Origin: an uncultured Gemmatimonadaceae bacterium
GTDB lineage: Bacteria > Gemmatimonadota > Gemmatimonadetes > Gemmatimonadales > Gemmatimonadaceae
Length of the DNA: 64,000 bases
Reading direction: 5' to 3'
Assembly (NCBI GenBank): GCA_963829055.1
Contig: CAWHHI010000020.1
Coordinates: 384,001-448,000 of the forward strand
This document shows positions 1 to 64,000 of the stretch, in pieces. A program made the translations under genes and the position numbers. The notes beneath the pieces are model-generated. The model ran no database searches, was not told the origin of the DNA, and saw nothing but the letters and a program-made list of their open reading frames with translations. Positions within the stretch are counted from its first letter, which is position 1. Every line of letters begins with the position of its first letter.

Positions 1-42
1 CTCAGCGCCATTGCGGTTCTTACGTGGCCCGCCGCGACGCGG

Positions 43-639
43 TCACGGTTTGGTGGTGTCGCGGCGCGCCGTCGAATCGCGACGGAGCGAGTCTCGGCGC
101 GTGCTATCGCGTCGCAGCGCCGAGTCGCGGCGCGCGCGGACGTCCGCGCGGTATGTGGTGTCCGGCCGCAGCACGGGCGGCAGGACAGTCGTATCTCGCC
201 GCGGCGGAGCCGGCTCGGCGACCGCGGGCGTGGGCGGCGGCGCGGCCGGCCTTGCGAAACTGACATTGAGGGCCGTCAGCACTGGCTCGAGATCCGCACC
301 AGTCAGGTGTTGCTGGCTGCGAAAGCACTCGAATCCGCGGATTGTTCGCTGCCCGATGACCCCGTCAGCGGTTCCGGCGTCGCACCCAGCGCGCGTCAGC
401 GCCTGCTGAACTTCCGCTGCTTGTTCGGCCGAGAACCCGTAATTGGGAAAAACCGCGCTGAAACGCGTACCCAGACGGGTGAGGTCGGTTTCACCACGAG
501 ACTCAGCCTGAACTCGACGCGCCGTGTCCTGCGGCTGCGGTGCCCGAGTCGTGTCCCGGCGACGTGTCGTGTCCGACTGTGCCGACGCGATCGCCGGTAG
601 GACCGCGACGGCCAGAAGCGTAAGCGTTATCCGAGACAT
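43..639 (-). CDS. Exported protein with peptidoglycan-binding domain and low-complexity RRD(S/T) repeats
   Basis: ATG at 639 after AGGAGAGGAGG; signal peptide MSRITLTLLAVAVLPAIASA; PG_binding_1-like motif VQQALTRAGCDAGTADGVIGQRT; Pro-rich linker; C-terminal RRDS/RRDT repeats. Confidence 0.8.
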   Translation of the reverse strand: MSRITLTLLAVAVLPAIASAQSDTTRRRDTTRAPQPQDTARRVQAESRGETDLTRLGTRFSAVFPNYGFSAEQAAEVQQALTRAGCDAGTADGVIGQRTIRGFECFRSQQHLTGADLEPVLTALNVSFARPAAPPPTPAVAEPAPPRRDTTVLPPVLRPDTTYRADVRARRDSALRRDSTRRDSLRRDSTARRDTTKP

Positions 640-785
640 CCTCCTCTCCTGTCGGACAACTCCGACGACTGCGACGCTTTCCGTCGACGCTCCCCTGAGC
701 GTCAACCAGAGCAGTACGCTCGTCGCAATCCGTACGCCGGCTCGGGTTCGGCGGACGAAGTCCCCGTCGAGGCACTAAGTCATTC

Positions 786-1628
786 CTAGTAGATGTAGAC
801 TTGCGTCTCGAGTGGGATGACCTGGTAGAGCCAGAGGATGTCCTCGTCGCGGAGGCGAATGCAGCCGTGCGTCGCCGCCTCGCCGATGGATGCCTTGTGA
901 GGTGTGCCGTGCAGGAGGATACCGTCGCCGGTGTCGAGGGAGTGGAAGCCGAGCTCTCCTTCGATCCTACGGTTCACGCTGCTCACAGGTGGAATGAACA
1001 ACGTGCCGTCGAAGACGATCTCTTCGTTGGTTGGCAGCGTCGCGAACTCGCGCGATGCGGCGTCAACGACACCGACGGTGTCGTTGCGGACCTCGAGCCA
1101 GTTGCCGTCACTCAGTATCGTCCGCCGCCGCTTCATCGCCGCGAGCGCGAGCGAGTGATCACGCGCGACCTCGGCGTAGTGCCAGTCGGGAGGAATCCAT
1201 ACCGGGTTCTCGTGCTTCGCGAGCACGCTGCGTATGCCGCGCGGCGTTTCGAAGCGCCACGTCTTGCCGCTGTACTCGAGCGTCGAGTCCGTGGAGACCG
1301 CGACCGGGGCGCTGTACAGCGTGTCGGAGCCCAGCATCAGCCACAGCTGGCGGTCGTTGAGCGAGATGACGATGCGGAGACCCGTTTCGAGAAGCGCCGC
1401 GCTGCGCGTACGCACCGACGCAACGCTATCCCTGCGCGAGCGATAGCGAGAGGGCATCACCAGTGCGGGCGCGAGCGTGTCGAACGTCGAGTCTACTTCA
1501 CCGTCGGCCGATGCTCTCCGAGCAGGCTTGGACCTCGGGTGACCCTGCGCCCACGCGAGCTCGCTGACAGTGACGATCGCACAGACGGCGAGCAGTGGGC
1601 GCGATATGCTCGGTGCGAGATGAAACAA
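786..1628 (-). CDS. L,D-transpeptidase (YkuD family)
   Basis: Signal peptide; IVISLNDRQLWL, NPVWIPP and catalytic LHGT...ATHGCIRL motifs. Confidence 0.92.
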   Translation of the reverse strand: MFHLAPSISRPLLAVCAIVTVSELAWAQGHPRSKPARRASADGEVDSTFDTLAPALVMPSRYRSRRDSVASVRTRSAALLETGLRIVISLNDRQLWLMLGSDTLYSAPVAVSTDSTLEYSGKTWRFETPRGIRSVLAKHENPVWIPPDWHYAEVARDHSLALAAMKRRRTILSDGNWLEVRNDTVGVVDAASREFATLPTNEEIVFDGTLFIPPVSSVNRRIEGELGFHSLDTGDGILLHGTPHKASIGEAATHGCIRLRDEDILWLYQVIPLETQVYIY

Positions 1629-1678
1629 GGTGTGGTTGCGTTAGGTCACGGGCGAGGTGCAATCACCTCGGCCACCAG

Positions 1679-1723
1679 AGCTTAGACCCAGGCGAGGAGC
1701 ACGACAGTTGGACTTTGGTCCAA
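1679..1723 (-). promoter_or_regulatory. Activator box plus promoter for the L,D-transpeptidase
   Basis: Minus strand TTGGAC-CAAA-GTCCAA (perfect 6+6 palindrome, 1708-1723), then CTGTCG, 17 bp, TAAGCT. Confidence 0.75.
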
Positions 1724-1743
1724 ACGCCACCCGTTGAGGCCGT

Positions 1744-2157
1744 TCAGAGTGCCGTCTCGCGCGGAGTGGTCATCACTCGCTCGATGGCGGCGAGTAGCTG
1801 ATCAGCTCCGATGGGCTTCCGCAGATACTCGGTGACACCGGTGGCGACGTAGCGCGCCTGGGCTTCGGGCGCGTCATCGGCGGTGTACACGATGGTCGGA
1901 AGGTTCACACCACGGTGGGCGAGATGCTGGTGCAGCTCCAGCCCGGTCATCCGCGGCATGTGCGCGTCCAGCAGCAGGCAGTCGGGGCGCGTCGCGCCGG
2001 CCTCGAGCGAGTCGATGAGCTCGCGGCCGGAGGCATAGATGGCGGGGTTCAAGCCGAGTGCGCCGCAGAGTCGGCGGAGAGCGATACGAACCGACTCCTC
2101 GTCATCGACGATCGCGATCGAGATGCAGTTGGGCGGCGGCATATGATCAGAGGACAT
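1744..2157 (-). CDS. Single-domain response regulator (receiver only)
   Basis: IAIVDDEESVR, CLLLDAHMPRMTG, YLRKP; no output domain; overlaps the kinase stop. Confidence 0.9.
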   Translation of the reverse strand: MSSDHMPPPNCISIAIVDDEESVRIALRRLCGALGLNPAIYASGRELIDSLEAGATRPDCLLLDAHMPRMTGLELHQHLAHRGVNLPTIVYTADDAPEAQARYVATGVTEYLRKPIGADQLLAAIERVMTTPRETAL

Positions 2158-4258
2158 CGGTTGACACGCGTGAAAGGTTGGTCGGTCCGCCTAACGCCAC
2201 TGCCCGCGGGGGCGCGACCGGCGCGGAGCTGAGCAGGCAGTGGACGGTGGCGCCTCGATCGGCGTTGTTCTGGGCCCACATGCGGCCACCATGCGCTGCG
2301 ACGATGGTCCTCGAGATCGAGAGTCCGAGACCGAGCCCTTCGGGCTTCGTCGTCACGAACGGCTCGAACAGTCGATCGATCACGGCCGCGGGAATCCCCG
2401 TGCCGCAATCGTGCACGGACAGATGCACGTTGCCCCTCGCATCGGAGTTCACGATCACGGACAACCTCCGATCGACCGGCGGCGTGGAGCTCATCGCCTC
2501 GCATGCGTTGACGACCACATTCAGCAACACCTGCTGTAGCTGCACACGATCGCCGAACACCGGAGAAATGTCGGGGGCGAAGAGCGCAGTCGCGACGACA
2601 CGACGGGCAATCAGCTCGGCATGTGCCAGCTCGAGTACCTCGTTGACCAGCTCTACCGGAGCTAGCAGCTGGGAACATACCTCGTTGCGATCGAGCAGCG
2701 CCCGAAGGCGTTGAATGACGTCGGCGGCGCGCTGGTTGGACGTGATGATGTCCCGAACGATCGCATCGAGCTCCTCGAGATCTGGCTGGTCGCGCGTGAG
2801 CAGAATTCGCGCGGCGCCCGCGTTGCCGGCGATGGACGCCAGCGGCTGATTCAACTCGTGCGCGAGAGCGCCCGAGAGTTGGCCTAACAGGGTGACCCGC
2901 GCGAGGTGCGAAAGCGCGCGTCGCTGCTCCTCGATTTCCATCAGCGCGTGGCGGCGTTTGGTCTCGTCGGCTCGCGTCACGACGGCACCGCCATCAGGTC
3001 GCTCGAGCGTTTCGACGCTGAAGACGGACCACGTCCGTTGGCCGTTCCGTTCGTGATCGTACTCCATCTCGAAGCGGTGTTGGTCGCGATTGAGCACGCG
3101 CAGGACGCCGGTCAACGCTCGGGCCGCGATGGGATCCCCTGTCTCTGCACCCAGGCGACACGCGCCCGCGTAATCGTCTCCCACACCGGCGCGCTCGAAT
3201 CTCAACACGCCGGACGTCTCGGCGAACCGCCGCCACGCGTCGTTCACCTCGAGGATAGTGCCGCGCGCATCGATGATGGCGACGTGATCGGGGAGTGACG
3301 CCAGAAGCGCGCGATGGAGCTGTACTACGCCATGCCTCGCCGTACTGACCGCGGCAATGCAGAGCACCGGGAGCGCCGTCAGGAGCACGAAGCCCTGCAG
3401 CACGAGCACGTTCTGGGCAGGCGATGATTCGAGAAACGGTCCGAAGCCGCGGTCGGCGCCCAGCAATGAGATGAACGTGGCCGCCGTGAGCGTGAGGCTC
3501 GCGCCCGCGGATCCGAAGCGAAGCGCCGCCCAGATGAGGACTGGCAACGGCGCGTACAACCGCTGAAGTGCGAAGTGCCACGGGCCGCTCGGAGGGACGA
3601 GGAACGCGATCGCGGTTGTCGCGACCAGCGCCCCGGCGAGCGCCATCGCCTCGCCCACTCGCCGTTTGTCCGCCCGGTGCCAGGGCCGTCGCAGGCCGCT
3701 CGTGGCCAGGAGAACGAATGCCGGAAGCATCGTTAGGCCGGTGAGCGCGTTGGACAGGAACCAGGCGCTCCACAGCTGCCGGTACGTCCCCGATCCACCA
3801 TGCAGCACGGCGTTTGCGGCGCCTATCGTCGCCCCGACCGCCGGTGCGATCAGCGCTGCACAGGCAACGAACATCCCCAGACTTCTGACGCTATCGAGAC
3901 GCGGTGGTCCCTTGAACACACGACCCAACAGCACGGCGGCGGTCAACGCGCGCGCGATGTTGGCGACGTCGGAGAGCAGGACCCACGACACGCTCCACCG
4001 CGGCCAACTCGTCACGAAGTGCATGAGCATGGCCACCAGGATGTATGGCAGCCACTTGCGCCGTGGTGATACGAGGAGCGCCGCGGTGAGCACCGCGTAC
4101 GGCGGAAAAAGAACGGCGCTTCCGAGGTCGGGGTAGCGGAACAGCGATCCGACCAGATTGCCTAACAAGCAGGCCAGCGTGAACATCCAGAGCCCGGGCG
4201 CCAGGGATTGCGTCCGTGCGTCCGCTTCGGGATCCGTAGTCGCGCGGTCTTCGCTCAT
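2147..4258 (-). CDS. MASE1-PAS sensor histidine kinase
   Basis: Multiple TM helices with MASE1-like PVLIWAALRFG; PAS segment; H-box ALAHELNQPL; N-box QQVLLNVVVNACEAM; G-box GLGLGLSISRTI. Start placed at ATG 4258 rather than the ORF-track 4597. Confidence 0.9.
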   Translation of the reverse strand: MSEDRATTDPEADARTQSLAPGLWMFTLACLLGNLVGSLFRYPDLGSAVLFPPYAVLTAALLVSPRRKWLPYILVAMLMHFVTSWPRWSVSWVLLSDVANIARALTAAVLLGRVFKGPPRLDSVRSLGMFVACAALIAPAVGATIGAANAVLHGGSGTYRQLWSAWFLSNALTGLTMLPAFVLLATSGLRRPWHRADKRRVGEAMALAGALVATTAIAFLVPPSGPWHFALQRLYAPLPVLIWAALRFGSAGASLTLTAATFISLLGADRGFGPFLESSPAQNVLVLQGFVLLTALPVLCIAAVSTARHGVVQLHRALLASLPDHVAIIDARGTILEVNDAWRRFAETSGVLRFERAGVGDDYAGACRLGAETGDPIAARALTGVLRVLNRDQHRFEMEYDHERNGQRTWSVFSVETLERPDGGAVVTRADETKRRHALMEIEEQRRALSHLARVTLLGQLSGALAHELNQPLASIAGNAGAARILLTRDQPDLEELDAIVRDIITSNQRAADVIQRLRALLDRNEVCSQLLAPVELVNEVLELAHAELIARRVVATALFAPDISPVFGDRVQLQQVLLNVVVNACEAMSSTPPVDRRLSVIVNSDARGNVHLSVHDCGTGIPAAVIDRLFEPFVTTKPEGLGLGLSISRTIVAAHGGRMWAQNNADRGATVHCLLSSAPVAPPRAVALGGPTNLSRVSTDVL

Positions 4259-4382
4259 CGCGTGCCGCTCGAGACATTCACTGGAGGAATCCGCCGCGCC
4301 GCGCCATCCGACCGCGACGTTGTCCAAAGCTGCCCCGAAGAGTTCCGCGACGCCACTCACGCCAATCGGTGGCGCGGCGTCC

Positions 4383-4616
4383 TCACCGGCACACTCGGGC
4401 ACGCGCCGGAGCAGATCCAGCGATGTACGACGCCACATCTTCGACGAGGCGCCGGAAGCGCGGGGCCTCCGACGGACGCATGCGCGAGAGCGTGTCGAGC
4501 GCATCGCGCACCGCCGCCACGACGTCAGGCCGTATCCGTTGATCGTCCTGGCGCGCGCGAACAAGGCGGCGACGCCGCCCATCATTCCGGCCTGCACGAT
4601 CGTGTATGCTCGCCAT
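4383..4616 (-). CDS. Small hypothetical protein (77 aa)
   Basis: ATG preceded by AGGGA, about 70 nt downstream of the predicted promoter at 4694-4738; no recognisable domain. Confidence 0.35.
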   Translation of the reverse strand: MASIHDRAGRNDGRRRRLVRARQDDQRIRPDVVAAVRDALDTLSRMRPSEAPRFRRLVEDVASYIAGSAPARARVCR

Positions 4617-4693
4617 GCGTTGGTCCCTGGGTTCGCTGCGAAGTCGACGGAGGCAGCCTGATCGTTAGGCTCCGCCGACTGCCGTGTCCGGCA

Positions 4694-4738
4694 AGCCTAT
4701 CCACGAGGCAGCCAGCCAGTCATTGGACTTTCGGCCTA
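4694..4738 (-). promoter_or_regulatory. Activator box plus promoter upstream of the small ORF/kinase/receiver unit
   Basis: Minus strand TAGGCC-GAAA-GTCCAA, TGACTG, 17 bp, TAGGCT. Confidence 0.7.
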
Positions 4739-4750
4739 GTGGCCCGGGAA

Positions 4751-7700
4751 TCACAACAGCAATCGGGCAAACCGACCGAGCCGGCGCTGCCATTTGCTGT
4801 AGGGTGGTATCAACTTGTCGAGCTCGGCTTCCGTCTCGATCCAGGTACTTCGCGTCATGAGCGAGAAAAGATCGAAGAGTCCCACAGCGCCGCTCATGCC
4901 CGACAGAACGAACAACGCTTCGCCATCGAGGAGCATACCGCGAGGGTCCTGATTCATCGTGCCGACGGTGAAGTAGAATGACATACGCGCACTGTCGGCT
5001 GGCGGACGGTTCGCGAGATACGCTTTGAGCAGGGTCTGGATCGCGGCTGCCCCTGCTGTCGTAACGCTGTCGTCGTACAGGCCGGTCTTGGTGCCGCGCT
5101 GGGCTTGCAGGGCGCGGGCGATGATCGTCTGGATCACGACCTCGCGCCACTCCGGCCGCGAGGCGAGCCGGGCGAGCGCAGCGGAATCGGCGAAGAATTG
5201 CGTCTTCCGATGCAACTGTGGCAACCGTGGTACTTCGTCGCGGCCGAGCTCGAACGGACGGTATCCCTTGCGTTCGAGTACGGCCGGCGCACTGTCGAGG
5301 ACCGCGAGGACACCTGGCGCGAGCGGGACCAGGTCGTGAAGCCACGGGTACCGATCCATTCCCGCGCGCACCGCACGTGACTGCTGGACAATGTCGTTCA
5401 CGTCTTCCTTGGCCGTATAGAGCCCGACTCGCAGCTCGCCGCCGGCTTTTTTGATCTCGTTTGTGAATTCATGGCGCACCTCCAGGAGCCGCAGCATCAC
5501 CTCCTGGATGCGTGACATTCTGCGGAAAGCCCGCGCTCGGTGCATTGGCGAGTGCCGGCGCGACGATGAACACGCGGCAGCCGCGGAGGGCTGCACCCGC
5601 GAGCATCCCCGCCCACCCGCTCGCGAGCCAGAGTCCGTCGGGGACGATGATGACGTTGCCGGGAGGCGACAGCGTGTAGAGCATTGCGCGCGCAATCGAT
5701 GCCTGCTTGGCTCCGAAGCCGGGCTCGTTATTCACCAGGAGCGCCCGACCCAGCTCGCTCGCCGCGACCGCGTCGCCATCATCGAGCGAGGCGTTCGTCG
5801 CCCGGCACGTATCGCAGCGAGGTGTTTCACGGAGCACCGGCGGAATCTCGGACGTCCTTGAAGCTGTTCAGTTTGAGCAATCGTCTCGCGGCGGCCCGCA
5901 CCTCCAATATGGCAGGCCCGCGAACGAGCATGCCGCGATCCTCCCAGGTCGGGGTCGCGTAATGCTCTCCGATACCCACCCCGGACAGCAGCATCCCACC
6001 CCGCTGCGGCGCCGATTCGGTGACGTCGTAGAACGCGATCTTCCGGTGGTCGCGCATGAGGTTATCCGGAAGCAGCGGCAGATTCGAAACGAGATGGTGG
6101 CTGCGGAACGTGAAGTCGCTCGGTTGCGTGATGCTCACGTGCACCTTGACGGTCCGTCGCAGCCAGTCTTCGCCACCGTGGCGGGCCGCGAGAGCCTGGA
6201 GCCCGTGCGACTGCAGGACCGCCTCACGCAGCGTTCGCTGCCGGTCGCGGAGGATCGTCTCCAGCGAGTCGTTTCCGCGCGGTAATTTGATCGTCGCGCC
6301 TAACGGGTCTTCCAGAATCGACATCCAGAGACGCCCGTTGTCAGGCTCGTAGAAGTTCTGGTCGAGAAAGAAGTAGTACGTCGTCAGGCTCCCTGTGCTG
6401 TCGAATCGCGCGACGGCCTGTGTGAGCGCCGGGAAGTACACGTTGGCCGTCTGCGCGAAGCCGACGCGGTCGACGTTTCCGGACGATCGCTGTCCGGCAT
6501 AGTCGTGAAGCCAGAGGACATGGTAGTCACGCGCCGCCAGGATCGTCCGGGCGAGCTCGATCTGCAGACGGTCCTCGCGCAGGTACGTGATCTCGTTCCC
6601 TCGCGTGAACGGTCGCCCGACGACCCGCGCGATGAGGGCGTCGACCTCTGCCTGATCGTCGTGCTGGTCCGGCGTGAGAGCGAACTGCAGCGGAAGCCAG
6701 ACGCGGCGCGAGTCGGACCACTGATTGGCGAGATGGTCATGGACGGCGACCACGGACGCGAGCCATTCCTCGTGCACGCGGACGACCGCGAGCCGCGATT
6801 CGTTCGTTAGGCCTGACGAGTCGGCCATCCACGCCTGCAAGTCGGCCCGCGTGGCATTGAGCAGCGGTGAGAGGAGGCTACCGCGCTCGCGTTCCTTGAC
6901 CTGGCCGAACAGTGCGTCGTACGGGATCAGGAACTGGGCGAGCAGTCCCGCGCGCGCGCGCCGAGCGACGATGCTGCCCAGCGCCGTGTCGCCGACGGCG
7001 ATGGCGAACGCCCGCTGGAGCGACGCTGCGTACACGCGCTCGGCCTCCTTGAACGTGTGCCCTTGAGGGTAGTCGGCCGAGACACGCAGCATGGTCTCGC
7101 GCGCGACTCGGGACATTTCGCGCATCTTCTCCGCGTCCTTCGCGCGATCGGTCTCGTGACGTTCGCTGAAAAAGTTGCTGGAGGCGGCGATCAGGAATGC
7201 GGCCTCTCGGACGAGACCGAGCGCGGTGTCGGCACTCGCCGGCAACGGTCGTGCCGGCCGCGCGCGTGACTGTTTCGCGCGGGTTGGTGATCGAGCGCGT
7301 GCGGTCCGTCGCACTACGGCGAGCAGCCTCGCGCAACAGATGCCCCGGTATTCTGCGGACGCGTTCTCCCAGCGTATCGCTGCCAGAGCGGGAGCGTGAT
7401 GCCGACATTGAATCCGCTGCTCCGCGACGGAATCCAATCGACGCGAAGTGTCGACCCGTTACCGAAGAGGCCACCGCGTCGAATCGCCGTGTTCAATGAC
7501 AGCATGAACGCGAAGTTGTTTTCCCGCGCGTCCCAGTCGACGCCGTAGCCGAGGTTCGCGGCGCGCGTCACGCCGAGGAGACGGAGGCCTCCCGTCGCAC
7601 CCCCGTCGGCCGCCAACACATACGCTTCGGACGAGAGTCCGAACATCCCGTTGACCGGGCTGCCTCTGGGGTGGAACAGACCGATCACCAGCCCGCCCAC

Positions 7701-7934
7701 CGCGTCGTTGTTGCGTCCGAAGGTGGCAACGGCCGACGTGTAGGCTTGCCAGAGCGGTGGTTGGCCCATTGACGTGATGGACGGAATCGCCGGCGGGCCG
7801 ACGGGAGACTGCGCGTCGGCTGGCGCGGACGCGGCAGTCGCGGCAAGCGCCACCCACCCGGAGATTGCCACCCGCGCCAGCGCGCGCGACGCGCGACACG
7901 CGACGGATGCGTCGCCTAGCAAGTCGTTAGGCAT
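4751..7934 (-). CDS. Large exported phospholipase D-superfamily protein, split by about 3 frameshifts
   Basis: Joins ORFs 7314-8069, 5827-7437, 5469-5837 and 4751-5695; signal peptide ending ASAPADAQ; HKD motif DHRKIAFYD; second LHRKTQFFAD followed later by VGTMNQDPRG. Confidence 0.7.
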
Positions 7935-8034
7935 CGAACAGTCTCCGATGCATGCGGTGAGGCCCACGCTCGTGACGCATCGCCGGCGCGAGCCAACGGG
8001 GCTCGGCGCGCGACGCGAGATGAGGAACTGAGTG

Positions 8035-8079
8035 AACATCGCGCCAAGAACACGCACGGGCGCTTCCACTTAGGTCCAA
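8035..8079 (-). promoter_or_regulatory. Activator box plus promoter for the PLD-like gene
   Basis: Minus strand TTGGAC-CTAA-GTGGAA, GCGCCC, 17 bp, GATGTT. Confidence 0.6.
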
Positions 8080-8387
8080 TGGACCAGCGCAGCGTCGATC
8101 CGAGATTTCGCGAGAACAGCGCGTCGACTCGACCGACTCATCCGTGGTCATGCCTGCCCTCTGACTGCGACGCGCCGCCGCGTTCGCGCGTCCACGGCGA
8201 GGCGCACCGGCGGAGAACACATGCGAAGCGCGCTGCCGGTTTGGCGGGTGGGGGCGGCCTTAGCCTGGGCGCACAACGCTCAGGGCGTCGCGGACGTTAG
8301 GGAGGTATGAAGGTGTACAGCCGTGTGATCGCGTCGCCGCCCCAGTCGGGACGGCCGCGCCCAGGCTAGCGTGAGTCCGCGATGCTA

Positions 8388-8403
8388 TTGGCCTAAAGTC
8401 TTA
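8388..8403. promoter_or_regulatory. Box variant upstream of the FixJ-type regulator
   Basis: TTGGCC-TAAA-GTCTTA flanked by A and T; no -10 hexamer at the standard distance. Confidence 0.45.
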
Positions 8404-8657
8404 TGTAGGCAGGAAACCGCCGCCTGCGGCCCCTCCTGTCAGTCATCGCGGGAAATCGCTAACCTTGCAGGCATGCCCACGTCGCAGGCATGCCCACCTC
8501 GTCCGAACTGGCGCGAGGCAGGGCGATCAATCAGTGGTCCAAACTGGGTCTTGGATCAGATGGTGGCTGACCGCCTCCATCCTTGTGCGCAACACCTGAG
8601 GCCCATGATATTCGCCCACAATTGGGAGAGTGTGTGGTACTGCCAATTCCAAGCGCC

Positions 8658-9308
8658 ATGACTGACGAGACACCAACGATCACGATCGTCGACGATGATG
8701 ATTCGGTGCGCCGCGCACTCTCACGCCTGCTCCGCGCGAGCGGGTATCTCGTCAAGACCTATTCCTCAGCGCCGGAATTTCTGAGCGACCGGTCCCCGAT
8801 CGACGCCAGGACCAGCCTGTCTGCTCATCGACGTTCGAATGCCCGGCCTCAGCGGGCTCGAGCTGCAGGCCCTTCTCAACGACGCGAAGAACGACTCGGC
8901 GGTCGTATTCATGACGGGCCACGGCGACGTGCCCACCGGCGTCAAAGCGATGAAGTCCGGGGCGATCGACTTTCTCCTGAAGCCGTTCACTCGACGATGA
9001 GCTGCTCAACGCCGTGAGCCGGGCGCTCCAGTGGAACGCCGAGTTACGGCGTCCGGCGCCGGGACATCGACGAGCTCGAGCGTCGGGAGGCAAAGCTGAC
9101 TCGCCGTGAACGAGAGGTATGCGCTCTCGTCGTCACGGGGAGGCTCAACAAGCAGATTGCCGCCACGCTTGGCACGAGCGAGAAGACGGTGAAGGTGCAT
9201 CGATCGCGCGTCATGACCAAGATGGAAGTCGCATCACTCGCGGAGCTCGTCCGGACGGTCGAGCGACTCAATCGGGCTCATTCGAGCGCCGAGGCGAGCG
9301 GACCGTAA
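8658..9308 (+). CDS. FixJ/LuxR-family response regulator (receiver + HTH), frameshifted
   Basis: ITIVDDDDSVRRAL; LLIDVRMPGLSG and AMKSGAIDFLLKP in a shifted frame; LTRREREVCALVVTGRLNKQIAATLGTSEKTVKVHRSRVMTKM ending at TAA 9308. Confidence 0.88.
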
Positions 9309-9346
9309 GCCCGTCCATGCGTTGAGACCTCGAGTGCTGAGTACCC

Positions 9347-12300
9347 ATGCCCCCTCCCTCGACCATCGACGCACGCCAGGTTGAATCCGGCTGGCGACGC
9401 GCGCACGCCCCGGGTACGCCTGGCGCTGGCATGCGTGGCGGTGGCCGTGGCGTATTACGCCGGTGCGAAGGCCGGGTTCGTACTCACGCCGAAGACGCAG
9501 CCCGTCTCGACGCTCTGGCCACCTAACGCGATTCTGATGGGCGCGCTGCTGCTCGCGCCAGCCCGGGCGTGGTGGCCGTCCTCCTGCTCGCGGCTCTCCC
9601 CGCGCACCTCGCCGTGGAGTTAGGCAGCGGAGTGCCGTTCGGGATGGTGCTGTCGTGGTTCGTCAGCAATTCGGCCGAAGCGCTGATCGGTGCGGCCATC
9701 GTCCGCCGCTTCATCAAGCCTCCGCTGCAGTTCGACACCTTTCGCAGCGTCGGGATTTTCGTGGTGGGCGCGGCGCTCGTCGCGCCGTTCGCTCTCCTCG
9801 TTCCTGGATGCCGCGTTCGTGCAGTGGAACGCGTGGGGAACCGCCGGCTACTGGGAAGTATGGCACGTCCGATTCTTCTCGAACGTCCTCACGATCCTGA
9901 TCATCGTGCCGGTGATCGTTTCGTGGGACCAGTCGGAACGCTGCAGTCGCTTCGCGCGATCACGGCTCGTCGGGCGCTCGAAGCGGGCCTGCTCGTCTCC
10001 ACGCTCCTCGTCGTGTCCACCATCGTGTTCGTGCGGCCGGCGTTAGGCGGCCCACGTGACGCGTGGCGCTGCTGGCCGCCCCGTTGCCATTTCTGCTGTG
10101 GGCCGCCCTCCGATTCGGACCGGCGGGCGCGAGCGGATGCCTGCTGGTAGTCGCCGTGCTCTCGGTGTGGGGTGCGATCCATGGGCAGGGTCCGTTCGTC
10201 GGCCTATCCGATCGCTGACTACGTCCTCTCGCTCCAGCTGTTCCTGATCGTCACGTATATCCCGATCTTCGCGCTCACGGCCGCCATTCGCGAATGCGTC
10301 AGAGCGGAGGAAGCCGCTCGGCGCAGCGAGGAGCGGCTCACGCTGTCGTTGAGCGCTGCACAGGTTGGCGCGTGGGACTGGAACATTCCGGCGGCCATCC
10401 GACAGGCGCCCGAGAGCACGAACGGACTGTTCGGCCAGCCCGCGACGGGCAACGGGGCGACCAACGGGAAGATCGATCACCCGGCGTTTCTCGACACGGT
10501 GAACGCCGACGACCGGCTGATCGTTCGTCGACGGCATCAGCGACGCCATCGAATACGCGAAGCCCTACGAGGTCGAGTTCCGCACCGCCGGCTCGAACGG
10601 AGCGATGCGGTGGATGTTGAGCAAGGGGACGGTCGTTCGCGACGGGACAGGTCGTCCGATCCGCATGGTCGGCGTCAATGCCGACATCACGGACGCGGAA
10701 GCGGGCCGAAGACGTCCTGCGGCAGCGAAGCCATGCGCGAGGAGAGTGACGCGCGGCTCCGGGCACTCGCGGACGCGATGCCGCAGATCGCGTTCACGGC
10801 GCGTCCCGATGGCGTGATCGACTACTTCAACGGAAAGTGGTACGAGTTCACCGGGCATGCCGAGGGATCAGGTCATCGACGAGACGCTGGGTCAACGTCA
10901 TCCACCCGAGTGGATCGGAATGGATGCGTGGAATCCTGGCACCAGGACGTCTCCAGGGGACGGCCGCACGAGCACGAGGGTCGCTTCTGGAACGCGCGGA
11001 CGGGTCGCTACCGATGGTTCCTCGCGCGCGCGCTTCCCGTGCGTGACGAGTCAGGCGCCATCATCCGCTGGTACGGCACGGCGACCGACATCGAGGATCA
11101 AAAACGCACGGAACACGCGCTGCGCGAGAGCGAAGGCAGCCTGCGCACCTTGCGATCGGAGCTCGAGTACCGCGTGTCGGAAGCGGACGCTGGCGCTCAG
11201 GCGATCGAACGTGACGCTGCACGAGGAGATCGACACTGCGCGTGCGAATCGAGCAGGCGCTTCGCGCGTCGGAGGAACGATTCGCCAAGGCGTTTCGCGC
11301 GAGCCTCGACGCCATCTCCATCTCGCAGCCATCCGGACGCGCGCATCCTCGAGATCAACGAGCGGCGCGAAGCGATGTTCGGGTATCGCGCGCGACGAGG
11401 TGATCGGGCGGACGATCGACGAGCTCGCAGATCTTCGCGCACCAGAAGAGACCGAAAGCGATTTCTCCGAGCTCATGCGAAGTCGCACGGGAATGTGCAC
11501 GAGCTCGAGCTCGACATGAGACACAAGAACGGCACGCTGCTGCGAGCCGTGCTGTCGGCGGAGACGGTCGAGGTTGGAGGCGATCCGTGCCTCATCATGA
11601 TGGTTCGCGACATCACGGAGCGTCAGCGCGCGGAGCGGAAGATCGCCGAGCAGCAGCGCGAGCTCGCGCACCTCGGCCGCGTCGCGATGCTCGGCGAATT
11701 GTCTGGGGCGCTGGCGCACGAGCTCAATCAGCCGCTCGCCGCCATTCTGGCGAATGCGCCGTGCGGCGCAGCGCCTGCTGACGCGCGGTGACGTCGATCA
11801 GACCGAGTTGCGCGCGATTCTCGATGACATCGTGTCTGACGATCGGCGGGCGGGAGAGGTGATCCGCCGCGTCCGGGCCATGCTTCGGAAGGACGAGACC
11901 GAGCTGCAACCGATCGCGCCGAACGATATCGTGACCGATGTGCTCGAGCTGGCGCACAGTGATCTGATTCAGCGCGGCGTGATCGTTTCGACGGACCTCG
12001 CGCCGTCGTTGCCGTATGTGCTGGCCGACGGTGTGCAGCTGCAGCAGGTGATGTTGAATCTGATCGTCAACGCGTGCGACGCGATGACGGAGTACCCGCC
12101 CGACGAGCGGATTCTGACCATATCGACGGGGCACGATCGGCACCACCGTCCGCGTGTCCGTCACCGACAACGGGACCGGTCTCACCAGTGAGCGGCTCGA
12201 GACCGTGTTTCAGCCCTTCGTGACGTCGAAGCGTCACGGGCTCGGCCTCGGCCTCACGATCTGTCGATCGATCGTCGAGGCGCACGGTGGGCGCATGTAG

Positions 12301-12414
12301 GCCGCCAACAACGTCGGCCGCGGCGCGACGTTTCACGTGGTGTTGCCGGCGTCATCGGAGCAGGGTCGGCCCACGGCCATGGCCCCGGCCGAGTCGGCAC
12401 CGGCAGCGCTGTAG
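9347..12414 (+). CDS. MASE1-multi-PAS sensor histidine kinase, multiple frameshifts and one in-frame TAG
   Basis: LWPPNAILMGALL (MASE1); PAS segments GAWDWNI, RWYGTATDIEDQK, MVRDITERQRAE; ALAHELNQPL; QQVMLNLIVNACDAM; GLGLGLTICRSI. Start approximate. Confidence 0.85.
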
Positions 12415-12432
12415 CGCGGCGGGCGCGCTCGG

Positions 12433-14592
12433 TCAGTTTCGGCGCGCGTTGCCTAACGGGATGGCGACGATGAACGCCGCCCCACCGGCCGTCGGATCAC
12501 TCTCGCACCAGATGACGCCGCCGTGCGCCTCGACGATCGTGCGGCTGATGGACAGGCCCACACCGAGGCCGTTCTTCTTCGAGGTGATGAACGGCTCGAA
12601 GATCGCCGCCTGGCGCTCGAGAGCGACGCCGGGTCCCGTGTCGCGGACCGTGAGGACGGCCGTATGCGTCGCGGCACGTGCGGTCTCGATGCGGACGAGC
12701 CGCTCGGCGTCCGGCGGCTGATCGGTGACCGCCTCGAGGGCGTTGAGCACGAGGTTCAGCGCGACCTGCTGCAGCTGCACGCGGTCGCCGACTACGATGA
12801 GTGGTTCGTGCGTGAGAACGAATCGGATCTCGACGCGGCGACGGATGCGTGTCGTGCCTAACGATTTGCACGGCTTCGCGCACCACCGTGTTGAGGTCGA
12901 TCGGTCCCCGCTCCACCTCGTCCTTCCTGGCGAATGCCCGCATGCGCTGGATCACCTCACCGGCGCGGCGGCCGTCGGCCGCGAGCTGATGGAGAATCTC
13001 TCGCACCGCCTCGGGATCGCGCGGCTGGGCGTCGAGCACCCGCATGGCGGTCTGAGAGTTGATGAGGATTGCCGTGAGCGGTTGACGGATCTCGTGCGCC
13101 AGCGCCGCGGCCAGCTCGCCGACCGTGGTCGTGCGCGCAACGTGCGCGAGCTCGCGGCTGCGCTGGGCAGTCGCCAGCTCGGCCGCCCTGAGCTCGGTGA
13201 TGTCCGTGACTGTACCGACGAGCCGTCCGGATTCCGGTTCATCGGGTAGCCGAGGCGCGGCACGGTCTCGAAACCAGCGCACGTTTCCATTGACGTCGAG
13301 CATCCGGAAGTCGAACGGCTCTGTCGGCGCCGTCATCTCTGCCCTGCCGTCGCGCGTTCCACACCTGGTGCAGCGCCGCGGTGTCATCGGGATGCACCTG
13401 CCGCCACCACCAGCCGGGCGACTCCATGTCCGACGCGGCGAGACCGAGGAGCCTGCCTAACGGGCCATCGGTGCTCACCGCGTCCGACGTCGGGATCATG
13501 GGCGTAGACGAACACGCCTCCCGCTTGCGTGGCGAGCGCGTATCGCGCGTCGTTCTGCGTCAACTGCGAGGTGACACGCCGGCGTTCGTCGATCGCGACC
13601 GCGAGAAAGAGCAGCGGGGTGGCCAGCGCGAGCAACACCAGTTGCTGCGCGACGATGCCAGTGGTCGTCGACGGTGAGCGAAAGGGCGGGACCCCGTGCA
13701 CCGCACCTCCTATGGCGACGCAGGCTCCGATCAGAAGCGCCGACGCCGCGCCCGCCAGCCCGAACCTGAGTGCAGCGATCATCACGAGCACGATCGGAGC
13801 GCACAGCACGATGGCGCGACCAACCACGTCGTCTGGCGATCGCATGAACAGCAGTGCGGCCAACAGCGCGGCAGCTCCGCCAAGGCAGAGCGCCTCGATC
13901 ACGCGCGCCCATCGTATGACCGACTGCGATTCGGTAGCGAACGTGCTGCTTCACCGTGGCGTGTGCGGCGAGTCCCACAGGCACGACGATCAGATAGGCC
14001 AGCGTATGACCCAGGATGGCGATCAGCCCGGGTGTCGAGTCGCCGGCCCCGAACGCCGTCCGCATTGCCTGGCGCGACGGGAAGGTCGATCTGAAACAGC
14101 GCCGCCGATCCGAGGAACACGAGCATTGGCGACACGCACGCGATGATCGTGAAGGCACCGATGGAGCCCACTGTATCGAGCCCCCACTTCAGGTCTACGT
14201 ACCGTCGTATCAGGGTGGCGGCGAGGACCGTGCTCGCCGCGTCGACCGCGAACGATGCGAGGATGTACGCGACGGATGCGTCCTGTCCGACCGACGTCAC
14301 CCAGCGGCCGACGAGCGCGGACGCGAGCACCGCCCACCAGCGAGCCGGCGGTGTGAGCAGGAGCGCAACCAGCACGAACGCGCTGGGAATGGACAGCGCT
14401 GGCGGGAACTGCGGCACCGACAGGTTCGCCTGCGTGAACCGTGGCGGCGATCGCGTAGGACACGGCGAACGCCGCCACGTTGCGTGCGAAGCGCAGCAGC
14501 TCGGGCCCATCGATCGCGCTGGGCTCGACGTTGGGGCGACGCATGGGCGTAGCCAAGCGAGACATGGGCGGAGCCAAGGGTATGCGTGCCAT
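12433..14592 (-). CDS. MASE1-PAS sensor histidine kinase, frameshifted
   Basis: Fragments give ALLLTPPARWW, IAALRFG, GTVTDITE, ALAHEIRQPL, QQVALNLVLNALEA, GLGVGLSISRTI. Confidence 0.85.
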
Positions 14593-14596
14593 CTCG

Positions 14597-14719
14597 TTAG
14601 GCCTGCGCCATAACGAGTGCCGCGAACGCGTACACGAACCCGAGGCCGATCCAGAGCGCGGCGGCCGGCTCTATCATGAGTCGCATCCACTGCAGCGCTT
14701 GCGCGAACTGGCTTTCCAT
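14597..14719 (-). CDS. Putative 40-aa single-pass membrane peptide
   Basis: MESQFAQALQWMRLMIEPAAALWIGLGFVYAFAALVMAQA; GAGG upstream; fills the gap between FGE and the kinase. Confidence 0.4.
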   Translation of the reverse strand: MESQFAQALQWMRLMIEPAAALWIGLGFVYAFAALVMAQA

Positions 14720-14756
14720 AACGGTCGAGCGCCTCGTGCTCGTGGAGTGTACGGAC

Positions 14757-15734
14757 TCAGGGCTCCGGAACGCGGAGAATACACCGGAATCCAACGTGAC
14801 TGGCCGAGGTGTCGATCGGCTCCGGAAAGCGCGCCGCTGGCCGGTAGCGCTGGCAGTAGTTCGGCGAGCAGAGATGCGACCCACCCTTCAGCACCTTTCG
14901 CGGAATGTTCGCGGTGTCGCGCGTCGTCGCAACTCGCCCGCCCGTCGTCGTGCGAGCAACACGCCTTCGCTCGGTTCGGCCGAGTGACGGGGACGATACC
15001 AGTCGGTGGTCCACTCCCACACGTTGCCGATCATGTCGTGGACACCGTACGCGTTAGGCGGGAAGGCGTCCACCGGCGATGTGAAGTCGTAGCCGTCGCG
15101 CCCGCTCGTTCTGCCATGGGAACTCACCCTGCCACGTATTCGCGCGATGACGCCCGTCAGGCACCAGCTCATCACCCCAGGCGTACTCGGCGTCGTGAAG
15201 TCCACCACGAGCCGCACGCTCCCACTCCACTTCGGTCGGCAGTTCCTTTCCGGCCCACAGCGCGTACGCCGCCGCGTCACCGTAGGTCACGTGCACGACG
15301 GGATGGCGGTGCAGGCCCTCGAGGCTGCTCGATGTGCCGCGCGGGTGGCGCCATTGCGCGCCCCGCGTGAACGACCACCACTGTCGCGAGTCGTGCAACG
15401 GGACGCGTACCGGCGGTTTCGTGAATACGAGCGAGCCCGCATACATCATCTCCGGGAGCGCGCCAGGATAGTCCGCCGGGTTCGGCGGCAGCTCGGCGAA
15501 CGTCACGTACCCGGTGTCATCGACGAAGCGACTGAATTGCTCGTTCGTCACGGGATACGGATCGATCCAGAATCCGTTCACCGTCGCGTCATGGGCGGGC
15601 CCTTCCTCGGAATAGTGGCGGTCCGATCCCATGCGAAACGTGCCGCTCGGGACCCAGATCATGTCGGCAGTCGATGCGCGTCCTGGCCGGACGAACTCGG
15701 CCGGTGCTTGAAGCATCGCGAGCAGGTTGCTCAT
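14757..15734 (-). CDS. Formylglycine-generating enzyme (FGE/SUMF1) family protein, frameshifted
   Basis: [71 protein letters not shown]. Confidence 0.92.
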
Positions 15735-15760
15735 AGTTGGGCCTTCAGGGTGCGCAAACG

Positions 15761-15805
15761 ACGATGCACCCCTTGGGGAAGCGGACCCATTGGACCTTGG
15801 AGCAA
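15761..15805 (-). promoter_or_regulatory. Activator box plus promoter for FGE
   Basis: Minus strand TTGCTC-CAAG-GTCCAA, TGGGTC, 17 bp, CATCGT. Confidence 0.65.
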
Positions 15806-15819
15806 CACATGGCCGGTGC

Positions 15820-15865
15820 CTAACCAAAGGTCCAATGTCGTCGCGCCCAAGCTGCGCACCACTCT
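15820..15865 (+). promoter_or_regulatory. Activator box plus promoter for the NTT-like operon, divergent from FGE
   Basis: CTAACC-AAAG-GTCCAA, TGTCGT, 18 bp, CACTCT. Confidence 0.55.
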
Positions 15866-15930
15866 GCGGCATGCACGCGAGCTCGCATCGAGCTTGACGA
15901 GAGCGTGCCGATCCCAACGCCCGTTGGCGA

Positions 15931-18275
15931 ATGATTCGATCGCGCGCGGCCGCTCTGACGTTGCTCTATCTGCTCGTCGTGTGCGCTGTCGGAATGCTGC
16001 ACCCGGTTCGCAACGCGCTCGTGCTCGGCGCTCTCGGTGGAAGCGGCTTCTACAAGGTGTATCTCGCGAGCGCGCTGGTGGCGTTCGCCATCGTGCCGTT
16101 CAATCGTCTGGCCGCCCGCATCCCGCAGCAGCGCCTAACGCCGGCGGTCGCCACATTCTTCGCCGTCAACCTGGTCCTGTTCCGGGTGTTCTTCCCGGGT
16201 GGTGTGCTGTTCGGCGTGCTGTTCTACGCCTGGCACGACTTCTACGCCGGCATCCTCATCTCGCAGTTCTTCCTCGCCACGTCCGAGGTCCTCGACCAGC
16301 GCAATGCGAAGAAGGCGCTCCCGGTCATCATCGCTGCCGGGTCGGTCGGCGCGGCGATAGGCGGCGCGGTCACAGGGTTTCTTGCCCCGGCGATCGGCGT
16401 AGCCAACCTGCTCCTCATCGCGGCCGCATTGACGTTCATCTTCGCCATCGCGTTACCCGCGATTACCGGTGGGGCGACGCCCAAGTCCGATTCACACGTG
16501 CGCGTTGTCGAACCTACCCTTCGCGCGCCCATCCGCGACGTCGTCAGAAACCGCCAGGTGCAGCTCATCGCCGGGACTGTCGTGCTGACCGTGCTCGTCA
16601 AGCAGATCGTCGACTACCAGTTCAACACCGCCACGCGCGTCGCTCGGCGACCGCGAAGCGGTCAGCACCTTCCAGGGAAAGTTCAACGCCGCGACGCAAT
16701 GTCTGCCGCTGCGTAGCCGCGCTGGCCATTCGTCCCGCACTCGCGCAATGGGGCGTGGGGGCCGCGCTACTCATGCTCCCGGCAGGCATGATCGTGACGA
16801 ACCTGATTGTCGGCTGGCGCGGTGGACTCGGCCCCGCCGCGCTCGCGAAGGGTACAGAAATGACACTGCGGTATTCCGCCGAGCGGACCGGGCGCGAGAT
16901 CCTGTACATGCCGGTGTCAGCAACGATCCGCGCGCGAGCGAAGCCGATCATCGACGTCGGGTTGGAGAGTGGACTGGCCAAGGCGTTGAGCGCCGGGGTG
17001 ATCTTCGTGCTGCTCGCGACCGTCGGTCCGAGCCGCCTGGCGTGGTCGTGTGTCGCGCTGTCAGTCATCTGGCTCGGCGCCGCGGTCGCGCAGCGTCGAG
17101 TGTACGTGCGGTCGCTCGCCAGCGCGGTGCGCGTCCCGATGACCGGACTCGCCGAGCTGTCGGCCACGCTCAACGAGCCGGCCATGCAGGAGGTAGTTAG
17201 GCAGACACTCGCCAGTGGCACTCCGGCGCAGATCGCATTCATCCGCGATCTGCTGGCGGAGTCCGCGACGCCGACCGCGCGATCGAGCGACCCGGCCGAG
17301 GGAGCGGATGGTCTTCTCGACACCGCCGCTGACGGCGCACTCGAGCTTCCGGTGCGAACTGCCGCGCTGCACAAGCTTCGCCGATTGCGCACCGTTGAGC
17401 CGACGACCAACATCGCCCGCGACGTCGTCCAGCGCATCATCGGCACGCACCTCGACGCAGCGGAACGCTACCGAGCCGCCGGTGCGACGCTCCAGCGGAG
17501 TACCGCACCGACCGAACGCGATCGCCTGCTGCAACGCGCGATCATCGAAGCGTGGCAAACGCGCCAGACAGCCGTGTTCGACGGGCTCGGAGTGATCCAC
17601 GAGTCTCGCGTCGTCGAGGGATGCTACCGTGCGATCACCGGCAGCAACGAGCGGCATCGTGCCTCGGCGTTGGAGCTGATCGAGGAAGCAGGTTCGCGAC
17701 AGTGGGTGCGGCGACTCGACCCCATCCTCCGTGCCACGCCCGACTACAGCTCGTACCCCACGATTGGCGATCGCAGCGAGGTCATCGCCGAGCTCCAGAA
17801 TGACGACGACTGGTGGGTCGCGCAGTGTGCCGCCTATTCCGCGAACGCCGCCGGGGGACACGAGACGATGCAGATCATCGAGCGGGTTTTCTTACTCCAG
17901 CGCGTCGACATCTTCGCTGCGACGGCCAGTCAACATCTCGCGCGTATCGCGCTCGTCACGCGGGAGGTCGAAGCAGACGACGGAGCCGTGCTGCTCCATG
18001 CGGACCAGCCGGCCGACGCGATGTATGTCGTCATCGACGGTGAGCTCCGCGCCAGTGCCAGAGGAGCAACGAGGTCCATCACCGCTGGTGAGGCGGTTGG
18101 CGCACTCGCGTTGCTCGATGATACGCCGCTCGCGCTCGACGTCCGGGCGGTGAAGAACAGTCGTCTGTTGCGCCTAACGAAGCGTGATCTCCACGACCTC
18201 CTGCACGATCACCCTGATCTTGCCGTGTCGCTCCTGCACGGCATGGCGACCCGCCTGCGAGGAATGGCATCATGA
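15931..18275 (+). CDS. NTT/TLC-like MFS nucleotide transporter with HEAT-like helical region and C-terminal cNMP-binding domain; frameshift near 16650-16715
   Basis: PVRNAL, SQFFLATSEVLDQRNAKK, KQIVDYQF, TLRYSAERTGREILYMPV...RAKPIID; MQIIERVFLLQRVDIF...MYVVIDGEL. The cNMP domain from 17868 may have its own start. Confidence 0.8.
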
Positions 18276-19223
18276 GACGTCTCGTATTGGTCGTTGGCGG
18301 CCTCCTGGCCTCGGGCGTAGCTGCGCACGTTGGGGCGCAGGACGCGAACATCATGCTGCCGGCGGCGCGAGTGGAAGCGCTGCTGCGCGAGGGCCCGATC
18401 AAGCCGGTGGCGAACGAGGGGTCGCGGTACCACGGGGACCGGACCGAGCACGTGCTGCTGTCCTTCGACGATACCACGACGTTCGAGGTGAAGTGGGCGG
18501 TATCGGCTCCCGGCGGCGAGGCATTCAACAATCAACCGCGGTACGAGACCGCTGCGTACCTGCTGCAAAAGCTCTTTCTCGACGAGCGCGACTACGTCGT
18601 GCCGCCCACCGCCCTGCGCATGCTCCCGCAGGCCGCGTTCATCGAGGGGCTCCGTGGTGAGCGAACGTTCGCCGATGACCCATACGTGCTCGTCGCGCTG
18701 CAATACTGGACGGCGGATGTGACGAGTGACGGCGTGTTCGACAAGAAACGCGCCGAGCGCGACTCGGTGTACGCTCGGCACCTCGGCGACCTGAACATCC
18801 TCACCTACCTGATTCGGCAGCGCGACGCGAACAAGGGGAACGTGCTGATCGCGACCGACTCCACCAGGCCGCGGCTGTTCGCTGTCGATAACGGCGTAGC
18901 GTTCGAGAGCCAGCCGAGCAACCGTGGCACCGATTGGCAGTACATGCGAGTGTCGCGAGTCAGCGCGGCGACGGCTGCTCGCCTCCGGACGATCACCGAG
19001 GCGAACCTGGTGCAAGCGCTCGCGGTCGTGGCGCAGTTCGAGCGGCGCGGGTCAGACTACGTCGCCGGCGGCGCTCGGTGAGAGCCTCGACAAGAAACGT
19101 GGCGTGCGTCGCACGGCGACCGCGCTGCAACTCGGACTGACGTCGTCCGAGATCGAGGGAGTTCAAACCCGGCTCCGCAGCCTGCTCAAGGACATCGACC
19201 GCGGGAAGATCAAGACGTTCTAG
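18272..19223 (+). CDS. Exported PI3/PI4-kinase-like atypical kinase; frameshift near 19075
   Basis: Signal peptide ending AHVGAQ; VKW lysine, YETAAY, VVPPT, QRDANKGNVL, LFAVDNGVAF; start overlaps the upstream stop (ATGA). Confidence 0.65.
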
Positions 19224-19261
19224 GCACGCATGGCCTAGGCACGCGTGGCGGACGGGGCTGG

Positions 19262-19645
19262 TCAGCGCAGCGATCGAGCGTGCACGACACGCCGCACGAG
19301 GGCGAGGAGTTGATCGCCGTCGAACGGCTTCCGTAAATACCCATCCGGGCCCGCACGGCGTTCCAGCTCGGCCGAGGACACCTCGTCGTGCGCGGTGATG
19401 AAGACGATCGATACCCGAGATCCTGACGCGATCAGGCGATCCTGGAGGTCGAACCCACTCATGCTGCCCAAGTGCACATCGAGCACGAGACACGTCGGCT
19501 CGCGTTCGAGCGCGGCGCTCAGGTACTCGTGTGCGGACGCATACGTCTCGACGGCGATGCCGGCGGTGCGCAGCACGCGACCCAGCGCCGAGCGCACCGA
19601 CGGATCATCATCGACGATGGCAACCCATCGGTCGTTCGGCGCCAT
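19262..19645 (-). CDS. Single-domain response regulator
   Basis: VAIVDDDPSVR, CLVLDVHLGSMSG, FITAH, YLRKP. Confidence 0.9.
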   Translation of the reverse strand: MAPNDRWVAIVDDDPSVRSALGRVLRTAGIAVETYASAHEYLSAALEREPTCLVLDVHLGSMSGFDLQDRLIASGSRVSIVFITAHDEVSSAELERRAGPDGYLRKPFDGDQLLALVRRVVHARSLR

Positions 19646-19825
19646 CTCCGCTCCGCTCGCTCTCGCAGCGTCGCGTGGCGGCTCTCCATGCTGTGGCATC
19701 AGGTGACCAGCTCCCCGCGCCCCGCCGCTGCGGCCTAACGCGAGTCGGCCGACGAAGGAGGCACGCCATTGCCGTTAGGCAGATCGACGCGAATGTCATG
19801 CGTGGCCGCGCGCAGCCCGCCAGCA

Positions 19826-19870
19826 AGGGTAGGAGGCTTCGGGCGACGCGCCCATTATACCTTCGGTCAA
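19826..19870 (-). promoter_or_regulatory. Activator box overlapping the regulator stop codon, plus promoter for the receiver gene
   Basis: Minus strand TTGACC-GAAG-GTATAA, TGGGCG, 17 bp, TACCCT. Confidence 0.6.
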
Positions 19871-20623
19871 TCGGCGTGCGCGTGCAGGGCGTGGTGGGCG
19901 TGCTCGCGCGTGAACCCGACCGCGTTGGAGAACCCCAGGGGACCGCTGTCGAACGTTGGCGGCAGCGCCACGGGCACGTCGCGCCACGTCGCGCGATCGA
20001 ACTGGTCACTCGCGCGATCGAACAGGTCCATCGCCCGAACGAGGTCGGCGAGCGAGCCCGCGTGCATCTTCCGCATGACGCGGGAGCGATGGACCTTCAC
20101 CGTCTGTTCGCACATCCCGAGCTCGGCGGCGATCTGCTTGTTGAGCCGGCCCGCGACGACGCGATGGCAGACCTCGTGCTCTCGCGGAGTCAGCGTGTCG
20201 TACACCGATTTGATCTCGGCGACCCGACGACGCGTCGTATCGGACAGCGAGCTCTCGCTTGATGGCGCGGCGCACCGCATTGAGCACCGCCTCCTCCTCC
20301 ACCGGCTTGAGGAGAAAGTCCTCCGCGCCGGCCTTCATCGCCTGCACGCTGGTCGTCACGTCATCGCTTCCGGTGACGAATACCGTGGCGATGTCACGCC
20401 CGGACTGTATGAGCGCGTTCTTGACCTCGAGCCCCGTCATATCGGGCATCCGAACGTCGAGGAGCAGACAGGCTGCTTTCCCGGTGGTTCCGTGCTCGAG
20501 GAAGTCAGTGCCGCTGTCGAACGTGGCTACCTGGTAGCCCGCCGTGATGAGAAGCCAGCGGAGGGAACGTCTGACGGACTCGTCGTCGTCGACAACCAGG
20601 ACGAGTCGCTGAACATCATCCAT
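19867..20623 (-). CDS. FixJ/LuxR-family response regulator; frameshift near 20250
   Basis: VLVVDDDESVRRSL, LLLDVRMPDMTG, AMKAGAEDFLLKP; LTPREHEV...GRLNKQIAAELGMCEQTVKVHRSRVMRKM. Confidence 0.9.
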
Positions 20624-20711
20624 AACGTGAGCTCCCGCGAGGCATAGGACATTACGACGGCACGCCAGTGGCGGCCCGCCATGTGCGCGCGTCGGTATCT
20701 CGTTCGGAGCT

Positions 20712-20756
20712 ACGATGGTAAGAATCGGTCAATGTGGCTACGTCCCAAAGGTCCAA
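20712..20756 (-). promoter_or_regulatory. Activator box plus promoter for the second FixJ-type regulator
   Basis: Minus strand TTGGAC-CTTT-GGGACG, TAGCCA, 17 bp, CATCGT. Confidence 0.6.
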
Positions 20757-20779
20757 CTCAGGGACAGCAGAAGCGCGGG

Positions 20780-23700
20780 TCAGAACCGCCAGACGCGATC
20801 GAAGTCCAACCCCCACTGTCGGGGCGTGAGGGCGCTACCTCGAGCGGCTGCTTCGTTCGCGCACGTGGCCCCGTTCGTCGACGGCGCAGAGCTCACCGAT
20901 CCCAGCAGCCCACGGTGGAATCGATAGTCGAGCGAGACGCCCAACGTCTCGCCGAGGTTGGTCGACGTTGTTCCGCCGGTCAGCGCACAGAGCCCGGCAT
21001 CGACCTTCAGGAAGAGACGACTCGTCAGCTGCTTCCCGACTCCCAACCGGCTGGCATAGAAGGCGTTGGCCGCGCTCTGCGAGCTACCATCGTTCCGGTC
21101 CGTCGCGGCACCCGGTGTCACGTTCACGACGTCGAACATGCCACCAGCGAGCCGCTGGGCGACCGCGCTCGTCGCCGTTGCCACGAGCTCACTGGTAACC
21201 GCGCCCTGGTTGAACGCATTCCCCACTGCGTGACCCGACTGGCCAGTGATGAGATAACTCATGAGCTCGGCCTGACTCAGCTTCGAGTCCGCACTCGATA
21301 ACGTCAGGACCGGTCGCTCCAATGTGCCGCCCAGGTGCGCCCGAACGCGTGGTGCGCGTCCGCCAGAGCTCCGGGAGGATTCATCGGCCTCGCGTGCATA
21401 CACGGCATTGATGTCGAGGCGCGGATTCATCTCGGGTTCGCCGGTGAATTGAACCGAGCCCTGCTCGAGCTCGAACGTCCTCGTGAATGCACCGAGATTG
21501 AGCCGATAGGTACCGCGCTGGGTCACGAGGGCGCCACGAAGCGCTATCTGCCCACCCGCGACGCCCGGCTGAGACGCTGCCCTCTCGAGCCCAATGGATC
21601 CGCCCAGCTGCACGCTGGCTTCAGCGGAGCGCAGCCAGACGTTAGGCCCCATCGCCACGTTGACATCGGCGATCGCTACCCGCTGGAGGATGGATGAGGT
21701 GTCGCTGCGCTCCAGATGGGCGGGCGCCAGGCTGTCGACGAGTCGCACGAACGCCGTATCGTCGACCCCGACGACGCCTGCCCGGCCCATGTCCGGCAGT
21801 CGCAGGACTCCACGGTCCACGGTGATTTTTCCAGAGAGCGTCGGACGCGTCGCGGAGCCAGCAAGGCGTAGGTCGGTCGTCACGTCGAGGTCGGCCGTTT
21901 CAGCCAGGCGCATCAGCGCCATGGATGACGTGCGGAGACGCAGATCAACGGTGCTCGTGTCCGAGATTCCGAGTACGCCCTTCAGCTCGGCGCGTCCTCC
22001 AGCATCGCCGTCGCCACGAACCGTCGCCTGGGCAATCGTGATGCGGTCCGATGCCAGCTCGATTGCCGCGTTTGCGTCATGGACGCCGATGCCGAGCGCG
22101 TCGATTCGTGCAGCCCCACCACTCAACGACGCAGTCCCCACCGCTCGTGGTCGGCGTGCGGTTCCCGACAGCGTGATCTGGGTGCGGAGCACGCCCGCTG
22201 CTATGTGAATGCCCGGTATGAGCCTCGTGATATCGGGAAGGTAGAGGCTGTCGATCGCCACGGTCCCGGTGATCGGCTCATCGAGCAGCTCCGCCTTCGC
22301 GGGCGACAGCGATAGTCGCACCGGTCCGTCCGCTCGCGCTGCCAGAAGACTTCTGGCGCCTTGGCGCGCCTCGACGCTGACACGCACCTTGTTCTCGGCG
22401 TACGAGACATCGGCAACGACGCTGTCGACGTACATCGAGTCGAGCTGGGGCAGACGGGCGCGCAGTCGGCCCGTTCCCCGCGGTACGAGCGCGGTTCCCT
22501 CGAGGCGTGCCGTCGCATCGATCAGGACGCGGAGCGAATCGCGCGGGCCGCCAGGGCCGGGAATCAGCAGCGGGACGTCGGCGACGTCGAGCGCGACGGC
22601 AATCGATCCGGTATCGCGGTAGACGCCCGAGAGTCTCGCCAGCGCGCCGCGCCCCCCGCGGAGCTCCATCGTGTCGAGCGCGATGGTGCCGTCGCCCACG
22701 CGCCGGAACCGTGTGGGCCGAGTCAGATGCACATCCACGCCAGGATACCGAACCGCGAGCGAATCGAGATCGACCGCGACGGTATCGCCGCGGACGGAGA
22801 CCGCGCCTAACGCACCGCCGCCGAGTTGATCGGCGTCGGCGGTGGCCAGCGCCACCTCCCAGCGGTGTCCGTCGTCGCTCCGCGCGGTGGCGGACAGCGA
22901 GGCGAACGACAAGCCACCCGCGGTCACCGAATCGACGCGGAGCGTCGCCTGGCCGCGCGGGGTCGACCGAAGGCCGGTCATCGTCGCAGTCGCCCGTGCG
23001 CGGGCGACGTTCCCGGACGGCGATGTCATGCCCGTCACCTCGACCTCGCCGCTGGCGTCCAGCGAATCGACCGAACCGGTGAGGCGGGCCCGCGCCACCA
23101 ACGTCCCTGCGATCGAGTCGATTTGACTGCGTTTCTCCGACTGCGCCGTCTCGCGTGCGACCGTATCGCCGACGCCTAACGCGCGCAGGATCGGACCCAG
23201 CTCGGCGAGCGACAGCGAGGTGGTCAGGTTCAGCGTGTCGCCAACGTTGGCGTGGAGGCCGAGCGCGCCGTGTAGCTGCACCGTTCCAGCAGACGTGGCC
23301 ACGACGACACTGTCCGCCACGACGCGCGACTCCGTGAGCGTGAGCCGCACGTTGGATGGCTGGACCGTGATGCCAGCGATCGTGCCGTTCAGGTTCGTCA
23401 GCGCCGCGGTTCCACGAAGCGCGCTGAACGACTCGCCGGCGAGGTCGACGTCCACAGAGGCGTCGAGCGCTCCGTCCGGCACGCTCGGGCGACCGGTCGC
23501 CGCGCGAGCGTTCGCGCCGCGCACCTGTGCCGTCGCGCGAATCGCCGGGCCCGACTTGTCGTCATGGTACCGGCCGACGAGCGTCACTGATCCAGCGATA
23601 CTACGAGCCGTGCCATCCAGCGAGAGGTCGCGAGCTGTTCCGCGAACGCGAAACTGGCCATCGACGTTCGGGATGTTCGCGAGCTCGGGGTAGCTCTGCG

Positions 23701-25315
23701 CGACGGCTCCCGGTGCGAATGGTCGCGCGTTCACCTCGAAGTCGAACGTGGGCTCGTCGTCGTCGAGGTCGACGCGTCCACTCCCGAGAATGCGCAGTGG
23801 CATCGCGTCGCGTTCGGCGTATCGAATATCGGCGTCGACGATGCGCAGATGCTGCGGCGTGGAGTCCAGCGTCACGGATCCGACGAAGCGTCCGCTGAGC
23901 GGCGGCAGCGCCGGCACGATGCCGCGGATCGTGCGCGCGTCGATGGGATTCGCCGCCAGCACCAGCTTCGAGAATGCGACACCGGCCTCACCGCCTAACG
24001 TGATCGACCCGTGGCCGGTCACGCGATTCGCGCTGCCTGGCACGGTCTCATCGGCATACCGGGCGTCGAGACTGTCGATGTGGAGCGCGGGATCGGTCGC
24101 GCTCCCATGGGCAACGACGCGTCCGGTCAGTCCGCCGCGCAGCGCGGGTGGGATCGCGTCCCCGGCCAGGATGCGCAGCAGGTCCGTATGCAGCGGAGCC
24201 AGGTCGAGCGCCGCGTGTTGGATCGTCACTGCATTCGCTTCGCTCGATGCGCTCACCTCGACGCTCACGTCGCCACGCAGACCCGAGCGCGCGGCGTGCA
24301 GGTCGGCCCCGGAGACGCGGTACGTGGTCGGCTGGCTCCCCCCCGCCGACGTCACCGCGAGCTCGAGGCGTCCTCCCCCAACCGTCGGCAGGTCAGGCAG
24401 AAACGCCGCGAGGTCCGCGAGTGCGAGCGTATCGGCAGTGATCGTCGCGTCGATCATGGGCGTCCCGGCCGCGCCCCAGTCCACGTGCCCGCGCGCGTGC
24501 AGTGCAGTCAGACCGACGGCCACGGTTGGCAGGTCCACCGTGGCAGCCTCTCCGACCAGCGCGACGCGACCCGCGATGCGATGCACCGCGAGCGGCGGGT
24601 CGTCGACGGCGACGGAGAGGCTCGTCAGGTTCGCGATCGCCGTGGTATCGCCGATCTCGGTGCGAATGAGCGGCGCATCGATGGTGATCGCCGTGATCGC
24701 CCGGCGTCTGACGAGCGCGGTGCCGACGCGGCGAACGACCGGCAGATGGCTGGTGAGCGCGGCGGCGATCGCACGGTCGCGCGCCGCGCCACGCAACGAG
24801 TCGGGTGGTGCCCACGGCACCTCGAGGAACACCGCGCCCTGAGACACGTGCACCGAGCCATCGACAACCACGCGTGCCGGTCCGGTGCTTGGCGTTGGTG
24901 GTGACGTGTCTGGTCGAATGGCGCGCGACCAGTTCCACACACCCGACGGGGCTTGACGCACGACGACGTACGGCCGCGCCACGTCGAGTGACGTGACAAC
25001 GAGCCGCTGCTGAATCAGCGCGCCGAACCGGCACGTGGCGCGCGTGGGACCAAGCGCCACGAGCAGCGAGTCATCCGGGCCGCGAAGGGAAACCGAGTCG
25101 ATCGCCAGCGCGCATCCGGGGCCGAACCGCAGCGCGCCGAGGTGCAGCGACCCGAGCAGGTAGCGCTCGGCGATCTGCACGGCCACCTGCCTAACGCGCT
25201 CACGGCCGAACGCGGATTGCGTCACGAGCACGAACGCGACGAGCAGCACGCCGATGAGCGTCGTCAGGCCCACGCCGGCCCACCTGATGCCGCGGACCCA
25301 CCAGGGGCGCGCCAT
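20780..25315 (-). CDS. tamB: Translocation and assembly module TamB (DUF490) protein
   Basis: 1511 aa; N-terminal TM anchor; long beta-rich body; C-terminal FTGEPEMNPRLDINA...LGGTLERPVLTLSS; start coupled to the Omp85 gene stop (TGATG). Confidence 0.88.
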   Translation of the reverse strand: MARPWWVRGIRWAGVGLTTLIGVLLVAFVLVTQSAFGRERVRQVAVQIAERYLLGSLHLGALRFGPGCALAIDSVSLRGPDDSLLVALGPTRATCRFGALIQQRLVVTSLDVARPYVVVRQAPSGVWNWSRAIRPDTSPPTPSTGPARVVVDGSVHVSQGAVFLEVPWAPPDSLRGAARDRAIAAALTSHLPVVRRVGTALVRRRAITAITIDAPLIRTEIGDTTAIANLTSLSVAVDDPPLAVHRIAGRVALVGEAATVDLPTVAVGLTALHARGHVDWGAAGTPMIDATITADTLALADLAAFLPDLPTVGGGRLELAVTSAGGSQPTTYRVSGADLHAARSGLRGDVSVEVSASSEANAVTIQHAALDLAPLHTDLLRILAGDAIPPALRGGLTGRVVAHGSATDPALHIDSLDARYADETVPGSANRVTGHGSITLGGEAGVAFSKLVLAANPIDARTIRGIVPALPPLSGRFVGSVTLDSTPQHLRIVDADIRYAERDAMPLRILGSGRVDLDDDEPTFDFEVNARPFAPGAVAQSYPELANIPNVDGQFRVRGTARDLSLDGTARSIAGSVTLVGRYHDDKSGPAIRATAQVRGANARAATGRPSVPDGALDASVDVDLAGESFSALRGTAALTNLNGTIAGITVQPSNVRLTLTESRVVADSVVVATSAGTVQLHGALGLHANVGDTLNLTTSLSLAELGPILRALGVGDTVARETAQSEKRSQIDSIAGTLVARARLTGSVDSLDASGEVEVTGMTSPSGNVARARATATMTGLRSTPRGQATLRVDSVTAGGLSFASLSATARSDDGHRWEVALATADADQLGGGALGAVSVRGDTVAVDLDSLAVRYPGVDVHLTRPTRFRRVGDGTIALDTMELRGGRGALARLSGVYRDTGSIAVALDVADVPLLIPGPGGPRDSLRVLIDATARLEGTALVPRGTGRLRARLPQLDSMYVDSVVADVSYAENKVRVSVEARQGARSLLAARADGPVRLSLSPAKAELLDEPITGTVAIDSLYLPDITRLIPGIHIAAGVLRTQITLSGTARRPRAVGTASLSGGAARIDALGIGVHDANAAIELASDRITIAQATVRGDGDAGGRAELKGVLGISDTSTVDLRLRTSSMALMRLAETADLDVTTDLRLAGSATRPTLSGKITVDRGVLRLPDMGRAGVVGVDDTAFVRLVDSLAPAHLERSDTSSILQRVAIADVNVAMGPNVWLRSAEASVQLGGSIGLERAASQPGVAGGQIALRGALVTQRGTYRLNLGAFTRTFELEQGSVQFTGEPEMNPRLDINAVYAREADESSRSSGGRAPRVRAHLGGTLERPVLTLSSADSKLSQAELMSYLITGQSGHAVGNAFNQGAVTSELVATATSAVAQRLAGGMFDVVNVTPGAATDRNDGSSQSAANAFYASRLGVGKQLTSRLFLKVDAGLCALTGGTTSTNLGETLGVSLDYRFHRGLLGSVSSAPSTNGATCANEAAARGSALTPRQWGLDFDRVWRF

Positions 25316-27600
25316 CAGAACGCCTGCCCGATCGAGAAGTGGATCGTCAATCGATCGAAGAACCCACTCGGGCGACTCGGCTGGAACGTGGAGGGGCAGA
25401 ACCCTTCGGCCTGCGTCGGCAGAATGGGATTACCCTGCGCGTCCGTTTGCCCGAACCCGCTAACCGGGAGCGTGTTGCCGATACTCACGCAGTACAACGG
25501 CGCGTTGGCGTACCCGACGGGCGCGTCCCGATAGGCAGGCCCCAGCGGACTCCGGTACGAGTTTCCCGCGATGTCCAATCGGATCGGACCGATCGGCGTC
25601 GAGATGCGCACCCCTAGTCCCGGGGTGAGAAACAGTGTCGTGTTGGTGAGCTGTGGCTCACCGATGACCCACACGTTGCCTGCATCGACGAATAGCACGA
25701 ACTGCAGGAGCGACGTGAGGATGGGGGGCCGAATCCGGAGCTCGAGATTTGCGACCGCCGATGCCGAGCCGCCGGTTGGGACGGCGCGCCACTCGGTGCT
25801 GTCGGGCGGCAGCGCCCAGAGGAGCGTGTCGGTACCCTGCACCACCGCGCGAATGCTGTCCGCGAGGTAGACACGCGGCCCGACCTCGTTCTGGTGGAAC
25901 CCGCGCACCGTCGACGCGCCGCCGGCGAAGAGTCGCTCGGCCTGCGGAATGAAGTCGCCCCCCGGAAGTCCGGCGACGACCGACGCCTGCGCGCGCGCTG
26001 CCAACACCATGGTTGGCGTGAGCGGAAAATAGGCCGCGGCGTTGACTCGCCCGCCGATGATCTGCTGACGCACCGCCGTGCCCAGCCACTGCGGGGCAAT
26101 CCGCATCTCCGTCTGGAACGATCGCCCGCGGGTCGGATCCGTCGGCGTGTCGGTGTTGTCGTACGTCACGACGACGCTGGCCAGCCCGAACGGCAATGCC
26201 TCCGTGAACTGCTCCCGGTCGGACGCGAGGCACGCCGAGAAGGTCGCGCACAACACGGCCGGCTGTGCCTCGGTGCGTCCGTAGCTCAGGTCGTACACGA
26301 GTGCGCCGCGCCAACGACGACCGATCGCGCGCGACGCCGATGCCGAGCCGCCAATGCTCGTCGTTTTCAGGTACGCGAGATACTCGGACCGCCGCTCGGT
26401 GTACAGCGACACGGAACGCGTCCAGGCGCCTAACGATGCCAGCGCATACGTGCCGCCGACGTAGTAGTTCAATTTGGCACTGTACGGATCGGCCTGGGCC
26501 TCGCTCGAGCAGGCGCTGGGCGCAAAATCGAGCGGGTCGCCGACGGCGACCTTGGACAGACGCGTCGTGAGCTCGAGGCGCCCTGGTTGGTTGAATACGC
26601 CCGTCCGACGGGCCTGCAACTGGAGGCGAAAGCAATCGAGCGTTGCGTAGCCGGCGCGCAAACGCACCTCGTGTGGCGGCCCTTCAACGACAGCCACGTT
26701 GACATTGGCCGTCCCGTCGCCTCCATCACCGCTCGCCGGACTGCGAATGCTGTCCAGCGTGATCCGAACCTCCTCGAAGAGCCCGACGGCGTCGAGCCCG
26801 CGTCTGGCCTCGCTCAGTTCCTGGGTGCCGAGGACGGACCCGGTCTTGAGTCGCGTGAGGCGCTCGACCTGAGACTCGGGAATGCGCGGCGCGCCGCTGT
26901 CCGCGCCGCGCGCCTCGATCCGCAGCTCGCCCAGGCGGACGCGCGTACCCCGGTCGACATCGATCCATGCCACGCCGTGCTGCGCTCCGGAATCCACACG
27001 CTCGCCGCGTCGCGCGGTCGCGGCGAGATAGCCGGCTCGGCGCAGCCCTACTACCATGGAGGCGCTCGACGCGTCGAGCGAGAAGCGATCGAGTGGCTCG
27101 CCGGGGCGCAGCTTGATGGCGCGTGCGAGCGAGGCGCGCATTGCCGAGTCCTCCACGCCGCGGACTTCGATCGAGTCGACGATGGTCGGCGCATTCTCTC
27201 GAATGGCGAATCGCACTTTCACCGCGCCAAAGCCAGCCGTGTCGACGGCGGCGTCGACGACGACACGCGGATAGCCCTTGCGACGATAGAGCAGCATCAG
27301 CCGCGCGGCGTCACGAAGCAGGGCCCCCTGGACCAGGCATCGACGCGCTCCGAACAGGCGAGTGACGCGTCGCACGCTCGATGACGGTGCCGTCTCGATG
27401 ATGTCCTCGAGCGTCAGGGACGGAATCGCCTTGTTCCCGCTGAACGAGATGGCCTTCACCTCGGGCGCGGACCCGCTGCACGTCGCCTGCGCGAGCGCGC
27501 GAACGGGAACGACGGCACCGAGGCTGAGGACGAGTAACGTCGCGAGTGCCACGCCGCGACGTCGCGCCGGTGGCCTCGCTGCGCCATGGATGGGGATCAC
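25315..27600 (-). CDS. tamA: TamA/BamA-family Omp85 outer-membrane protein
   Basis: Signal peptide; POTRA-like repeats; FAGGASTVRGF; TPIGPIRLD; C-terminal FSIGQAF. Confidence 0.88.
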   Translation of the reverse strand: MIPIHGAARPPARRRGVALATLLVLSLGAVVPVRALAQATCSGSAPEVKAISFSGNKAIPSLTLEDIIETAPSSSVRRVTRLFGARRCLVQGALLRDAARLMLLYRRKGYPRVVVDAAVDTAGFGAVKVRFAIRENAPTIVDSIEVRGVEDSAMRASLARAIKLRPGEPLDRFSLDASSASMVVGLRRAGYLAATARRGERVDSGAQHGVAWIDVDRGTRVRLGELRIEARGADSGAPRIPESQVERLTRLKTGSVLGTQELSEARRGLDAVGLFEEVRITLDSIRSPASGDGGDGTANVNVAVVEGPPHEVRLRAGYATLDCFRLQLQARRTGVFNQPGRLELTTRLSKVAVGDPLDFAPSACSSEAQADPYSAKLNYYVGGTYALASLGAWTRSVSLYTERRSEYLAYLKTTSIGGSASASRAIGRRWRGALVYDLSYGRTEAQPAVLCATFSACLASDREQFTEALPFGLASVVVTYDNTDTPTDPTRGRSFQTEMRIAPQWLGTAVRQQIIGGRVNAAAYFPLTPTMVLAARAQASVVAGLPGGDFIPQAERLFAGGASTVRGFHQNEVGPRVYLADSIRAVVQGTDTLLWALPPDSTEWRAVPTGGSASAVANLELRIRPPILTSLLQFVLFVDAGNVWVIGEPQLTNTTLFLTPGLGVRISTPIGPIRLDIAGNSYRSPLGPAYRDAPVGYANAPLYCVSIGNTLPVSGFGQTDAQGNPILPTQAEGFCPSTFQPSRPSGFFDRLTIHFSIGQAF

Positions 27601-27635
27601 GGGTCTCGCGGTCGGATCGACCTGGGGTCGCTTCT

Positions 27636-27680
27636 AGGTTGCGCGCGAGTTTCGGGAGCGCCCATTGGTCCAAGGTATAC
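27636..27680 (-). promoter_or_regulatory. Activator box plus promoter for tamAB
   Basis: Minus strand GTATAC-CTTG-GACCAA, TGGGCG, 17 bp, CAACCT. Confidence 0.6.
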
Positions 27681-27881
27681 TGGGCGCGCTATCCGGCGCG
27701 GGCGCATGGTGGAGACAGACGCGGCCGTCCCGGCAGCGAACGAGGAGTCCTATGAGCACTGCGATGTCTGGCGCGCCTTCACCCAGCCCTGCGTCACCGG
27801 CGCGCGCCGAAGCGGCGCGCGCCCGTGACGCGCCGAGGTAGTGGAATTCGCCGTCAACTTTCTGCTGTGAGGTCGACAGCC

Positions 27882-29516
27882 ATGTATGAGTTGGCGTGGC
27901 GTGACAGAGCGATCGTGGTCCTGCTCGCGATGGTCGCGTCGGCCGGCTTCCTCGGCGCGCAGTCCAGCCAGGAACCAAAGCCGGCACCACCGGTGCCGTC
28001 GCCTAACGGGACCGTGTCGTCTATCCAGATCGAGCGCGAGAACGTGTTCGACAAGGCCGAGCGTGAGCGATGGCTCGCGCGCGTGATGAACGGGCTGCAC
28101 ATCGTGACGCGCGAGCCGGTGGTGGCTCGTGAGATGCTGTTTCGCCAGGGCCAGCCGTTCGATTCTACAGAGTTCGCGGAGACGGCGAGAAATCTTCGAA
28201 AGCTCGATGTCTTTCGTGCCGTTTCGGTCGACAGTGCCACGACGGATTCCGGGCTCGTCGCGCTCGTCACCACGCGTGATGCCTGGACGACCCAGCCCTA
28301 CGCGACCTTCAAGTCCGCCGGCGACCAGATCACGTGGGGCATCGGGATGCGGGAGAAGAACCTGCTCGGGTTGGGGATCAAAGCCGGCGTCCGCTATACG
28401 AGCGATCCGGACCGGTCTACCACGTCGTTCACGGCCAACCTCCCTCGCATCTTGCAGGACCGGGTCGATTTTTCAGGGTCGTACGACCTGCTCTCCGACG
28501 GAGAGCGGGGGCGCTTCACCGTGGCGGCGCCGTACACGGCGCTCACGACTCCACGGTCGGCGTCCTTCGAGTGGCTGTACGACGACATCGATATCCTCCG
28601 GTTCTACAACGGTGAGGAAGAGGCGAGCGATACGGTGCGCCGCCTGATGTCCAGTGTGACGCTGCGCGGCGGGCGGGCCAAGAAGGCGTCGCGCGTCGGC
28701 TATCTCAGAACCGGCGTGGCGCTCCGGGCCCGTCGCGACGACTTCCGCGACCTGACCGAGCCGGAGATCGCCAAGGCGGATCGCTCGGTCTTCGGTGATC
28801 TCGAGATGAGCCTCGAGTCGAGCAGCTCGAAGTACCTGGTAATACGCGGGTATCGGAATCTCGTCATGAACGAGGACGTCGATCTCAGTCGCACCATCCG
28901 CGTGAGCCTCTGGGTCGCGCCGTCAGCGCTGGGCTACGAACGAACGGGATTCGGTCCGGCGATGACCATGCACACGGGCAGGCAGTTTTCGAAGGGGTTC
29001 ACGTATTCGGATCTGCGCGCGTCGTCGCTGTTCACCAGCAGCGGTCTCGATTCGGGAAGTGTCGCGGGTCTGGCCGTCCTCTTACTGCACCCAGCACCGC
29101 GGCATGCGGTGGTGTTCAACGTCAACGCCGGGATGCAGAAGAACGCGCATCCCGGGGCGGAATTCGACCTCGGCCTAACGTTTGGGCCGCGCGGCTTTCC
29201 GGCCCACTCGTTCACGGGCGACCGCGCGTTCTTCACGACGGCGGAATATCGGTGGCTCGCCATCCCGGATATCATGGGGCTGGTCGCCGTGGGGCTGGCC
29301 GGGTTCGCCGACTACGGCGGCGCGTGGTACTCCGGATCGCCGAGCCGCACCGGCACGGATGTGGGCATCGGGCTCCGATTCGGGTCCATCCGGGGATCGG
29401 CAACCAAGGGCGCGACCCGCATCGATCTCGCGCACCGGTTCGCGAATGACGCGTTAGGCGCGAAGTGGGTCATCGCCATCGGCTCCGGCTTTGCGTTCGA
29501 CCGACCGCCGCCGTAA
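27882..29516 (+). CDS. Omp85-like outer-membrane protein with one POTRA domain
   Basis: Signal peptide; LHIVTREPVVAREMLF...ETARNLRKL; EKNLLGLG; GPRGFP; DVGIGLR; RIDLA. Confidence 0.8.
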   Translation: MYELAWRDRAIVVLLAMVASAGFLGAQSSQEPKPAPPVPSPNGTVSSIQIERENVFDKAERERWLARVMNGLHIVTREPVVAREMLFRQGQPFDSTEFAETARNLRKLDVFRAVSVDSATTDSGLVALVTTRDAWTTQPYATFKSAGDQITWGIGMREKNLLGLGIKAGVRYTSDPDRSTTSFTANLPRILQDRVDFSGSYDLLSDGERGRFTVAAPYTALTTPRSASFEWLYDDIDILRFYNGEEEASDTVRRLMSSVTLRGGRAKKASRVGYLRTGVALRARRDDFRDLTEPEIAKADRSVFGDLEMSLESSSSKYLVIRGYRNLVMNEDVDLSRTIRVSLWVAPSALGYERTGFGPAMTMHTGRQFSKGFTYSDLRASSLFTSSGLDSGSVAGLAVLLLHPAPRHAVVFNVNAGMQKNAHPGAEFDLGLTFGPRGFPAHSFTGDRAFFTTAEYRWLAIPDIMGLVAVGLAGFADYGGAWYSGSPSRTGTDVGIGLRFGSIRGSATKGATRIDLAHRFANDALGAKWVIAIGSGFAFDRPPP

Positions 29517-29587
29517 CACACGGAGCGCACTGCGTAGCGCCGCTTTCCATCGCGCAACGACGCGCACTCGCGGCGCGGACGGCGGTT

Positions 29588-29632
29588 ACCTACGAAGGTC
29601 CAATGGTCTCCCCTTCCCCGGTGCGCGATGGT
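29588..29632 (+). promoter_or_regulatory. Activator box plus promoter
   Basis: ACCTAC-GAAG-GTCCAA, TGGTCT, 17 bp, GATGGT. Confidence 0.6.
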
Positions 29633-29710
29633 GGAGATGAGAGCAGGACCCATCTGATAACGAGTCGCGTCGACGTGCAGCAAGGCGTCCAATCCGGGGC
29701 AGGAGGAACG

Positions 29711-30412
29711 ATGAGAATGAAGCAGATTTCGGTAGCCGTACTTGGCGCAGCCGCCGTACTGACGTGCGTCACGGCGGCCGCCGTCGCTCAGGGTTCGGGG
29801 TCGTCGAACGTCGAGCTGGTCGCGCAGTATGCGACCGACAAGCTCAAGTCCGAGCTCACGCTGACGGAGGACCAGATTCCGAAGGTGCACAAGGTCAACC
29901 TTGCTGCCTCGAAGGATCTCCAGACGCTTCTCCTGAAATACGACGCCGATACGAGCGCCGCCTCGGACGCCGAGTTGGCGCGCGGTCTCGTCACCGCGAG
30001 GCGCGCCCAACAAACCGAGCTGAAGAAGGTCCTCACGCCATCGCAGTGGACGTTGCATCAGCAACACAAGGCGGAGAACCTGGCGCTCTCGCAAACCGAG
30101 ATCATGGCGCAGGACCTCAACCTGACGCGGAGCCAGATCCTGGACGTCAGCAGGATCAACCAGGACGGCGCGAACAAGTTGGTGAAAGCGCTCGACAAAC
30201 CGCTGAGCGCCACGAAGCCCGTTCCGGCCGCGATACGCGAGGCCGCCATGCCGGTCATCGAGGCGCGAGATCGCCAGCTCGAGAAGGTGCTGACCGTCGA
30301 TCAGTTCAAGAAGATGCAGGCGAACCGGCGCGCCCTGATGGAGTTGTTCCTGAGCGAGGCAAGTACCAACGCAACGACGTCGGCAGCCGCCGCTTCGAAG
30401 CCGAAATCCTGA
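29711..30412 (+). CDS. Exported helical protein with two Spy/CpxP-like (LTxxQ) repeats
   Basis: AGGAGG RBS; signal peptide; LTLTEDQ...VLTPSQW and LNLTRSQ...VLTVDQF. Confidence 0.75.
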   Translation: MRMKQISVAVLGAAAVLTCVTAAAVAQGSGSSNVELVAQYATDKLKSELTLTEDQIPKVHKVNLAASKDLQTLLLKYDADTSAASDAELARGLVTARRAQQTELKKVLTPSQWTLHQQHKAENLALSQTEIMAQDLNLTRSQILDVSRINQDGANKLVKALDKPLSATKPVPAAIREAAMPVIEARDRQLEKVLTVDQFKKMQANRRALMELFLSEASTNATTSAAAASKPKS

Positions 30413-30476
30413 AAACGCGACCCACACCGTGGTCGCGTCTCACTCCCATTCATCCAATCCCTTTCGGAGGTTCGTG

Positions 30477-31041
30477 ATGCCCTGGCTCATTCGACGCGCG
30501 CACCGCGCATCAACCACTCGGCGTGGTGCCGGAGCTGTCCCTCTCGTGGCGGCGGCACTGGTGCTCGCAGGCTGTGCGAGCTCCGTCCATGTGGCCACCG
30601 ACTACGATCGCGGCAGCGAACTTCACGTCGTACAAGACGTACTCGTGGCGGGACGGAACGAAGCTGCCCAATCCACTCATGTCCGAGCGCCTGGTTAGTG
30701 CCGTGGACGCGCAGCTCGCGTCGAAGGGCCTCTCGAAAGTCGAGACCGGTGGCGACCTCACGGTGACGTACCACGCCTCGGCCGAGAAGTCGGTCGACGT
30801 GCAGACGTTCCAGACGGGCGGGACGTACGGGTGTTGGGGTGGGTGCGGATCGACGTCCACGAGTGTCACCCCGGTGACCCACGGCACGATCATCGTCGAT
30901 CTCGTCGATGGGAAGAGCAACAAGATGCTCTGGCGCGGCACCGCGTCCGACGCGGTGTCGGATAACCCGAAGGAGAACGAGGGGAAGATCAACGAAGGTG
31001 TCGCGAGGATGTTCAAGGACTACCCGCCGAAGAAGGCCTGA
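30477..31041 (+). CDS. DUF4136-family lipoprotein; frameshift near 30615
   Basis: Lipobox LAGC, VATDYD; FTSYKTYSW; GTIIVDLVDGKSNKMLWRG; MFKDYPP. Confidence 0.85.
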
Positions 31042-31198
31042 TCACCTCGCCTAGCGGGTGATTAGCGAAGCCCGGCCGGTCGAAGCACGATCCACCGCGG
31101 CAGTAACGACTCCGGGTCGGAGTCCACGCTGCTCGCGGTGGATCGCGTTCATGGCGCTGCTGGCGACGATCCAGGAAATCGGACGGTAGCGACCCTTC

Positions 31199-32203
31199 GT
31201 GCACATCAAACTGGCGGGCCTTTGCCTCGCGTTAGGCGCCGGAGTGGCCGAGGCGCAAAAAACCGATTCAGTTTGGATCCGCAACGGAGACCGGATCACC
31301 GGCGAGGTGAAGTCGCTCTCCCGGGCACTGCTCAAGTATTCCACCGATGACCTTGGCACGATTTACATCGAGTGGGACAAGGTCGCTCGAATCAGCAGCC
31401 CGGCCACGTACGAGGTGCAACTGAGCTCGGGGCAGAAGTACTTCGGAACCCTCGGGTTGTCTCGCGAAGGTACGTTGGTGATCGGCGTCGACACGCTTTC
31501 CCTGGTCGACATCGTGACGATCACGCCGATCAAGGGACAGCTGCTCTCACGCATTGACGGCTACCTGGATCTCGGATTCTCCTACCAGAAGGCCAACAAG
31601 ACGGTCCAGCTCACGAGCTCGGCGAGGGTCGTGTACCGGGGACCGCTCGCGGAGACCACCTTCGATATCACCACGTTCCGTGAGGATCGGGAAGACGCGG
31701 AGGAGACCGCACGACTCTCGACCAGCCTCACCGAGCGGTTGCTGCTCCCGGACCGCTGGAACACGGGGTTCGTTCTTGGCTACGACAGAAACGAAGAGCT
31801 GGATCTGGCGGGGCGCGGACGGCTCGTCGGTTTCGGAGGCCGGTCGCTCAACCGATCCAACCACATCGACGCCCGGGCCAGCGCAGGCCTCGTGCTCACG
31901 CGCGAGCGATACTTCTCCGTTGATTCGACGTCCACCGGCGTCGAGGGACTCGTCGGGATCTGGTTCGCCGCGTTTCGCTACGATCGTCCCAAGCTCGATG
32001 CCTCGCTGTCGAGCCAGGCCTATCCGAGCTTCACGGTGGATGGTCGAGTGCGATTGCAGAACGATCTCCGCGTGTCGTACGAGCTCGTGAAGGACTTCAT
32101 GCTCACCGTGACGTTGTTCGATTCGTACGACAGCAAGCCGCAGGCGGTGGGGGTCACCAAGAACGACTTCGGGACCACGCTCGCGATCAGCTGGACCTTC
32201 TGA
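31199..32203 (+). CDS. DUF481-like outer-membrane beta-barrel
   Basis: Signal peptide; RNGDRITGEV N-terminal domain; amphipathic strands; terminal ISWTF. Confidence 0.8.
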   Translation: MHIKLAGLCLALGAGVAEAQKTDSVWIRNGDRITGEVKSLSRALLKYSTDDLGTIYIEWDKVARISSPATYEVQLSSGQKYFGTLGLSREGTLVIGVDTLSLVDIVTITPIKGQLLSRIDGYLDLGFSYQKANKTVQLTSSARVVYRGPLAETTFDITTFREDREDAEETARLSTSLTERLLLPDRWNTGFVLGYDRNEELDLAGRGRLVGFGGRSLNRSNHIDARASAGLVLTRERYFSVDSTSTGVEGLVGIWFAAFRYDRPKLDASLSSQAYPSFTVDGRVRLQNDLRVSYELVKDFMLTVTLFDSYDSKPQAVGVTKNDFGTTLAISWTF

Positions 32204-32355
32204 GACCGTGCCACGTTAGGCGCGACAGAGCTCGGTGCAAGCGGGTTTGTGGAGACCGCGCGTTGGCGCGACCACCGCGCCGAGCGGTTCCCCGCCAACG
32301 GGGAGGACAATGGGCAGCGGTGACCGCACACCGGATCCCGCTCGGCGCCGACCGG

Positions 32356-32400
32356 TAACACGAAGGGCCAATGGTCAGCCCCCTGAACGCCGCCGATTGT
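32356..32400 (+). promoter_or_regulatory. Activator box plus promoter for the RND adaptor
   Basis: TAACAC-GAAG-GGCCAA, TGGTCA, 17 bp, GATTGT. Confidence 0.6.
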
Positions 32401-32503
32401 GCAGTGGTCGCGCCGGCCGATTGTGCTCGTGATTGGCCAGCGCGCGTCGTCGCGGGGATGACACCGTGCCCGCGACTACTCTCGAGGATCGGACGGCTTC
32501 GCC

Positions 32504-33661
32504 ATGGGGGCGCGTATGACGATATCGGGTTGGCGGTCAATGCCGGTACTGATCGCGTGTGTCGGTTTAAGCAGCTGCAAGGAGGCCCCACCGCCGGCGC
32601 CGCCTCCACCCGACGTCGTCGTTCAGCCGGTTGAAGTGCGCGACGCGCCGGTGCAGGCCGAGTTCACCGGTGTAGTCCGCGGCGGCGAGGATGTGGAGGT
32701 CCGAGCCCGAGTCGTCGGATTCCTTCAGTCGATGAACTATCGCGAGGGAACCGCGGTGACGAAGGGCCAACTGCTCTTCGTCATCGATCCCAAACCATTC
32801 GAGGCCACAGCCGCGGAGGCCCGCGCATCCGTGGCAGAAGCGAAAGCGCGACACGACCGGTCTGTGATTCAGGTCAACCGGCTCCGGCCGTTGGCAGCGC
32901 AGAACGCCGTGAGTCAGCAGGACCTCGACAACGCGTTAGCGGGCGAGGAAGCCACCCGCGCCGCCCAGGATGCCGCGCAGGCGCAGCTCACCAAAGGACT
33001 GCTCGACCTGAGCTACACACGGGTCACCAGCCCGATCAGCGGCACCGCGGGCAATCGCCTGGTCGACGTCGGATCGTTTGTCGGAACCCCGCAGCCCACG
33101 GTGCTCACCGTCGTGTCTTCGCTCGATCCGGTTCGCTTCGACTTCACGATTTCGGAGACCGAGTACCTCGCGCTTGCACGCTCGACCGCGAAGAACGGAC
33201 GAAAGCAACCGCCGTCGGAGGCTCCACTCGAGCTCGTTCTTGCTGACGGATCGATCCACCCACACAAGGGGCGGATCACGGTCGTCGGCCGCGGAGTCAG
33301 TGGAGAAACCGGCACGTTGCCGCTGCAGGCCAGCTTCCCCAATCCGGGCGGAGTCCTCCGCCCCGGCCAGTTCGGCCGCATACGACTCCCGATCACGACA
33401 CGCAAGAGCGCCATCGTGATCCCGCAACGCGCCGTGCAGGAGCTGCAAGGGACCTACAACGTTTTCGTCGTCGGTCCGGACAGCGTCGCCCAAACGCGCG
33501 AAGTCAAGGTCGCCAATCGGATCGGCAGCGACTGGGTCGTTTCCGAAGGTCTCGAGCCCGCCGACCGGATCGTGGTCGAGGGGCTGCAGAAGGTGCGTCC
33601 CGGTACGAAGGTGCGGCCGACGGCGAAGCTCGCAGCGCAGGACTCCGCGACCACGCGCTGA
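32504..33661 (+). CDS. RND efflux periplasmic adaptor (AcrA/MexA-like lipoprotein)
   Basis: Lipobox LSSC; VEVRARVVG, LSYTRVTSPISG, LRPGQF, IPQRAV, VEGLQKVRPG. Confidence 0.93.
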   Translation: MGARMTISGWRSMPVLIACVGLSSCKEAPPPAPPPPDVVVQPVEVRDAPVQAEFTGVVRGGEDVEVRARVVGFLQSMNYREGTAVTKGQLLFVIDPKPFEATAAEARASVAEAKARHDRSVIQVNRLRPLAAQNAVSQQDLDNALAGEEATRAAQDAAQAQLTKGLLDLSYTRVTSPISGTAGNRLVDVGSFVGTPQPTVLTVVSSLDPVRFDFTISETEYLALARSTAKNGRKQPPSEAPLELVLADGSIHPHKGRITVVGRGVSGETGTLPLQASFPNPGGVLRPGQFGRIRLPITTRKSAIVIPQRAVQELQGTYNVFVVGPDSVAQTREVKVANRIGSDWVVSEGLEPADRIVVEGLQKVRPGTKVRPTAKLAAQDSATTR

Positions 33662-33681
33662 TTCATTCGCGGAGTTCGTAT

Positions 33682-33720
33682 CCGGCGACCGATCGCGACG
33701 ATCGGTCGCCGGCATCGTTT
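33682..33720 (+). terminator. Perfect 14-bp stem-loop after the adaptor gene
   Basis: CCGGCGACCGATCG-CGA-CGATCGGTCGCCGG followed by CATCGTTTT. Confidence 0.55.
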
Positions 33721-33772
33721 TGCTCATCTCATATGTAAGGCGTCGCCCGACGCCCGTGTCGGATTTCCCCCA

Positions 33773-33788
33773 TGGCACGATAGGCCAA
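33773..33788 (+). promoter_or_regulatory. Box variant upstream of the porin-decarboxylase operon
   Basis: TGGCAC-GATA-GGCCAA then TTGTGG; no -10 at the standard spacing. Confidence 0.45.
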
Positions 33789-33919
33789 TTGTGGCGTGGG
33801 TGCCACTGCGGACAGTACACCATGCGAGAATGGACCGGGCAGGCGACTCCATCAGTCGCCGGTTCCTCCCGGTTGTTGCCTAACGATGCTGGCACCACGT
33901 CGTATCTCGAGGAGCAACG

Positions 33920-35254
33920 ATGACGCATTGGTGGGCGGTACCGCTCGGACTCCTGTTCGTCGCGAGCACAGCGCCGGCGCAAAACCAGACGCACGACACC
34001 ACGTCGGCCCGGGCGACGGGGCTGCCGAAGAAGATCCAGTGGAAGTTCAACTTCGACGCCGGCGTCGGCGCATTCGGATTCGGGAACTCGCTCTACACCG
34101 ACGCGCGCCCCGACCCGTCCGGAGACCTCGGCGACGACTGGGTGGAGAGCTTCGCGAAGCCTGCGCTCTCCGCCGAGTACGCGCTCAGGACCGGCACGCT
34201 CTACGGCGCGGCGAGCGTCGTCGGCGAGCGCACGTTCGCCGCTCCCCCGTCGATCGTTGGTGAAGACGCATCGTCCTTCCAGGTCGAGGACATGTACATC
34301 GGCTGGAAATCCGGGAAGGCGCTGAGCATCGGCGAGGACGCGCTCGACTTGAGAGTGGGGCGATCCCAATATCGCATCGGGCAGGGCTTCCTCCTGTGGG
34401 ACGGTGGCGGCGAAGGCGGCAGCCGGGGAGGATTCTGGAGCAACGCGCGCAAGGCGTGGGAGTTCGCCGGAATCGCGCGCTTCAAGCCGAAGACACAACA
34501 CGCTCGAGGCATTCTACCTCGACCGCGATGAGGTCCCCGAAACGAAGACCGGAACCCACGTGTTCGGGGCGAACTACGAGCTCGCCATGGGCGAATCCAA
34601 CACGATCGGCGCGACGTACCTGGGGCTGACGTCCGATTCGCTGCCGAACCGCGACGGCATGTCGGTCTACAACCTCCGCGCGTACCTCTCACCGTTCAAG
34701 CGGCTGGCCGGCCTCTCGTTAGGTGCGGAGTACGCCAACGAGGACAACGGGAGCGCGCTGAGCTCGACCGCGTGGATGGCGCAGGCCGCGTACGAGCTCG
34801 GCAGCGTCGACTGGAAGCCGAAGGTCTCCTACCGCTACGCGTACTTCAAGGGCGACGACCCATCGACGGAGAAGAGCGAAGCGTTCGATCCGCTGTTCCT
34901 CGGCTTCTCCGACTGGGGCACGTGGTGGCAGGGCGAGATCGCGGGGGAGTACTTCCTGTCCAACTCGAACCTGATCTCGCACACGGTGCGCCTCCACTTC
35001 ACGCCGACCGAGTCGTTAGGCACCGGCTTCCTGGGATTCGTGTTCCAGAACGACCAGCCCGCGTCGTTCGGCCCCAACGTGACCTCCAAGAACATCGCGT
35101 CGGAGCTCGACGGTACGCCGACTGGAAGTTCAACAGCAACTTCACCGCGAGCTTCGTGCTGGCGTACGGGAACCCGCAGGAAGCGTTGGCGCAGGGGTAC
35201 GGCCGAACCAGCAACTTCACCTACGGGATGTTGTATCTCGCCTATGCGTATTGA
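33920..35254 (+). CDS. Alginate-export (AlgE-like) family outer-membrane porin; frameshifts near 34495 and 35113
   Basis: Signal peptide; VGRSQYRIGQGFLLWDG; YFKGDDPST...AFDPLF; WWQGEIAGEY; terminal YLAYAY. Confidence 0.75.
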
Positions 35255-35277
35255 CCGACTCCGCGGGAGGACCCGCC

Positions 35278-37641
35278 ATGATTGAACACACCTCGAGGCC
35301 ACTGACCCGGCGGGTGCTCATCGTCGACGACGAGCTGACCCATCCGACATCGGCGGGCGGCCACGCCGTCCAGGGTCTGGCGAACGAGTTGCGGGGGCGC
35401 GGCATGGAAGTCGTCGCGGCGAGCTCCTGCGAAGATGGCCTTGCCACCGTCGTCTCCGATTCCGCGATCCACTGCGTGTTCGTCAACTGGACCCTCGGCA
35501 AGGAAAACGGGAACGGCGAGCCGGAGAACGGCGGCGGGAACGACGGGGGAAACGGCGGCGGTCAGTCACGGATCACGCGGAGGCCGTGGAGCTGCTGAGA
35601 ACCCTTCGGTCCCGCAACGCGAAAGTCCCTGTCTTTCTGATGGCTGATCGAAAGGTCGCGGGCACGGTCACGGTCGAAGTCGCGACCATGGCCGACGAGT
35701 TCGTGTTCACGCTCGAAGACACCGCGTCGTTCGTTGCCGGACGCGCGGCGGCGTCGATCGATCGCTACCTCCAGGGCCTGCTTCCCCCGTTCGCCGCCGC
35801 GCTCGCGGCGTACCAGCAGGAGCGGGAGTACTCGTGGGCGGCGCCCGGCCACCAGGGCGGCGTCGCGTTCCTCAAGTCGCCCGTCGGTCGCGCGTTCTTC
35901 GACTTCTACGGCGAGAATCTGTTTCGCACCGACATGGGGATCGAGCGCGGCGCGTTAGGCTCGCTGTTGGGGCACACCGGTCCGATCGGCGAGAGCGAGC
36001 GATACGCCGCGCACGTGTTCGGCGCCCACCGGTCGTACTCCGTGTTGAACGGGACGTCCGGCTCCAACCGGGCCATCATGTCGGCCTGTGTCGGCGATGC
36101 CGAGATCGCGCTCTGCGACCGCAACTGCCACAAGTCCATCGAGCAGGGGCTCGTGCTCACCGGCGGGATCCCGGTGTTCCTCGGCGCCGACGCGCAACCG
36201 CTTCGGCATCATCGGACCGATTCCGCCGGAGCGCCTCGCGCCTAACGCCATCGCGAAGGCCATCGCCGACAACCCTCTCGCGAAGAACGCCGCCAGCGCG
36301 CGCCCCGTCTACGCCGTCGTCACGAACTGCACGTACGACGGGATGTGCTACGACGCCGCGGACGCCGAGGCGATACTCGCGAAGAGCGTCGATCGCATCC
36401 ACTTCGACGAGGCGTGGTACGGCTACGCACGGTTCAATCCGATGTACCACGATCGGTACGCGATGCGTGGCAATCCGGCCGAGCATCCGGCGGACGGCCC
36501 CACGGTGTTCGCCACGCACTCCACGCACAAATTGCTGGCGGCACTGTCGCAGACGTCGTACATCCACATCCGCGACGGCCGCGGCGCCATCGACCATGGC
36601 CGCTTCAACGAGGCCTACTGCTCGCAGGCCAGCACGTCGCCGCTCTATGCGCTGATCGCATCGAACGACGTCGCGTCCGCCATGATGGACGGCCCGGGCG
36701 GGCACGCCCTGACGCAGGACGTCATCGACGAGGCCGTCGCCTGTCGCCTGGCCGTCGCCCGCGTCAGGCAGGAGTTCCTCACCAAGAAGGAGTGGTTCTT
36801 CGCGCCGTGGAACGCGGAGGAGATCCAGGACCCCGCGAGCGGCAAGCGCGTCCCGTTCCACCGCGCGTCGCCGGAGCTGCTCGCCACGAACCCGTCCTGC
36901 TGGGTGCTGCATCCGAACGAGAGCTGGCACGGGTTCGAGGGCATCCCCGACAACTGGTGCATGCTCGACCCGATCAAGTTCGGCATCGTGTGCCCGGGCA
37001 TGAAAGCGGACGGGCAGCTCGCGGACAAAGGCATCCCGGCCGACATCGTCACGGCCTATCTCGGTCGCCACGGCATCATCCCGTCGCGCACGACCGACCA
37101 CATGGTGTTGTTCCTGTTCTCGGTCGGCATCACCAAGGGCAAGTGGGGAACGCTCCTCAACACCCTGCTGGATTTCAAAGCCGACTACGACGCCAACGTA
37201 CCGCTCGGCCTGGTCCTTCCGCGGCTCGTGAGTGCCGCCCCCGACCGCTACGCGGGAATGGGATTGAAGGATCTCGGCGATGAGATGTGGGCGCACATGA
37301 AGAAGAACCGGCAGGGACACTGGCAGGCGCAGGCCTACGCCGGCCTCCCGACGCCGAAGATGACACCGCGGCGCGCCTTCCAGCAGCTGATGGCCGGCAA
37401 TGCGGAGAAGGTTCCGCTGGATCAGATGGCGAACCGCGTCGTCGCGGTCGGCGTGATTCCCTACCCACCCGGCATTCCGATTGTCATGCCGGGAGAAAGC
37501 GTCGGCGAGACCGACGGTCCGTGGCTCACCTACCTGCGCACGCTACAGGAATACGGCCATCGCTTCCCTGGCTTTGCCAAGGAAGTCGAGGGCACGGAGG
37601 AACGTAATGGCGTCTACCACATCTACTGCGTCACGAACTGA
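35278..37641 (+). CDS. adiA: Arginine decarboxylase (AdiA-type, PLP fold I with wing domain); frameshifts near 35570 and 36185
   Basis: EYSWAAPGHQGG, GENLFRTDMGIER, DRNCHKS, HFDEAW, PTVFATHSTHKLL, PYPPGIP. Confidence 0.85.
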
Positions 37642-37865
37642 GGGTCGACGTAGTCCGGCGCACGAGACCGTCGTACGCGAGCCGCCGGTACGCGAGACCG
37701 CCGCGGCGGGCGGCGCGACACGACCACGACGGAGTTCGCGGTCGCGAGCCCGGCCATCCCGATCCCGTTTCATCGACTGCTCAAAGTGGTGGCGCTGGTG
37801 GATCGCGAAGATCCACAGACGCGACAGCTGCTCGATCACATCGCCGAGAGAAGTTCGAGATCGAG

Positions 37866-40088
37866 GTGAGCACGCGCTACGACCGCGATGTCGCCGAAGA
37901 TGCGGATGTCGGCGCCTACATCGTGCTGGTCGACGGCGACCATCGTGAGCAGGCGCGCGATCTCGGGCGCGCCGTTCGCGCGTTAGGCTTCCGCACGCCG
38001 CTCTGGGCGCTCGCCGATTCCCATCAGATTGCCGACGTGGCCGTGTTGGCCGGCACCGGCGAGGTGGACGGCTACATCTATCTCGGCCAGCAGACGCCCG
38101 CGTTCTACGCCAAGCAGGTGGTGGCGAGCCTCGTACACTACGGGATGAGCCTGCTGCCCCCGTTCTTCGGCGGCCTCGCGGCCTACGACGGGGAAGCCAA
38201 CGTCACGTTCGCCTGCCCGGGGCATCAAGGCGGCCAGTTCTACCGACACTCTCCGGCCGGTCAGCTCTTCTTCAAGCACTTCGGCGAGCGCGTGTTCCGC
38301 AATGATCTGTGCAACGCCGACGTCGACCTGGGCGACCTGCTGATTCACGAGGGCCTCGCGGCGCAGGCGGAGCGTCACGCGGCGCGCGTGTTCGGCGCCG
38401 ACCGCACCTACTTCGTGCTGAACGGCACCAGCAGCTCGAACAAGGTCGTCACCAACGCGGTCCTGCGCCGCGGGGATCTCGTGCTCTTCGACCGGAACAA
38501 CCACAAGTCGCTCCATCAGGGCGCGCTGGTGCAGGCCGGCGCGATTCCAGTCTTCCTGCCCACGTCGCGCAACCCGTTCGGGATGATCGGTGCCGTCGAT
38601 TGGGACGCGTGGGACGAGGACTATCTCCGGGACCACATCCGGACGAACCCGCTCGTGACGGATCCCGAGCGGTACAAGGCGGAACGGCCCTTCCGGCTCG
38701 CGTGCATCCAGCTCGCGACGTACGACGGCACGGTCTACAACGTCCGGAAGGTCATGGAGAAGATCGGGCACCTGTGCGAATACGTGCTCTGGGACGAGGC
38801 CTGGATCGGCTACAACGCGTTCCATCCGCTGTTCGCGGACCACAGCCCGATGCGCCTAACGACGCTCGGACCCGAGATGCCCGGCCTGTTCTCCACCCAG
38901 TCGGTGCACAAGCAGGGCGCGGGGTTCTCGCAGGCGTCCCAGATCCACAAACGCGACGAGCACATCAGCGGGCAGCGGCGGTTCATCGACCACAAGCGGT
39001 TCAACGAGTCGTTCCTGATGAACGCGTCGACGTCGCCGTTCTATCCGCTCTTCGCCTCGCTGGACGTGAACGCCAAGATCCACGAGGGCAAGGCCGGCGA
39101 GATGCTCTGGGACCGCTGCATCACGCTCGGCATCGAGGTTCGGAAGAAGCTCCGCGAATTCGGCGCGTTCTACGGACGCACCGGCCAGAGCGCCGACGAG
39201 CAGTGGTTCTTCGATCCGTTCGTGCCGGACGTGGTGACGATCCGCAATTCGCGGTTCACCGAGGACGCGACCGACGTGCCGTGGCAGGACCTCCCCACGG
39301 ACGTGCTGCGGCAGGAGCAGCAATGCTGGACGTTCGACCCGCGGAGCAAGTGGCACGGGTACGCCGGCTACGCCGACGGCTACGCGATGGTCGATCCGAA
39401 CAAGCTGACGCTGCTCACGCCGGGCATCGACCGCCTAACGGGTGAGTACCTGGATTTCGGCGTGCCGGCCACCGTGGTCGCGAACTACCTGCGCGAACAG
39501 CACGTCATCCCGGAGAAGTGCGATCTCAACAGCATTCTCTTCCTGATGACGCCGGCGGAAGACGAGAGCAAGCTGAACACGCTGATCGCGAAGCTCGTGA
39601 AGTTCAAGAACCTCTGGGATCGGGACGCTCCGCTCGCCGAGGTCCTGCCGACGCTCTGCACGAACCATCGGGAGCGCTACGCAGGCTACACGCTCCGTCA
39701 GGTGTGCAACGAGATGCACGGCTTCTACCGAGCGGAAAACGTCAAAGGGCTACAGCGGGCCTGCTTCCGGGATTCGAGTTTCCCGGAGCTCGCGATGTCG
39801 CCGAAGGATGCATACGAGGCACTGGTCGCCAACGAGGTGGACTACGTGCCGCTGGACGCGATGAAGGGTCGCATCGCTGCGACGCTCGCGCTGATCTACC
39901 CGCCAGGAATCGGAGTCGTGGTTCCGGGTGAGCGGTGGGACGAGCGCGCGCAGCCGATGCTCGACTACTTCATGGCGTTTCAGGAGTCGTTCAATCGGTT
40001 CCCCGGGTTCAACTACGAAGTGCAGGGTGTCTACCAGGAGCGGATCAATGGGCGCATCAAATTCTACACTTACGCCGTCCGGCAGTAG
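37866..40088 (+). CDS. speF: Ornithine decarboxylase (SpeF/SpeC type); N-terminus probably extends to about 37765 or earlier across a frameshift
   Basis: FACPGHQGG, DLCNADVDLGDLLIHEG, DRNNHKS, STQSVHKQ, STSPFYPLFASLDVNA; directly followed by potE. Confidence 0.88.
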   Translation: MSTRYDRDVAEDADVGAYIVLVDGDHREQARDLGRAVRALGFRTPLWALADSHQIADVAVLAGTGEVDGYIYLGQQTPAFYAKQVVASLVHYGMSLLPPFFGGLAAYDGEANVTFACPGHQGGQFYRHSPAGQLFFKHFGERVFRNDLCNADVDLGDLLIHEGLAAQAERHAARVFGADRTYFVLNGTSSSNKVVTNAVLRRGDLVLFDRNNHKSLHQGALVQAGAIPVFLPTSRNPFGMIGAVDWDAWDEDYLRDHIRTNPLVTDPERYKAERPFRLACIQLATYDGTVYNVRKVMEKIGHLCEYVLWDEAWIGYNAFHPLFADHSPMRLTTLGPEMPGLFSTQSVHKQGAGFSQASQIHKRDEHISGQRRFIDHKRFNESFLMNASTSPFYPLFASLDVNAKIHEGKAGEMLWDRCITLGIEVRKKLREFGAFYGRTGQSADEQWFFDPFVPDVVTIRNSRFTEDATDVPWQDLPTDVLRQEQQCWTFDPRSKWHGYAGYADGYAMVDPNKLTLLTPGIDRLTGEYLDFGVPATVVANYLREQHVIPEKCDLNSILFLMTPAEDESKLNTLIAKLVKFKNLWDRDAPLAEVLPTLCTNHRERYAGYTLRQVCNEMHGFYRAENVKGLQRACFRDSSFPELAMSPKDAYEALVANEVDYVPLDAMKGRIAATLALIYPPGIGVVVPGERWDERAQPMLDYFMAFQESFNRFPGFNYEVQGVYQERINGRIKFYTYAVRQ

Positions 40089-40146
40089 CCTGACCCTCCC
40101 TGAGACGGGGGTCGCGAAAGGGACGGCCGCGAAGGCAGCAAAGAAG

Positions 40147-41469
40147 ATGAGTCTGATGCAGCTCACGTTCATCGTCGCGGTGAACATGATGGGCTCGGGC
40201 ATCATCATGCTGCCGACGAACATGGCCAAGGTCGGCGCCATCTCACTGCTGTCGTGGATCGTGACGGCGTTAGGCTCGATGGCCATCGCCTACGGGTTCG
40301 CGCAGGCCGGCCTCTTCAACCAGCGCAGCGGTGGCATGTCCGCGTACGCCGAGGACGCGTACGGGAAGCCGGGCTACTTCAACGTGTTCTACCTGTACTT
40401 CGTGTCGCTCGCGATAGGCAACGTGGCGATCGCCATCTCCGCCGTCGGCTACCTGGCGAGCTTCTTCCCCTGGCTCTCCGCGACGCCCATCGCGACGACG
40501 ATCGGCGTCATCGGACTGATCTGGGTCACGACGCTCGCGAACTTCGGCGGACCGAGCGTGACCGGAAAGATCGGCTCCATCACGGTCTGGGGGGTCATCC
40601 TGCCGGTCGGACTGCTGTCGTTCATCGGCTGGTTCTGGTTCAGCGCCGATACGTTCAGGGCGGCCTGGAACCCGCAGGGCATGAGCATTGGCGCAGGCCT
40701 GGGCTCGAGCATCGCGCTGACGCTGTGGGCGTTCCTGGGGATGGAGTCCGCGGCGCAGAACTCGTCCGCCGTCGAGAATCCGAAGCGCGACGTGCCGCTC
40801 GCGTGCCTGTTCGGCACGCTCGGAGCCGCGGTGATCTACATCCTCTCCACCACGGTGATCCAGGGCATCGTGCCTAACGCCGAGCTGGCGAAGTCGACGG
40901 GGCCGTTCGGACTCGCCTACGCGCACATGTTCAACCCGATCATCGGCTCGATCGTGATGGGGCTGGCCGTTCTCGCCTGCCTGGGTTCACTGCTCGGGTG
41001 GCAGTTCACCATCGCGATGACCGGGAAGTCCGCGGCGGACGAGCGGATGTTCCCGACCTTCTTCACGAAGATGAACGGCATGGGCGCGCCGGTCACGGGC
41101 ATGATCGTCATGGCCGTCGTGCAGTCCCTGATGGCGCTGTCGACCATCTCGCCCAGCCTGAGCGAGCAGTTCAGCGTGCTGGTGAACCTGGCTGTCGTCA
41201 CCAACGTGATCCCGTACATCGTCGCCCTGTCGGCGCTGCCGCTGATGATGAAGAGGGCCAACGTCGAGCAGAGCAAGTACCGGTTCAATGTGGCGATCGC
41301 GGTCGTCGCGATGCTGTACAGCACGTACGCCATCTTCGCGTCCGGCAAGGACGCGGTACTCGGAGGGACCCTCGTGATGGCCATCGGCTTCATCATCTGG
41401 GGATTCATCGCATCCCGCTTCGCACCGCCACGCGACCCCGCCGCGAAGCCGGCGACGGCACCGGCGTGA
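40147..41469 (+). CDS. potE: Putrescine:ornithine antiporter
   Basis: QLTFIVAVNMMGSGIIMLP, LWAFLGMESA, VNLAVVTNVIPY; APC-family TM pattern. Confidence 0.9.
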   Translation: MSLMQLTFIVAVNMMGSGIIMLPTNMAKVGAISLLSWIVTALGSMAIAYGFAQAGLFNQRSGGMSAYAEDAYGKPGYFNVFYLYFVSLAIGNVAIAISAVGYLASFFPWLSATPIATTIGVIGLIWVTTLANFGGPSVTGKIGSITVWGVILPVGLLSFIGWFWFSADTFRAAWNPQGMSIGAGLGSSIALTLWAFLGMESAAQNSSAVENPKRDVPLACLFGTLGAAVIYILSTTVIQGIVPNAELAKSTGPFGLAYAHMFNPIIGSIVMGLAVLACLGSLLGWQFTIAMTGKSAADERMFPTFFTKMNGMGAPVTGMIVMAVVQSLMALSTISPSLSEQFSVLVNLAVVTNVIPYIVALSALPLMMKRANVEQSKYRFNVAIAVVAMLYSTYAIFASGKDAVLGGTLVMAIGFIIWGFIASRFAPPRDPAAKPATAPA

Positions 41470-41494
41470 GGAACAACGGCACAGGAGAAATTCC

Positions 41495-42469
41495 ATGTTA
41501 CGCATAGCCTCATTGACGGCCTCGGACTGGCAGCGGTTCTGGATTGCGAGCTGCGTGATCGCGGGGATCGCCACGCCGGATGCCGGCCACGCGCAGACGA
41601 AGAAGAAAGCCGCCGCGCCACCAGCGGCGGCCGCCGCGGCGACGACGCTGGACCGGGTCCGCTCGAGCGGGACGCTCAAGCTCGGGTATCGCATCGACGC
41701 GAAGCCCTTCTCCTACCAGGAGCCTAACAAGCCGGCCGGATACTCCATCGAGATCTGTCAGAACCTGGCCGACATGGTCAAGAGCGAGCTGAACCTGCCC
41801 GCGCTCAACGTGCAGTGGGTGCCTGTGACGGTGGAGAATCAGCTCAAGGCCGTCGAGCAGCACGACATCGACGTCATGTGCGGATCGATGAGTGTCACGC
41901 TGGAGCGACGGAAGCAGGTGGACTTCTCCTCCCCGATCTTCCCCGGCGGCGTCGGCGTCGTGGTTCGGTCCAACGCGCCGAAGCAGCTGCGCAACATTCT
42001 CTCGGGGCAAGCGCAGGAATTCCGACCGACCTGGCGAGCGGTGGCGCTCAACATTCTGCGGGAGCAGACGTTCGCCACGGTGCCCGGGACCACGGCCCAG
42101 CAGTGGCTGACCCAGCGCGGGGAGGAGCTTCAGGTACAGTCGCACACGGTCCCGGCGGAGAGCTACGAGGCGGGCATCAAGGCCGTTCAGAGCGGGCAGG
42201 CGAGCGCCTTCTTCGCGGAGCGGGCCGCCCTGCTCGACGAGGTACGACGGAGCTCGTCGGACGACCTGACCGTGATCGACCGGCAGTTCACGTTCGAGCC
42301 GCTGGCGTTGGCGGTCGCGCGTGGCGACGACGATTTCCGCCTGCTGGTGGACCGGAGCCTGAGCCGGTTCTACAACGGGCCGGGATTCGGGGCCACGTAC
42401 ACGAAGTGGTTCGGCAAGCCCGATGAGACGGCAAAGAATTTCTTCCGATGGAACGCCTTACCCGAATGA
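41495..42469 (+). CDS. Amino-acid solute-binding protein (family 3, GltI-like)
   Basis: TLDRVRSSGTLKLGYRIDAKPFSY, ERRKQVDFS, FRLLVDRSL; no permease or ATPase adjacent. Confidence 0.88.
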   Translation: MLRIASLTASDWQRFWIASCVIAGIATPDAGHAQTKKKAAAPPAAAAAATTLDRVRSSGTLKLGYRIDAKPFSYQEPNKPAGYSIEICQNLADMVKSELNLPALNVQWVPVTVENQLKAVEQHDIDVMCGSMSVTLERRKQVDFSSPIFPGGVGVVVRSNAPKQLRNILSGQAQEFRPTWRAVALNILREQTFATVPGTTAQQWLTQRGEELQVQSHTVPAESYEAGIKAVQSGQASAFFAERAALLDEVRRSSSDDLTVIDRQFTFEPLALAVARGDDDFRLLVDRSLSRFYNGPGFGATYTKWFGKPDETAKNFFRWNALPE

Positions 42470-42494
42470 GTCAGACCTCAAGGGGGTCGTTGAT

Positions 42495-44828
42495 ATGATC
42501 GAGCGAAGCATCAAGCGCCTCAGCATGCGAGCGCTTGTGGTGGACGACGAGCTCACCAGCCAGACAGCCGAAGGCCGCGCAGCGCGAGCCCTGGAGAACG
42601 AGCTGAAGAGCCGCGCCGTCGAGGTCGTGGGCGCGGCGTCCGCCGCAGACGGCACGTCCGTGATCATCTCCGACTCCGCGATCCACGCGATACTGGTGGA
42701 CTGGACGCTGGGAGACGCCAACGGGAACGGCAAGTCGCGCAACGGGCATAGCCACGACGGCGCGACGGACCTCCTCAAGCTCGTGCGCTCCCGGAATGAC
42801 AAGATCCCCATCTTCCTGATGGCCGAGCGGGGCCAGGCATCGTCGATCCCCATCGACGTGATGCAGATGGTGGACGAGTACATCTGGACGCTGGAAGACA
42901 CGGCGGCGTTCGTCGGCGGGCGTGTGGTCGCCGCCATCAAGCGCTACGTCGGGGTCATGCTTCCTCCCCTGGCCGCATCGCTCATGAAGTTCAGCCAGGA
43001 TTACGAGTATTCCTGGCACACGCCGGGGCACACGGGCGGCACCGCGTTTCTCAAGTCGCCGGTGGGGCGGATCTTCTTCGACTACTTCGGCGAGAACCTG
43101 CTGCGGTCCGACCTGTCGATCAGCGTCGGCGCGTTAGGCTCGCTGCTCGACCACACCGGCCCGATCGGCGAGCACGAGAAGTTTGCGGCGCGGGTCTTCG
43201 GCGCCCATCGGACGTACTCGGTGACCAACGGCACCTCCATGGCGAACCGCGTGATCTTCATGGCGGCGGTTGGCCGGGACCAGATCGCGTTATGCGACCG
43301 CAACTGCCACAAGTCGATCGAGCACAGCCTGGTCATGTCGGGCGGGATCCCGACGTACTTCGTTCCGCTGCGCAATCGCTACGGGATCATCGGGCCGATC
43401 CCGCCCGAACGTCTCAAGGCCGCGGCCATCAAGGCCGCCATCAAGGCCAACCCGCTGGCGCCTAACGGGGCCGACGCGCGCGCGGTGTACTCGGTGATCA
43501 CCAACTCCACCTACGACGGGCTGTGCTACAACGCGCGGCGGGTCGAGGAGCTGCTCGATCCCAGCGTCGATCGGATTCACTTCGACGAGGCGTGGTACGC
43601 CTACGCCCGCTTCAACCCGATCTACCGGGACCGCTTTGCCATGCACGGTGACCCGAAGGACCACAAAGGCCCGACGGTCTTCGCCACGCACTCCACCCAC
43701 AAGCTGCTGGCGGCACTCTCCCAGGCGTCGCTCCTGCACATCCGCGACGGGCGCAGTCCGATTCCGCATTCGCGCTTCAACGAGTCGTACATGATGCAGG
43801 CGTCCACCTCGCCGCTCTACACCATCCTCGTCTCGAACGACATCACCGCGGCGATGATGGATGGTCCCGGAGGGGCGGCACTCACCAACGAGTCCATCGA
43901 GGAAGCGGTGGCGTTTCGGCAGACCATCGGCCGCGTCCACCGCGAATTCAAGAAGAAGGGGGAGTGGTTCTTCAACACGTGGAACGCGGAGCAGGTCAGC
44001 GAGAAGAAGAACGGCAGGAAAGTCGCGTTCGCCGATGCGTCACCCGAGTTCCTCATCCGCGAGCCCGACGCCTGGGTGCTGCACCCGGGAGATACGTGGC
44101 ACGGGTTCGGCGATCTCGAGGACGGCTACTGCATGCTGGATCCGATCAAGGTGTCGATCGTGACGCCCGGCGTGGCCGAGAAGGGTGGACTCGACAAGCA
44201 AGGGATCCCGGCCACGCTCCTGACGGCGTACCTCCACCGCCGCGGGGTGGAGGTCGAGAAGACCACGGACTTCACGATTCTGTTCCTCTTCTCGATCGGC
44301 ATCACCAAGGGAAAGTGGGGGACGCTGCTCAACGCGCTGCTCGAGTTCAAGCGCGACTACGACACCAACTGCCCACTGGTCGAGGTGCTGCCGGACCTAA
44401 CGAGTGCGCACCCGGACGTCTACGGAGGGCTCGGGCTGCGCGACCTGGCGGACCGGATGTTCGCCACGCTCAAGGACACGCGGCAGACGCACTGGCTGTC
44501 CGAGGCATTCTCCACGCTCCCCGAAGCGGTGATGACGCCGAGCGCGGCGTATCAGCACCTCGTGCGAGACGAGATCGAGCACGTCGCGCTGCCGGACCTC
44601 GCCGACCGCGTGCTCGCCACGAGTCTGGTGCCCTATCCACCCGGCATTCCGATGCTGATGCCGGGCGAGGCCACCGGCCCGGACAAAGGACCGTACCTGG
44701 GGTATCTGCGCGCGCTCGCCGAGTGGGACCGACGGTTCCCGGGGTTCGGGCACGACACGCACGGCGTGGAACATCGGGATGGGGTGCAATACATCCAGTG
44801 CTTGAAGAAGACGTCACGACGCGGCTGA
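42495..44828 (+). CDS. Orn/Lys/Arg decarboxylase (AdiA/LdcA-like), intact
   Basis: EYSWHTPGHTGG, RSDLSISV, DRNCHKS, HFDEAW, ATHSTHKLL, PYPPGIP. Confidence 0.92.
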   Translation: MIERSIKRLSMRALVVDDELTSQTAEGRAARALENELKSRAVEVVGAASAADGTSVIISDSAIHAILVDWTLGDANGNGKSRNGHSHDGATDLLKLVRSRNDKIPIFLMAERGQASSIPIDVMQMVDEYIWTLEDTAAFVGGRVVAAIKRYVGVMLPPLAASLMKFSQDYEYSWHTPGHTGGTAFLKSPVGRIFFDYFGENLLRSDLSISVGALGSLLDHTGPIGEHEKFAARVFGAHRTYSVTNGTSMANRVIFMAAVGRDQIALCDRNCHKSIEHSLVMSGGIPTYFVPLRNRYGIIGPIPPERLKAAAIKAAIKANPLAPNGADARAVYSVITNSTYDGLCYNARRVEELLDPSVDRIHFDEAWYAYARFNPIYRDRFAMHGDPKDHKGPTVFATHSTHKLLAALSQASLLHIRDGRSPIPHSRFNESYMMQASTSPLYTILVSNDITAAMMDGPGGAALTNESIEEAVAFRQTIGRVHREFKKKGEWFFNTWNAEQVSEKKNGRKVAFADASPEFLIREPDAWVLHPGDTWHGFGDLEDGYCMLDPIKVSIVTPGVAEKGGLDKQGIPATLLTAYLHRRGVEVEKTTDFTILFLFSIGITKGKWGTLLNALLEFKRDYDTNCPLVEVLPDLTSAHPDVYGGLGLRDLADRMFATLKDTRQTHWLSEAFSTLPEAVMTPSAAYQHLVRDEIEHVALPDLADRVLATSLVPYPPGIPMLMPGEATGPDKGPYLGYLRALAEWDRRFPGFGHDTHGVEHRDGVQYIQCLKKTSRRG

Positions 44829-44835
44829 CGGAGAC

Positions 44836-45050
44836 ATGGGGACTGGGGACTGGGGACTGGGGATAACTGCAAGCTGGTTGCTGGGTGGTCGTGCTGGTTG
44901 CTGGGTGACGCTGGGTGCGGCTGCGTGCAGCGAGCAGCGCGTGGGTGACCGGGCGGTAATGGCAGCAGCGGGCAGCGTGCGGCCGCAGCATGCAGCCGTC
45001 GGCAGACAGTTCCCAGCGTGCAGCCCCAGTCCCCAGTCCCCAGTCCCCAT
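44836..45050. repeat. 27-bp perfect inverted repeat made of TGGGGAC heptamers, enclosing a 161-bp spacer
   Basis: ATGGGGACTGGGGACTGGGGACTGGGG at 44836-44862 and its exact reverse complement at 45024-45050. Confidence 0.95.
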
Positions 45051-45068
45051 TCAGTCGTTAGGCATACC

Positions 45069-46444
45069 ATGGCAATGCTCCATGTCGCGATCCGGGGACG
45101 CGACCGCCGTCACCTGACGGCGCTCGGCCCCAAGCTCCGGGTCGTGGTGGTGGGCTATCGGGAGGATGCGCACGGCCTCGTCGTCGATGCGTACATCCCG
45201 GTCGGCAAGGTCGGGTGGCTCGAGCGGCACGGCTACGGCGTCACGCCGATCGAGGCGGTGGATGCGCATGACCGCACCCGCCAGGAGGAAGGGCGCACCG
45301 CCGTGGCGAGCCGGGTCAAGCGCGGCCGCTACGGCGACATCATCTGGGGAGGCGGCTACCTCACGACCGACGAAGTGGAAGCCGCGCATGGTGCTCGGAG
45401 AAAAGAACCACGCCGGCTACTTCGAGCGGATCGCGCTGCCGCACCTGACGTGGGAGAAGCGACGCTGCCACGCCCTCCGCATTGGCACGGGCGGTGCCGG
45501 CACCGGCCGCCGGCCCGCCGTCTGCTTCGTGGCCGGCGTGCACGGACGGGAATGGGGTGGCCCCGACATCCTCGTCTACTTCGCGATGCGACTGCTGCGC
45601 GCCTACCGCGACGGGAAAGGCGTTAGGCTCGGCGGCAAGCGCTTCACCGCGGCGCAGATCCGCGGGATCGTCGACGGGCCTCGACATCATCCTGCTGCCC
45701 CAGGTGAATCCCGATGGCCGGCACTTCAGCATGGAGCGGCACCCGATGTGGCGGAAGAATCGGCGGCCGGCGCCGCGCGGCCGCGGCGCCAAGTGCATTG
45801 GGGTGGACCTCAATCGGAACTTCCCGTTCCTGTGGCGCTTCGATCGGCACTTCGCGCCGGACACCGTGCAGAGCACGTTCAACCCGGCAGACTACGAGAC
45901 CTACGTCGGTCCGCGCGCGGCGTCCGAGCCGGAGACACGCAACGTGATCTGGCTGCTGGATCGCTTTCCCAACATCCGCTACTACGTCGACCTGCACAGC
46001 TACGGCGAGACCATTCTCCATAGTTGGGGCAGCGATGAGAACCAGTCGCGGAATCCGCGCATGAGCTTCCGGAACTCGGCGTACGACGGAACGCGGGGCC
46101 AGATCCACGACGACGTGTACCGCGAGTACGTGCCGGCCGCGGATGAGAAGGAGGCGCAGCGGATGGGACGACACATGGCTGCGTCCATCCGGCTCGTCCG
46201 TGGGCCGCGACTACAAGGTGAAGCAATCCGTCGGACTGTACCCGACGGCGGGCGCTTCGGACGACTACGCGTACAGTCGCCACCTGGTGAATCGCAAGCG
46301 AAGGGGAAGATCATTGCCTTCACCATCGAGTGGGGCCGCAGCCACGCGTCCACGCCGTTCCACCCGCCGTACCCGGAGATGCGCAAGGTCATGCGTGACG
46401 TGACCGCGGGGCTGCTCGCGATGTGCCTTCACGCGCTGCGGTAG
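45069..46444 (+). CDS. M14 zinc carboxypeptidase, frameshifted
   Basis: GVHGREW (HxxE), NPDG, WRKNRR, GVDLNRNF, SEPET, DLHSYG, FTIEW. Confidence 0.88.
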
Positions 46445-46454
46445 CAGAAGGACG

Positions 46455-46470
46455 GCGTACGAAGGCCCAA
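46455..46470 (+). promoter_or_regulatory. Box variant upstream of the YHS-protein/antiporter unit
   Basis: GCGTAC-GAAG-GCCCAA then TTGTCC; GATTGT follows after only 13 bp. Confidence 0.45.
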
Positions 46471-46578
46471 TTGTCCGCCGCCGCGGGCCGATTGTGCGGA
46501 AGCTGGCCATCGGCCGATCGTGCAGCGACGATCGACCCCGCAGACGAGTGCGATCACCCAGTCCGGGAGAACCAAGCA

Positions 46579-47240
46579 ATGTCCGACGTGTCAGCCCTAC
46601 TCGAGCGAATCGATGCCGAGTTCTCCGCTCTCGACGGCAAGATCAAGCGGGCGCAGGGCGAGAAACTGCAGGAGCACAGGATCGGCAGCAACGTCTGACA
46701 ACGTTCAAGAGGGAATTGGATACGTTGCCCGACGTCTGGAGGCCTCGCCTGGAGGCGCTGATTCAGCGCTTCGGGGACAACGCCAAGGTGACTCCGCGCC
46801 TCGAGTCGACCAGTCGCGCGGTCGACGCATGAATTTCGAGTCGGAGCTGGCGCGCATCCACCTGCGGCTTTCGGCAACCATCGATCAGGACGTTCGCAAT
46901 CTCGTCCTGATCTACGATCTGGAGATCCTGCCCGCCCTCATGCAATTCGATTCGCATGCGCAGGCCAGTGGCCCCTCGATGCCATCGATCGCAAGGCGAT
47001 TGGGCACTGGGTCGATGACCGGATCGTCTCGTTCGTCAAGACGTATTTGTCACTGCACGAGAACGAGTACTACCTGAAGGAGCACATGGTCGAGCGATCC
47101 GGTGGCGGGCGTGCGATTTCCGAAGTTACGCGGCAGCCGCGACGCTCGACTGTGGGTGGAAAGACCTACTACTTCATCGGCGACGATACCCGTCGTGAGT
47201 TCGAGGCGAAGCAGCAGGAGTGTCCTCGGGACTCGCCTAA
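46579..47240 (+). CDS. YHS-domain protein, several frameshifts
   Basis: MSDVSALLERIDAEF coiled N-terminus; YDLEILP; DPVAGVRFPK...GKTYYFIGDDTRREF; end approximate. Confidence 0.65.
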
Positions 47241-47290
47241 CGATTCACGCTTGCTGGAGCGCCGGGAACCCGCGCGCTCGAGGCATTCGC

Positions 47291-48706
47291 ATGGGCGATC
47301 CGGCAAGGAAGATGACGCTGCTGCAGGCCACGATGCTGGTGGCCGGCAACATGATCGGCACGGGCGTCTTCCTGCTCCCCGTCAATCTCGCGTCCGTCGG
47401 CGGCATCGCCGTCTTCGGCTGGATCGTGGCGACCGCCGGCGCCGCCGCGTTAGGCCTGATCTTCGCCAAGCTCGGAGAGCTGGACCCACAGGAAGGCGGG
47501 CCGTACGCCTACGCCCGGGACTTTCTCGGGCCCTACGTCGGGTTTCAGACCAACTACATCTACTGGTTCGGCAACTGGATCGGAAACATCGCGATCGCGG
47601 TGGCCGCGGTCGGCTACCTGGCGGAGTTCATCCCGGGGGTCGGCACGCCGCCCGCGAGCGTGTTCGCCACCGCCGCCGTGATCTGGATTCTCACGTTCGC
47701 GAACATCCTCGGGACCGCGCGTCATCGGCGCGCTCGAGACGTGGACGATGAGCCTGGCGCTCATTCCGATCCTCGGGATCGCGTTTCTGGGGTGGCTCTG
47801 GTTCAGTCCCGACACGTTTCGCGACGGCTGGAATGTCAGCGGCGGATCCAACGCCCATGCCATCTCGCGCGCGGCGTCGATGGCGCTGTGGGCGTACATG
47901 GGCATCGAGAGCGCGGCCGTGTCCGCCGGCGTCATCGAGAACCCGAAGCGCAACATCCCGCTCGCCACAATGATCGGCCTCGGCCTCGCGGCGGTGGTGT
48001 ACGTGCTGAGCTCGACGGTGATCATGGGCATCATCCCGAACGCCGAGCTCCAGAAGTCGCACGCTCCGTTCGCCGAGGCGGCGCGGATCGCGTTCGGGAC
48101 GCCGGGCGTGGTGATCGTGTCGCTCTGCGCGATCCTCAAGTCCGTCGGATCACTCGGCGGGTGGATGATGCTGGTGGGCCAGTCCGCGAAGGCCGCGGCG
48201 TCCGACGGCATGTTCCCGGCGGTGTTCGGGCGGGTCAACCGCCACGGCGTGCCCGGCGTGGGCCTAACGATTGTCGGCGTGCTCATGACGATCGTGCTCT
48301 TCGCCACGATGTCACCGACGATCGCCGACCAGTTCAGCACGATCGTGGACCTCGCCGTGATCCTCGCCGTCATTCCGTACGTCTATGCGTCGGTGGCGGT
48401 GGTGAAGGTGATTTTCGATCACCACCTGCCGGCGCGCACGTTCCAGACCTACAAGTGGATCGCCATCGCCGCGGTGATCTACTGCCTCTGGACCGTGCTG
48501 GGCGGCGATCCGTCGACGGTCGTGTACGCCATGGTGGCTCTCCTCGCCAGCGTGCCGCTCTATCCGTTCTTCATCGGTCGATGGAGGCGGCGTCGGAGCG
48601 CAAACGCGACCGGCAAGCGGTCACCGGAGCCTGTATCGCTCGCTCGGGGACGAGCGGCCGACGGTCACGGCGCCAGGCGGTCCCGGCCGCACCGCAGCGC
48701 GCCTAA
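47291..48706 (+). CDS. APC amino acid/polyamine antiporter (AdiC/CadB-like), frameshifted
   Basis: [57 protein letters not shown]; end approximate. Confidence 0.87.
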
Positions 48707-48746
48707 CGATACCGAAGTCTCCACCACAGCCACCGGAGCGTGCGTC

Positions 48747-51506
48747 ATGGACGCCGAACGTGCACGCCTCGAGGAGGCTCGCGACTCAGAAGACCCCCTG
48801 GAAGAAATGGGGACCCTATCTCAGCGAGCGTCAGTGGGGCACGGTCCGCGAGGACTACAGTGAATCGGGTGATGCGTGGAATTATTTCAGTCACGATCAC
48901 GCCCGCTCCCGCGCCTACCGTTGGGGAGAGGACGGGCTCGCCGGAATCTCCGACGACCGGCAGCTGCTCTGTTTCGGCATCACGCTGTGGAACGGGCAGG
49001 ACCCCATCCTGAAGGAGCGGCTCTTCGGACTGACGAACAGCGAGGGCAATCACGGCGAGGACGTGAAGGAGTACTACTTCTATCTCGACTCCACGCCCAC
49101 GCACTCGTACATGAAGTACCTCTACAAGTATCCCCATGCCGCGTACCCGTACGCGGACCTCATCCGCACGAATGGCGCGCGAGGCCGTGGCGACCCGGAG
49201 TACGAGCTGCTCGATACGGGCGTCTTCGATCAGGACCGCTACTTCGACGTATTCGTCGAGTATGCCAAGGCCGCACCGGAAGACATCCTCATCCAGATCA
49301 CCGTCCATAACCGCGGACCTACGGCGGCGACGCATTCATCTGCTCCCGACGCTGTGGTTCCGTAACAGCTGGTCCTGGAGCGACGACGCCGTTCGCCCCC
49401 GGCTGCATCAGTCGGCACCGGGAGTCGTCGCGGCCTCTCATCCGGAGCTCGGCGACCGATTCCTTCACGCCGACGGCAACGCCACGCTGCTCTTCACGGA
49501 GAACGAGACCAACACCGAACGGCTGGTCAACACGCCTAACCGCACGCCCTACGTCAAGGACGCGTTCCACCAATACCTCATCAGCGGGCGCACGGCCGCG
49601 GTGAATCCGGAACACACCGGGACGAAGGCAGCCGCGCACTATCGGCTGGAAGTCGCTGCCGGTGGCCTCGCGGTGGTGCGGCTCAGGCTGAGCGACACGA
49701 CACCAGCCGCGTCGGACGCCCGGAGGCCGCAAGCCCGCGACGTCATTCGGCAAGGATTTCGACACCGCATTTTCGCGCCGCCGAAAGGAAGCGGACGAGT
49801 TCTACGCGTCGGTCATCCCGCCGTCGCTCAACGAGGACCAGGCGAACGTCATGCGGCAGGCGATCGCCGGCATGCTCTGGTCGAAGCAGTTCTTCCACTT
49901 CGATGTCAACCAATGGCTGCAGGAGCGCGGCCGCGCCCGCGTTCAAGGCCGGCGAGCACGAGGTTCGCAACGCGCACTGGCACCACATGGCCAACGCCGA
50001 CGTCATCTCGATGCCGGACAAGTGGGAGTACCCGTGGTTTGCGGCATGGGACCTGGCCTTCCACACGCTGGCGTTGTCGCTCGTGGATCCGGACTTCGGC
50101 AAGCAGCAGCTGGACCTCATGCTGCACTCCCGGTACCTGCATCCCAACGGTCAGCTGCCCGCGTACGAGTGGAACTTCGGCGACGTGAATCCACCGGTGC
50201 ATGCGTGGGCGACGATCTTCACGTATCGCCTCGAGAAGGCCGCGAAGGGACAGGGCGACATCGAGTGGCTCGAACGCGCCTTCCACAAGCTGATGCTCAA
50301 CTTCACGTGGTGGGTGAATCGAAAGGACCGTTCCGGCAGCAACGTGTTCGAGGGCGGCTTCCTCGGACTGGATAACATCGGCGTGTTCGATCGCAGCGCA
50401 CCGCTTCCGACCGGCGGATATCTGGAGCAGGCCGACGGCACGGCCTGGATGGCGCTGTTCTGTCAGAACCTGCTCGAGATAGCGGTGGAGCTCAGCGAGA
50501 CCCGGCCGGCCTACATCGGTCTCGTCGAGAAGTTCGTCGAGCATGCCCTGCTGGATTACTTCCTCGATGCTCAATGTCGGCGATGGGCGGCATGTGGGAC
50601 GAGGAGGACGGGTTCTTCTACGATGTCCTGCGGCTGCCGAACGGCCAGGCGCAGCGACTCAAGGTCCGGTCCATGGTCGGGTTGCTTCCGCTGTGCGCCG
50701 TCACCGTTTTCGAGGGCGAGCTCAGGAAGAAGTCCCCCGAGGTCAACCAATCGCCTGCGCGAGTTCCTGATGGCTCGGCCAGAGCTGAGGGCCTTCATCC
50801 ACGACCCGGTCAAGACTCGGCAAGGGTGGCCGCTCGATGAGCGCGCCGCTCAACGAAGACAAGCTTCGCCGAGTGCTGACGCGGATGCTCGATGAGAAGG
50901 AGTTCCTGAGCCCGTACGGCATTCGCGCGCTGTCGCGCTATCATGCCGAGCACCCGTTCGTGCTTCATGTGGAAGGCCAGGAGTATGCCGTCTCGTACCT
51001 CCCGGCCGAATCCGACACCGGCATGTTCGGCGGCAACTCGAACTGGCGCGGGACCGATCTGGATGCCGGTGAACGCGCTGATCATTCGCGCGCTGCTCCA
51101 GTATCACCTGTACTACGGCGACGACTTCACCATCGAATGCCCGACGGGCTCCGGTCGCACGATGAACCTGTATCAGGTGGCCGAGGAGATCGGGCGGCGC
51201 CTAACGAGCATTTTCCTGTTCGATCGTGAGGGCCGCCGGCCGGTGTATGGGGGGATCACGAAGTTTCAGGAGGACCCGCACTGGCGCGAGCATATTCTCT
51301 TCTACGAGTACTTCCACGGAGACAACGGCATGGGGATCGGCGCCAGCCATCAGACCGGATGGACCGGGGTCGTCGCCCGCATCATGCACCTGTTTGCCAC
51401 GACGACGTCGGAGCAGGCGCTCGAGATGGGCAAGGCTGCGGCATTCCACGAAGTCGAGCCGCTCGAGACCGGCGATAGCTGGTGGCGCGACCGTACCGGA
51501 TCGTGA
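48747..51506 (+). CDS. GH63/MGH1-like glucosidase, multiple frameshifts
   Basis: [73 protein letters not shown]. Confidence 0.88.
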
Positions 51507-51760
51507 CACCGGGATCGGCATCGCGTTAGGGCCAGCCTTAACAGACAGCGGGACGCAGAATGACGCAGACCGCCCGCTGGCGCGGACGGACGCGGATTGA
51601 CGCGACGGCTCCGCGTCAGGACCGCTGCGCAACGACGCCTGATTTGACGCGAGCTGTCCTCGCGGACTGGCTCTGAATGAACGTCTGAGCAGCCTTGCGC
51701 CTGCCGCGTCCATCGGCCAGCGATCGGAATGTGATCGACCGCCGTCGGCGACGGAATCGG

Positions 51761-52414
51761 TCACCAGGAACCGCGCCGACCTCGCCCTACCGCAGCGGCA
51801 CCGCGTGCCCGTGAAGCGATCGACCGTGTCCGACCAGCAGTGAAGTCGAGCATGCCCTGCCAGTAGTCGCGCCCCATGGCGACGATCGGGAAGTGTCGAA
51901 TCTTCCCCGTCTGGACGAGCGTGACCGTCTCGAAGATCTCATCGAGCGTCCCGTACCCGCCCGGCATGAGCACGAAGGCGCTGGAGTATTTCACCAGCAT
52001 GACCTTGCGGACGAAGAAGTAGTCGAAGCTCACGACGCGATCGAGGTACGGATTCGGCTGCTGCTCGTGCGGGAGGATGATGTTGCATCCGACGCTCAGT
52101 CCGCCGCCCTCACGCGCGCCCCGGTTCGCGGCCTCCATGATCCCCGGGCCGCCTCCGGTCACGACGGTGTAACCGTGCCGCGCCAGCTCGCGGCCCAGCT
52201 CGCGCGCGAGCTTGTAGTACCGATGAGTCTCATCGAAGCGCGCGGAGCCGAACACGGTCACGGCCTGTCCGAATGTCGTACAATGTCCGACATCCGGTCA
52301 CGAACTCCTGGAACATCCGGAACGCGCGATCGAAGTCGACGCAGCAGGTCGTCGCTCCGGCTCAGGAGCGCCTCGTCTCGGCAGCGCGGAGCCGACTCGA
52401 GCGGTCTCGATCAT
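51761..52414 (-). CDS. LOG-family protein (TIGR00730 type), frameshifted at both ends
   Basis: [38 protein letters not shown]. Confidence 0.88.
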
Positions 52415-52425
52415 GCTGTGCCTCG

Positions 52426-52471
52426 TGGGACTTTCATTCAATTGCAACGCTCTGCCGAGCGCGGCCAAAGT
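52426..52471 (+). promoter_or_regulatory. Activator box variant plus promoter for xfp-glgX-glgP
   Basis: TGGGAC-TTTC-ATTCAA, TTGCAA, 18 bp, CAAAGT. Confidence 0.55.
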
Positions 52472-52523
52472 CAATGGACCGTTCGTAGCGCCCGGCAGAA
52501 TACACGGCCACGGAGTGAATCGT

Positions 52524-54971
52524 ATGACCCAGACAATCCACGAAGCGGCCGCCCGCACGCGCGAGCCGCTCTCTCCGACACGGAAGCTTCGGCAAGCTCG
52601 ATGCGCTGTGGCGCGCGTCGAACTATCTGTCGGTTGGCCAGATCTACCTGCTGGACAATCCGCTCCTCCGCCAGCCGCTCAACGCGGGAACACATCAAGC
52701 CGCGGCTGTTGGGGCACTGGGGCACCACGCCGGGTCTCAACTTCATCTACGCGCACCTGAACCGCGTGATCAAGAAGTACGACGCGGACATGATCTACAT
52801 CATCGGCCCGGGGCACGGCGGCCCGGCGCTGGTCGCGCACGCGTACCTCGAGGGGACCTACAGCGAGGTCTACCCGAACATCAGCCAGGACGAAGAGGGG
52901 ATGAAGCGCCTCTTCAAGCAGTTCAGCTTCCCGGGCGGCATCCCCAGCCACGTCGCTCCCGAAACACCCGGGTCGATCCACGAAGGCGGCGAGCTCGGGT
53001 ACGCGCTGTCGCACGCGTTCGGCGCCGCCTTCGACAATCCGGATCTGATCGTGGCCTGCGTCATCGGCGACGGCGAAGCCGAGACCGGTCCGCTGGCCAC
53101 CGGCTGGCACGGCAACAAGTTCCTGAACCCGGCGCGCGACGGCTGCGTGCTGCCCATCCTGCATCTCAACGGCTACAAGATCGCCAACCCCTGCTTCCTC
53201 GACCGCATTCCGAGGGAGGAGCTCACCAAGCTGCTCGAGGGATACGGCTACGAGCCGTACTACGTCGAGGGCCACGAGCCTAACGCGATCCACCGGCAGA
53301 TGGCGGCAGACGCTCGACGCCGTCATGGCGGACATCCGGCGCATCCAGGCCGACGCGCGTGAGCGATGGCGTTAGGCAGCGGCCGATCTGGCCAATGATC
53401 GTGCTGCGCACGCCGAAGGGCTGGACCTGCCCCACGCGAGATCGACGGCAAGCTCTGCGAGGGTTACTGGCGCAGCCACCAGGTGCCGATGGGCGACATG
53501 GACAAGCCGTCGCACATCGAGATCCTGGAGCAGTGGATGCGGAGCTACCGCCCCGAGGAGCTGTTCGACGAGGCGGGCACGCTCGTGCCCGAGCTGGCGG
53601 AGCTCGCGCCGAACGGCGAGCGGCGGATGAGCGCCAACCCTCACGCGAACGGCGGCCTCAAGCTCAAGGACCTGCGTCTGCCCGACTTCCGCAAATACGC
53701 GGTCGACGTCAAGAAGCCGGGCGCAGCAACGGCCGAGTCGACGCGGGTTCAGGGGAAGTACCTGCGGGACGTGATGAAGCTCAATCTGGACCAGCAGAAC
53801 TTCCGCGTCTTCAGCCCCGACGAGAACAACTCCAATCGCTGGCAGGACATCCTCGAGGTCACCAACCGGTGCTTCATGGCCGAGATCCGTCCGGAGGACG
53901 ATCACCTCGCACCGGACGGCCGCGTGATGGAGGTCCTGTCGGAGCATCAATGCCAGGGCTGGCTCGAAGGCTATCTGCTCACCGGACGGCACGGCTTCTT
54001 CAGCTGCTACGAGGCGTTCATCCACATCATCGACTCGATGTTCAACCAGCACGCGAAGTGGTTGAAGGTGTGCAGTCACATCCCGTGGAGACGGCCGATC
54101 GCGTCGCTCAACTACCTGTTGAGCTCCCACGTCTGGCGTCAGGATCACAACGGCTTCAGCCACCAGGATCCGGGCTTCATCGATCACGTGATCAACAAGA
54201 AGGCGGAGGTGATCCGGGTCTACCTGCCGCCCGACGCGAACACGCTGCTGTCGGTGACGGATCACTGCCTGAAGAGCCGCAACTACGTCAACGTCGTCGT
54301 CGCCGGGAAGCAGCCCGCGCCGCAGTGGCTGACCATGGACCAGGCGATCAAGCACTGCACCGCGGGCATCGGGATCTGGGAGTGGGCCAGCAACGACCAG
54401 GGGAGCGAGCCGGACGTGGTCATGGGATGCTGCGGCGACGTTCCGACGCTCGAGACGCTGGCCGCCGTGCAGCTGATGCGGCACCATCTGCCGGAGCTCA
54501 AGGTCCGCGTGATCAACGTGGTGGACCTCATGCGCCTGCAGTCGGCGGAGGAGCATCCGCACGGGCTGACCGACAAGGAGTTCGATGTCCTGTTCACGAA
54601 GGACAAGCCGATCGTCTTCGCGTTCCACGGGTACCCGTCGCTGATCCACCGCCTAACGTATCGCCGGACCAACCACCGGAACCTCCACGTGCGCGGCTAC
54701 AAGGAGGAAGGCACGACGACGACGCCGTTCGACATGGTCGTGCTGAACGAGCTCGATCGCTTCCACCTCGTGCGAGGACGTGATCGACCGCGTGCCGCAG
54801 CTCGGGGCGCGAGCGGCGTACTTCAAGCAGGCGATCCGCGACAAGCTGATCGAGCACCGGCAGTACATCGAGACGCACGGCGACGACATGCCGGAAATTA
54901 CCGGGTGGCGCTGGGCGGACGACAAGTCGAAGCCCGCGCGTGGCACCTCGACCGAAGGCGACAACGTGTAA
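52524..54971 (+). CDS. xfp: Phosphoketolase (xylulose-5-P/fructose-6-P), frameshifted
   Basis: [72 protein letters not shown]. Confidence 0.93.
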
Positions 54972-55084
54972 GGCGGTGACCATACCGCCTGCACTCACCC
55001 GCTCTCGACATCTCCACGCGCGCTGTCTCGCAGCCGAGCCAGGCGGTCGGTCGCGGCACCACCTCGCCGTTAGGCGCCTCCGTC

Positions 55085-57115
<2,031 letters not shown>

Positions 57116-57148
57116 ACGAATGGCACACGCCACGGAAGTGGAGGTCGT

Positions 57149-59690
57149 ATGAAGGCCGCCGGAGAAGGGGCTCCCAAGCTGAAGACGAAACGAAGCGTGC
57201 CAAAGGCTGCTCGGACGACAGACTCGGACGCCCTGTCGAAGGTGATCGCCAGGTATGGCGGCGGCCCGGCCCAGCTCACCGGGAGTGAGAGTGCGCTCTA
57301 CGAACGTCATCTCACGTTCGACAACGTGCTGGCCGCGGAGCATACCGGTGCACGGGAGCAATACGAGGCATTCGCGCGATCCGTCCGCGACGTACTCTCC
57401 CAGCGCTGGATACAGACCGGGCAGACCTACGAGCGAGAAAATCCCAAGCGGGTCTACTACCTGTCGATGGAGTTCCTGATCGGCCGCTCGCTCGCGAACA
57501 ACGTCATCAACATGGTGCTCGACCCGTACGTGCCTCGCATCGCTGCGGAGAAGGGGCTCGATTGGGTAAGCGTCCTGGAACAGGAACCGGACGCGGGGCT
57601 CGGCAACGGAGGTCTGGGGCGCCTCGCGGCGTGTTTCCTGGACTCGATGGCGACCCTGCAGCTTCCGGCCATGGGCTACGGGCTGCGATACGAGTACGGG
57701 ATCTTCCGCCAGTCCGTTCAGAATGGATGGCAGGAGGAACGGCCTGACAACTGGCTCCGGCGCGAGGACCCGTGGGAGGTCGCTCGGCCTAACGAGAAGG
57801 TGGAGATCAAGCTCGGCTGCTCGTTCGAGCTGCGAGGCGGCCGCCTGCGGCTCGTCCAGGGCTCGCCCTCCACGCTGTTAGGCATTCCATTCGACCGGCC
57901 CGTGGTCGGCTACGGAGGGGGAAACATCAACACCCTCCGACTCTGGGCGGCGGCCGCGCCGGACTACTTCGACTTCCAGCGCTTCAGCCGCGGTGAGTTC
58001 GTCGAAGCACTGGAGGAAAAGCTCGCGGCAGAATCTCTCACCCGGGTGCTGTACCCCGACGATTCCACGGTGAGCGGCCAGGCGCTGCGCTTACTCCAGG
58101 AGTATTTCCTCGTCGCCTGCTCGCTGGCCGATCTCGTGCGGCGTTTCCGCAGCGCCAACGACGACTGGAGTGCACTGCCTGACAAGGTGGCGATTCAGCT
58201 CAACGACACCCACCCGGCGCTCGCTGTTCCGGAGCTGATGCGCATCCTGCTCGACGAGGCGCATCTCGGATGGGATGACGCCTGGGAGCTGACGCGGCAG
58301 ACGCTCGCCTATACCAACCACACGCTCCTGCCGGAGGCGCTCGAGAAGTGGCCGCTCAAGTGGTTCGAGCAGCTCTTACCGCGGCATCTCGAGATCGTGT
58401 TCGAGATCAATCGCCGACTACTCGACACGGTTCGCTCCCGCTTTCCGGGAGATGAAGGACGTGTCGAGCGAGTGAGCCTGGTCGAAGAGGGCCGAGCCAA
58501 GCAGATCCGCATGGCCAACCTCGCGATCGTCGGTTCCCACAGCACCAACGGCGTTGCCGCGATCCACTCGGGACTGTTGCGCACGACCACGGTCAAGGAT
58601 CTCGCGGAGACCTTCCCGGAGCGCTTCAACAACAAGACCAACGGAGTCACGCCACGTCGCTGGTTGCTGCTGGCCAATCCCCCGCTGGCCCGCGCGGTGA
58701 CTGACGCAATCGGGAAGTCCTGGATCACCGATCTGAGCCAGCTGAGAAAGCTCGCGCCATTCGCCGCCGACTCGGGATTCCGTGACGCGTTCCGAAGCGC
58801 CAAGCGTCAGGCGAAGGCCAGGTTCGCGGAATGGGTCGAGGCGACATCAGGTCACGTGCTCGACCCGAACACGATCATCGATTCGCCACGTCAAGCGCAT
58901 TCACGAATACAAGCGGCAGTTGTTGAACGCGCTGCGCGTCGTGGTGCTCTACAACCGGCTACGCGAGAACGCGCAGCTCGACATCGCACCGCGCACGTTC
59001 ATCTTCGCGGGGAAGGCTGCACCGGCGTATCAGCTGGCCAAGCTGGTCATCAAGCTCGTGAACAACGTAGCGGCCACCATCGACGGCGACCCCTCGGTAC
59101 GCGGGCGCCTCAAGGTGCTGTTCCTGCCCGAGTACTGCGTGTCCATGGCGGAACGACTCATCCCGGCGACCGACGTCTCCAACCAGATCTCCACCGCCGG
59201 CTACGAGGCGAGCGGCACCAGCAACATGAAGTTCATGATGAATGGGGCGCTCACGATCGGAACGCGCGACGGGGCCACGATCGAGATGGCCGAGGAGGCG
59301 GGCGAGGACAACTTTTTCCTGTTCGGCCTGACCGCTGGCCAGGTGACGGAGAGCCGCGGCCGGTATACGCCGCAGTCACATTACGACACCGAACCGGAGA
59401 CTCGAGCGGCACTCGATCTGATTTTCGATGATCACTTCAGCCGCGACGAGCCAGGCGTGTTCGCCCCACTGCGTGACACGCTGCTCGTCAGCGACCACTA
59501 CCTGCACCTCGCCGACCTGCGATCGTATCTCGAGGCTGACGGGCGGTTGCTGGGATTGTATGCCGATCAGGACGCGTGGGCGGAGAAGGCGATTCTCAAC
59601 GTGGCCGCTTCGGGAAAGTTCTCGAGTGACCGCACGATCGCCGAGTACGCGCGGGAGATCTGGAACGCGAAACCGTGCGCGGTGCCCTGA
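57149..59690 (+). CDS. glgP: Glycogen/maltodextrin phosphorylase; frameshift near 58885
   Basis: YYLSMEFLIGR, GNGGLGRLAACF, QLNDTHP, TNGVTPRRW, KRIHEYKRQ, EASGTSNMKF. Confidence 0.95.
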
Positions 59691-59750
59691 CCGGCATCGA
59701 TTCGATGGAGGCCGCCGCCGCGGCGCCGACGTTAGGCAGGCAGCGCGGCC

Positions 59751-61992
59751 TCAGAGCTGTCTCGAGAACCCGTAGACGAATCGGAGGCCTCTCCGCATGT
59801 CGTGCGTCGCATCGATCGGCAGGGCGACGCCGAGGTAGACGGTACTGCCGAAGAGCCGGACCCCGAAGCTCGCCGTGGCACGGAGCGCCTCGGTGGGCAC
59901 CGACGCCGGCACCGGTTGCCCGGTCTCCGGATCGATTTCCACCTGGCCCGTACTCGTATCCACCTTGTCGCCCAGCCGCCTAACGGCCGCGCGCGCCTGG
60001 TCGTTGCTCGCCCACGCCATCCCCGTCTGGACGCCCATCACCAGATCCGGCGCGACCGGCGGGAACACGAACCCGGTGAAGATCGGGACCGGTGCGCGGA
60101 GGGTCGGAATCGCGTACTGGACCGTCCCGCGCGCGATCCACGCGCGGTCGCCGGCGAACGCCTTGTAGTCGTAGCCCGGAAGGTTCTGCGTCGACCCGAT
60201 CTCGAACAGCTGCTGCGTGGGGACGGTACCGCCGATCAACCCGCCGTACAGCCGTTCGATGAACAGCAGCGACCTGACAGTCTGGCGCGCGATGAACACC
60301 CCTTCCACCCGCTGGTAGTCGAGGTCGCCGTCGCCGCGCTCGTAGCGGACGCCGCCGCCGAAGCGCTCGCGCGTGAGGTCGGCGTGGATGTCGGGGTTCC
60401 ACTCCACGATCGCGATCGACCGCACGTACTGGCCGGGATCGACGATACGGTTCGGACGGAACGGGCTGAAGAAGATGCCTTCCTTCCGGTGTTGCGCCGC
60501 GCCGGTGTCGCGAACAACGCCCAGCTCCAGACGGACGTGCATCCCGGTCGGCGTGAGCACGTTCTCCGCCGTTAGGCGGGCAACACGTCGGTCGACGTAA
60601 TCGTTGTCGTCGGCGGACCAGAAGATGGCCGACCACACGCTGCCGGAGTCGAGTGGCGAGCGGAAGTCGTTCGTCAGATCGAGCAGCCGAGCGACGGCCC
60701 CGGTCGTGATCCACCCATGACGCCGAAAGCCCGGCGCCGACGTAGCCGCGCCACGTCTCCTCGGACCACGCGTAGCCCGCCGTTCCGACCACCGACAAGC
60801 CGGGCACGCGATCGCGCGCGAGCCAGGAGGCGGACAGGCCGGTGTACACCCCCTCCACCTTGTTGAACCGGAACACCTCGTAGTCATTGCGCGCGCGAAA
60901 CGACCAGCGAGGCGGCCCGGTGGGTTTCACGCGATCGGGGTAGAGGTCGTCGAGTGCCTCGTTCTGCGCGATCTCGGTCGCACGCCCTATGGGGAGCAGC
61001 CATGCGCCGTACGCGTCCTGCGAATCGCGGGGCGCATACGTGATGCGATACTGCGGCGATCGCCGCTGAGCGCTGTCGGGCGGTGGGGGCGGGTCACGGG
61101 CAATGATGTCATGGTGTCTGAAGCGCGTCACGAAACGGAGCAGCGTTGCCGATTGTCCCACCACGCCACCGCGCACGATGTCGAGGCGCTCGATGTCGGG
61201 GAGGCGCAGGCCATCCCGCTCGGGGCCGTTCCACATGTCCACGAACCCGACCACTCGCTCGCTCCCGGTGATGTCGTCGAGCGCCTGTATCGCCACGTGG
61301 TGGATGATGTACACCCGGCCGCGCAGGTGGACGACGAGCAGCGTCCGCGCATCGATGTCCACGTCGCCGGCGAACACGCCCGTTCCGGAGGAGACATCCT
61401 CGCGCGGCTGAACCGTGATTCGCATCACGTCGACCGAATCGCCGTTAGGCATGGGCTCGCGAAGCGAGTCGACACGGGGGTACTCATAGTAGTCGGGCCC
61501 GTCCCGAGCGAGCGGATGGACGGTCGCGACGGTCTCCGGCTCGAAGAGGAACCGTCGTATCTGCCGCACGACGGGGTCGAGCGCTTTCTCGACCTTCGAA
61601 ACGCTGGCGGGATTCGGGAACCGCAGGCGGAAGCGATCGCCCTGCAGCACCGGGACGACCCACCCGGCGCGATAGACGCGGGTCATCGCGAGCTCCATCC
61701 CCACCTGCTCGGCGCGATAGCCTGTGACGCGCTGCTCGATGACGCTGTCGCGCGTCCACTCGATCGTCGACGCCTGCTGCTGCATGGAGACGACCTCGCG
61801 CCGTCCCGACGCGCGGCGCGCGACGACGGCGATCTCGGTCTCGAATTCCATCCGTGCTCGATACGGCCGCGCCTCGTAGTTACGAGCCGCGGCTCTCGAG
61901 ACGAGCACGCGGACGTCTGGAGGCGTGAGGACCGAGGAATCCTGCGTCACCACCTGCGGCGCGAGGAGGAGCGTGATGAACGTGGCGAGCAC
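59751..61992 (-). CDS. Exported protein with C-terminal outer-membrane beta-barrel; frameshift near 60720
   Basis: Short signal peptide; FRFNKVEGVYTG; LPGYDYKAFAGD; terminal RFVYGFSRQL. Confidence 0.7.
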
Positions 61993-62012
61993 GAGGACTG
62001 GTTAGGCGCGGG

Positions 62013-62058
62013 ATACTGGGGAGCCTGAAGTCTCGATGGCCTTTGTGCCAAGGTCCAA
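62013..62058 (-). promoter_or_regulatory. Activator box plus promoter for the barrel gene
   Basis: Minus strand TTGGAC-CTTG-GCACAA, AGGCCA, 18 bp, CAGTAT. Confidence 0.55.
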
Positions 62059-62137
62059 TACCGGCGGGCCAGGTCAGCGGACGACAGGTCGAAGGCCGCT
62101 CGTGGCACCTCGACCGAATCCGACAACGTCTGACCGC

Positions 62138-63458
62138 CTAGAGCCAACCGCCACGAAATCCCGCGCGTGTGAGCCCGGTGACGATCGCCGGACTGCGGCG
62201 CATGATGTCCCAGAGGAGACCGGTCCTGTAGTTCTCGATCATCAGCACGACCGGCCCCTGATCGATGCCGAAGTGGTACGGCGTCACCCACCACCCTGTC
62301 GGGCTGTCCGGCATCTCGAACGACTGATTGAACGACGGGCTGAACCCGTATTTCGCCGTCATGCCAAGGTCCATTCGCGCGAACCGCTGCATGGTGGGGA
62401 TGACTATTTCGGGGGCGAACGGCAGTGACGCGACGACGACCCATGGCGCGACGGTGCCGTCGTCGGGACCGAAGGGCGCGCCCCGGGCGATGTAGTCGAA
62501 GAACTCCCGCTCGACACCGTTCACCGTCCGCCTAACGTTCCCCGGGCCGTCGCAGGCCGTGAATCCCCAGCAGTGCTCCCCGTAGCCGACGTAGCCCAGG
62601 GGATTCCGGATCGCGTATTCCTGCTGGACGAGCGTCGCCTGCCGGCGTGTTCTCGAAGTAGTCGCTGTCGTGCGCCCGCATGAACTCGTCCCGCAGGCCG
62701 CGAAAGTCGATCCACAGGTGCGAGAGTTGATGCGTGAAGAGCGGCCCCGAGTACAGCAGCTCGCGATCGTAGATCTGCTTCCACTGGTACGTCGCGCAGT
62801 AGGCGGGATAGCTCTCGAGCGGCAGCGGGTGCGTCGGCGAACCGAGCCCGAGGATGTACAACAGCAACCCTTCGTCGTACCCCTGGTAGCGATGGGGGAT
62901 GAAGCCGCTCTCCGGCCGCCAGCCGTGGGTCAGCGTCGGCCCGCCGTTCCGTGCCCAGTTCCAGTCGGCGCGATGGTACAGCGCGTCGGCCAACTGCCTG
63001 ATCTCGATCTCGTTAGGCACGTCGCGGTCGAAATACGCCCCGGCGGTCAGCGCGCCCGCAAAGAGAAACGCCGAGTCGATGGTCGACAGCTCGCACTGCC
63101 AGACGCGGCGACCCGTCTCGATGTCCAGGAAGTGATAGAAGAACCCCTTGTAGCCGGAGGCGTCCGGCTCCGGGCCCTGCGGGCATTGGAGCAGGTAGCG
63201 CAGTCGCTTCAGGGTGATCTTCGCGGCGAAATCCCGGGCGATGACGCCGCGCTCGACGACGACGGGAATCGTCGCCAGTGCCATGCCCACGGCGGCAATG
63301 CTGACCGGCGCATGCGGGTCGGTCTTGTCACGCACCAGGCCGTTGTCCGGATTGGTCTCGTGCAGATAGTACAGGACCGTGGAGAGCTGCAGCAGCCCCA
63401 AATCCCTGTCGGTCAGCGGTCGATCGAGACCGTCGTCGACATCGAGCCCGGACCGCAT
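62138..63458 (-). CDS. GH144-like (glucoamylase-family) beta-1,2-glucanase, frameshifted
   Basis: NGLVRDK, SIAAVG, GFFYHFLD, ELSTIDSA, HGWRPESGF, PLFTHQLSH, GIDQGP. Confidence 0.82.
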
Positions 63459-63474
63459 TGGCCGTCGTCGTCCG

Positions 63475-64000
63475 TCAGCCCAACTGCACGACGACGTCAT
63501 GGTGCTTCGCGTCGTCGCGCAGCGGCAATGAATCGTTAGGCATCCGCTGGCCGTCCAGCTCGACCGATCGGACGCCGCGACCCGTTCCGGCCGAGTTGTC
63601 CACCAGGATGCGATACGTCGAAGACCCGTGGCGGTAGCGCAGCTCGAATTTCGGCCACGCCCGCGGGATGCACGGCGCGAAACGCAGGGTATCGCCTCGC
63701 AGCTGAAAACCCAGGAGCGTCTCGATGGCCACGCGGTACAGCCAACCCGCCGAGCCGGTGTACCACGTCCAGCCACCACGTCCCGTGTGCGGCGCGGCGC
63801 CATAGATGTCCGCACACGCCACGTACGGCTCGACCTTGTAACGCTGCACCGCCCTGGCCGTCATGGCGTGGTAGATCGGATTGATGAGGTTCCACAGCTC
63901 CATGGCGCGGTCGCCGTGTCCCTGCAGCGCGGTCGCCAGGACGACCCACGTGGCGGCGTGGGTGTATTGCCCGCCGTTCTCCCGGATGCCCGGCACGTAC
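63475..64000 (-). CDS. C-terminus of a GH94 glycoside phosphorylase (cyclic beta-1,2-glucan synthase/NdvB-like), truncated by the window edge
   Basis: PGIRENGGQYTHAATW, YKVEPYV, GRGGWTWYTGSAGW. Confidence 0.88.
   Translation of the reverse strand, partial: YVPGIRENGGQYTHAATWVVLATALQGHGDRAMELWNLINPIYHAMTARAVQRYKVEPYVACADIYGAAPHTGRGGWTWYTGSAGWLYRVAIETLLGFQLRGDTLRFAPCIPRAWPKFELRYRHGSSTYRILVDNSAGTGRGVRSVELDGQRMPNDSLPLRDDAKHHDVVVQLG

What the first reader, a model, noticed from the sequence alone, without database searches (positions are those of the whole stretch)
1639..63541. Dense, strand-unbiased octamer GCCTAACG written into genes with rare codons
Seen: 73 sites by hand count, starting at 1639, 2189, 2882, 3731, 4160, 4663, 6298, 6805, 7925, 8295, 9521, 10041, 12451, 12856, 13455, 14595, 15052, 15818, 16133, 17195, 18172, 19733, 19773, 21640, 22805, 23174, 23993, 25189, 26428, 28001, 29173, 29452, 31230, 32214, 33878, 34717, 35014, 35953, 36240, 37981, 38854, 39433, 40268, 40872, 41722, 43132, 43460, 44395, 45056, 45621, 47235, 47448, 48262, 48701, 49534, 51199, 51524, 53278, 53370, 54651, 55068, 56281, 56862, 57787, 57876, 59730, 59978, 60570, 61443, 62000, 62530, 63011, 63534. 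Of these 58 are perfect; a rough base-composition estimate gives only 2-3. Every CCTAAC core I found has at least one of the two consensus flanks. The motif occurs in several reading frames: GCG-TTA-GGC (ALG; 29452, 35953, 40268, 43132), CGC-CTA-ACG (RLT; 18172, 39433, 54651), CCT-AAC (PN; 28001, 40872, 56281), GTT-AGG (VR; 17195, 45621). It therefore uses TTA, CTA and AGG codons that high-GC genomes avoid, so the constraint looks DNA-level. The largest gap is about 2.4 kb, which looks more even than random. Established: comparable elements are Neisseria/Pasteurellaceae uptake sequences, cyanobacterial HIP1, Chi and KOPS; Chi and KOPS are strand-polarised and HIP1 is palindromic, unlike this one. 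Inference: a lineage-specific chromosome signal such as an uptake sequence, nucleoid-protein site or modification-linked mark. I do not recognise it as a described element.
Basis: partly seen in the sequence, partly recalled or inferred. Interest (0 to 1): 0.92.

Follow-up and report, generated by a model that had tools for sequence, protein, structure and literature searches.

The report
Hyper-abundant GCCTAACG self word
This uncultured soil bacterium has written one eight-letter DNA word about every 1,500 bases through its genes, against its own codon habits and at regulated spacing, much as a few bacteria tag their own DNA for uptake; what reads the word is still unknown.

Summary
The window has 58 perfect GCCTAACG (31+/27-) against 1.2 in shuffles. 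The genome, a Gemmatimonadaceae MAG, has 5,004. Synonymous-codon shuffling leaves 137 of 2,996 in-gene copies.

New here:
- 12-58% of all peptide contexts that can host the word carry it.
- An eligible context within 100 bp of another word is written 3.9% of the time, against 32% at 600-1600 bp. The pressure therefore acts on DNA segments, not single sites.
- There is no replichore polarity and no excess of inverted pairs.
- The word is rich in only 12 of 301 genomes of the phylum, all in one order and interleaved with poor relatives.
- It equals the commonest R box of the local integron attC sites plus G. Integron integrase occurs in rich and poor genomes alike.
- RecC, AddB, Vsr, MutH, C5 methylase, VirB4 and HK97 capsid do not track it. 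ComEC and DprA are in every genome searched.

Best reading, at moderate confidence: an uptake-sequence-like self tag spread by biased DNA exchange. This scan found the same word before on other Gemmatimonadota DNA.

The parts
2189..2196 (+). perfect word
3731..3738 (-). perfect word
4663..4670 (-). perfect word
6298..6305 (+). perfect word
6805..6812 (-). perfect word
7925..7932 (-). perfect word
10041..10048 (-). perfect word
12451..12458 (+). perfect word
12856..12863 (+). perfect word
13455..13462 (+). perfect word
14595..14602 (-). perfect word
15052..15059 (-). perfect word; its TAA is the stop codon of the predicted gene 15054-15734 (-)
16133..16140 (+). perfect word
18172..18179 (+). 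perfect word, CGC-CTA-ACG in gene 16755-18275
19733..19740 (+). perfect word, intergenic; left member of a close inverted pair
19773..19780 (-). perfect word, intergenic; right member of the pair (40 bp apart, the smallest gap in the window)
21640..21647 (-). perfect word in TamB-like gene 20780-25315
22805..22812 (+). perfect word in TamB-like gene
23174..23181 (+). perfect word in TamB-like gene
23993..24000 (+). perfect word in TamB-like gene
25189..25196 (+). perfect word in TamB-like gene
26428..26435 (+). perfect word in Omp85 gene 25315-27600
28001..28008 (+). perfect word, CCT-AAC frame
29173..29180 (+). perfect word
29452..29459 (-). perfect word, GCG-TTA-GGC frame
31230..31237 (-). 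perfect word
32214..32221 (-). perfect word, just downstream of gene 31199-32203
33878..33885 (+). perfect word
35014..35021 (-). perfect word
35953..35960 (-). perfect word
36240..36247 (+). perfect word in decarboxylase gene 36088-37641
37981..37988 (-). perfect word in decarboxylase gene 37866-40088; covered by public contigs
38854..38861 (+). perfect word in decarboxylase gene
39433..39440 (+). perfect word in decarboxylase gene
40268..40275 (-). perfect word in permease gene 40027-41469
40872..40879 (+). perfect word in permease gene
43132..43139 (-). perfect word in decarboxylase gene 42423-44828; covered by a public contig
43460..43467 (+). perfect word in decarboxylase gene
45056..45063 (-). 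perfect word next to the heptamer-repeat element
45621..45628 (-). perfect word
47235..47242 (+). perfect word
47448..47455 (-). perfect word
48262..48269 (+). perfect word
48701..48708 (+). perfect word
51199..51206 (+). perfect word
53278..53285 (+). perfect word
53370..53377 (-). perfect word
54651..54658 (+). perfect word in phosphoketolase gene
55068..55075 (-). perfect word
56281..56288 (+). perfect word in isoamylase-like gene
57787..57794 (+). perfect word in glycogen phosphorylase gene
59730..59737 (-). perfect word, between convergent genes
59978..59985 (+). perfect word
60570..60577 (-). perfect word
61443..61450 (-). perfect word
62530..62537 (+). perfect word; its complement TAG is the stop codon of the predicted gene 62532-63458 (-)
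63011..63018 (-). perfect word
63534..63541 (-). perfect word
1639..1646 (-). tolerated variant ACCTAACG
2882..2889 (+). tolerated variant GCCTAACA
4160..4167 (+). tolerated variant GCCTAACA
8295..8302 (-). tolerated variant CCCTAACG
9521..9528 (+). tolerated variant ACCTAACG
15818..15825 (+). variant GCCTAACC
17195..17202 (-). variant GCCTAACT
34717..34724 (-). tolerated variant ACCTAACG
41722..41729 (+). tolerated variant GCCTAACA
44395..44402 (+). tolerated variant ACCTAACG
49534..49541 (+). variant GCCTAACC
51524..51531 (-). tolerated variant CCCTAACG
56862..56869 (+). tolerated variant ACCTAACG
57876..57883 (-). tolerated variant GCCTAACA
62000..62007 (-). variant GCCTAACC

Best explanation
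GCCTAACG is a real duplex-DNA signal of this Gemmatimonadaceae lineage, read in either orientation with the specificity [G>A>C]-C-[C>A]-T-A-A-C-[G>A]. Shown: copies are made by point substitutions, mostly synonymous and some amino-acid changing, wherever a protein or spacer tolerates them. They are kept at about one per 1.5 kb, and a second copy within about 300 bp of an existing one is disfavoured. Inferred: the most likely cause is an uptake-sequence-type molecular drive. A surface or periplasmic DNA receptor of the transformation machinery would prefer fragments that carry the word. The type IV pilus with its minor pilins at G000:C12 about 399.3-401.8 kb, ComEC and DprA are all encoded. Alleles carrying the word would then be imported and recombined more often than alleles lacking it. 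One word per short fragment would suffice, which would explain the interference distance and the even spacing. The reader protein is not identified, and biased uptake is not shown.
For: The word is real and over-represented:
- 58 in the window against 1.23 in shuffles.
- 5,004 in 7.78 Mb, 2,457+/2,547-, observed/expected 38, 49 and 19 under Markov orders 1, 2 and 3. It is the top octamer by observed/expected.

The pressure is at DNA level:
- 2,996 in-gene copies against 137 +/- 12 after synonymous shuffling.
- In rpoC, sites are CTC->TTA or CTC->CTA at conserved P-L-G, A-L-G and S-L-T.
- 47% of all TTA codons in confident genes lie inside the word.
- Occupancy of eligible peptide contexts is 23% ([SPTA]LG), 21% ([SRGC]LT), 58% (xPNx) and 12% (xVRx), which is 17-88 times codon-usage expectation.

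The pressure acts on segments:
- Occupancy is 47/1217 (3.9%) within 100 bp of another word, 12% at 100-200 bp, 20% at 200-300 bp and 1287/4017 (32%) at 600-1600 bp. This holds in all four frames.
- Gaps of 100 bp or less make up 1.4% against 6.3% expected.
- Window gap CV is 0.59.

Other properties:
- Strand-symmetric with no replichore polarity: 840/899 and 1332/1332.
- Equal density in genic (0.62/kb) and non-genic (0.73/kb) DNA.
- Compact, with no conserved flanks.
- The proteome is bent. Amino-acid identity to poor orthologues is 0.557 at word codons against 0.651 overall. The PN dipeptide is enriched in 5 of 5 comparisons with poor genomes.
- Machinery is present: ComEC in 43/43 genomes, DprA in 8/8, and a PilMNOPQ locus with pilins and three minor-pilin-like ORFs.
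- Word-free stretches look like foreign DNA.
- Density runs as a continuum of 0.1-1.25 per kb across genera, as expected of a drive of varying strength.
Against: - No reader was found.
- The competence genes are equally present in word-poor relatives, so they do not explain who is rich.
- ComP_DUS (PF16732) reaches no cut-off in 5 genomes and gives nothing in G000. Its weak hits are ordinary PilA-like pilins.
- ComEA-type matches are all below cut-off, with none in G000.
- No other word ('dialect') appears in 100-120 kb samples of four poor relatives. This differs from the Neisseriaceae pattern.
- Close inverted pairs, typical of DUS terminators, are not enriched.
- The exact identity with the integron attC R box is not predicted by a plain uptake model.
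- Biased uptake, transformation and recombination were not and cannot be observed with these tools.
- I made no literature search on competence in Gemmatimonadota.
Confidence: 0.4

Rival explanations
1. The word is the binding site of an abundant chromosomal protein, for nucleoid organisation, condensin or repair-factor loading, or replication-linked scanning. Selection for a regular array of sites along the chromosome would keep its density.
For: Even spacing with few short gaps. Strand symmetry. Equal density in coding and non-coding DNA. A compact 8-bp specificity typical of one DNA-binding domain. Higher occupancy in the most codon-biased genes, 0.19 rising to 0.30.
Against: Interference reaches about 300 bp, far beyond a protein footprint. 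The distribution is patchy, with close relatives that manage without the word: 12 of 301 genomes are rich, interleaved with poor ones on the RpoC tree. No candidate protein was found. Known nucleoid sites (parS, matS, SlmA and Noc sites; recalled) are longer, palindromic and few.
Confidence: 0.2
2. The word is read by the integron integrase or a relative. The genome-wide copies would be duplex R boxes acting as attI/attG-like landing or docking sites, or as decoys, for the cassette recombination system.
For: In 59 attC sites from 9 cassette arrays of word-poor relatives, R'' is GCCTAAC+[A 26/G 20] and R' (read on the other strand) is GCCTAAC+[G 30/A 20]. These are the same 7-mer and the same two preferred eighth letters as genome-wide (G 5004, A 435). 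IntI scored over the family cut-off in G000, G001, G003, G005, G236, G293, G300 and G207. Integrases can insert cassettes at genomic attG sites (Loot 2024, as cited in passages of PMC12901181).
Against: IntI is just as common in poor genomes: over cut-off in 18 of 31 relatives of both kinds. Rich-genome IntIs are not one clade: 5 changes, and 59 of 500 shuffles are as low. In G014 the matches are three below-cut-off pieces on one contig, and G002 and G004 have only weak ones. Variant spectra differ: attC tolerates GTCTAAC (19 of 118 boxes), which genome-wide has observed/expected 0.42, while the genome tolerates ACCTAACG, CCCTAACG and GCATAACG. My attC search required RYYYAAC, so it could not see the last two forms. 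There is no excess of R''...R' type inverted pairs. No attC array lies beside the G000 intI. Insertion into genes would be harmful.
Confidence: 0.1
3. The word is a Chi-like self tag that tells a helicase-nuclease to stop degrading DNA and start recombination.
For: An octamer, over-represented, present on both strands so that both ends of a two-ended break would be protected (inference). G000 encodes an AddAB-like pair.
Against: No orientation bias with GC skew. RecC was found in only 3 of 43 genomes: one moderately rich, two poor. No PDDEXK_1 AddB-type nuclease was found in the very rich G236 and G293, which are 96-97% complete. The word is built from rare codons, whereas known Chi sites use common ones (recalled).
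Confidence: 0.06
4. The word is the by-product of a sequence-specific repair or modification bias (Vsr-type very-short-patch repair, or a MutH-type nicking signal with a methylase). Alternatively, biased packaging or conjugation, rather than uptake, drives it.
For: Single-mismatch neighbours at the six inner positions stand at 0.2-0.8 of a Markov expectation. This may partly be an artefact of the word inflating that expectation. A D12-class adenine methylase gene is present in 7 of 7 genomes of the genus.
Against: Vsr 0 of 5 genomes. MutH 0 of 5. C5 methylase only in the poor G289. The D12 methylase was found in 14 of 22 rich and 9 of 21 poor genomes (one a weak match) and in neither G014 nor G300. 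Sites arise by several different substitution types, including double changes, which one mismatch specificity cannot give. HK97 capsid 0 of 5. VirB4 0 of 22 rich genomes.
Confidence: 0.06
5. The word is an assembly or sequencing artefact of this long-read-like assembly.
For: The assembly does contain single-base indel errors.
Against: Contigs from 4 public runs of 4 studies carry the same stretch. Six other genomes of the genus and several other genera carry thousands of copies. Sites sit at homologous codons in different genomes.
Confidence: 0.01

Closest known systems
DNA uptake sequences: USS of Pasteurellaceae and DUS of Neisseriaceae
   Same: Thousands of copies at about one per 1-1.5 kb (their densities recalled). 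Both orientations equal, mostly inside genes in a few preferred frames, and evenly spaced. Lacking from foreign DNA. Bends protein sequence (PMC2817400, abstract start in the listing). Shared by related genera.
   Different: Only 8 bp with no flanking preference. No inverted-pair terminators. No dialects in the poor relatives sampled. Receptor unknown: ComP_DUS not met. Uptake bias untested. New phylum. The word coincides with the integron attC R box.
HIP1 (GCGATCGC) of cyanobacteria
   Same: A hyper-abundant octamer with quasi-periodic spacing, conserved by selection. A 2026 paper proposes it as an uptake recognition sequence (PMC13756078, abstract read; PMC5861425, listing only).
   Different: HIP1 is a palindrome and is a substrate of two known methylases. 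This word is not palindromic, and no methylase tracks it.
Integron attC R''/R' boxes (RYYYAAC / GTTRRRY; consensus recalled) and genomic attG sites
   Same: Letter-for-letter identity of GCCTAAC with the R box. The same preferred neighbouring base in the local arrays (GCCTAAC as the R'' of attC-aadB in PMC12901181).
   Different: Genome-wide copies are single duplex words without the L boxes or hairpin partner. Their abundance is independent of IntI presence or clade.
Chi, KOPS and other architecture-imparting octamers
   Same: Over-represented octamers read by DNA-translocating machines.
   Different: Those are polarised along the replichores. This one is not. RecC and AddB do not track it.

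Membership tests
DNA uptake sequence (USS/DUS type) | Short word far above chance, genome-wide, not explained by codon usage | tested here: met
   5,004 copies, observed/expected 19-49; 2,996 against 137 after synonymous shuffling
DNA uptake sequence (USS/DUS type) | Both orientations equally frequent, no replichore polarity | tested here: met
   2,457/2,547; 840/899 and 1332/1332 by sign of GC skew
DNA uptake sequence (USS/DUS type) | Spacing more even than random | tested here: met
   Occupancy 3.9% within 100 bp against 32% at 600-1600 bp; window gap CV 0.59
DNA uptake sequence (USS/DUS type) | Transformation machinery encoded | tested here: met
   ComEC 43/43, DprA 8/8, type IV pilus locus. 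These do not discriminate, since poor relatives have them too. ComEA-type matches are only below cut-off, with none in G000
DNA uptake sequence (USS/DUS type) | A cognate sequence-specific receptor (ComP-type minor pilin) | tested here: inconclusive
   PF16732 reaches no cut-off in 5 genomes. Three minor-pilin-like ORFs of unknown specificity lie in the pilus locus
DNA uptake sequence (USS/DUS type) | Preferential uptake or transformation by DNA carrying the word | not testable with these tools
   Needs a bench assay
Chi site | Orientation bias along the replichores | tested here: not met
Chi site | Cognate RecBCD or AddAB present wherever the word is rich | tested here: not met
   RecC in 3 of 43 genomes; no PDDEXK_1 nuclease in G236 or G293
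HIP1-type iterated palindrome | Palindromic word that is the target of cognate methylases | tested here: not met
   The word is not a palindrome. No methylase family tracks it
Integron attC site | R'' and R' boxes as an imperfect inverted repeat with L boxes, folding as a hairpin of about 60-140 nt | tested here: not met
   No flank conservation. Convergent pairs are not enriched. True attC sites of relatives have this form
Integron attC site | R-box sequence RYYYAAC/GTTRRRY | tested here: met
   GCCTAAC is the commonest R box in 59 local attC sites
REP / MITE type dispersed repeat | A longer conserved unit, usually intergenic and hairpin-forming | tested here: not met
   Information is confined to 8 bp. 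About three quarters of copies lie in predicted genes

The most novel reading that the evidence does not exclude
The match to the integron R box is not chance. In these lineages the DNA receptor of transformation, or a recruited integrase-like DNA-binding module, would read the attC R box itself. Cells would then preferentially import kin DNA and integron cassette arrays, and the chromosome has been rewritten with the cassette recombination core as its self tag. This would couple natural transformation mechanistically to integron cassette recruitment. It would also supply thousands of potential R boxes from which new attC sites could arise.
Probability: 0.12. Interest if true: 0.9.

Novelty: new member of a known kind. 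Interest (0 to 1): 0.72.

Why it matters
Specific self-DNA tags are established in only two bacterial families, with HIP1 as a debated third case. A fourth, in widespread uncultured soil and rhizosphere bacteria of another phylum, would show that such tags are a general outcome of DNA exchange and not a curiosity of host-associated pathogens.

The system is well suited to study:
- The interference distance gives a quantitative handle on the size of the DNA unit on which the process acts.
- The identity with the integron recombination core links it to a recent finding that natural transformation feeds integrons (PMC12614218, abstract).

On the practical side, word density is a sharp marker for binning and for spotting chimeric contigs in these metagenome-assembled genomes.

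Tried and rejected
Candidate readers by presence or absence.
- ComEC is universal.
- RecC is rare.
- AddB-type nuclease was not found in two very rich genomes.
- Vsr: none.
- C5 methylase: only in a poor genome.
- HK97 capsid: none.
- ComP_DUS: sub-threshold only. The hits proved to be ordinary PilA-like pilins with homologues in G000.
- VirB4: none in rich genomes.
- MutH: none.
- D12 methylase: in both classes.
- DprA is universal.
- ComEA-type matches are below cut-off.

An apparent lack of methylases in rich genomes did not hold up. PF01555 gave 0 strong hits in the 11 richest genomes, against 12 of 21 poor ones. But G014 has four PF02384 genes, and G001 and G300 have one each. It remains a weak, phylogenetically confounded trend.

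A special 'rich-type' integrase is not supported by the tree.

Dialects: none were seen in samples of G008, G017, G018 and G020. G029 showed other repeat words that I did not follow.

Word-free islands as mobile elements: rejected. They hold housekeeping genes and sit mostly at contig ends.

Depletion in insertion sequences: not testable, because the genome has almost no repeats. Only 68.7 kb lies in repeats, at 0.48 words/kb against 0.64 elsewhere.

DNA-level synteny with congeners found only a small repeat, so I used protein-guided codon alignments instead.

Positional sharing of sites as proof of common descent is mostly explained by high occupancy of few eligible contexts. Only G236 against G300 exceeds independence: 7 shared against 2.7 expected of 23 contexts, hypergeometric p about 1.5e-4 by my own arithmetic from the counts.

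The 'same genus' contrast of G289 (66 words) with G236 and G293 (about 4,000) is weaker than it looks. G289 carries two rpoC contigs, and in the rpoBC region it is no closer to G236 than G000 or G300 are. The RpoC tree does place it as sister to G236/G293 (a quick tree, because the careful search did not finish).

Literature:
- 'GCCTAACG' anywhere in text: 280 papers. The 20 listed are primer or oligonucleotide contexts.
- Gemmatimonadetes + integron + attC: 2 irrelevant papers.
- Uptake sequence / overrepresented / Gemmatimon*: nothing on this word.
- Uptake sequence / over-represented / octamer / genomes: nothing on this word.

The claims of earlier scan notes that another phylum, plasmids and viruses share the word were not tested. 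Among the 75 rpoC loci from many phyla, only two, both Gemmatimonadales, were rich.

Rfam found nothing in the window.

Full report
**1. Observation**

The window holds 58 perfect GCCTAACG, 31 on the plus and 27 on the minus strand. One hundred dinucleotide-preserving shuffles gave a mean of 1.23 and at most 6. The window has 74 CCTAAC cores, and none lacks both flanking consensus letters. The largest gap between perfect sites is 2,498 bp. Uniform placement gives a mean largest gap of 4,973 bp, and 0 of 5,000 simulations were as small. The coefficient of variation of the gaps is 0.587 against 0.97.

**2. The genome**

The window is G000:C20:384001-448000 of a 7.78-Mb, 20-contig, 66% G+C assembly. 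Its RpoC is 82-87% identical to MAGs titled Gemmatimonadaceae.

- Genome-wide there are 5,004 copies (2,457/2,547). This is the 14th commonest octamer and the only one of the top 30 that is not pure G+C-rich sequence.
- Observed over expected is 38, 49 and 19 under Markov orders 1, 2 and 3. The word and its overlapping words head the list of all octamers.
- Information is confined to the eight letters. Flanks show only codon periodicity and a weak preference for C at -1 and +8.
- Tolerated variants are ACCTAACG (827), CCCTAACG (428), GCATAACG (583) and GCCTAACA (435). Other single mismatches stand at 0.2-0.8 of a Markov expectation, apart from milder excesses of about 2-3 fold for TCCTAACG, GCCTAACC, GCCTAACT and the common-codon word GCCTGACG. 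The word may itself inflate that expectation.

**3. The sites are not an artefact**

- Contigs from four public runs of four different studies (rhizosphere, soil, freshwater sediment) cover all 30 bins of window 30000-49999. None of the 40 listed differences lies in a word. A further 880 differences were not displayed, so this is not a complete test.
- Six of six other genomes of the genus carry 2,501-5,112 copies.
- The assembly does contain single-base indels relative to those contigs, for example at 47714. These explain several split genes and the low coding fraction of my own gene caller: 7,252 genes, 78% coding.

**4. The pressure is on DNA, not on protein or translation**

- In 5,515 predicted genes the word occurs 2,996 times, against 137 +/- 12 in 20 within-gene synonymous shuffles.
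- All four stop-free frames are used: nCG-TTA-GGC 1328, nnG-CCT-AAC-G 945, nGC-CTA-ACG 617 and nnC-GTT-AGG-C 477. A further 1,236 copies lie outside predicted genes and 401 at gene edges.
- The two remaining frames carry TAA and TAG. Accordingly 236 of 891 TAA stops and 189 of 1,864 TAG stops of predicted genes are supplied by the word. Examples are 15052 and 62530 in the window.
- Density is about the same in genic (0.62/kb) and non-genic DNA (0.73/kb).
- In rpoC the sites are CTC->TTA or CTC->CTA at conserved P-L-G, A-L-G and S-L-T. Poor relatives keep the common codon.
- In 4,263 confident genes, 47% of all TTA codons lie inside the word.

**5. How far the writing has gone**

Counting every peptide context that could host the word without changing the protein gives the following.

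| Context | Eligible | Written | Occupancy |
|---|---|---|---|
| [SPTA]-L-G | 4,906 | 1,147 | 23% |
| [SRGC]-L-T | 2,512 | 516 | 21% |
| x-P-N-x | 1,320 | 771 | 58% |
| x-V-R-x | 3,304 | 388 | 12% |

These occupancies are 17 to 88 times what codon usage predicts.

- Occupancy is not lower in strongly codon-biased genes. It rises from 0.19 to about 0.30 across deciles of codon bias and is roughly flat along genes.
- The proteome is affected. Against orthologues from five word-poor relatives, amino-acid identity is 0.557 (161/289) at word-covered codons, 0.615 in six-codon flanks and 0.651 overall.
- The Pro-Asn dipeptide is more enriched in G000 than in the partner in 5 of 5 poor comparisons.

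**6. Spacing is regulated**

This is the main new result.

- Genome-wide, gaps of 100 bp or less are 1.4% against 6.3% expected. Gaps of 400 bp or less are 14.5% against 23.0%. The variance-to-mean ratio in 5-kb bins is 0.84.
- A stricter test controls for where the word could be written at all. I asked how often an eligible peptide context is written, as a function of distance to the nearest other word.

| Distance to nearest other word | Occupancy |
|---|---|
| within 100 bp | 3.9% (47/1,217) |
| 100-200 bp | 12% |
| 200-300 bp | 20% |
| 300-400 bp | 25% |
| 600-1,600 bp | 32% (1,287/4,017) |
| beyond 4 kb | 6% |

- The pattern holds in each of the four frames.
- Regional heterogeneity would produce the opposite trend at short range.
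- So the pressure saturates once a stretch of a few hundred base pairs has one word. This points to a process that acts on DNA segments.

**7. What it is not**

- It shows no orientation bias with GC skew (840/899 where skew is positive, 1,332/1,332 where negative). Neighbouring sites have near-random relative orientation (2,589 of 4,984 the same), and convergent close pairs are not in excess. It is therefore unlike Chi or KOPS and unlike DUS terminator pairs.
- The large word-free stretches lie mostly at contig ends: C6:5440-55037, C6:591808-623330, C11:1-46789 and C19:1-11556. They have deviant G+C (0.70, 0.73, 0.565) and encode housekeeping genes: aromatic amino-acid synthesis, FtsK, GreA, glutamine synthetase, SerS, PurA and LpxB.
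- I read these as chimeric joins or contamination, not as mobile islands. They do show that the word marks this lineage's own DNA.

**8. Distribution**

- In 301 genomes sampled from the phylum, 12 carry the word at more than twice its reversed control. All 12 are in one order: 10 of 70 in family f1 including G000, 2 of 125 in f2, and 0 of 103 outside the order.
- The nearer sample adds G001-G006, G014 (6,360 copies in 5.1 Mb, the densest) and weaker cases G010 and G030.
- These counts include the unpublished genomes G013, G079, G118 and G199, all word-poor.
- In poor genomes the word is 5-10 times rarer than its control.
- On an RpoC tree (quick search; the careful one did not finish) the rich genomes fall in both subclades of the family, interleaved with poor ones, and need at least 2-3 changes.
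- Poor relatives show no alternative hyper-abundant word in 100-120 kb samples.
- Sites are often at the same codon in different rich genera, for example 7 of 25 G000 sites in G014, where four-fold site identity is 0.43. Because occupancy is so high, most of this sharing is expected without common descent. Only G236 against G300 (7 shared, 2.7 expected, 23 contexts) clearly exceeds independence (p about 1.5e-4 by my own hypergeometric arithmetic).

**9. The integron coincidence**

- In word-poor relatives the few copies come in same-strand runs spaced 500-700 bp. These are classic integron cassette arrays.
- In 59 attC sites from nine such loci, R'' is GCCTAAC followed by A (26) or G (20). R', read on the other strand, is GCCTAAC followed by G (30) or A (20). 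GTCTAAC makes up most of the rest. Median attC length is 93 nt.
- The word is thus the commonest local R box plus its commonest neighbour. GCCTAAC as an attC R'' box is confirmed in print (PMC12901181, passages). The general RYYYAAC/GTTRRRY consensus is recalled.
- The integrase, however, does not explain who is rich. It is over the family cut-off in 18 of 31 relatives of both kinds. It is present in rich G236, G293, G300 and G207 and in poor G289.
- Integrases of rich genomes are not one clade: 5 changes, and 59 of 500 shuffles are as low.
- The G000 integrase (C20:208041-208958, 265.7 bits against a cut-off of 265) has no attC array next to it.
- Variant spectra differ. attC tolerates T at the second letter and the genome does not. 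The genome tolerates A or C at the first letter and A at the third. My attC search could not have seen the last two forms.

**10.

On 22 rich and 21 poor genomes:

| Family | Result |
|---|---|
| ComEC | 43/43 |
| RecC | 3/43 |
| VirB4 | 0/22 rich |
| D12 methylase | 14/22 rich, 9/21 poor (one a weak match) |
| N6_N4 methylase | no strong hit in the 11 richest, against 12 of 21 poor |
| N6_Mtase | present in rich G014 (4 genes), G001 and G300 |

On five genomes each:

| Family | Result |
|---|---|
| AddB-type nuclease | in G000, G289 and G008; not in G236 or G293 |
| Vsr | none |
| C5 methylase | only in G289 |
| HK97 capsid | none |
| ComP_DUS | below cut-off only |
| MutH | none |

On eight genomes, DprA gave 8/8 and ComEA-type matches were all below cut-off.

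G000 has a type IV pilus locus on C12: PilS/R, two pilins, three minor-pilin-like ORFs of 119, 306 and 388 residues, and PilM/N/O/Q. Nothing tested tracks word density.

**11. Interpretation**

What is shown:
- a compact duplex word;
- written at DNA level, at a cost to codons and proteins;
- strand-symmetric;
- at regulated spacing with an interference length of about 300 bp;
- confined to some lineages of one order.

What is inferred:
- The best-fitting mechanism is a molecular drive through sequence-biased DNA exchange, of which uptake sequences are the known example. One word per imported fragment would be enough, and soil DNA fragments are short.
- I put this at 0.4.
- A chromosomal binding-site array (0.2), an integrase-linked role (0.1), a Chi-like tag (0.06) and repair, modification, packaging or conjugation biases (0.06) remain.
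- An artefact is excluded.

Context from papers:
- HIP1 is now proposed as an uptake recognition sequence (PMC13756078, abstract).
- Natural transformation has been shown to feed chromosomal integrons (PMC12614218, abstract).
- Together these make a link between an uptake tag and the attC core worth testing.

**12. Novelty**

I found no paper describing this word as a genomic signal in four searches. Earlier notes of this scan reported the same word on other Gemmatimonadota DNA, with the same closest analogue and the same attC match. Their claim of a second phylum, plasmids and viruses was not tested here.

Noticed in passing
window 44838-44865 and 45026-45052: An intergenic element bounded by inverted runs of a tandem heptamer: (GGGGACT)n on the left and (AGTCCCC)n on the right, about 160 bp apart. 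Pieces of it occur in many copies in congeners G001, G002 and G005. The bin 44674-45340 has 146-375x contig depth against about 5-45x elsewhere. It looks like a small dispersed repeat or MITE of this genus.
   Followed up: partly
window 48676-49342: A second bin of very high summed contig depth (92-993x) in all four public runs. This implies a repeated or very widely conserved segment. I did not examine it.
   Followed up: no
window 33666, 33738, 35111, 36182, 37847, 47714, 48783, 49935; also 47102-48863 and 51893-54979: Single-base indels relative to public contigs, and genes split across frames: an amino-acid permease and a phosphoketolase. The assembly carries frameshift errors, so apparent pseudogenes here should not be trusted.
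   Followed up: partly
window 36088-44828: A cluster of three paralogous Orn/Lys/Arg decarboxylases with an amino-acid permease and a solute-binding protein. It resembles an amino-acid-dependent acid-resistance or polyamine module. Same-genus genomes showed no DNA-level match to it.
   Followed up: no
G000:C6:5440-55037, C6:591808-623330, C11:1-46789, C19:1-11556: Word-free stretches at contig ends, with deviant G+C and housekeeping genes. They are probably chimeric joins with another organism. Word density could serve as a contamination check for these MAGs.
   Followed up: partly
G289 (C27 and C34): This genome, labelled the same genus as the very rich G236 and G293 but word-poor, carries two rpoC-bearing contigs. 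It may therefore be a mixed bin.
   Followed up: partly
genus g1 (G000-G006): Few DNA methyltransferases for 6-8 Mb genomes. PF01555 was found in 0 of 7, PF02384 only in G001, and PF00145 not in G000. Only a D12-class gene is conserved. The trend is weak and not general among rich genera.
   Followed up: partly
G021:C95:1-24000, G019:C3, G021:C43 and C80, G090:C12: Large integron cassette arrays in word-poor Gemmatimonadales. There are 22 attC sites in 26 kb of G021:C95, with highly uniform attC sites of about 93 nt. Integron integrases are over cut-off in 18 of 31 relatives.
   Followed up: partly
G029:C1:200001-300000: This poor relative has its own over-represented words (CCTCTTACC and AGCGGGGCA families) in a 100-kb sample. 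These probably belong to a dispersed repeat. I did not examine them.
   Followed up: no

What the first reader, a model, noticed from the sequence alone, without database searches (positions are those of the whole stretch)
1679..62058. Window-wide class II activator regulon: TTGGAC-N4-GTCCAA box at a fixed distance from a -10 hexamer
Seen: 16-bp pseudo-palindromes lie in intergenic DNA upstream of most transcription units: 1708 (perfect), 4723, 8064, 8388, 15790, 15820, 19855, 20741, 27665, 29588, 32356, 33773, 46455, 52426, 62043. Read toward the downstream gene, nine have an xAxxxT hexamer exactly 6+17 nt after the box (TAAGCT, TAGGCT, GATGTT, CATCGT, TACCCT, CATCGT, CAACCT, GATGGT, GATTGT) and three at 6+18 nt (CACTCT, CAAAGT, CAGTAT); three do not fit. 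The -35 hexamers are mostly poor. Established: a dimer site centred near -42 to -44 next to a weak -35 is class II activation geometry (lux box, FNR/CRP class II), and A and T at positions 2 and 6 are the key sigma70 -10 bases. Inference: the two local FixJ/LuxR-type regulators, with near-identical recognition helices (TVKVHRSRVM), bind this box. That would link wall cross-linking, outer-membrane assembly, decarboxylases, glycogen breakdown and phosphoketolase into one physically clustered stress regulon.
Basis: partly seen in the sequence, partly recalled or inferred. Interest (0 to 1): 0.88.

Follow-up and report, generated by a model that had tools for sequence, protein, structure and literature searches.

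The report
New FixJ-family activator box, clustered regulon
A 16-18-letter palindrome sits just upstream of promoter-like sequences for about 30 genes or operons in one 130-kb stretch of a Gemmatimonadota bacterium and recurs beside related regulator genes in many other phyla, so it is likely the binding site through which a widespread, little-studied group of two-component regulators switches its neighbouring genes on.

Summary
The literal palindrome is not enriched in the window (14 vs 16.8 expected), but a matrix from the 15 sites passes out-of-sample tests. The unseen neighbouring 64 kb ranks first of 109 bins (17 hits vs mean 1.4; 16 of 17 intergenic), and xAxxxT lies 22-24 nt downstream in 12 of 15 sites vs 2 of 15 facing away. 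The cluster spans about 130 kb. Across phyla the box accompanies StyR/FixJ-type regulators with an EKT[VI]KxHR helix: 27 of 32 vs 4 of 44 loci (post hoc), then 15 of 24 vs 5 of 48 (pre-specified). EL222 has that helix and binds RGNCYWWRGNCY. One S. meliloti variant box has mapped starts 36 nt from both edges; three other predicted starts were not found. Correction: the two regulators differ (EKT vs EQT), and EKT, ERT and EIT subfamilies go with different half-sites, so the EKT one at 8658-9308 is the likely reader. Binding, activation and the stress role are untested. Ten literature searches found no description.

The parts
1708..1723 (-). Perfect box TTGGAC-N4-GTCCAA; -10-like TAAGCT at 1679-1684; upstream of YkuD L,D-transpeptidase
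4723..4738 (-). Box; TAGGCT at 4694-4699; upstream of MASE1 histidine kinase and single receiver gene
8064..8079 (-). Box; GATGTT at 8035-8040; upstream of a frameshifted gene of about 1025 aa without Pfam match
8388..8403 (+). Box upstream of regulator RR1 (likely autoregulation); no -10 fit here, but the orthologous boxes in G005, G002 and G001 share the -35 TGTAGG and have CACGCT or CAGGCT at 6+17
8658..9308 (+). RR1: StyR/FixJ-type response regulator, helix EKTVKVHRSRVM; three frameshifts in this assembly; likely main reader of the box
9468..12357 (+). MASE1-PAS histidine kinase downstream of RR1 (frameshifted; range of tblastn match to intact orthologue)
12433..14441 (-). Second MASE1 histidine kinase (frameshifted)
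2147..4597 (-). Third MASE1 histidine kinase
1744..2142 (-). Single-domain receiver protein
15790..15805 (-). Box; CATCGT at 15761-15766; upstream of FGE-sulfatase-domain gene; conserved in four relatives
15820..15835 (+). Divergent box; CACTCT at 15860-15865; upstream of membrane protein with cNMP-binding domain; conserved in four relatives
19262..19645 (-). Single-domain receiver protein downstream of RR2
19855..19870 (-). Variant box (TTATAC-type proximal half) at the end of RR2; TACCCT at 19826-19831
19867..20623 (-). RR2: StyR/FixJ-type response regulator, helix EQTVKVHRSRVM; one frameshift in this assembly
20741..20756 (-). Weak box upstream of RR2; CATCGT at 20712-20717; a box lies at the same place in three relatives
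27665..27680 (.). Box between divergent Omp85 genes (Omp85-POTRA plus TamB on minus, Omp85-like on plus); fits both ways: CAACCT 27636-27641 and CATGGT 27705-27710
29588..29603 (+). Half-strong box; GATGGT at 29627-29632; upstream of exported protein, DUF4136, DUF481
32356..32371 (+). Box; GATTGT at 32395-32400; upstream of HlyD-type membrane fusion protein; the same 16-mer precedes an AcrB-type gene at C20:456283
33773..33788 (+). Box; GACAGT at 6+16 (33811-33816); upstream of porin-like gene, three Orn/Lys/Arg decarboxylases, APC permease, solute-binding protein
46455..46470 (+). Weak box without -10 fit; upstream of APC permease; doubtful member
52426..52441 (+). Box; CAAAGT at 52466-52471; upstream of phosphoketolase, isoamylase, glycogen phosphorylase
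62043..62058 (-). Box; CAGTAT at 62013-62018; upstream of a frameshifted gene of about 720-750 aa without Pfam match

Best explanation
The box (A)TTGGAC-YWWR-GTCCAA(T) is likely the binding site of the neighbouring StyR/FixJ-type response regulator RR1 (window 8658-9308, helix EKTVKVHR), which, once phosphorylated by an adjacent MASE1-PAS kinase, would dimerise on the box just upstream of the -35 position and likely recruit sigma70 RNA polymerase to some 30 predicted promoters of a 130-kb gene cluster. Shown here: the box, its confinement to the cluster, its fixed spacing to a -10-like hexamer, its conservation at orthologous promoters and its co-occurrence with EKT-type regulators across phyla. 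Inferred: binding, activation rather than repression, sigma70, which kinase feeds which regulator, and positive autoregulation (boxes precede RR1, RR2, a kinase and receiver genes). The paralogues RR2 (EQT) and RR3 (ERT, C20:503018-503740) probably prefer variant half-sites, so the cluster is likely two or three overlapping sub-regulons. My best guess for the physiology (about 40%) is survival under acid or oxygen-poor conditions: amino-acid decarboxylases with antiporters, glutaminase, asparaginase, aspartase, PPK2, phosphoketolase and glycogen breakdown, plus envelope proteins.
For: Held-out bin ranks first of 109 (17 vs mean 1.39 at 11 bits), 16 of 17 intergenic. Oriented box+(-35)+(-10) model trained on the window: 18 hits in the next 67 kb vs 24 in the remaining 7.65 Mb. 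xAxxxT at 22-24 nt: 12 of 15 toward vs 2 of 15 away (15 of 20 held-out sites had one clear direction); in foreign K-type loci at 23 nt: 13 of 40 vs 3 of 40 (40 of 76 sites orientable). Conserved at orthologous promoters in G001, G002, G005, G006, and 7 sites in G029 of another family. Box of at least 14 bits in 27 of 32 EKT vs 4 of 44 other loci (76 of 79 classifiable; grouping chosen) and, pre-specified (note), 15 of 24 vs 5 of 48 (72 of 80 classifiable). Matrix-free palindrome counting returns TTGGAC-N4 as top word in EKT loci (26 of 55 vs 2 of 109). In 300 phylum genomes two or more exact boxes occur in 3 of 5 with the EKT helix code and 0 of 295 without; the other two carry matrix hits beside the regulators. 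RR1 is the only EKTVKxHR among 38 GerE matches in this genome. Closest structure is StyR (E 1.6e-51). EL222 has SEKTVKMHR, binds RGNCYWWRGNCY (PMC10521638 passage) and activates the luxI promoter from the lux-box position (PMC5001607 passages). S. meliloti pSymA box 523129-523144 has mapped starts at 523093 (-) and 523180 (+), each 36 nt from an edge (PMC3616915 file 2).
Against: No binding or transcript start was measured in this organism. Three of four starts predicted in S. meliloti were not found (948829, 951555 not listed; 526324 predicted vs 526345 mapped), and those boxes are ERT-type variants; the + start at 523180 was noticed after the look-up and lacks an xAxxxT. With the wider 22-24 nt window the foreign-locus bias is not significant (19 of 40 vs 11 of 40, p 0.11). 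The residue tracks largely one deep split of the regulator tree: only 3 independent pairs on well-supported branches, so Fisher p-values overstate and single-residue causation is not shown. 5 of 32 and 9 of 24 EKT loci have no box of 14 bits (some loci are short). RR1 and RR2 are frameshifted in this assembly; contigs from four runs lack a base at 8804-8805 and orthologues are intact, which points to assembly error but does not prove it. The literal motif is not enriched in the window.
Confidence: 0.78

Rival explanations
1. RR1, RR2 (and RR3) all read one degenerate box, as homo- or heterodimers; the half-site variation is noise or reflects heterodimers.
For: RR1 and RR2 share TVKVHRSRVM and occur together in relatives; many boxes have unlike halves; one EQT locus (L104) has two sites of at least 14 bits.
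Against: Half-site classes separate by helix residue: K 33 of 55 GG-type, R 8 of 18 TTG(T/C)(A/C)C-type, I 16 of 33 YTATAC-type (post hoc). In this genome six RY-type sites lie at 481-498 kb near RR3 and none in the window.
Confidence: 0.1
2. Another factor acting from elsewhere in the genome (a NarL-type, CRP/FNR or LexA-type protein) binds the box, or the local regulator represses rather than activates.
For: The genome has 38 GerE, 7 Crp and 4 LexA matches; two other GerE proteins have EKTV followed by RNH or ARH. GGAC-N4-GTCC resembles Gram-positive LexA boxes (recalled).
Against: No Crp or LexA match lies in the cluster; FNR and CRP patterns occur 0 times in it; best scores upstream of the two lexA-like genes are 5.5 and 7.5 bits. 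The box follows EKT regulators across phyla, often 100-250 nt past the helix. A site ending at -36 beside a weak -35 fits activation (established knowledge).
Confidence: 0.06
3. The element is the extended upstream part of a promoter read by an alternative sigma factor, not a regulator site.
For: In this genome only the gene-proximal half is strongly conserved and it runs straight into a T-G-G-C-C-like hexamer at a fixed distance from a -10.
Against: Foreign sites are near-perfect 16-18 bp palindromes; single boxes serve divergent genes (27665; S. meliloti 523129); the -10 hexamers have the sigma70 A2/T6 pattern; the co-occurring gene is a response regulator.
Confidence: 0.03
4. The boxes are relics of copied promoter fragments without present function.
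For: An identical 16-mer and -10 precede efflux genes at window 32356 and C20:456283.
Against: Spacers differ among sites while box and -10 are kept; boxes persist at orthologous promoters in relatives whose flanks have diverged and in other phyla.
Confidence: 0.03

Closest known systems
StyR / TodT / TmoT response regulators and their ATAAAC-N4-GTTTAT box
   Same: Same domain layout; StyR is the closest solved structure; same 6-4-6 palindrome with an AC-N4-GT core; same TVKVHR helix (PMC5874301 passage).
   Different: StyR has EVT where RR1 has EKT, and the half-site is TTGGAC, not ATAAAC; kinases are MASE1-PAS membrane proteins, not TodS-type hybrids; about 30 predicted promoters instead of one catabolic operon.
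EL222 (LOV-HTH) and its RGNCYWWRGNCY site
   Same: Helix EKTVKxHR; the inner 12 bp of the box fit the consensus (31 of 40 strong foreign sites exactly, 9 with one mismatch, sites chosen by my matrix); activates a sigma70 promoter from beside the -35.
   Different: EL222 is light-gated by a LOV domain; RR1 has a receiver domain. The box adds conserved TT/AA outer bases; window sites have 0-3 mismatches to the EL222 consensus (2, 4, 5 and 4 sites).
DosR/DevR and OsdR dormancy regulons
   Same: NarL-type HTH, 16-nt palindrome with a similar inner pattern (OsdR AGGGCCGATCGGCCCT, sites such as AGGGACCTTCGGCCCC; PMC5069765 passages), clustered targets; DosR Lys179 and Lys182 contact bases (PMC4082495 passage). 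That these match the two lysines of EKTVK rests on a recalled DosR sequence.
   Different: Outer bases differ; DosR is a distant hit (E 5e-4 on the HTH); no universal stress protein or nitroreductase domain among the 95 proteins scanned.
FixJ of Sinorhizobium meliloti
   Same: Same family; 16-18 bp imperfect palindrome upstream of fixK (TAAGTAATTTCCCTTA; PMC4999443 passages).
   Different: Different helix (TVEVHR type) and site; FixJ acts mainly through FixK and NifA.
S. meliloti SMa1686 and SMa0940 (uncharacterised pSymA regulators)
   Same: ERT-type relatives in similar kinase-regulator-receiver-sulfatase clusters with variant boxes in the same geometry.
   Different: R instead of K and TTG(T/C)(A/C)C-type halves; PMC4560400 (one passage) gives no target for SMa1686.

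Membership tests
FixJ/StyR-type (NarL/LuxR) response regulator | Receiver domain plus GerE-type HTH | tested here: met
   Pfam on RR2 pieces, GerE match at RR1, StyR best hit for the intact orthologue
FixJ/StyR-type (NarL/LuxR) response regulator | Phospho-acceptor Asp, Thr and Lys of the receiver | tested here: met
   D58, T86, K108 invariant in 8 of 8 orthologues and relatives; window copies are frameshifted
FixJ/StyR-type (NarL/LuxR) response regulator | Phosphorylation-dependent binding to the box | not testable with these tools
   needs EMSA or DAP-seq
StyR/TodT regulon | ATAAAC-N4-GTTTAT box and EVT/EIT-type helix | tested here: not met
   half-site TTGGAC and helix EKT
Class II-type activator promoter | Dimer site abutting or overlapping the -35 hexamer at a fixed distance from the -10 | tested here: met
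   12 of 15 vs 2 of 15 held-out; peak at 23 nt in foreign loci
Class II-type activator promoter | Transcription start about 36 nt from the box edge | tested here: inconclusive
   S. meliloti variant boxes: 1 of 4 predicted starts exact, plus one unpredicted exact divergent start; no data for this genome (searches are contigs only)
Class II-type activator promoter | Activator contacts sigma region 4 or alpha and raises transcription | not testable with these tools
   analogy to EL222 and LuxR only
EL222 system | RGNCYWWRGNCY core | tested here: met
   consensus fits; 31 of 40 strong foreign sites exact; window sites 0-3 mismatches
EL222 system | LOV sensor fused to the HTH | tested here: not met
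   receiver domain instead
DosR/OsdR regulon | DosR-like regulator with universal-stress-protein targets and AGGG/GGGG outer bases | tested here: not met
CRP/FNR regulon | TTGAY-N4-RTCAA or TGTGA-N6-TCACA sites; CRP-family gene | tested here: not met
   0 sites in 131 kb; no Crp match in the cluster
LexA (SOS) regulon | Box upstream of lexA | tested here: not met
   best 5.5 and 7.5 bits; recA not checked

The most novel reading that the evidence does not exclude
One residue at the start of the recognition helix sets the DNA target of the whole StyR/NodW/FixJ-like regulator family (K: TTGGAC, R: TTG(T/C)(A/C)C, I: YTATAC, V in StyR: ATAAAC), all on one 6-4-6 scaffold placed at -43.5, so that regulons of thousands of orphan two-component systems can be read from sequence; and this genome holds a 130-kb self-regulating acid/low-oxygen survival cluster run by three such paralogues with overlapping but distinct boxes.
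Probability: 0.4. Interest if true: 0.72.

Novelty: new variant of a known kind. Interest (0 to 1): 0.56.

Why it matters
Regulators of this subfamily are common in soil bacteria of many phyla, and my searches found no published target sequence for them. A defined box at a fixed promoter position lets their regulons be predicted and tested with one oligo, including SMa1686 and SMa0940 in the model organism S. meliloti. The K/R/I pattern, if causal, would be a simple recognition rule linking EL222, StyR and possibly DosR, useful for annotation and for designing orthogonal switches. It also gives one of few concrete regulatory circuits in Gemmatimonadota. The mechanism itself is of a familiar kind.

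Tried and rejected
Literal pattern count: no enrichment; replaced by matrix tests on unseen sequence. Independent-pairs test on the regulator tree: 3 usable pairs, uninformative for both K/TTGGAC and I,V/YTATAC. Matrix-free search in ERT loci gave no clear word; the ERT half-site was defined by eye afterwards. Gaps of 3 and 5 gave no strong word. Sequencing runs: only small shares and assembled contigs, which cannot show starts or expression; used only for the RR1 indel. Plasmid records of Azospirillum and Rhizobium etli (EIT, EVT helices) had 2 and 1 matrix hits, at shuffle level. A NodW link was considered: the two Bradyrhizobium EITVKIHRG loci (L073, L082) have no YTATAC box, so it is not claimed. 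CRP/FNR and LexA rejected. Recent horizontal arrival of the cluster is not supported: GC3 0.83 vs 0.82 and GCCTAACG 0.83 vs 0.64 per kb, though its regulators are patchy. In one search the 52426 site was entered in the minus orientation for training although the plus orientation is the right one; this only weakens that model. No structure prediction or complex prediction was run. Literature searches without a description of the box: (served other questions); most subscription papers are not in that library, and motif logos in figures or supplements cannot be searched.
Full report
Setting. The window is C20:384001-448000 of a 7.78-Mb, 66% GC assembly. A same-genus contig is titled Gemmatimonadota. 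Many genes are frameshifted. My gene calls come from a codon-usage script and leave about 28% non-coding.

Observation. All 15 boxes and 12 hexamers are as stated. The literal palindrome with up to 3 mismatches is not enriched (14 vs 16.8), and three sites are weak when left out of the matrix. Among 109 other 64-kb bins the adjacent one ranks first at every threshold (17 hits at 11 bits; mean 1.39; next best 4), with 16 of 17 hits intergenic against a 31% background. Thirty sites of at least 11 bits lie between C20 385.7 and 514.2 kb. An oriented model of box, next hexamer and -10 finds 18 hits in the next 67 kb and 24 in the rest of the genome.

Geometry. Held-out sites were oriented by the neighbouring gene alone (15 of 20 unambiguous). 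xAxxxT lies 22-24 nt after the box in 12 of 15 toward the gene and 2 of 15 away. In foreign EKT loci (40 of 76 orientable) the peak is at 23 nt (13 vs 3 of 40); with 22-24 nt it is 19 vs 11, not significant. The box would span -51 to -36 (centre -43.5; inferred from sigma70 spacing). The palindrome often extends by A and T to 18 bp, the T doubling as the first base of the -35 position. In this genome the gene-proximal half is the conserved one.

A test with real start sites. S. meliloti pSymA carries ERT-type relatives with four variant boxes in this geometry. Before the look-up I predicted starts 36 nt from the box edge. PMC3616915 (supplementary file 2, searched by terms; listing and rows seen) has a start at 523093, exactly as predicted, and a divergent start at 523180, also 36 nt from the other edge, noticed afterwards. 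The other three predictions failed or were not listed (526345 mapped vs about 526324; none near 948829 or 951555). This is modest support.

Who binds. The window has two StyR/FixJ-type regulators: RR1 (8658-9308, EKTVKVHRSRVM) and RR2 (19867-20623, EQTVKVHRSRVM); RR3 (ERTVKRHR) lies at C20:503 kb and an EIT-type one at 373 kb. RR1 has three frameshifts and RR2 one. Contigs from four runs lack a base at 8804-8805 and orthologues are intact, so assembly error is likely. Boxes persist at orthologous promoters in four same-genus genomes, including the RR1 promoter, where relatives show the -10 that the window copy lacks. In 79 non-kin loci from Bacillota, Desulfobacterota, Verrucomicrobiota, Acidobacteriota, Rokubacteria, Proteobacteria and others, a box of 14 bits or more occurs in 27 of 32 EKT loci and 4 of 44 others (3 unclassified; grouping post hoc), often just past the regulator's stop codon. 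I recorded the test and repeated it on 80 metagenome loci: 15 of 24 vs 5 of 48, 8 unclassified. Matrix-free counting gives TTGGAC-N4 for EKT loci (26 of 55 vs 2 of 109) and CTATAC/TTATAC-N4 for EIT loci (9 and 8 of 33 vs 1 of 131). A post hoc three-way count gives K 33 of 55 GG-type, R 8 of 18 TTG(T/C)(A/C)C-type, I 16 of 33 YTATAC-type, with at most 2 cross-hits per class. This genome mirrors it: RY-type boxes cluster at 481-498 kb near RR3 and CGATAC palindromes lie near the EIT regulator. Among 300 phylum genomes, two or more exact boxes occur in 3 of 5 with the EKT code and 0 of 295 without; any box in 3 of 5 vs 5 of 295. Caveat: the residue follows mostly one deep split of the tree, with 3 independent pairs on supported branches, so this is a subfamily association, not proof that one residue decides.

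Experimental analogues. StyR is the closest structure and has EVT; its family binds ATAAAC-N4-GTTTAT (PMC5874301, passages). EL222 has SEKTVKMHR, binds RGNCYWWRGNCY (PMC10521638, passages), which contains the box core, and activates the luxI promoter when its site replaces the lux box (PMC5001607, passages). OsdR/DosR sites have a similar inner pattern (PMC5069765, PMC4082495, passages); the match of DosR Lys179/Lys182 to EKTVK is from my recall. FixJ's site differs (PMC4999443, passages).

What is controlled. In the window: YkuD transpeptidase, Omp85/TamB, HlyD, three Orn/Lys/Arg decarboxylases with APC permeases, phosphoketolase, isoamylase, glycogen phosphorylase, an FGE-domain protein, and the kinases, receivers and regulators themselves. 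Beyond it: SulP, PPK2, AcrB and outer-membrane factor, DcaP, glutaminase, Asp-Ala exchanger, asparaginase, aspartase-type lyase, MscS, DUF1254/1214, DUF3300, DUF2092 (40 proteins scanned; not each has its own box). G155 has similar cargo with 10 sites in 40 kb. From established pathway knowledge this set suggests proton consumption and substrate-level ATP under acid or oxygen-poor conditions plus envelope remodelling; this is inference, and the MASE1-PAS signal is unknown. Clustering is not universal: in G244 two perfect boxes lie far from the EKT gene. Codon use and the genus word GCCTAACG are native-like, although the regulators are patchy among relatives (4 of 6 same-genus genomes).

Novelty. 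Searches for the box and its variants and for the regulators found no description (listings and abstract starts seen); PMC4560400 (one passage) gives no target for SMa1686. Subscription papers, figure logos and DAP-seq supplements that I could not search may hold it. The mechanism is a familiar two-component activator beside the -35. New are the box, its cross-phylum tie to the EKT subfamily, the K/R/I pattern and the size of the clustered regulon. Verdict: real feature, new variant of a known kind, interest 0.56.

Noticed in passing
G000:C20:377405 and 379119 (6.6 and 4.9 kb left of the window): Perfect palindrome CGATAC-CTAG-GTATCG twice, each preceded by TTGCAC-N4-GTATCG, between epoxide-hydrolase-like genes and kinases near the EIT-type regulator at 372984-373583; likely that system's own box.
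   Followed up: partly
L013-L172, EIT-type loci: YTATAC-N4-GTATAR palindrome beside EIT-type regulators in 16 of 33 loci and 0 of 55 EKT loci: a second undescribed box.
   Followed up: partly
L009 and L092 (S. meliloti pSymA 523129, 526274, 948865, 951504): Variant boxes around SMa0937-0943 and SMa1683-1688; candidate targets of SMa0940 and SMa1686.
   Followed up: partly
window 4751-7934 (-) and 59751-62001 (-); L001:13984-17061 and 17605-19761: Two large conserved proteins (about 1025 and 720-750 aa) with no Pfam match, each behind a box, adjacent to each other in relatives but 52 kb apart here.
   Followed up: no
window 15931-19081; L001:1396-4808: Membrane protein of about 818 aa with a cNMP-binding domain plus a downstream exported protein without Pfam match, conserved next to RR2 in relatives.
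   Followed up: no
window 35314-44828: Three tandem Orn/Lys/Arg decarboxylase genes with an APC permease and a solute-binding protein behind one box.
   Followed up: no
L175:10381-12336 (G000:C20:498381-500336): 651-aa protein with two LysR HTH and two LysR substrate domains in tandem.
   Followed up: no
L099, L154, L181, L028, L129, L171: Tandem boxes spaced 15 or 22 nt, suggesting cooperative binding of two dimers.
   Followed up: no
whole window: Frequent single-base frameshifts (regulators, kinases, decarboxylase, phosphoketolase, phosphorylase); where tested, related contigs lack the extra base, so gene breaks in this assembly should not be read as decay.
   Followed up: partly
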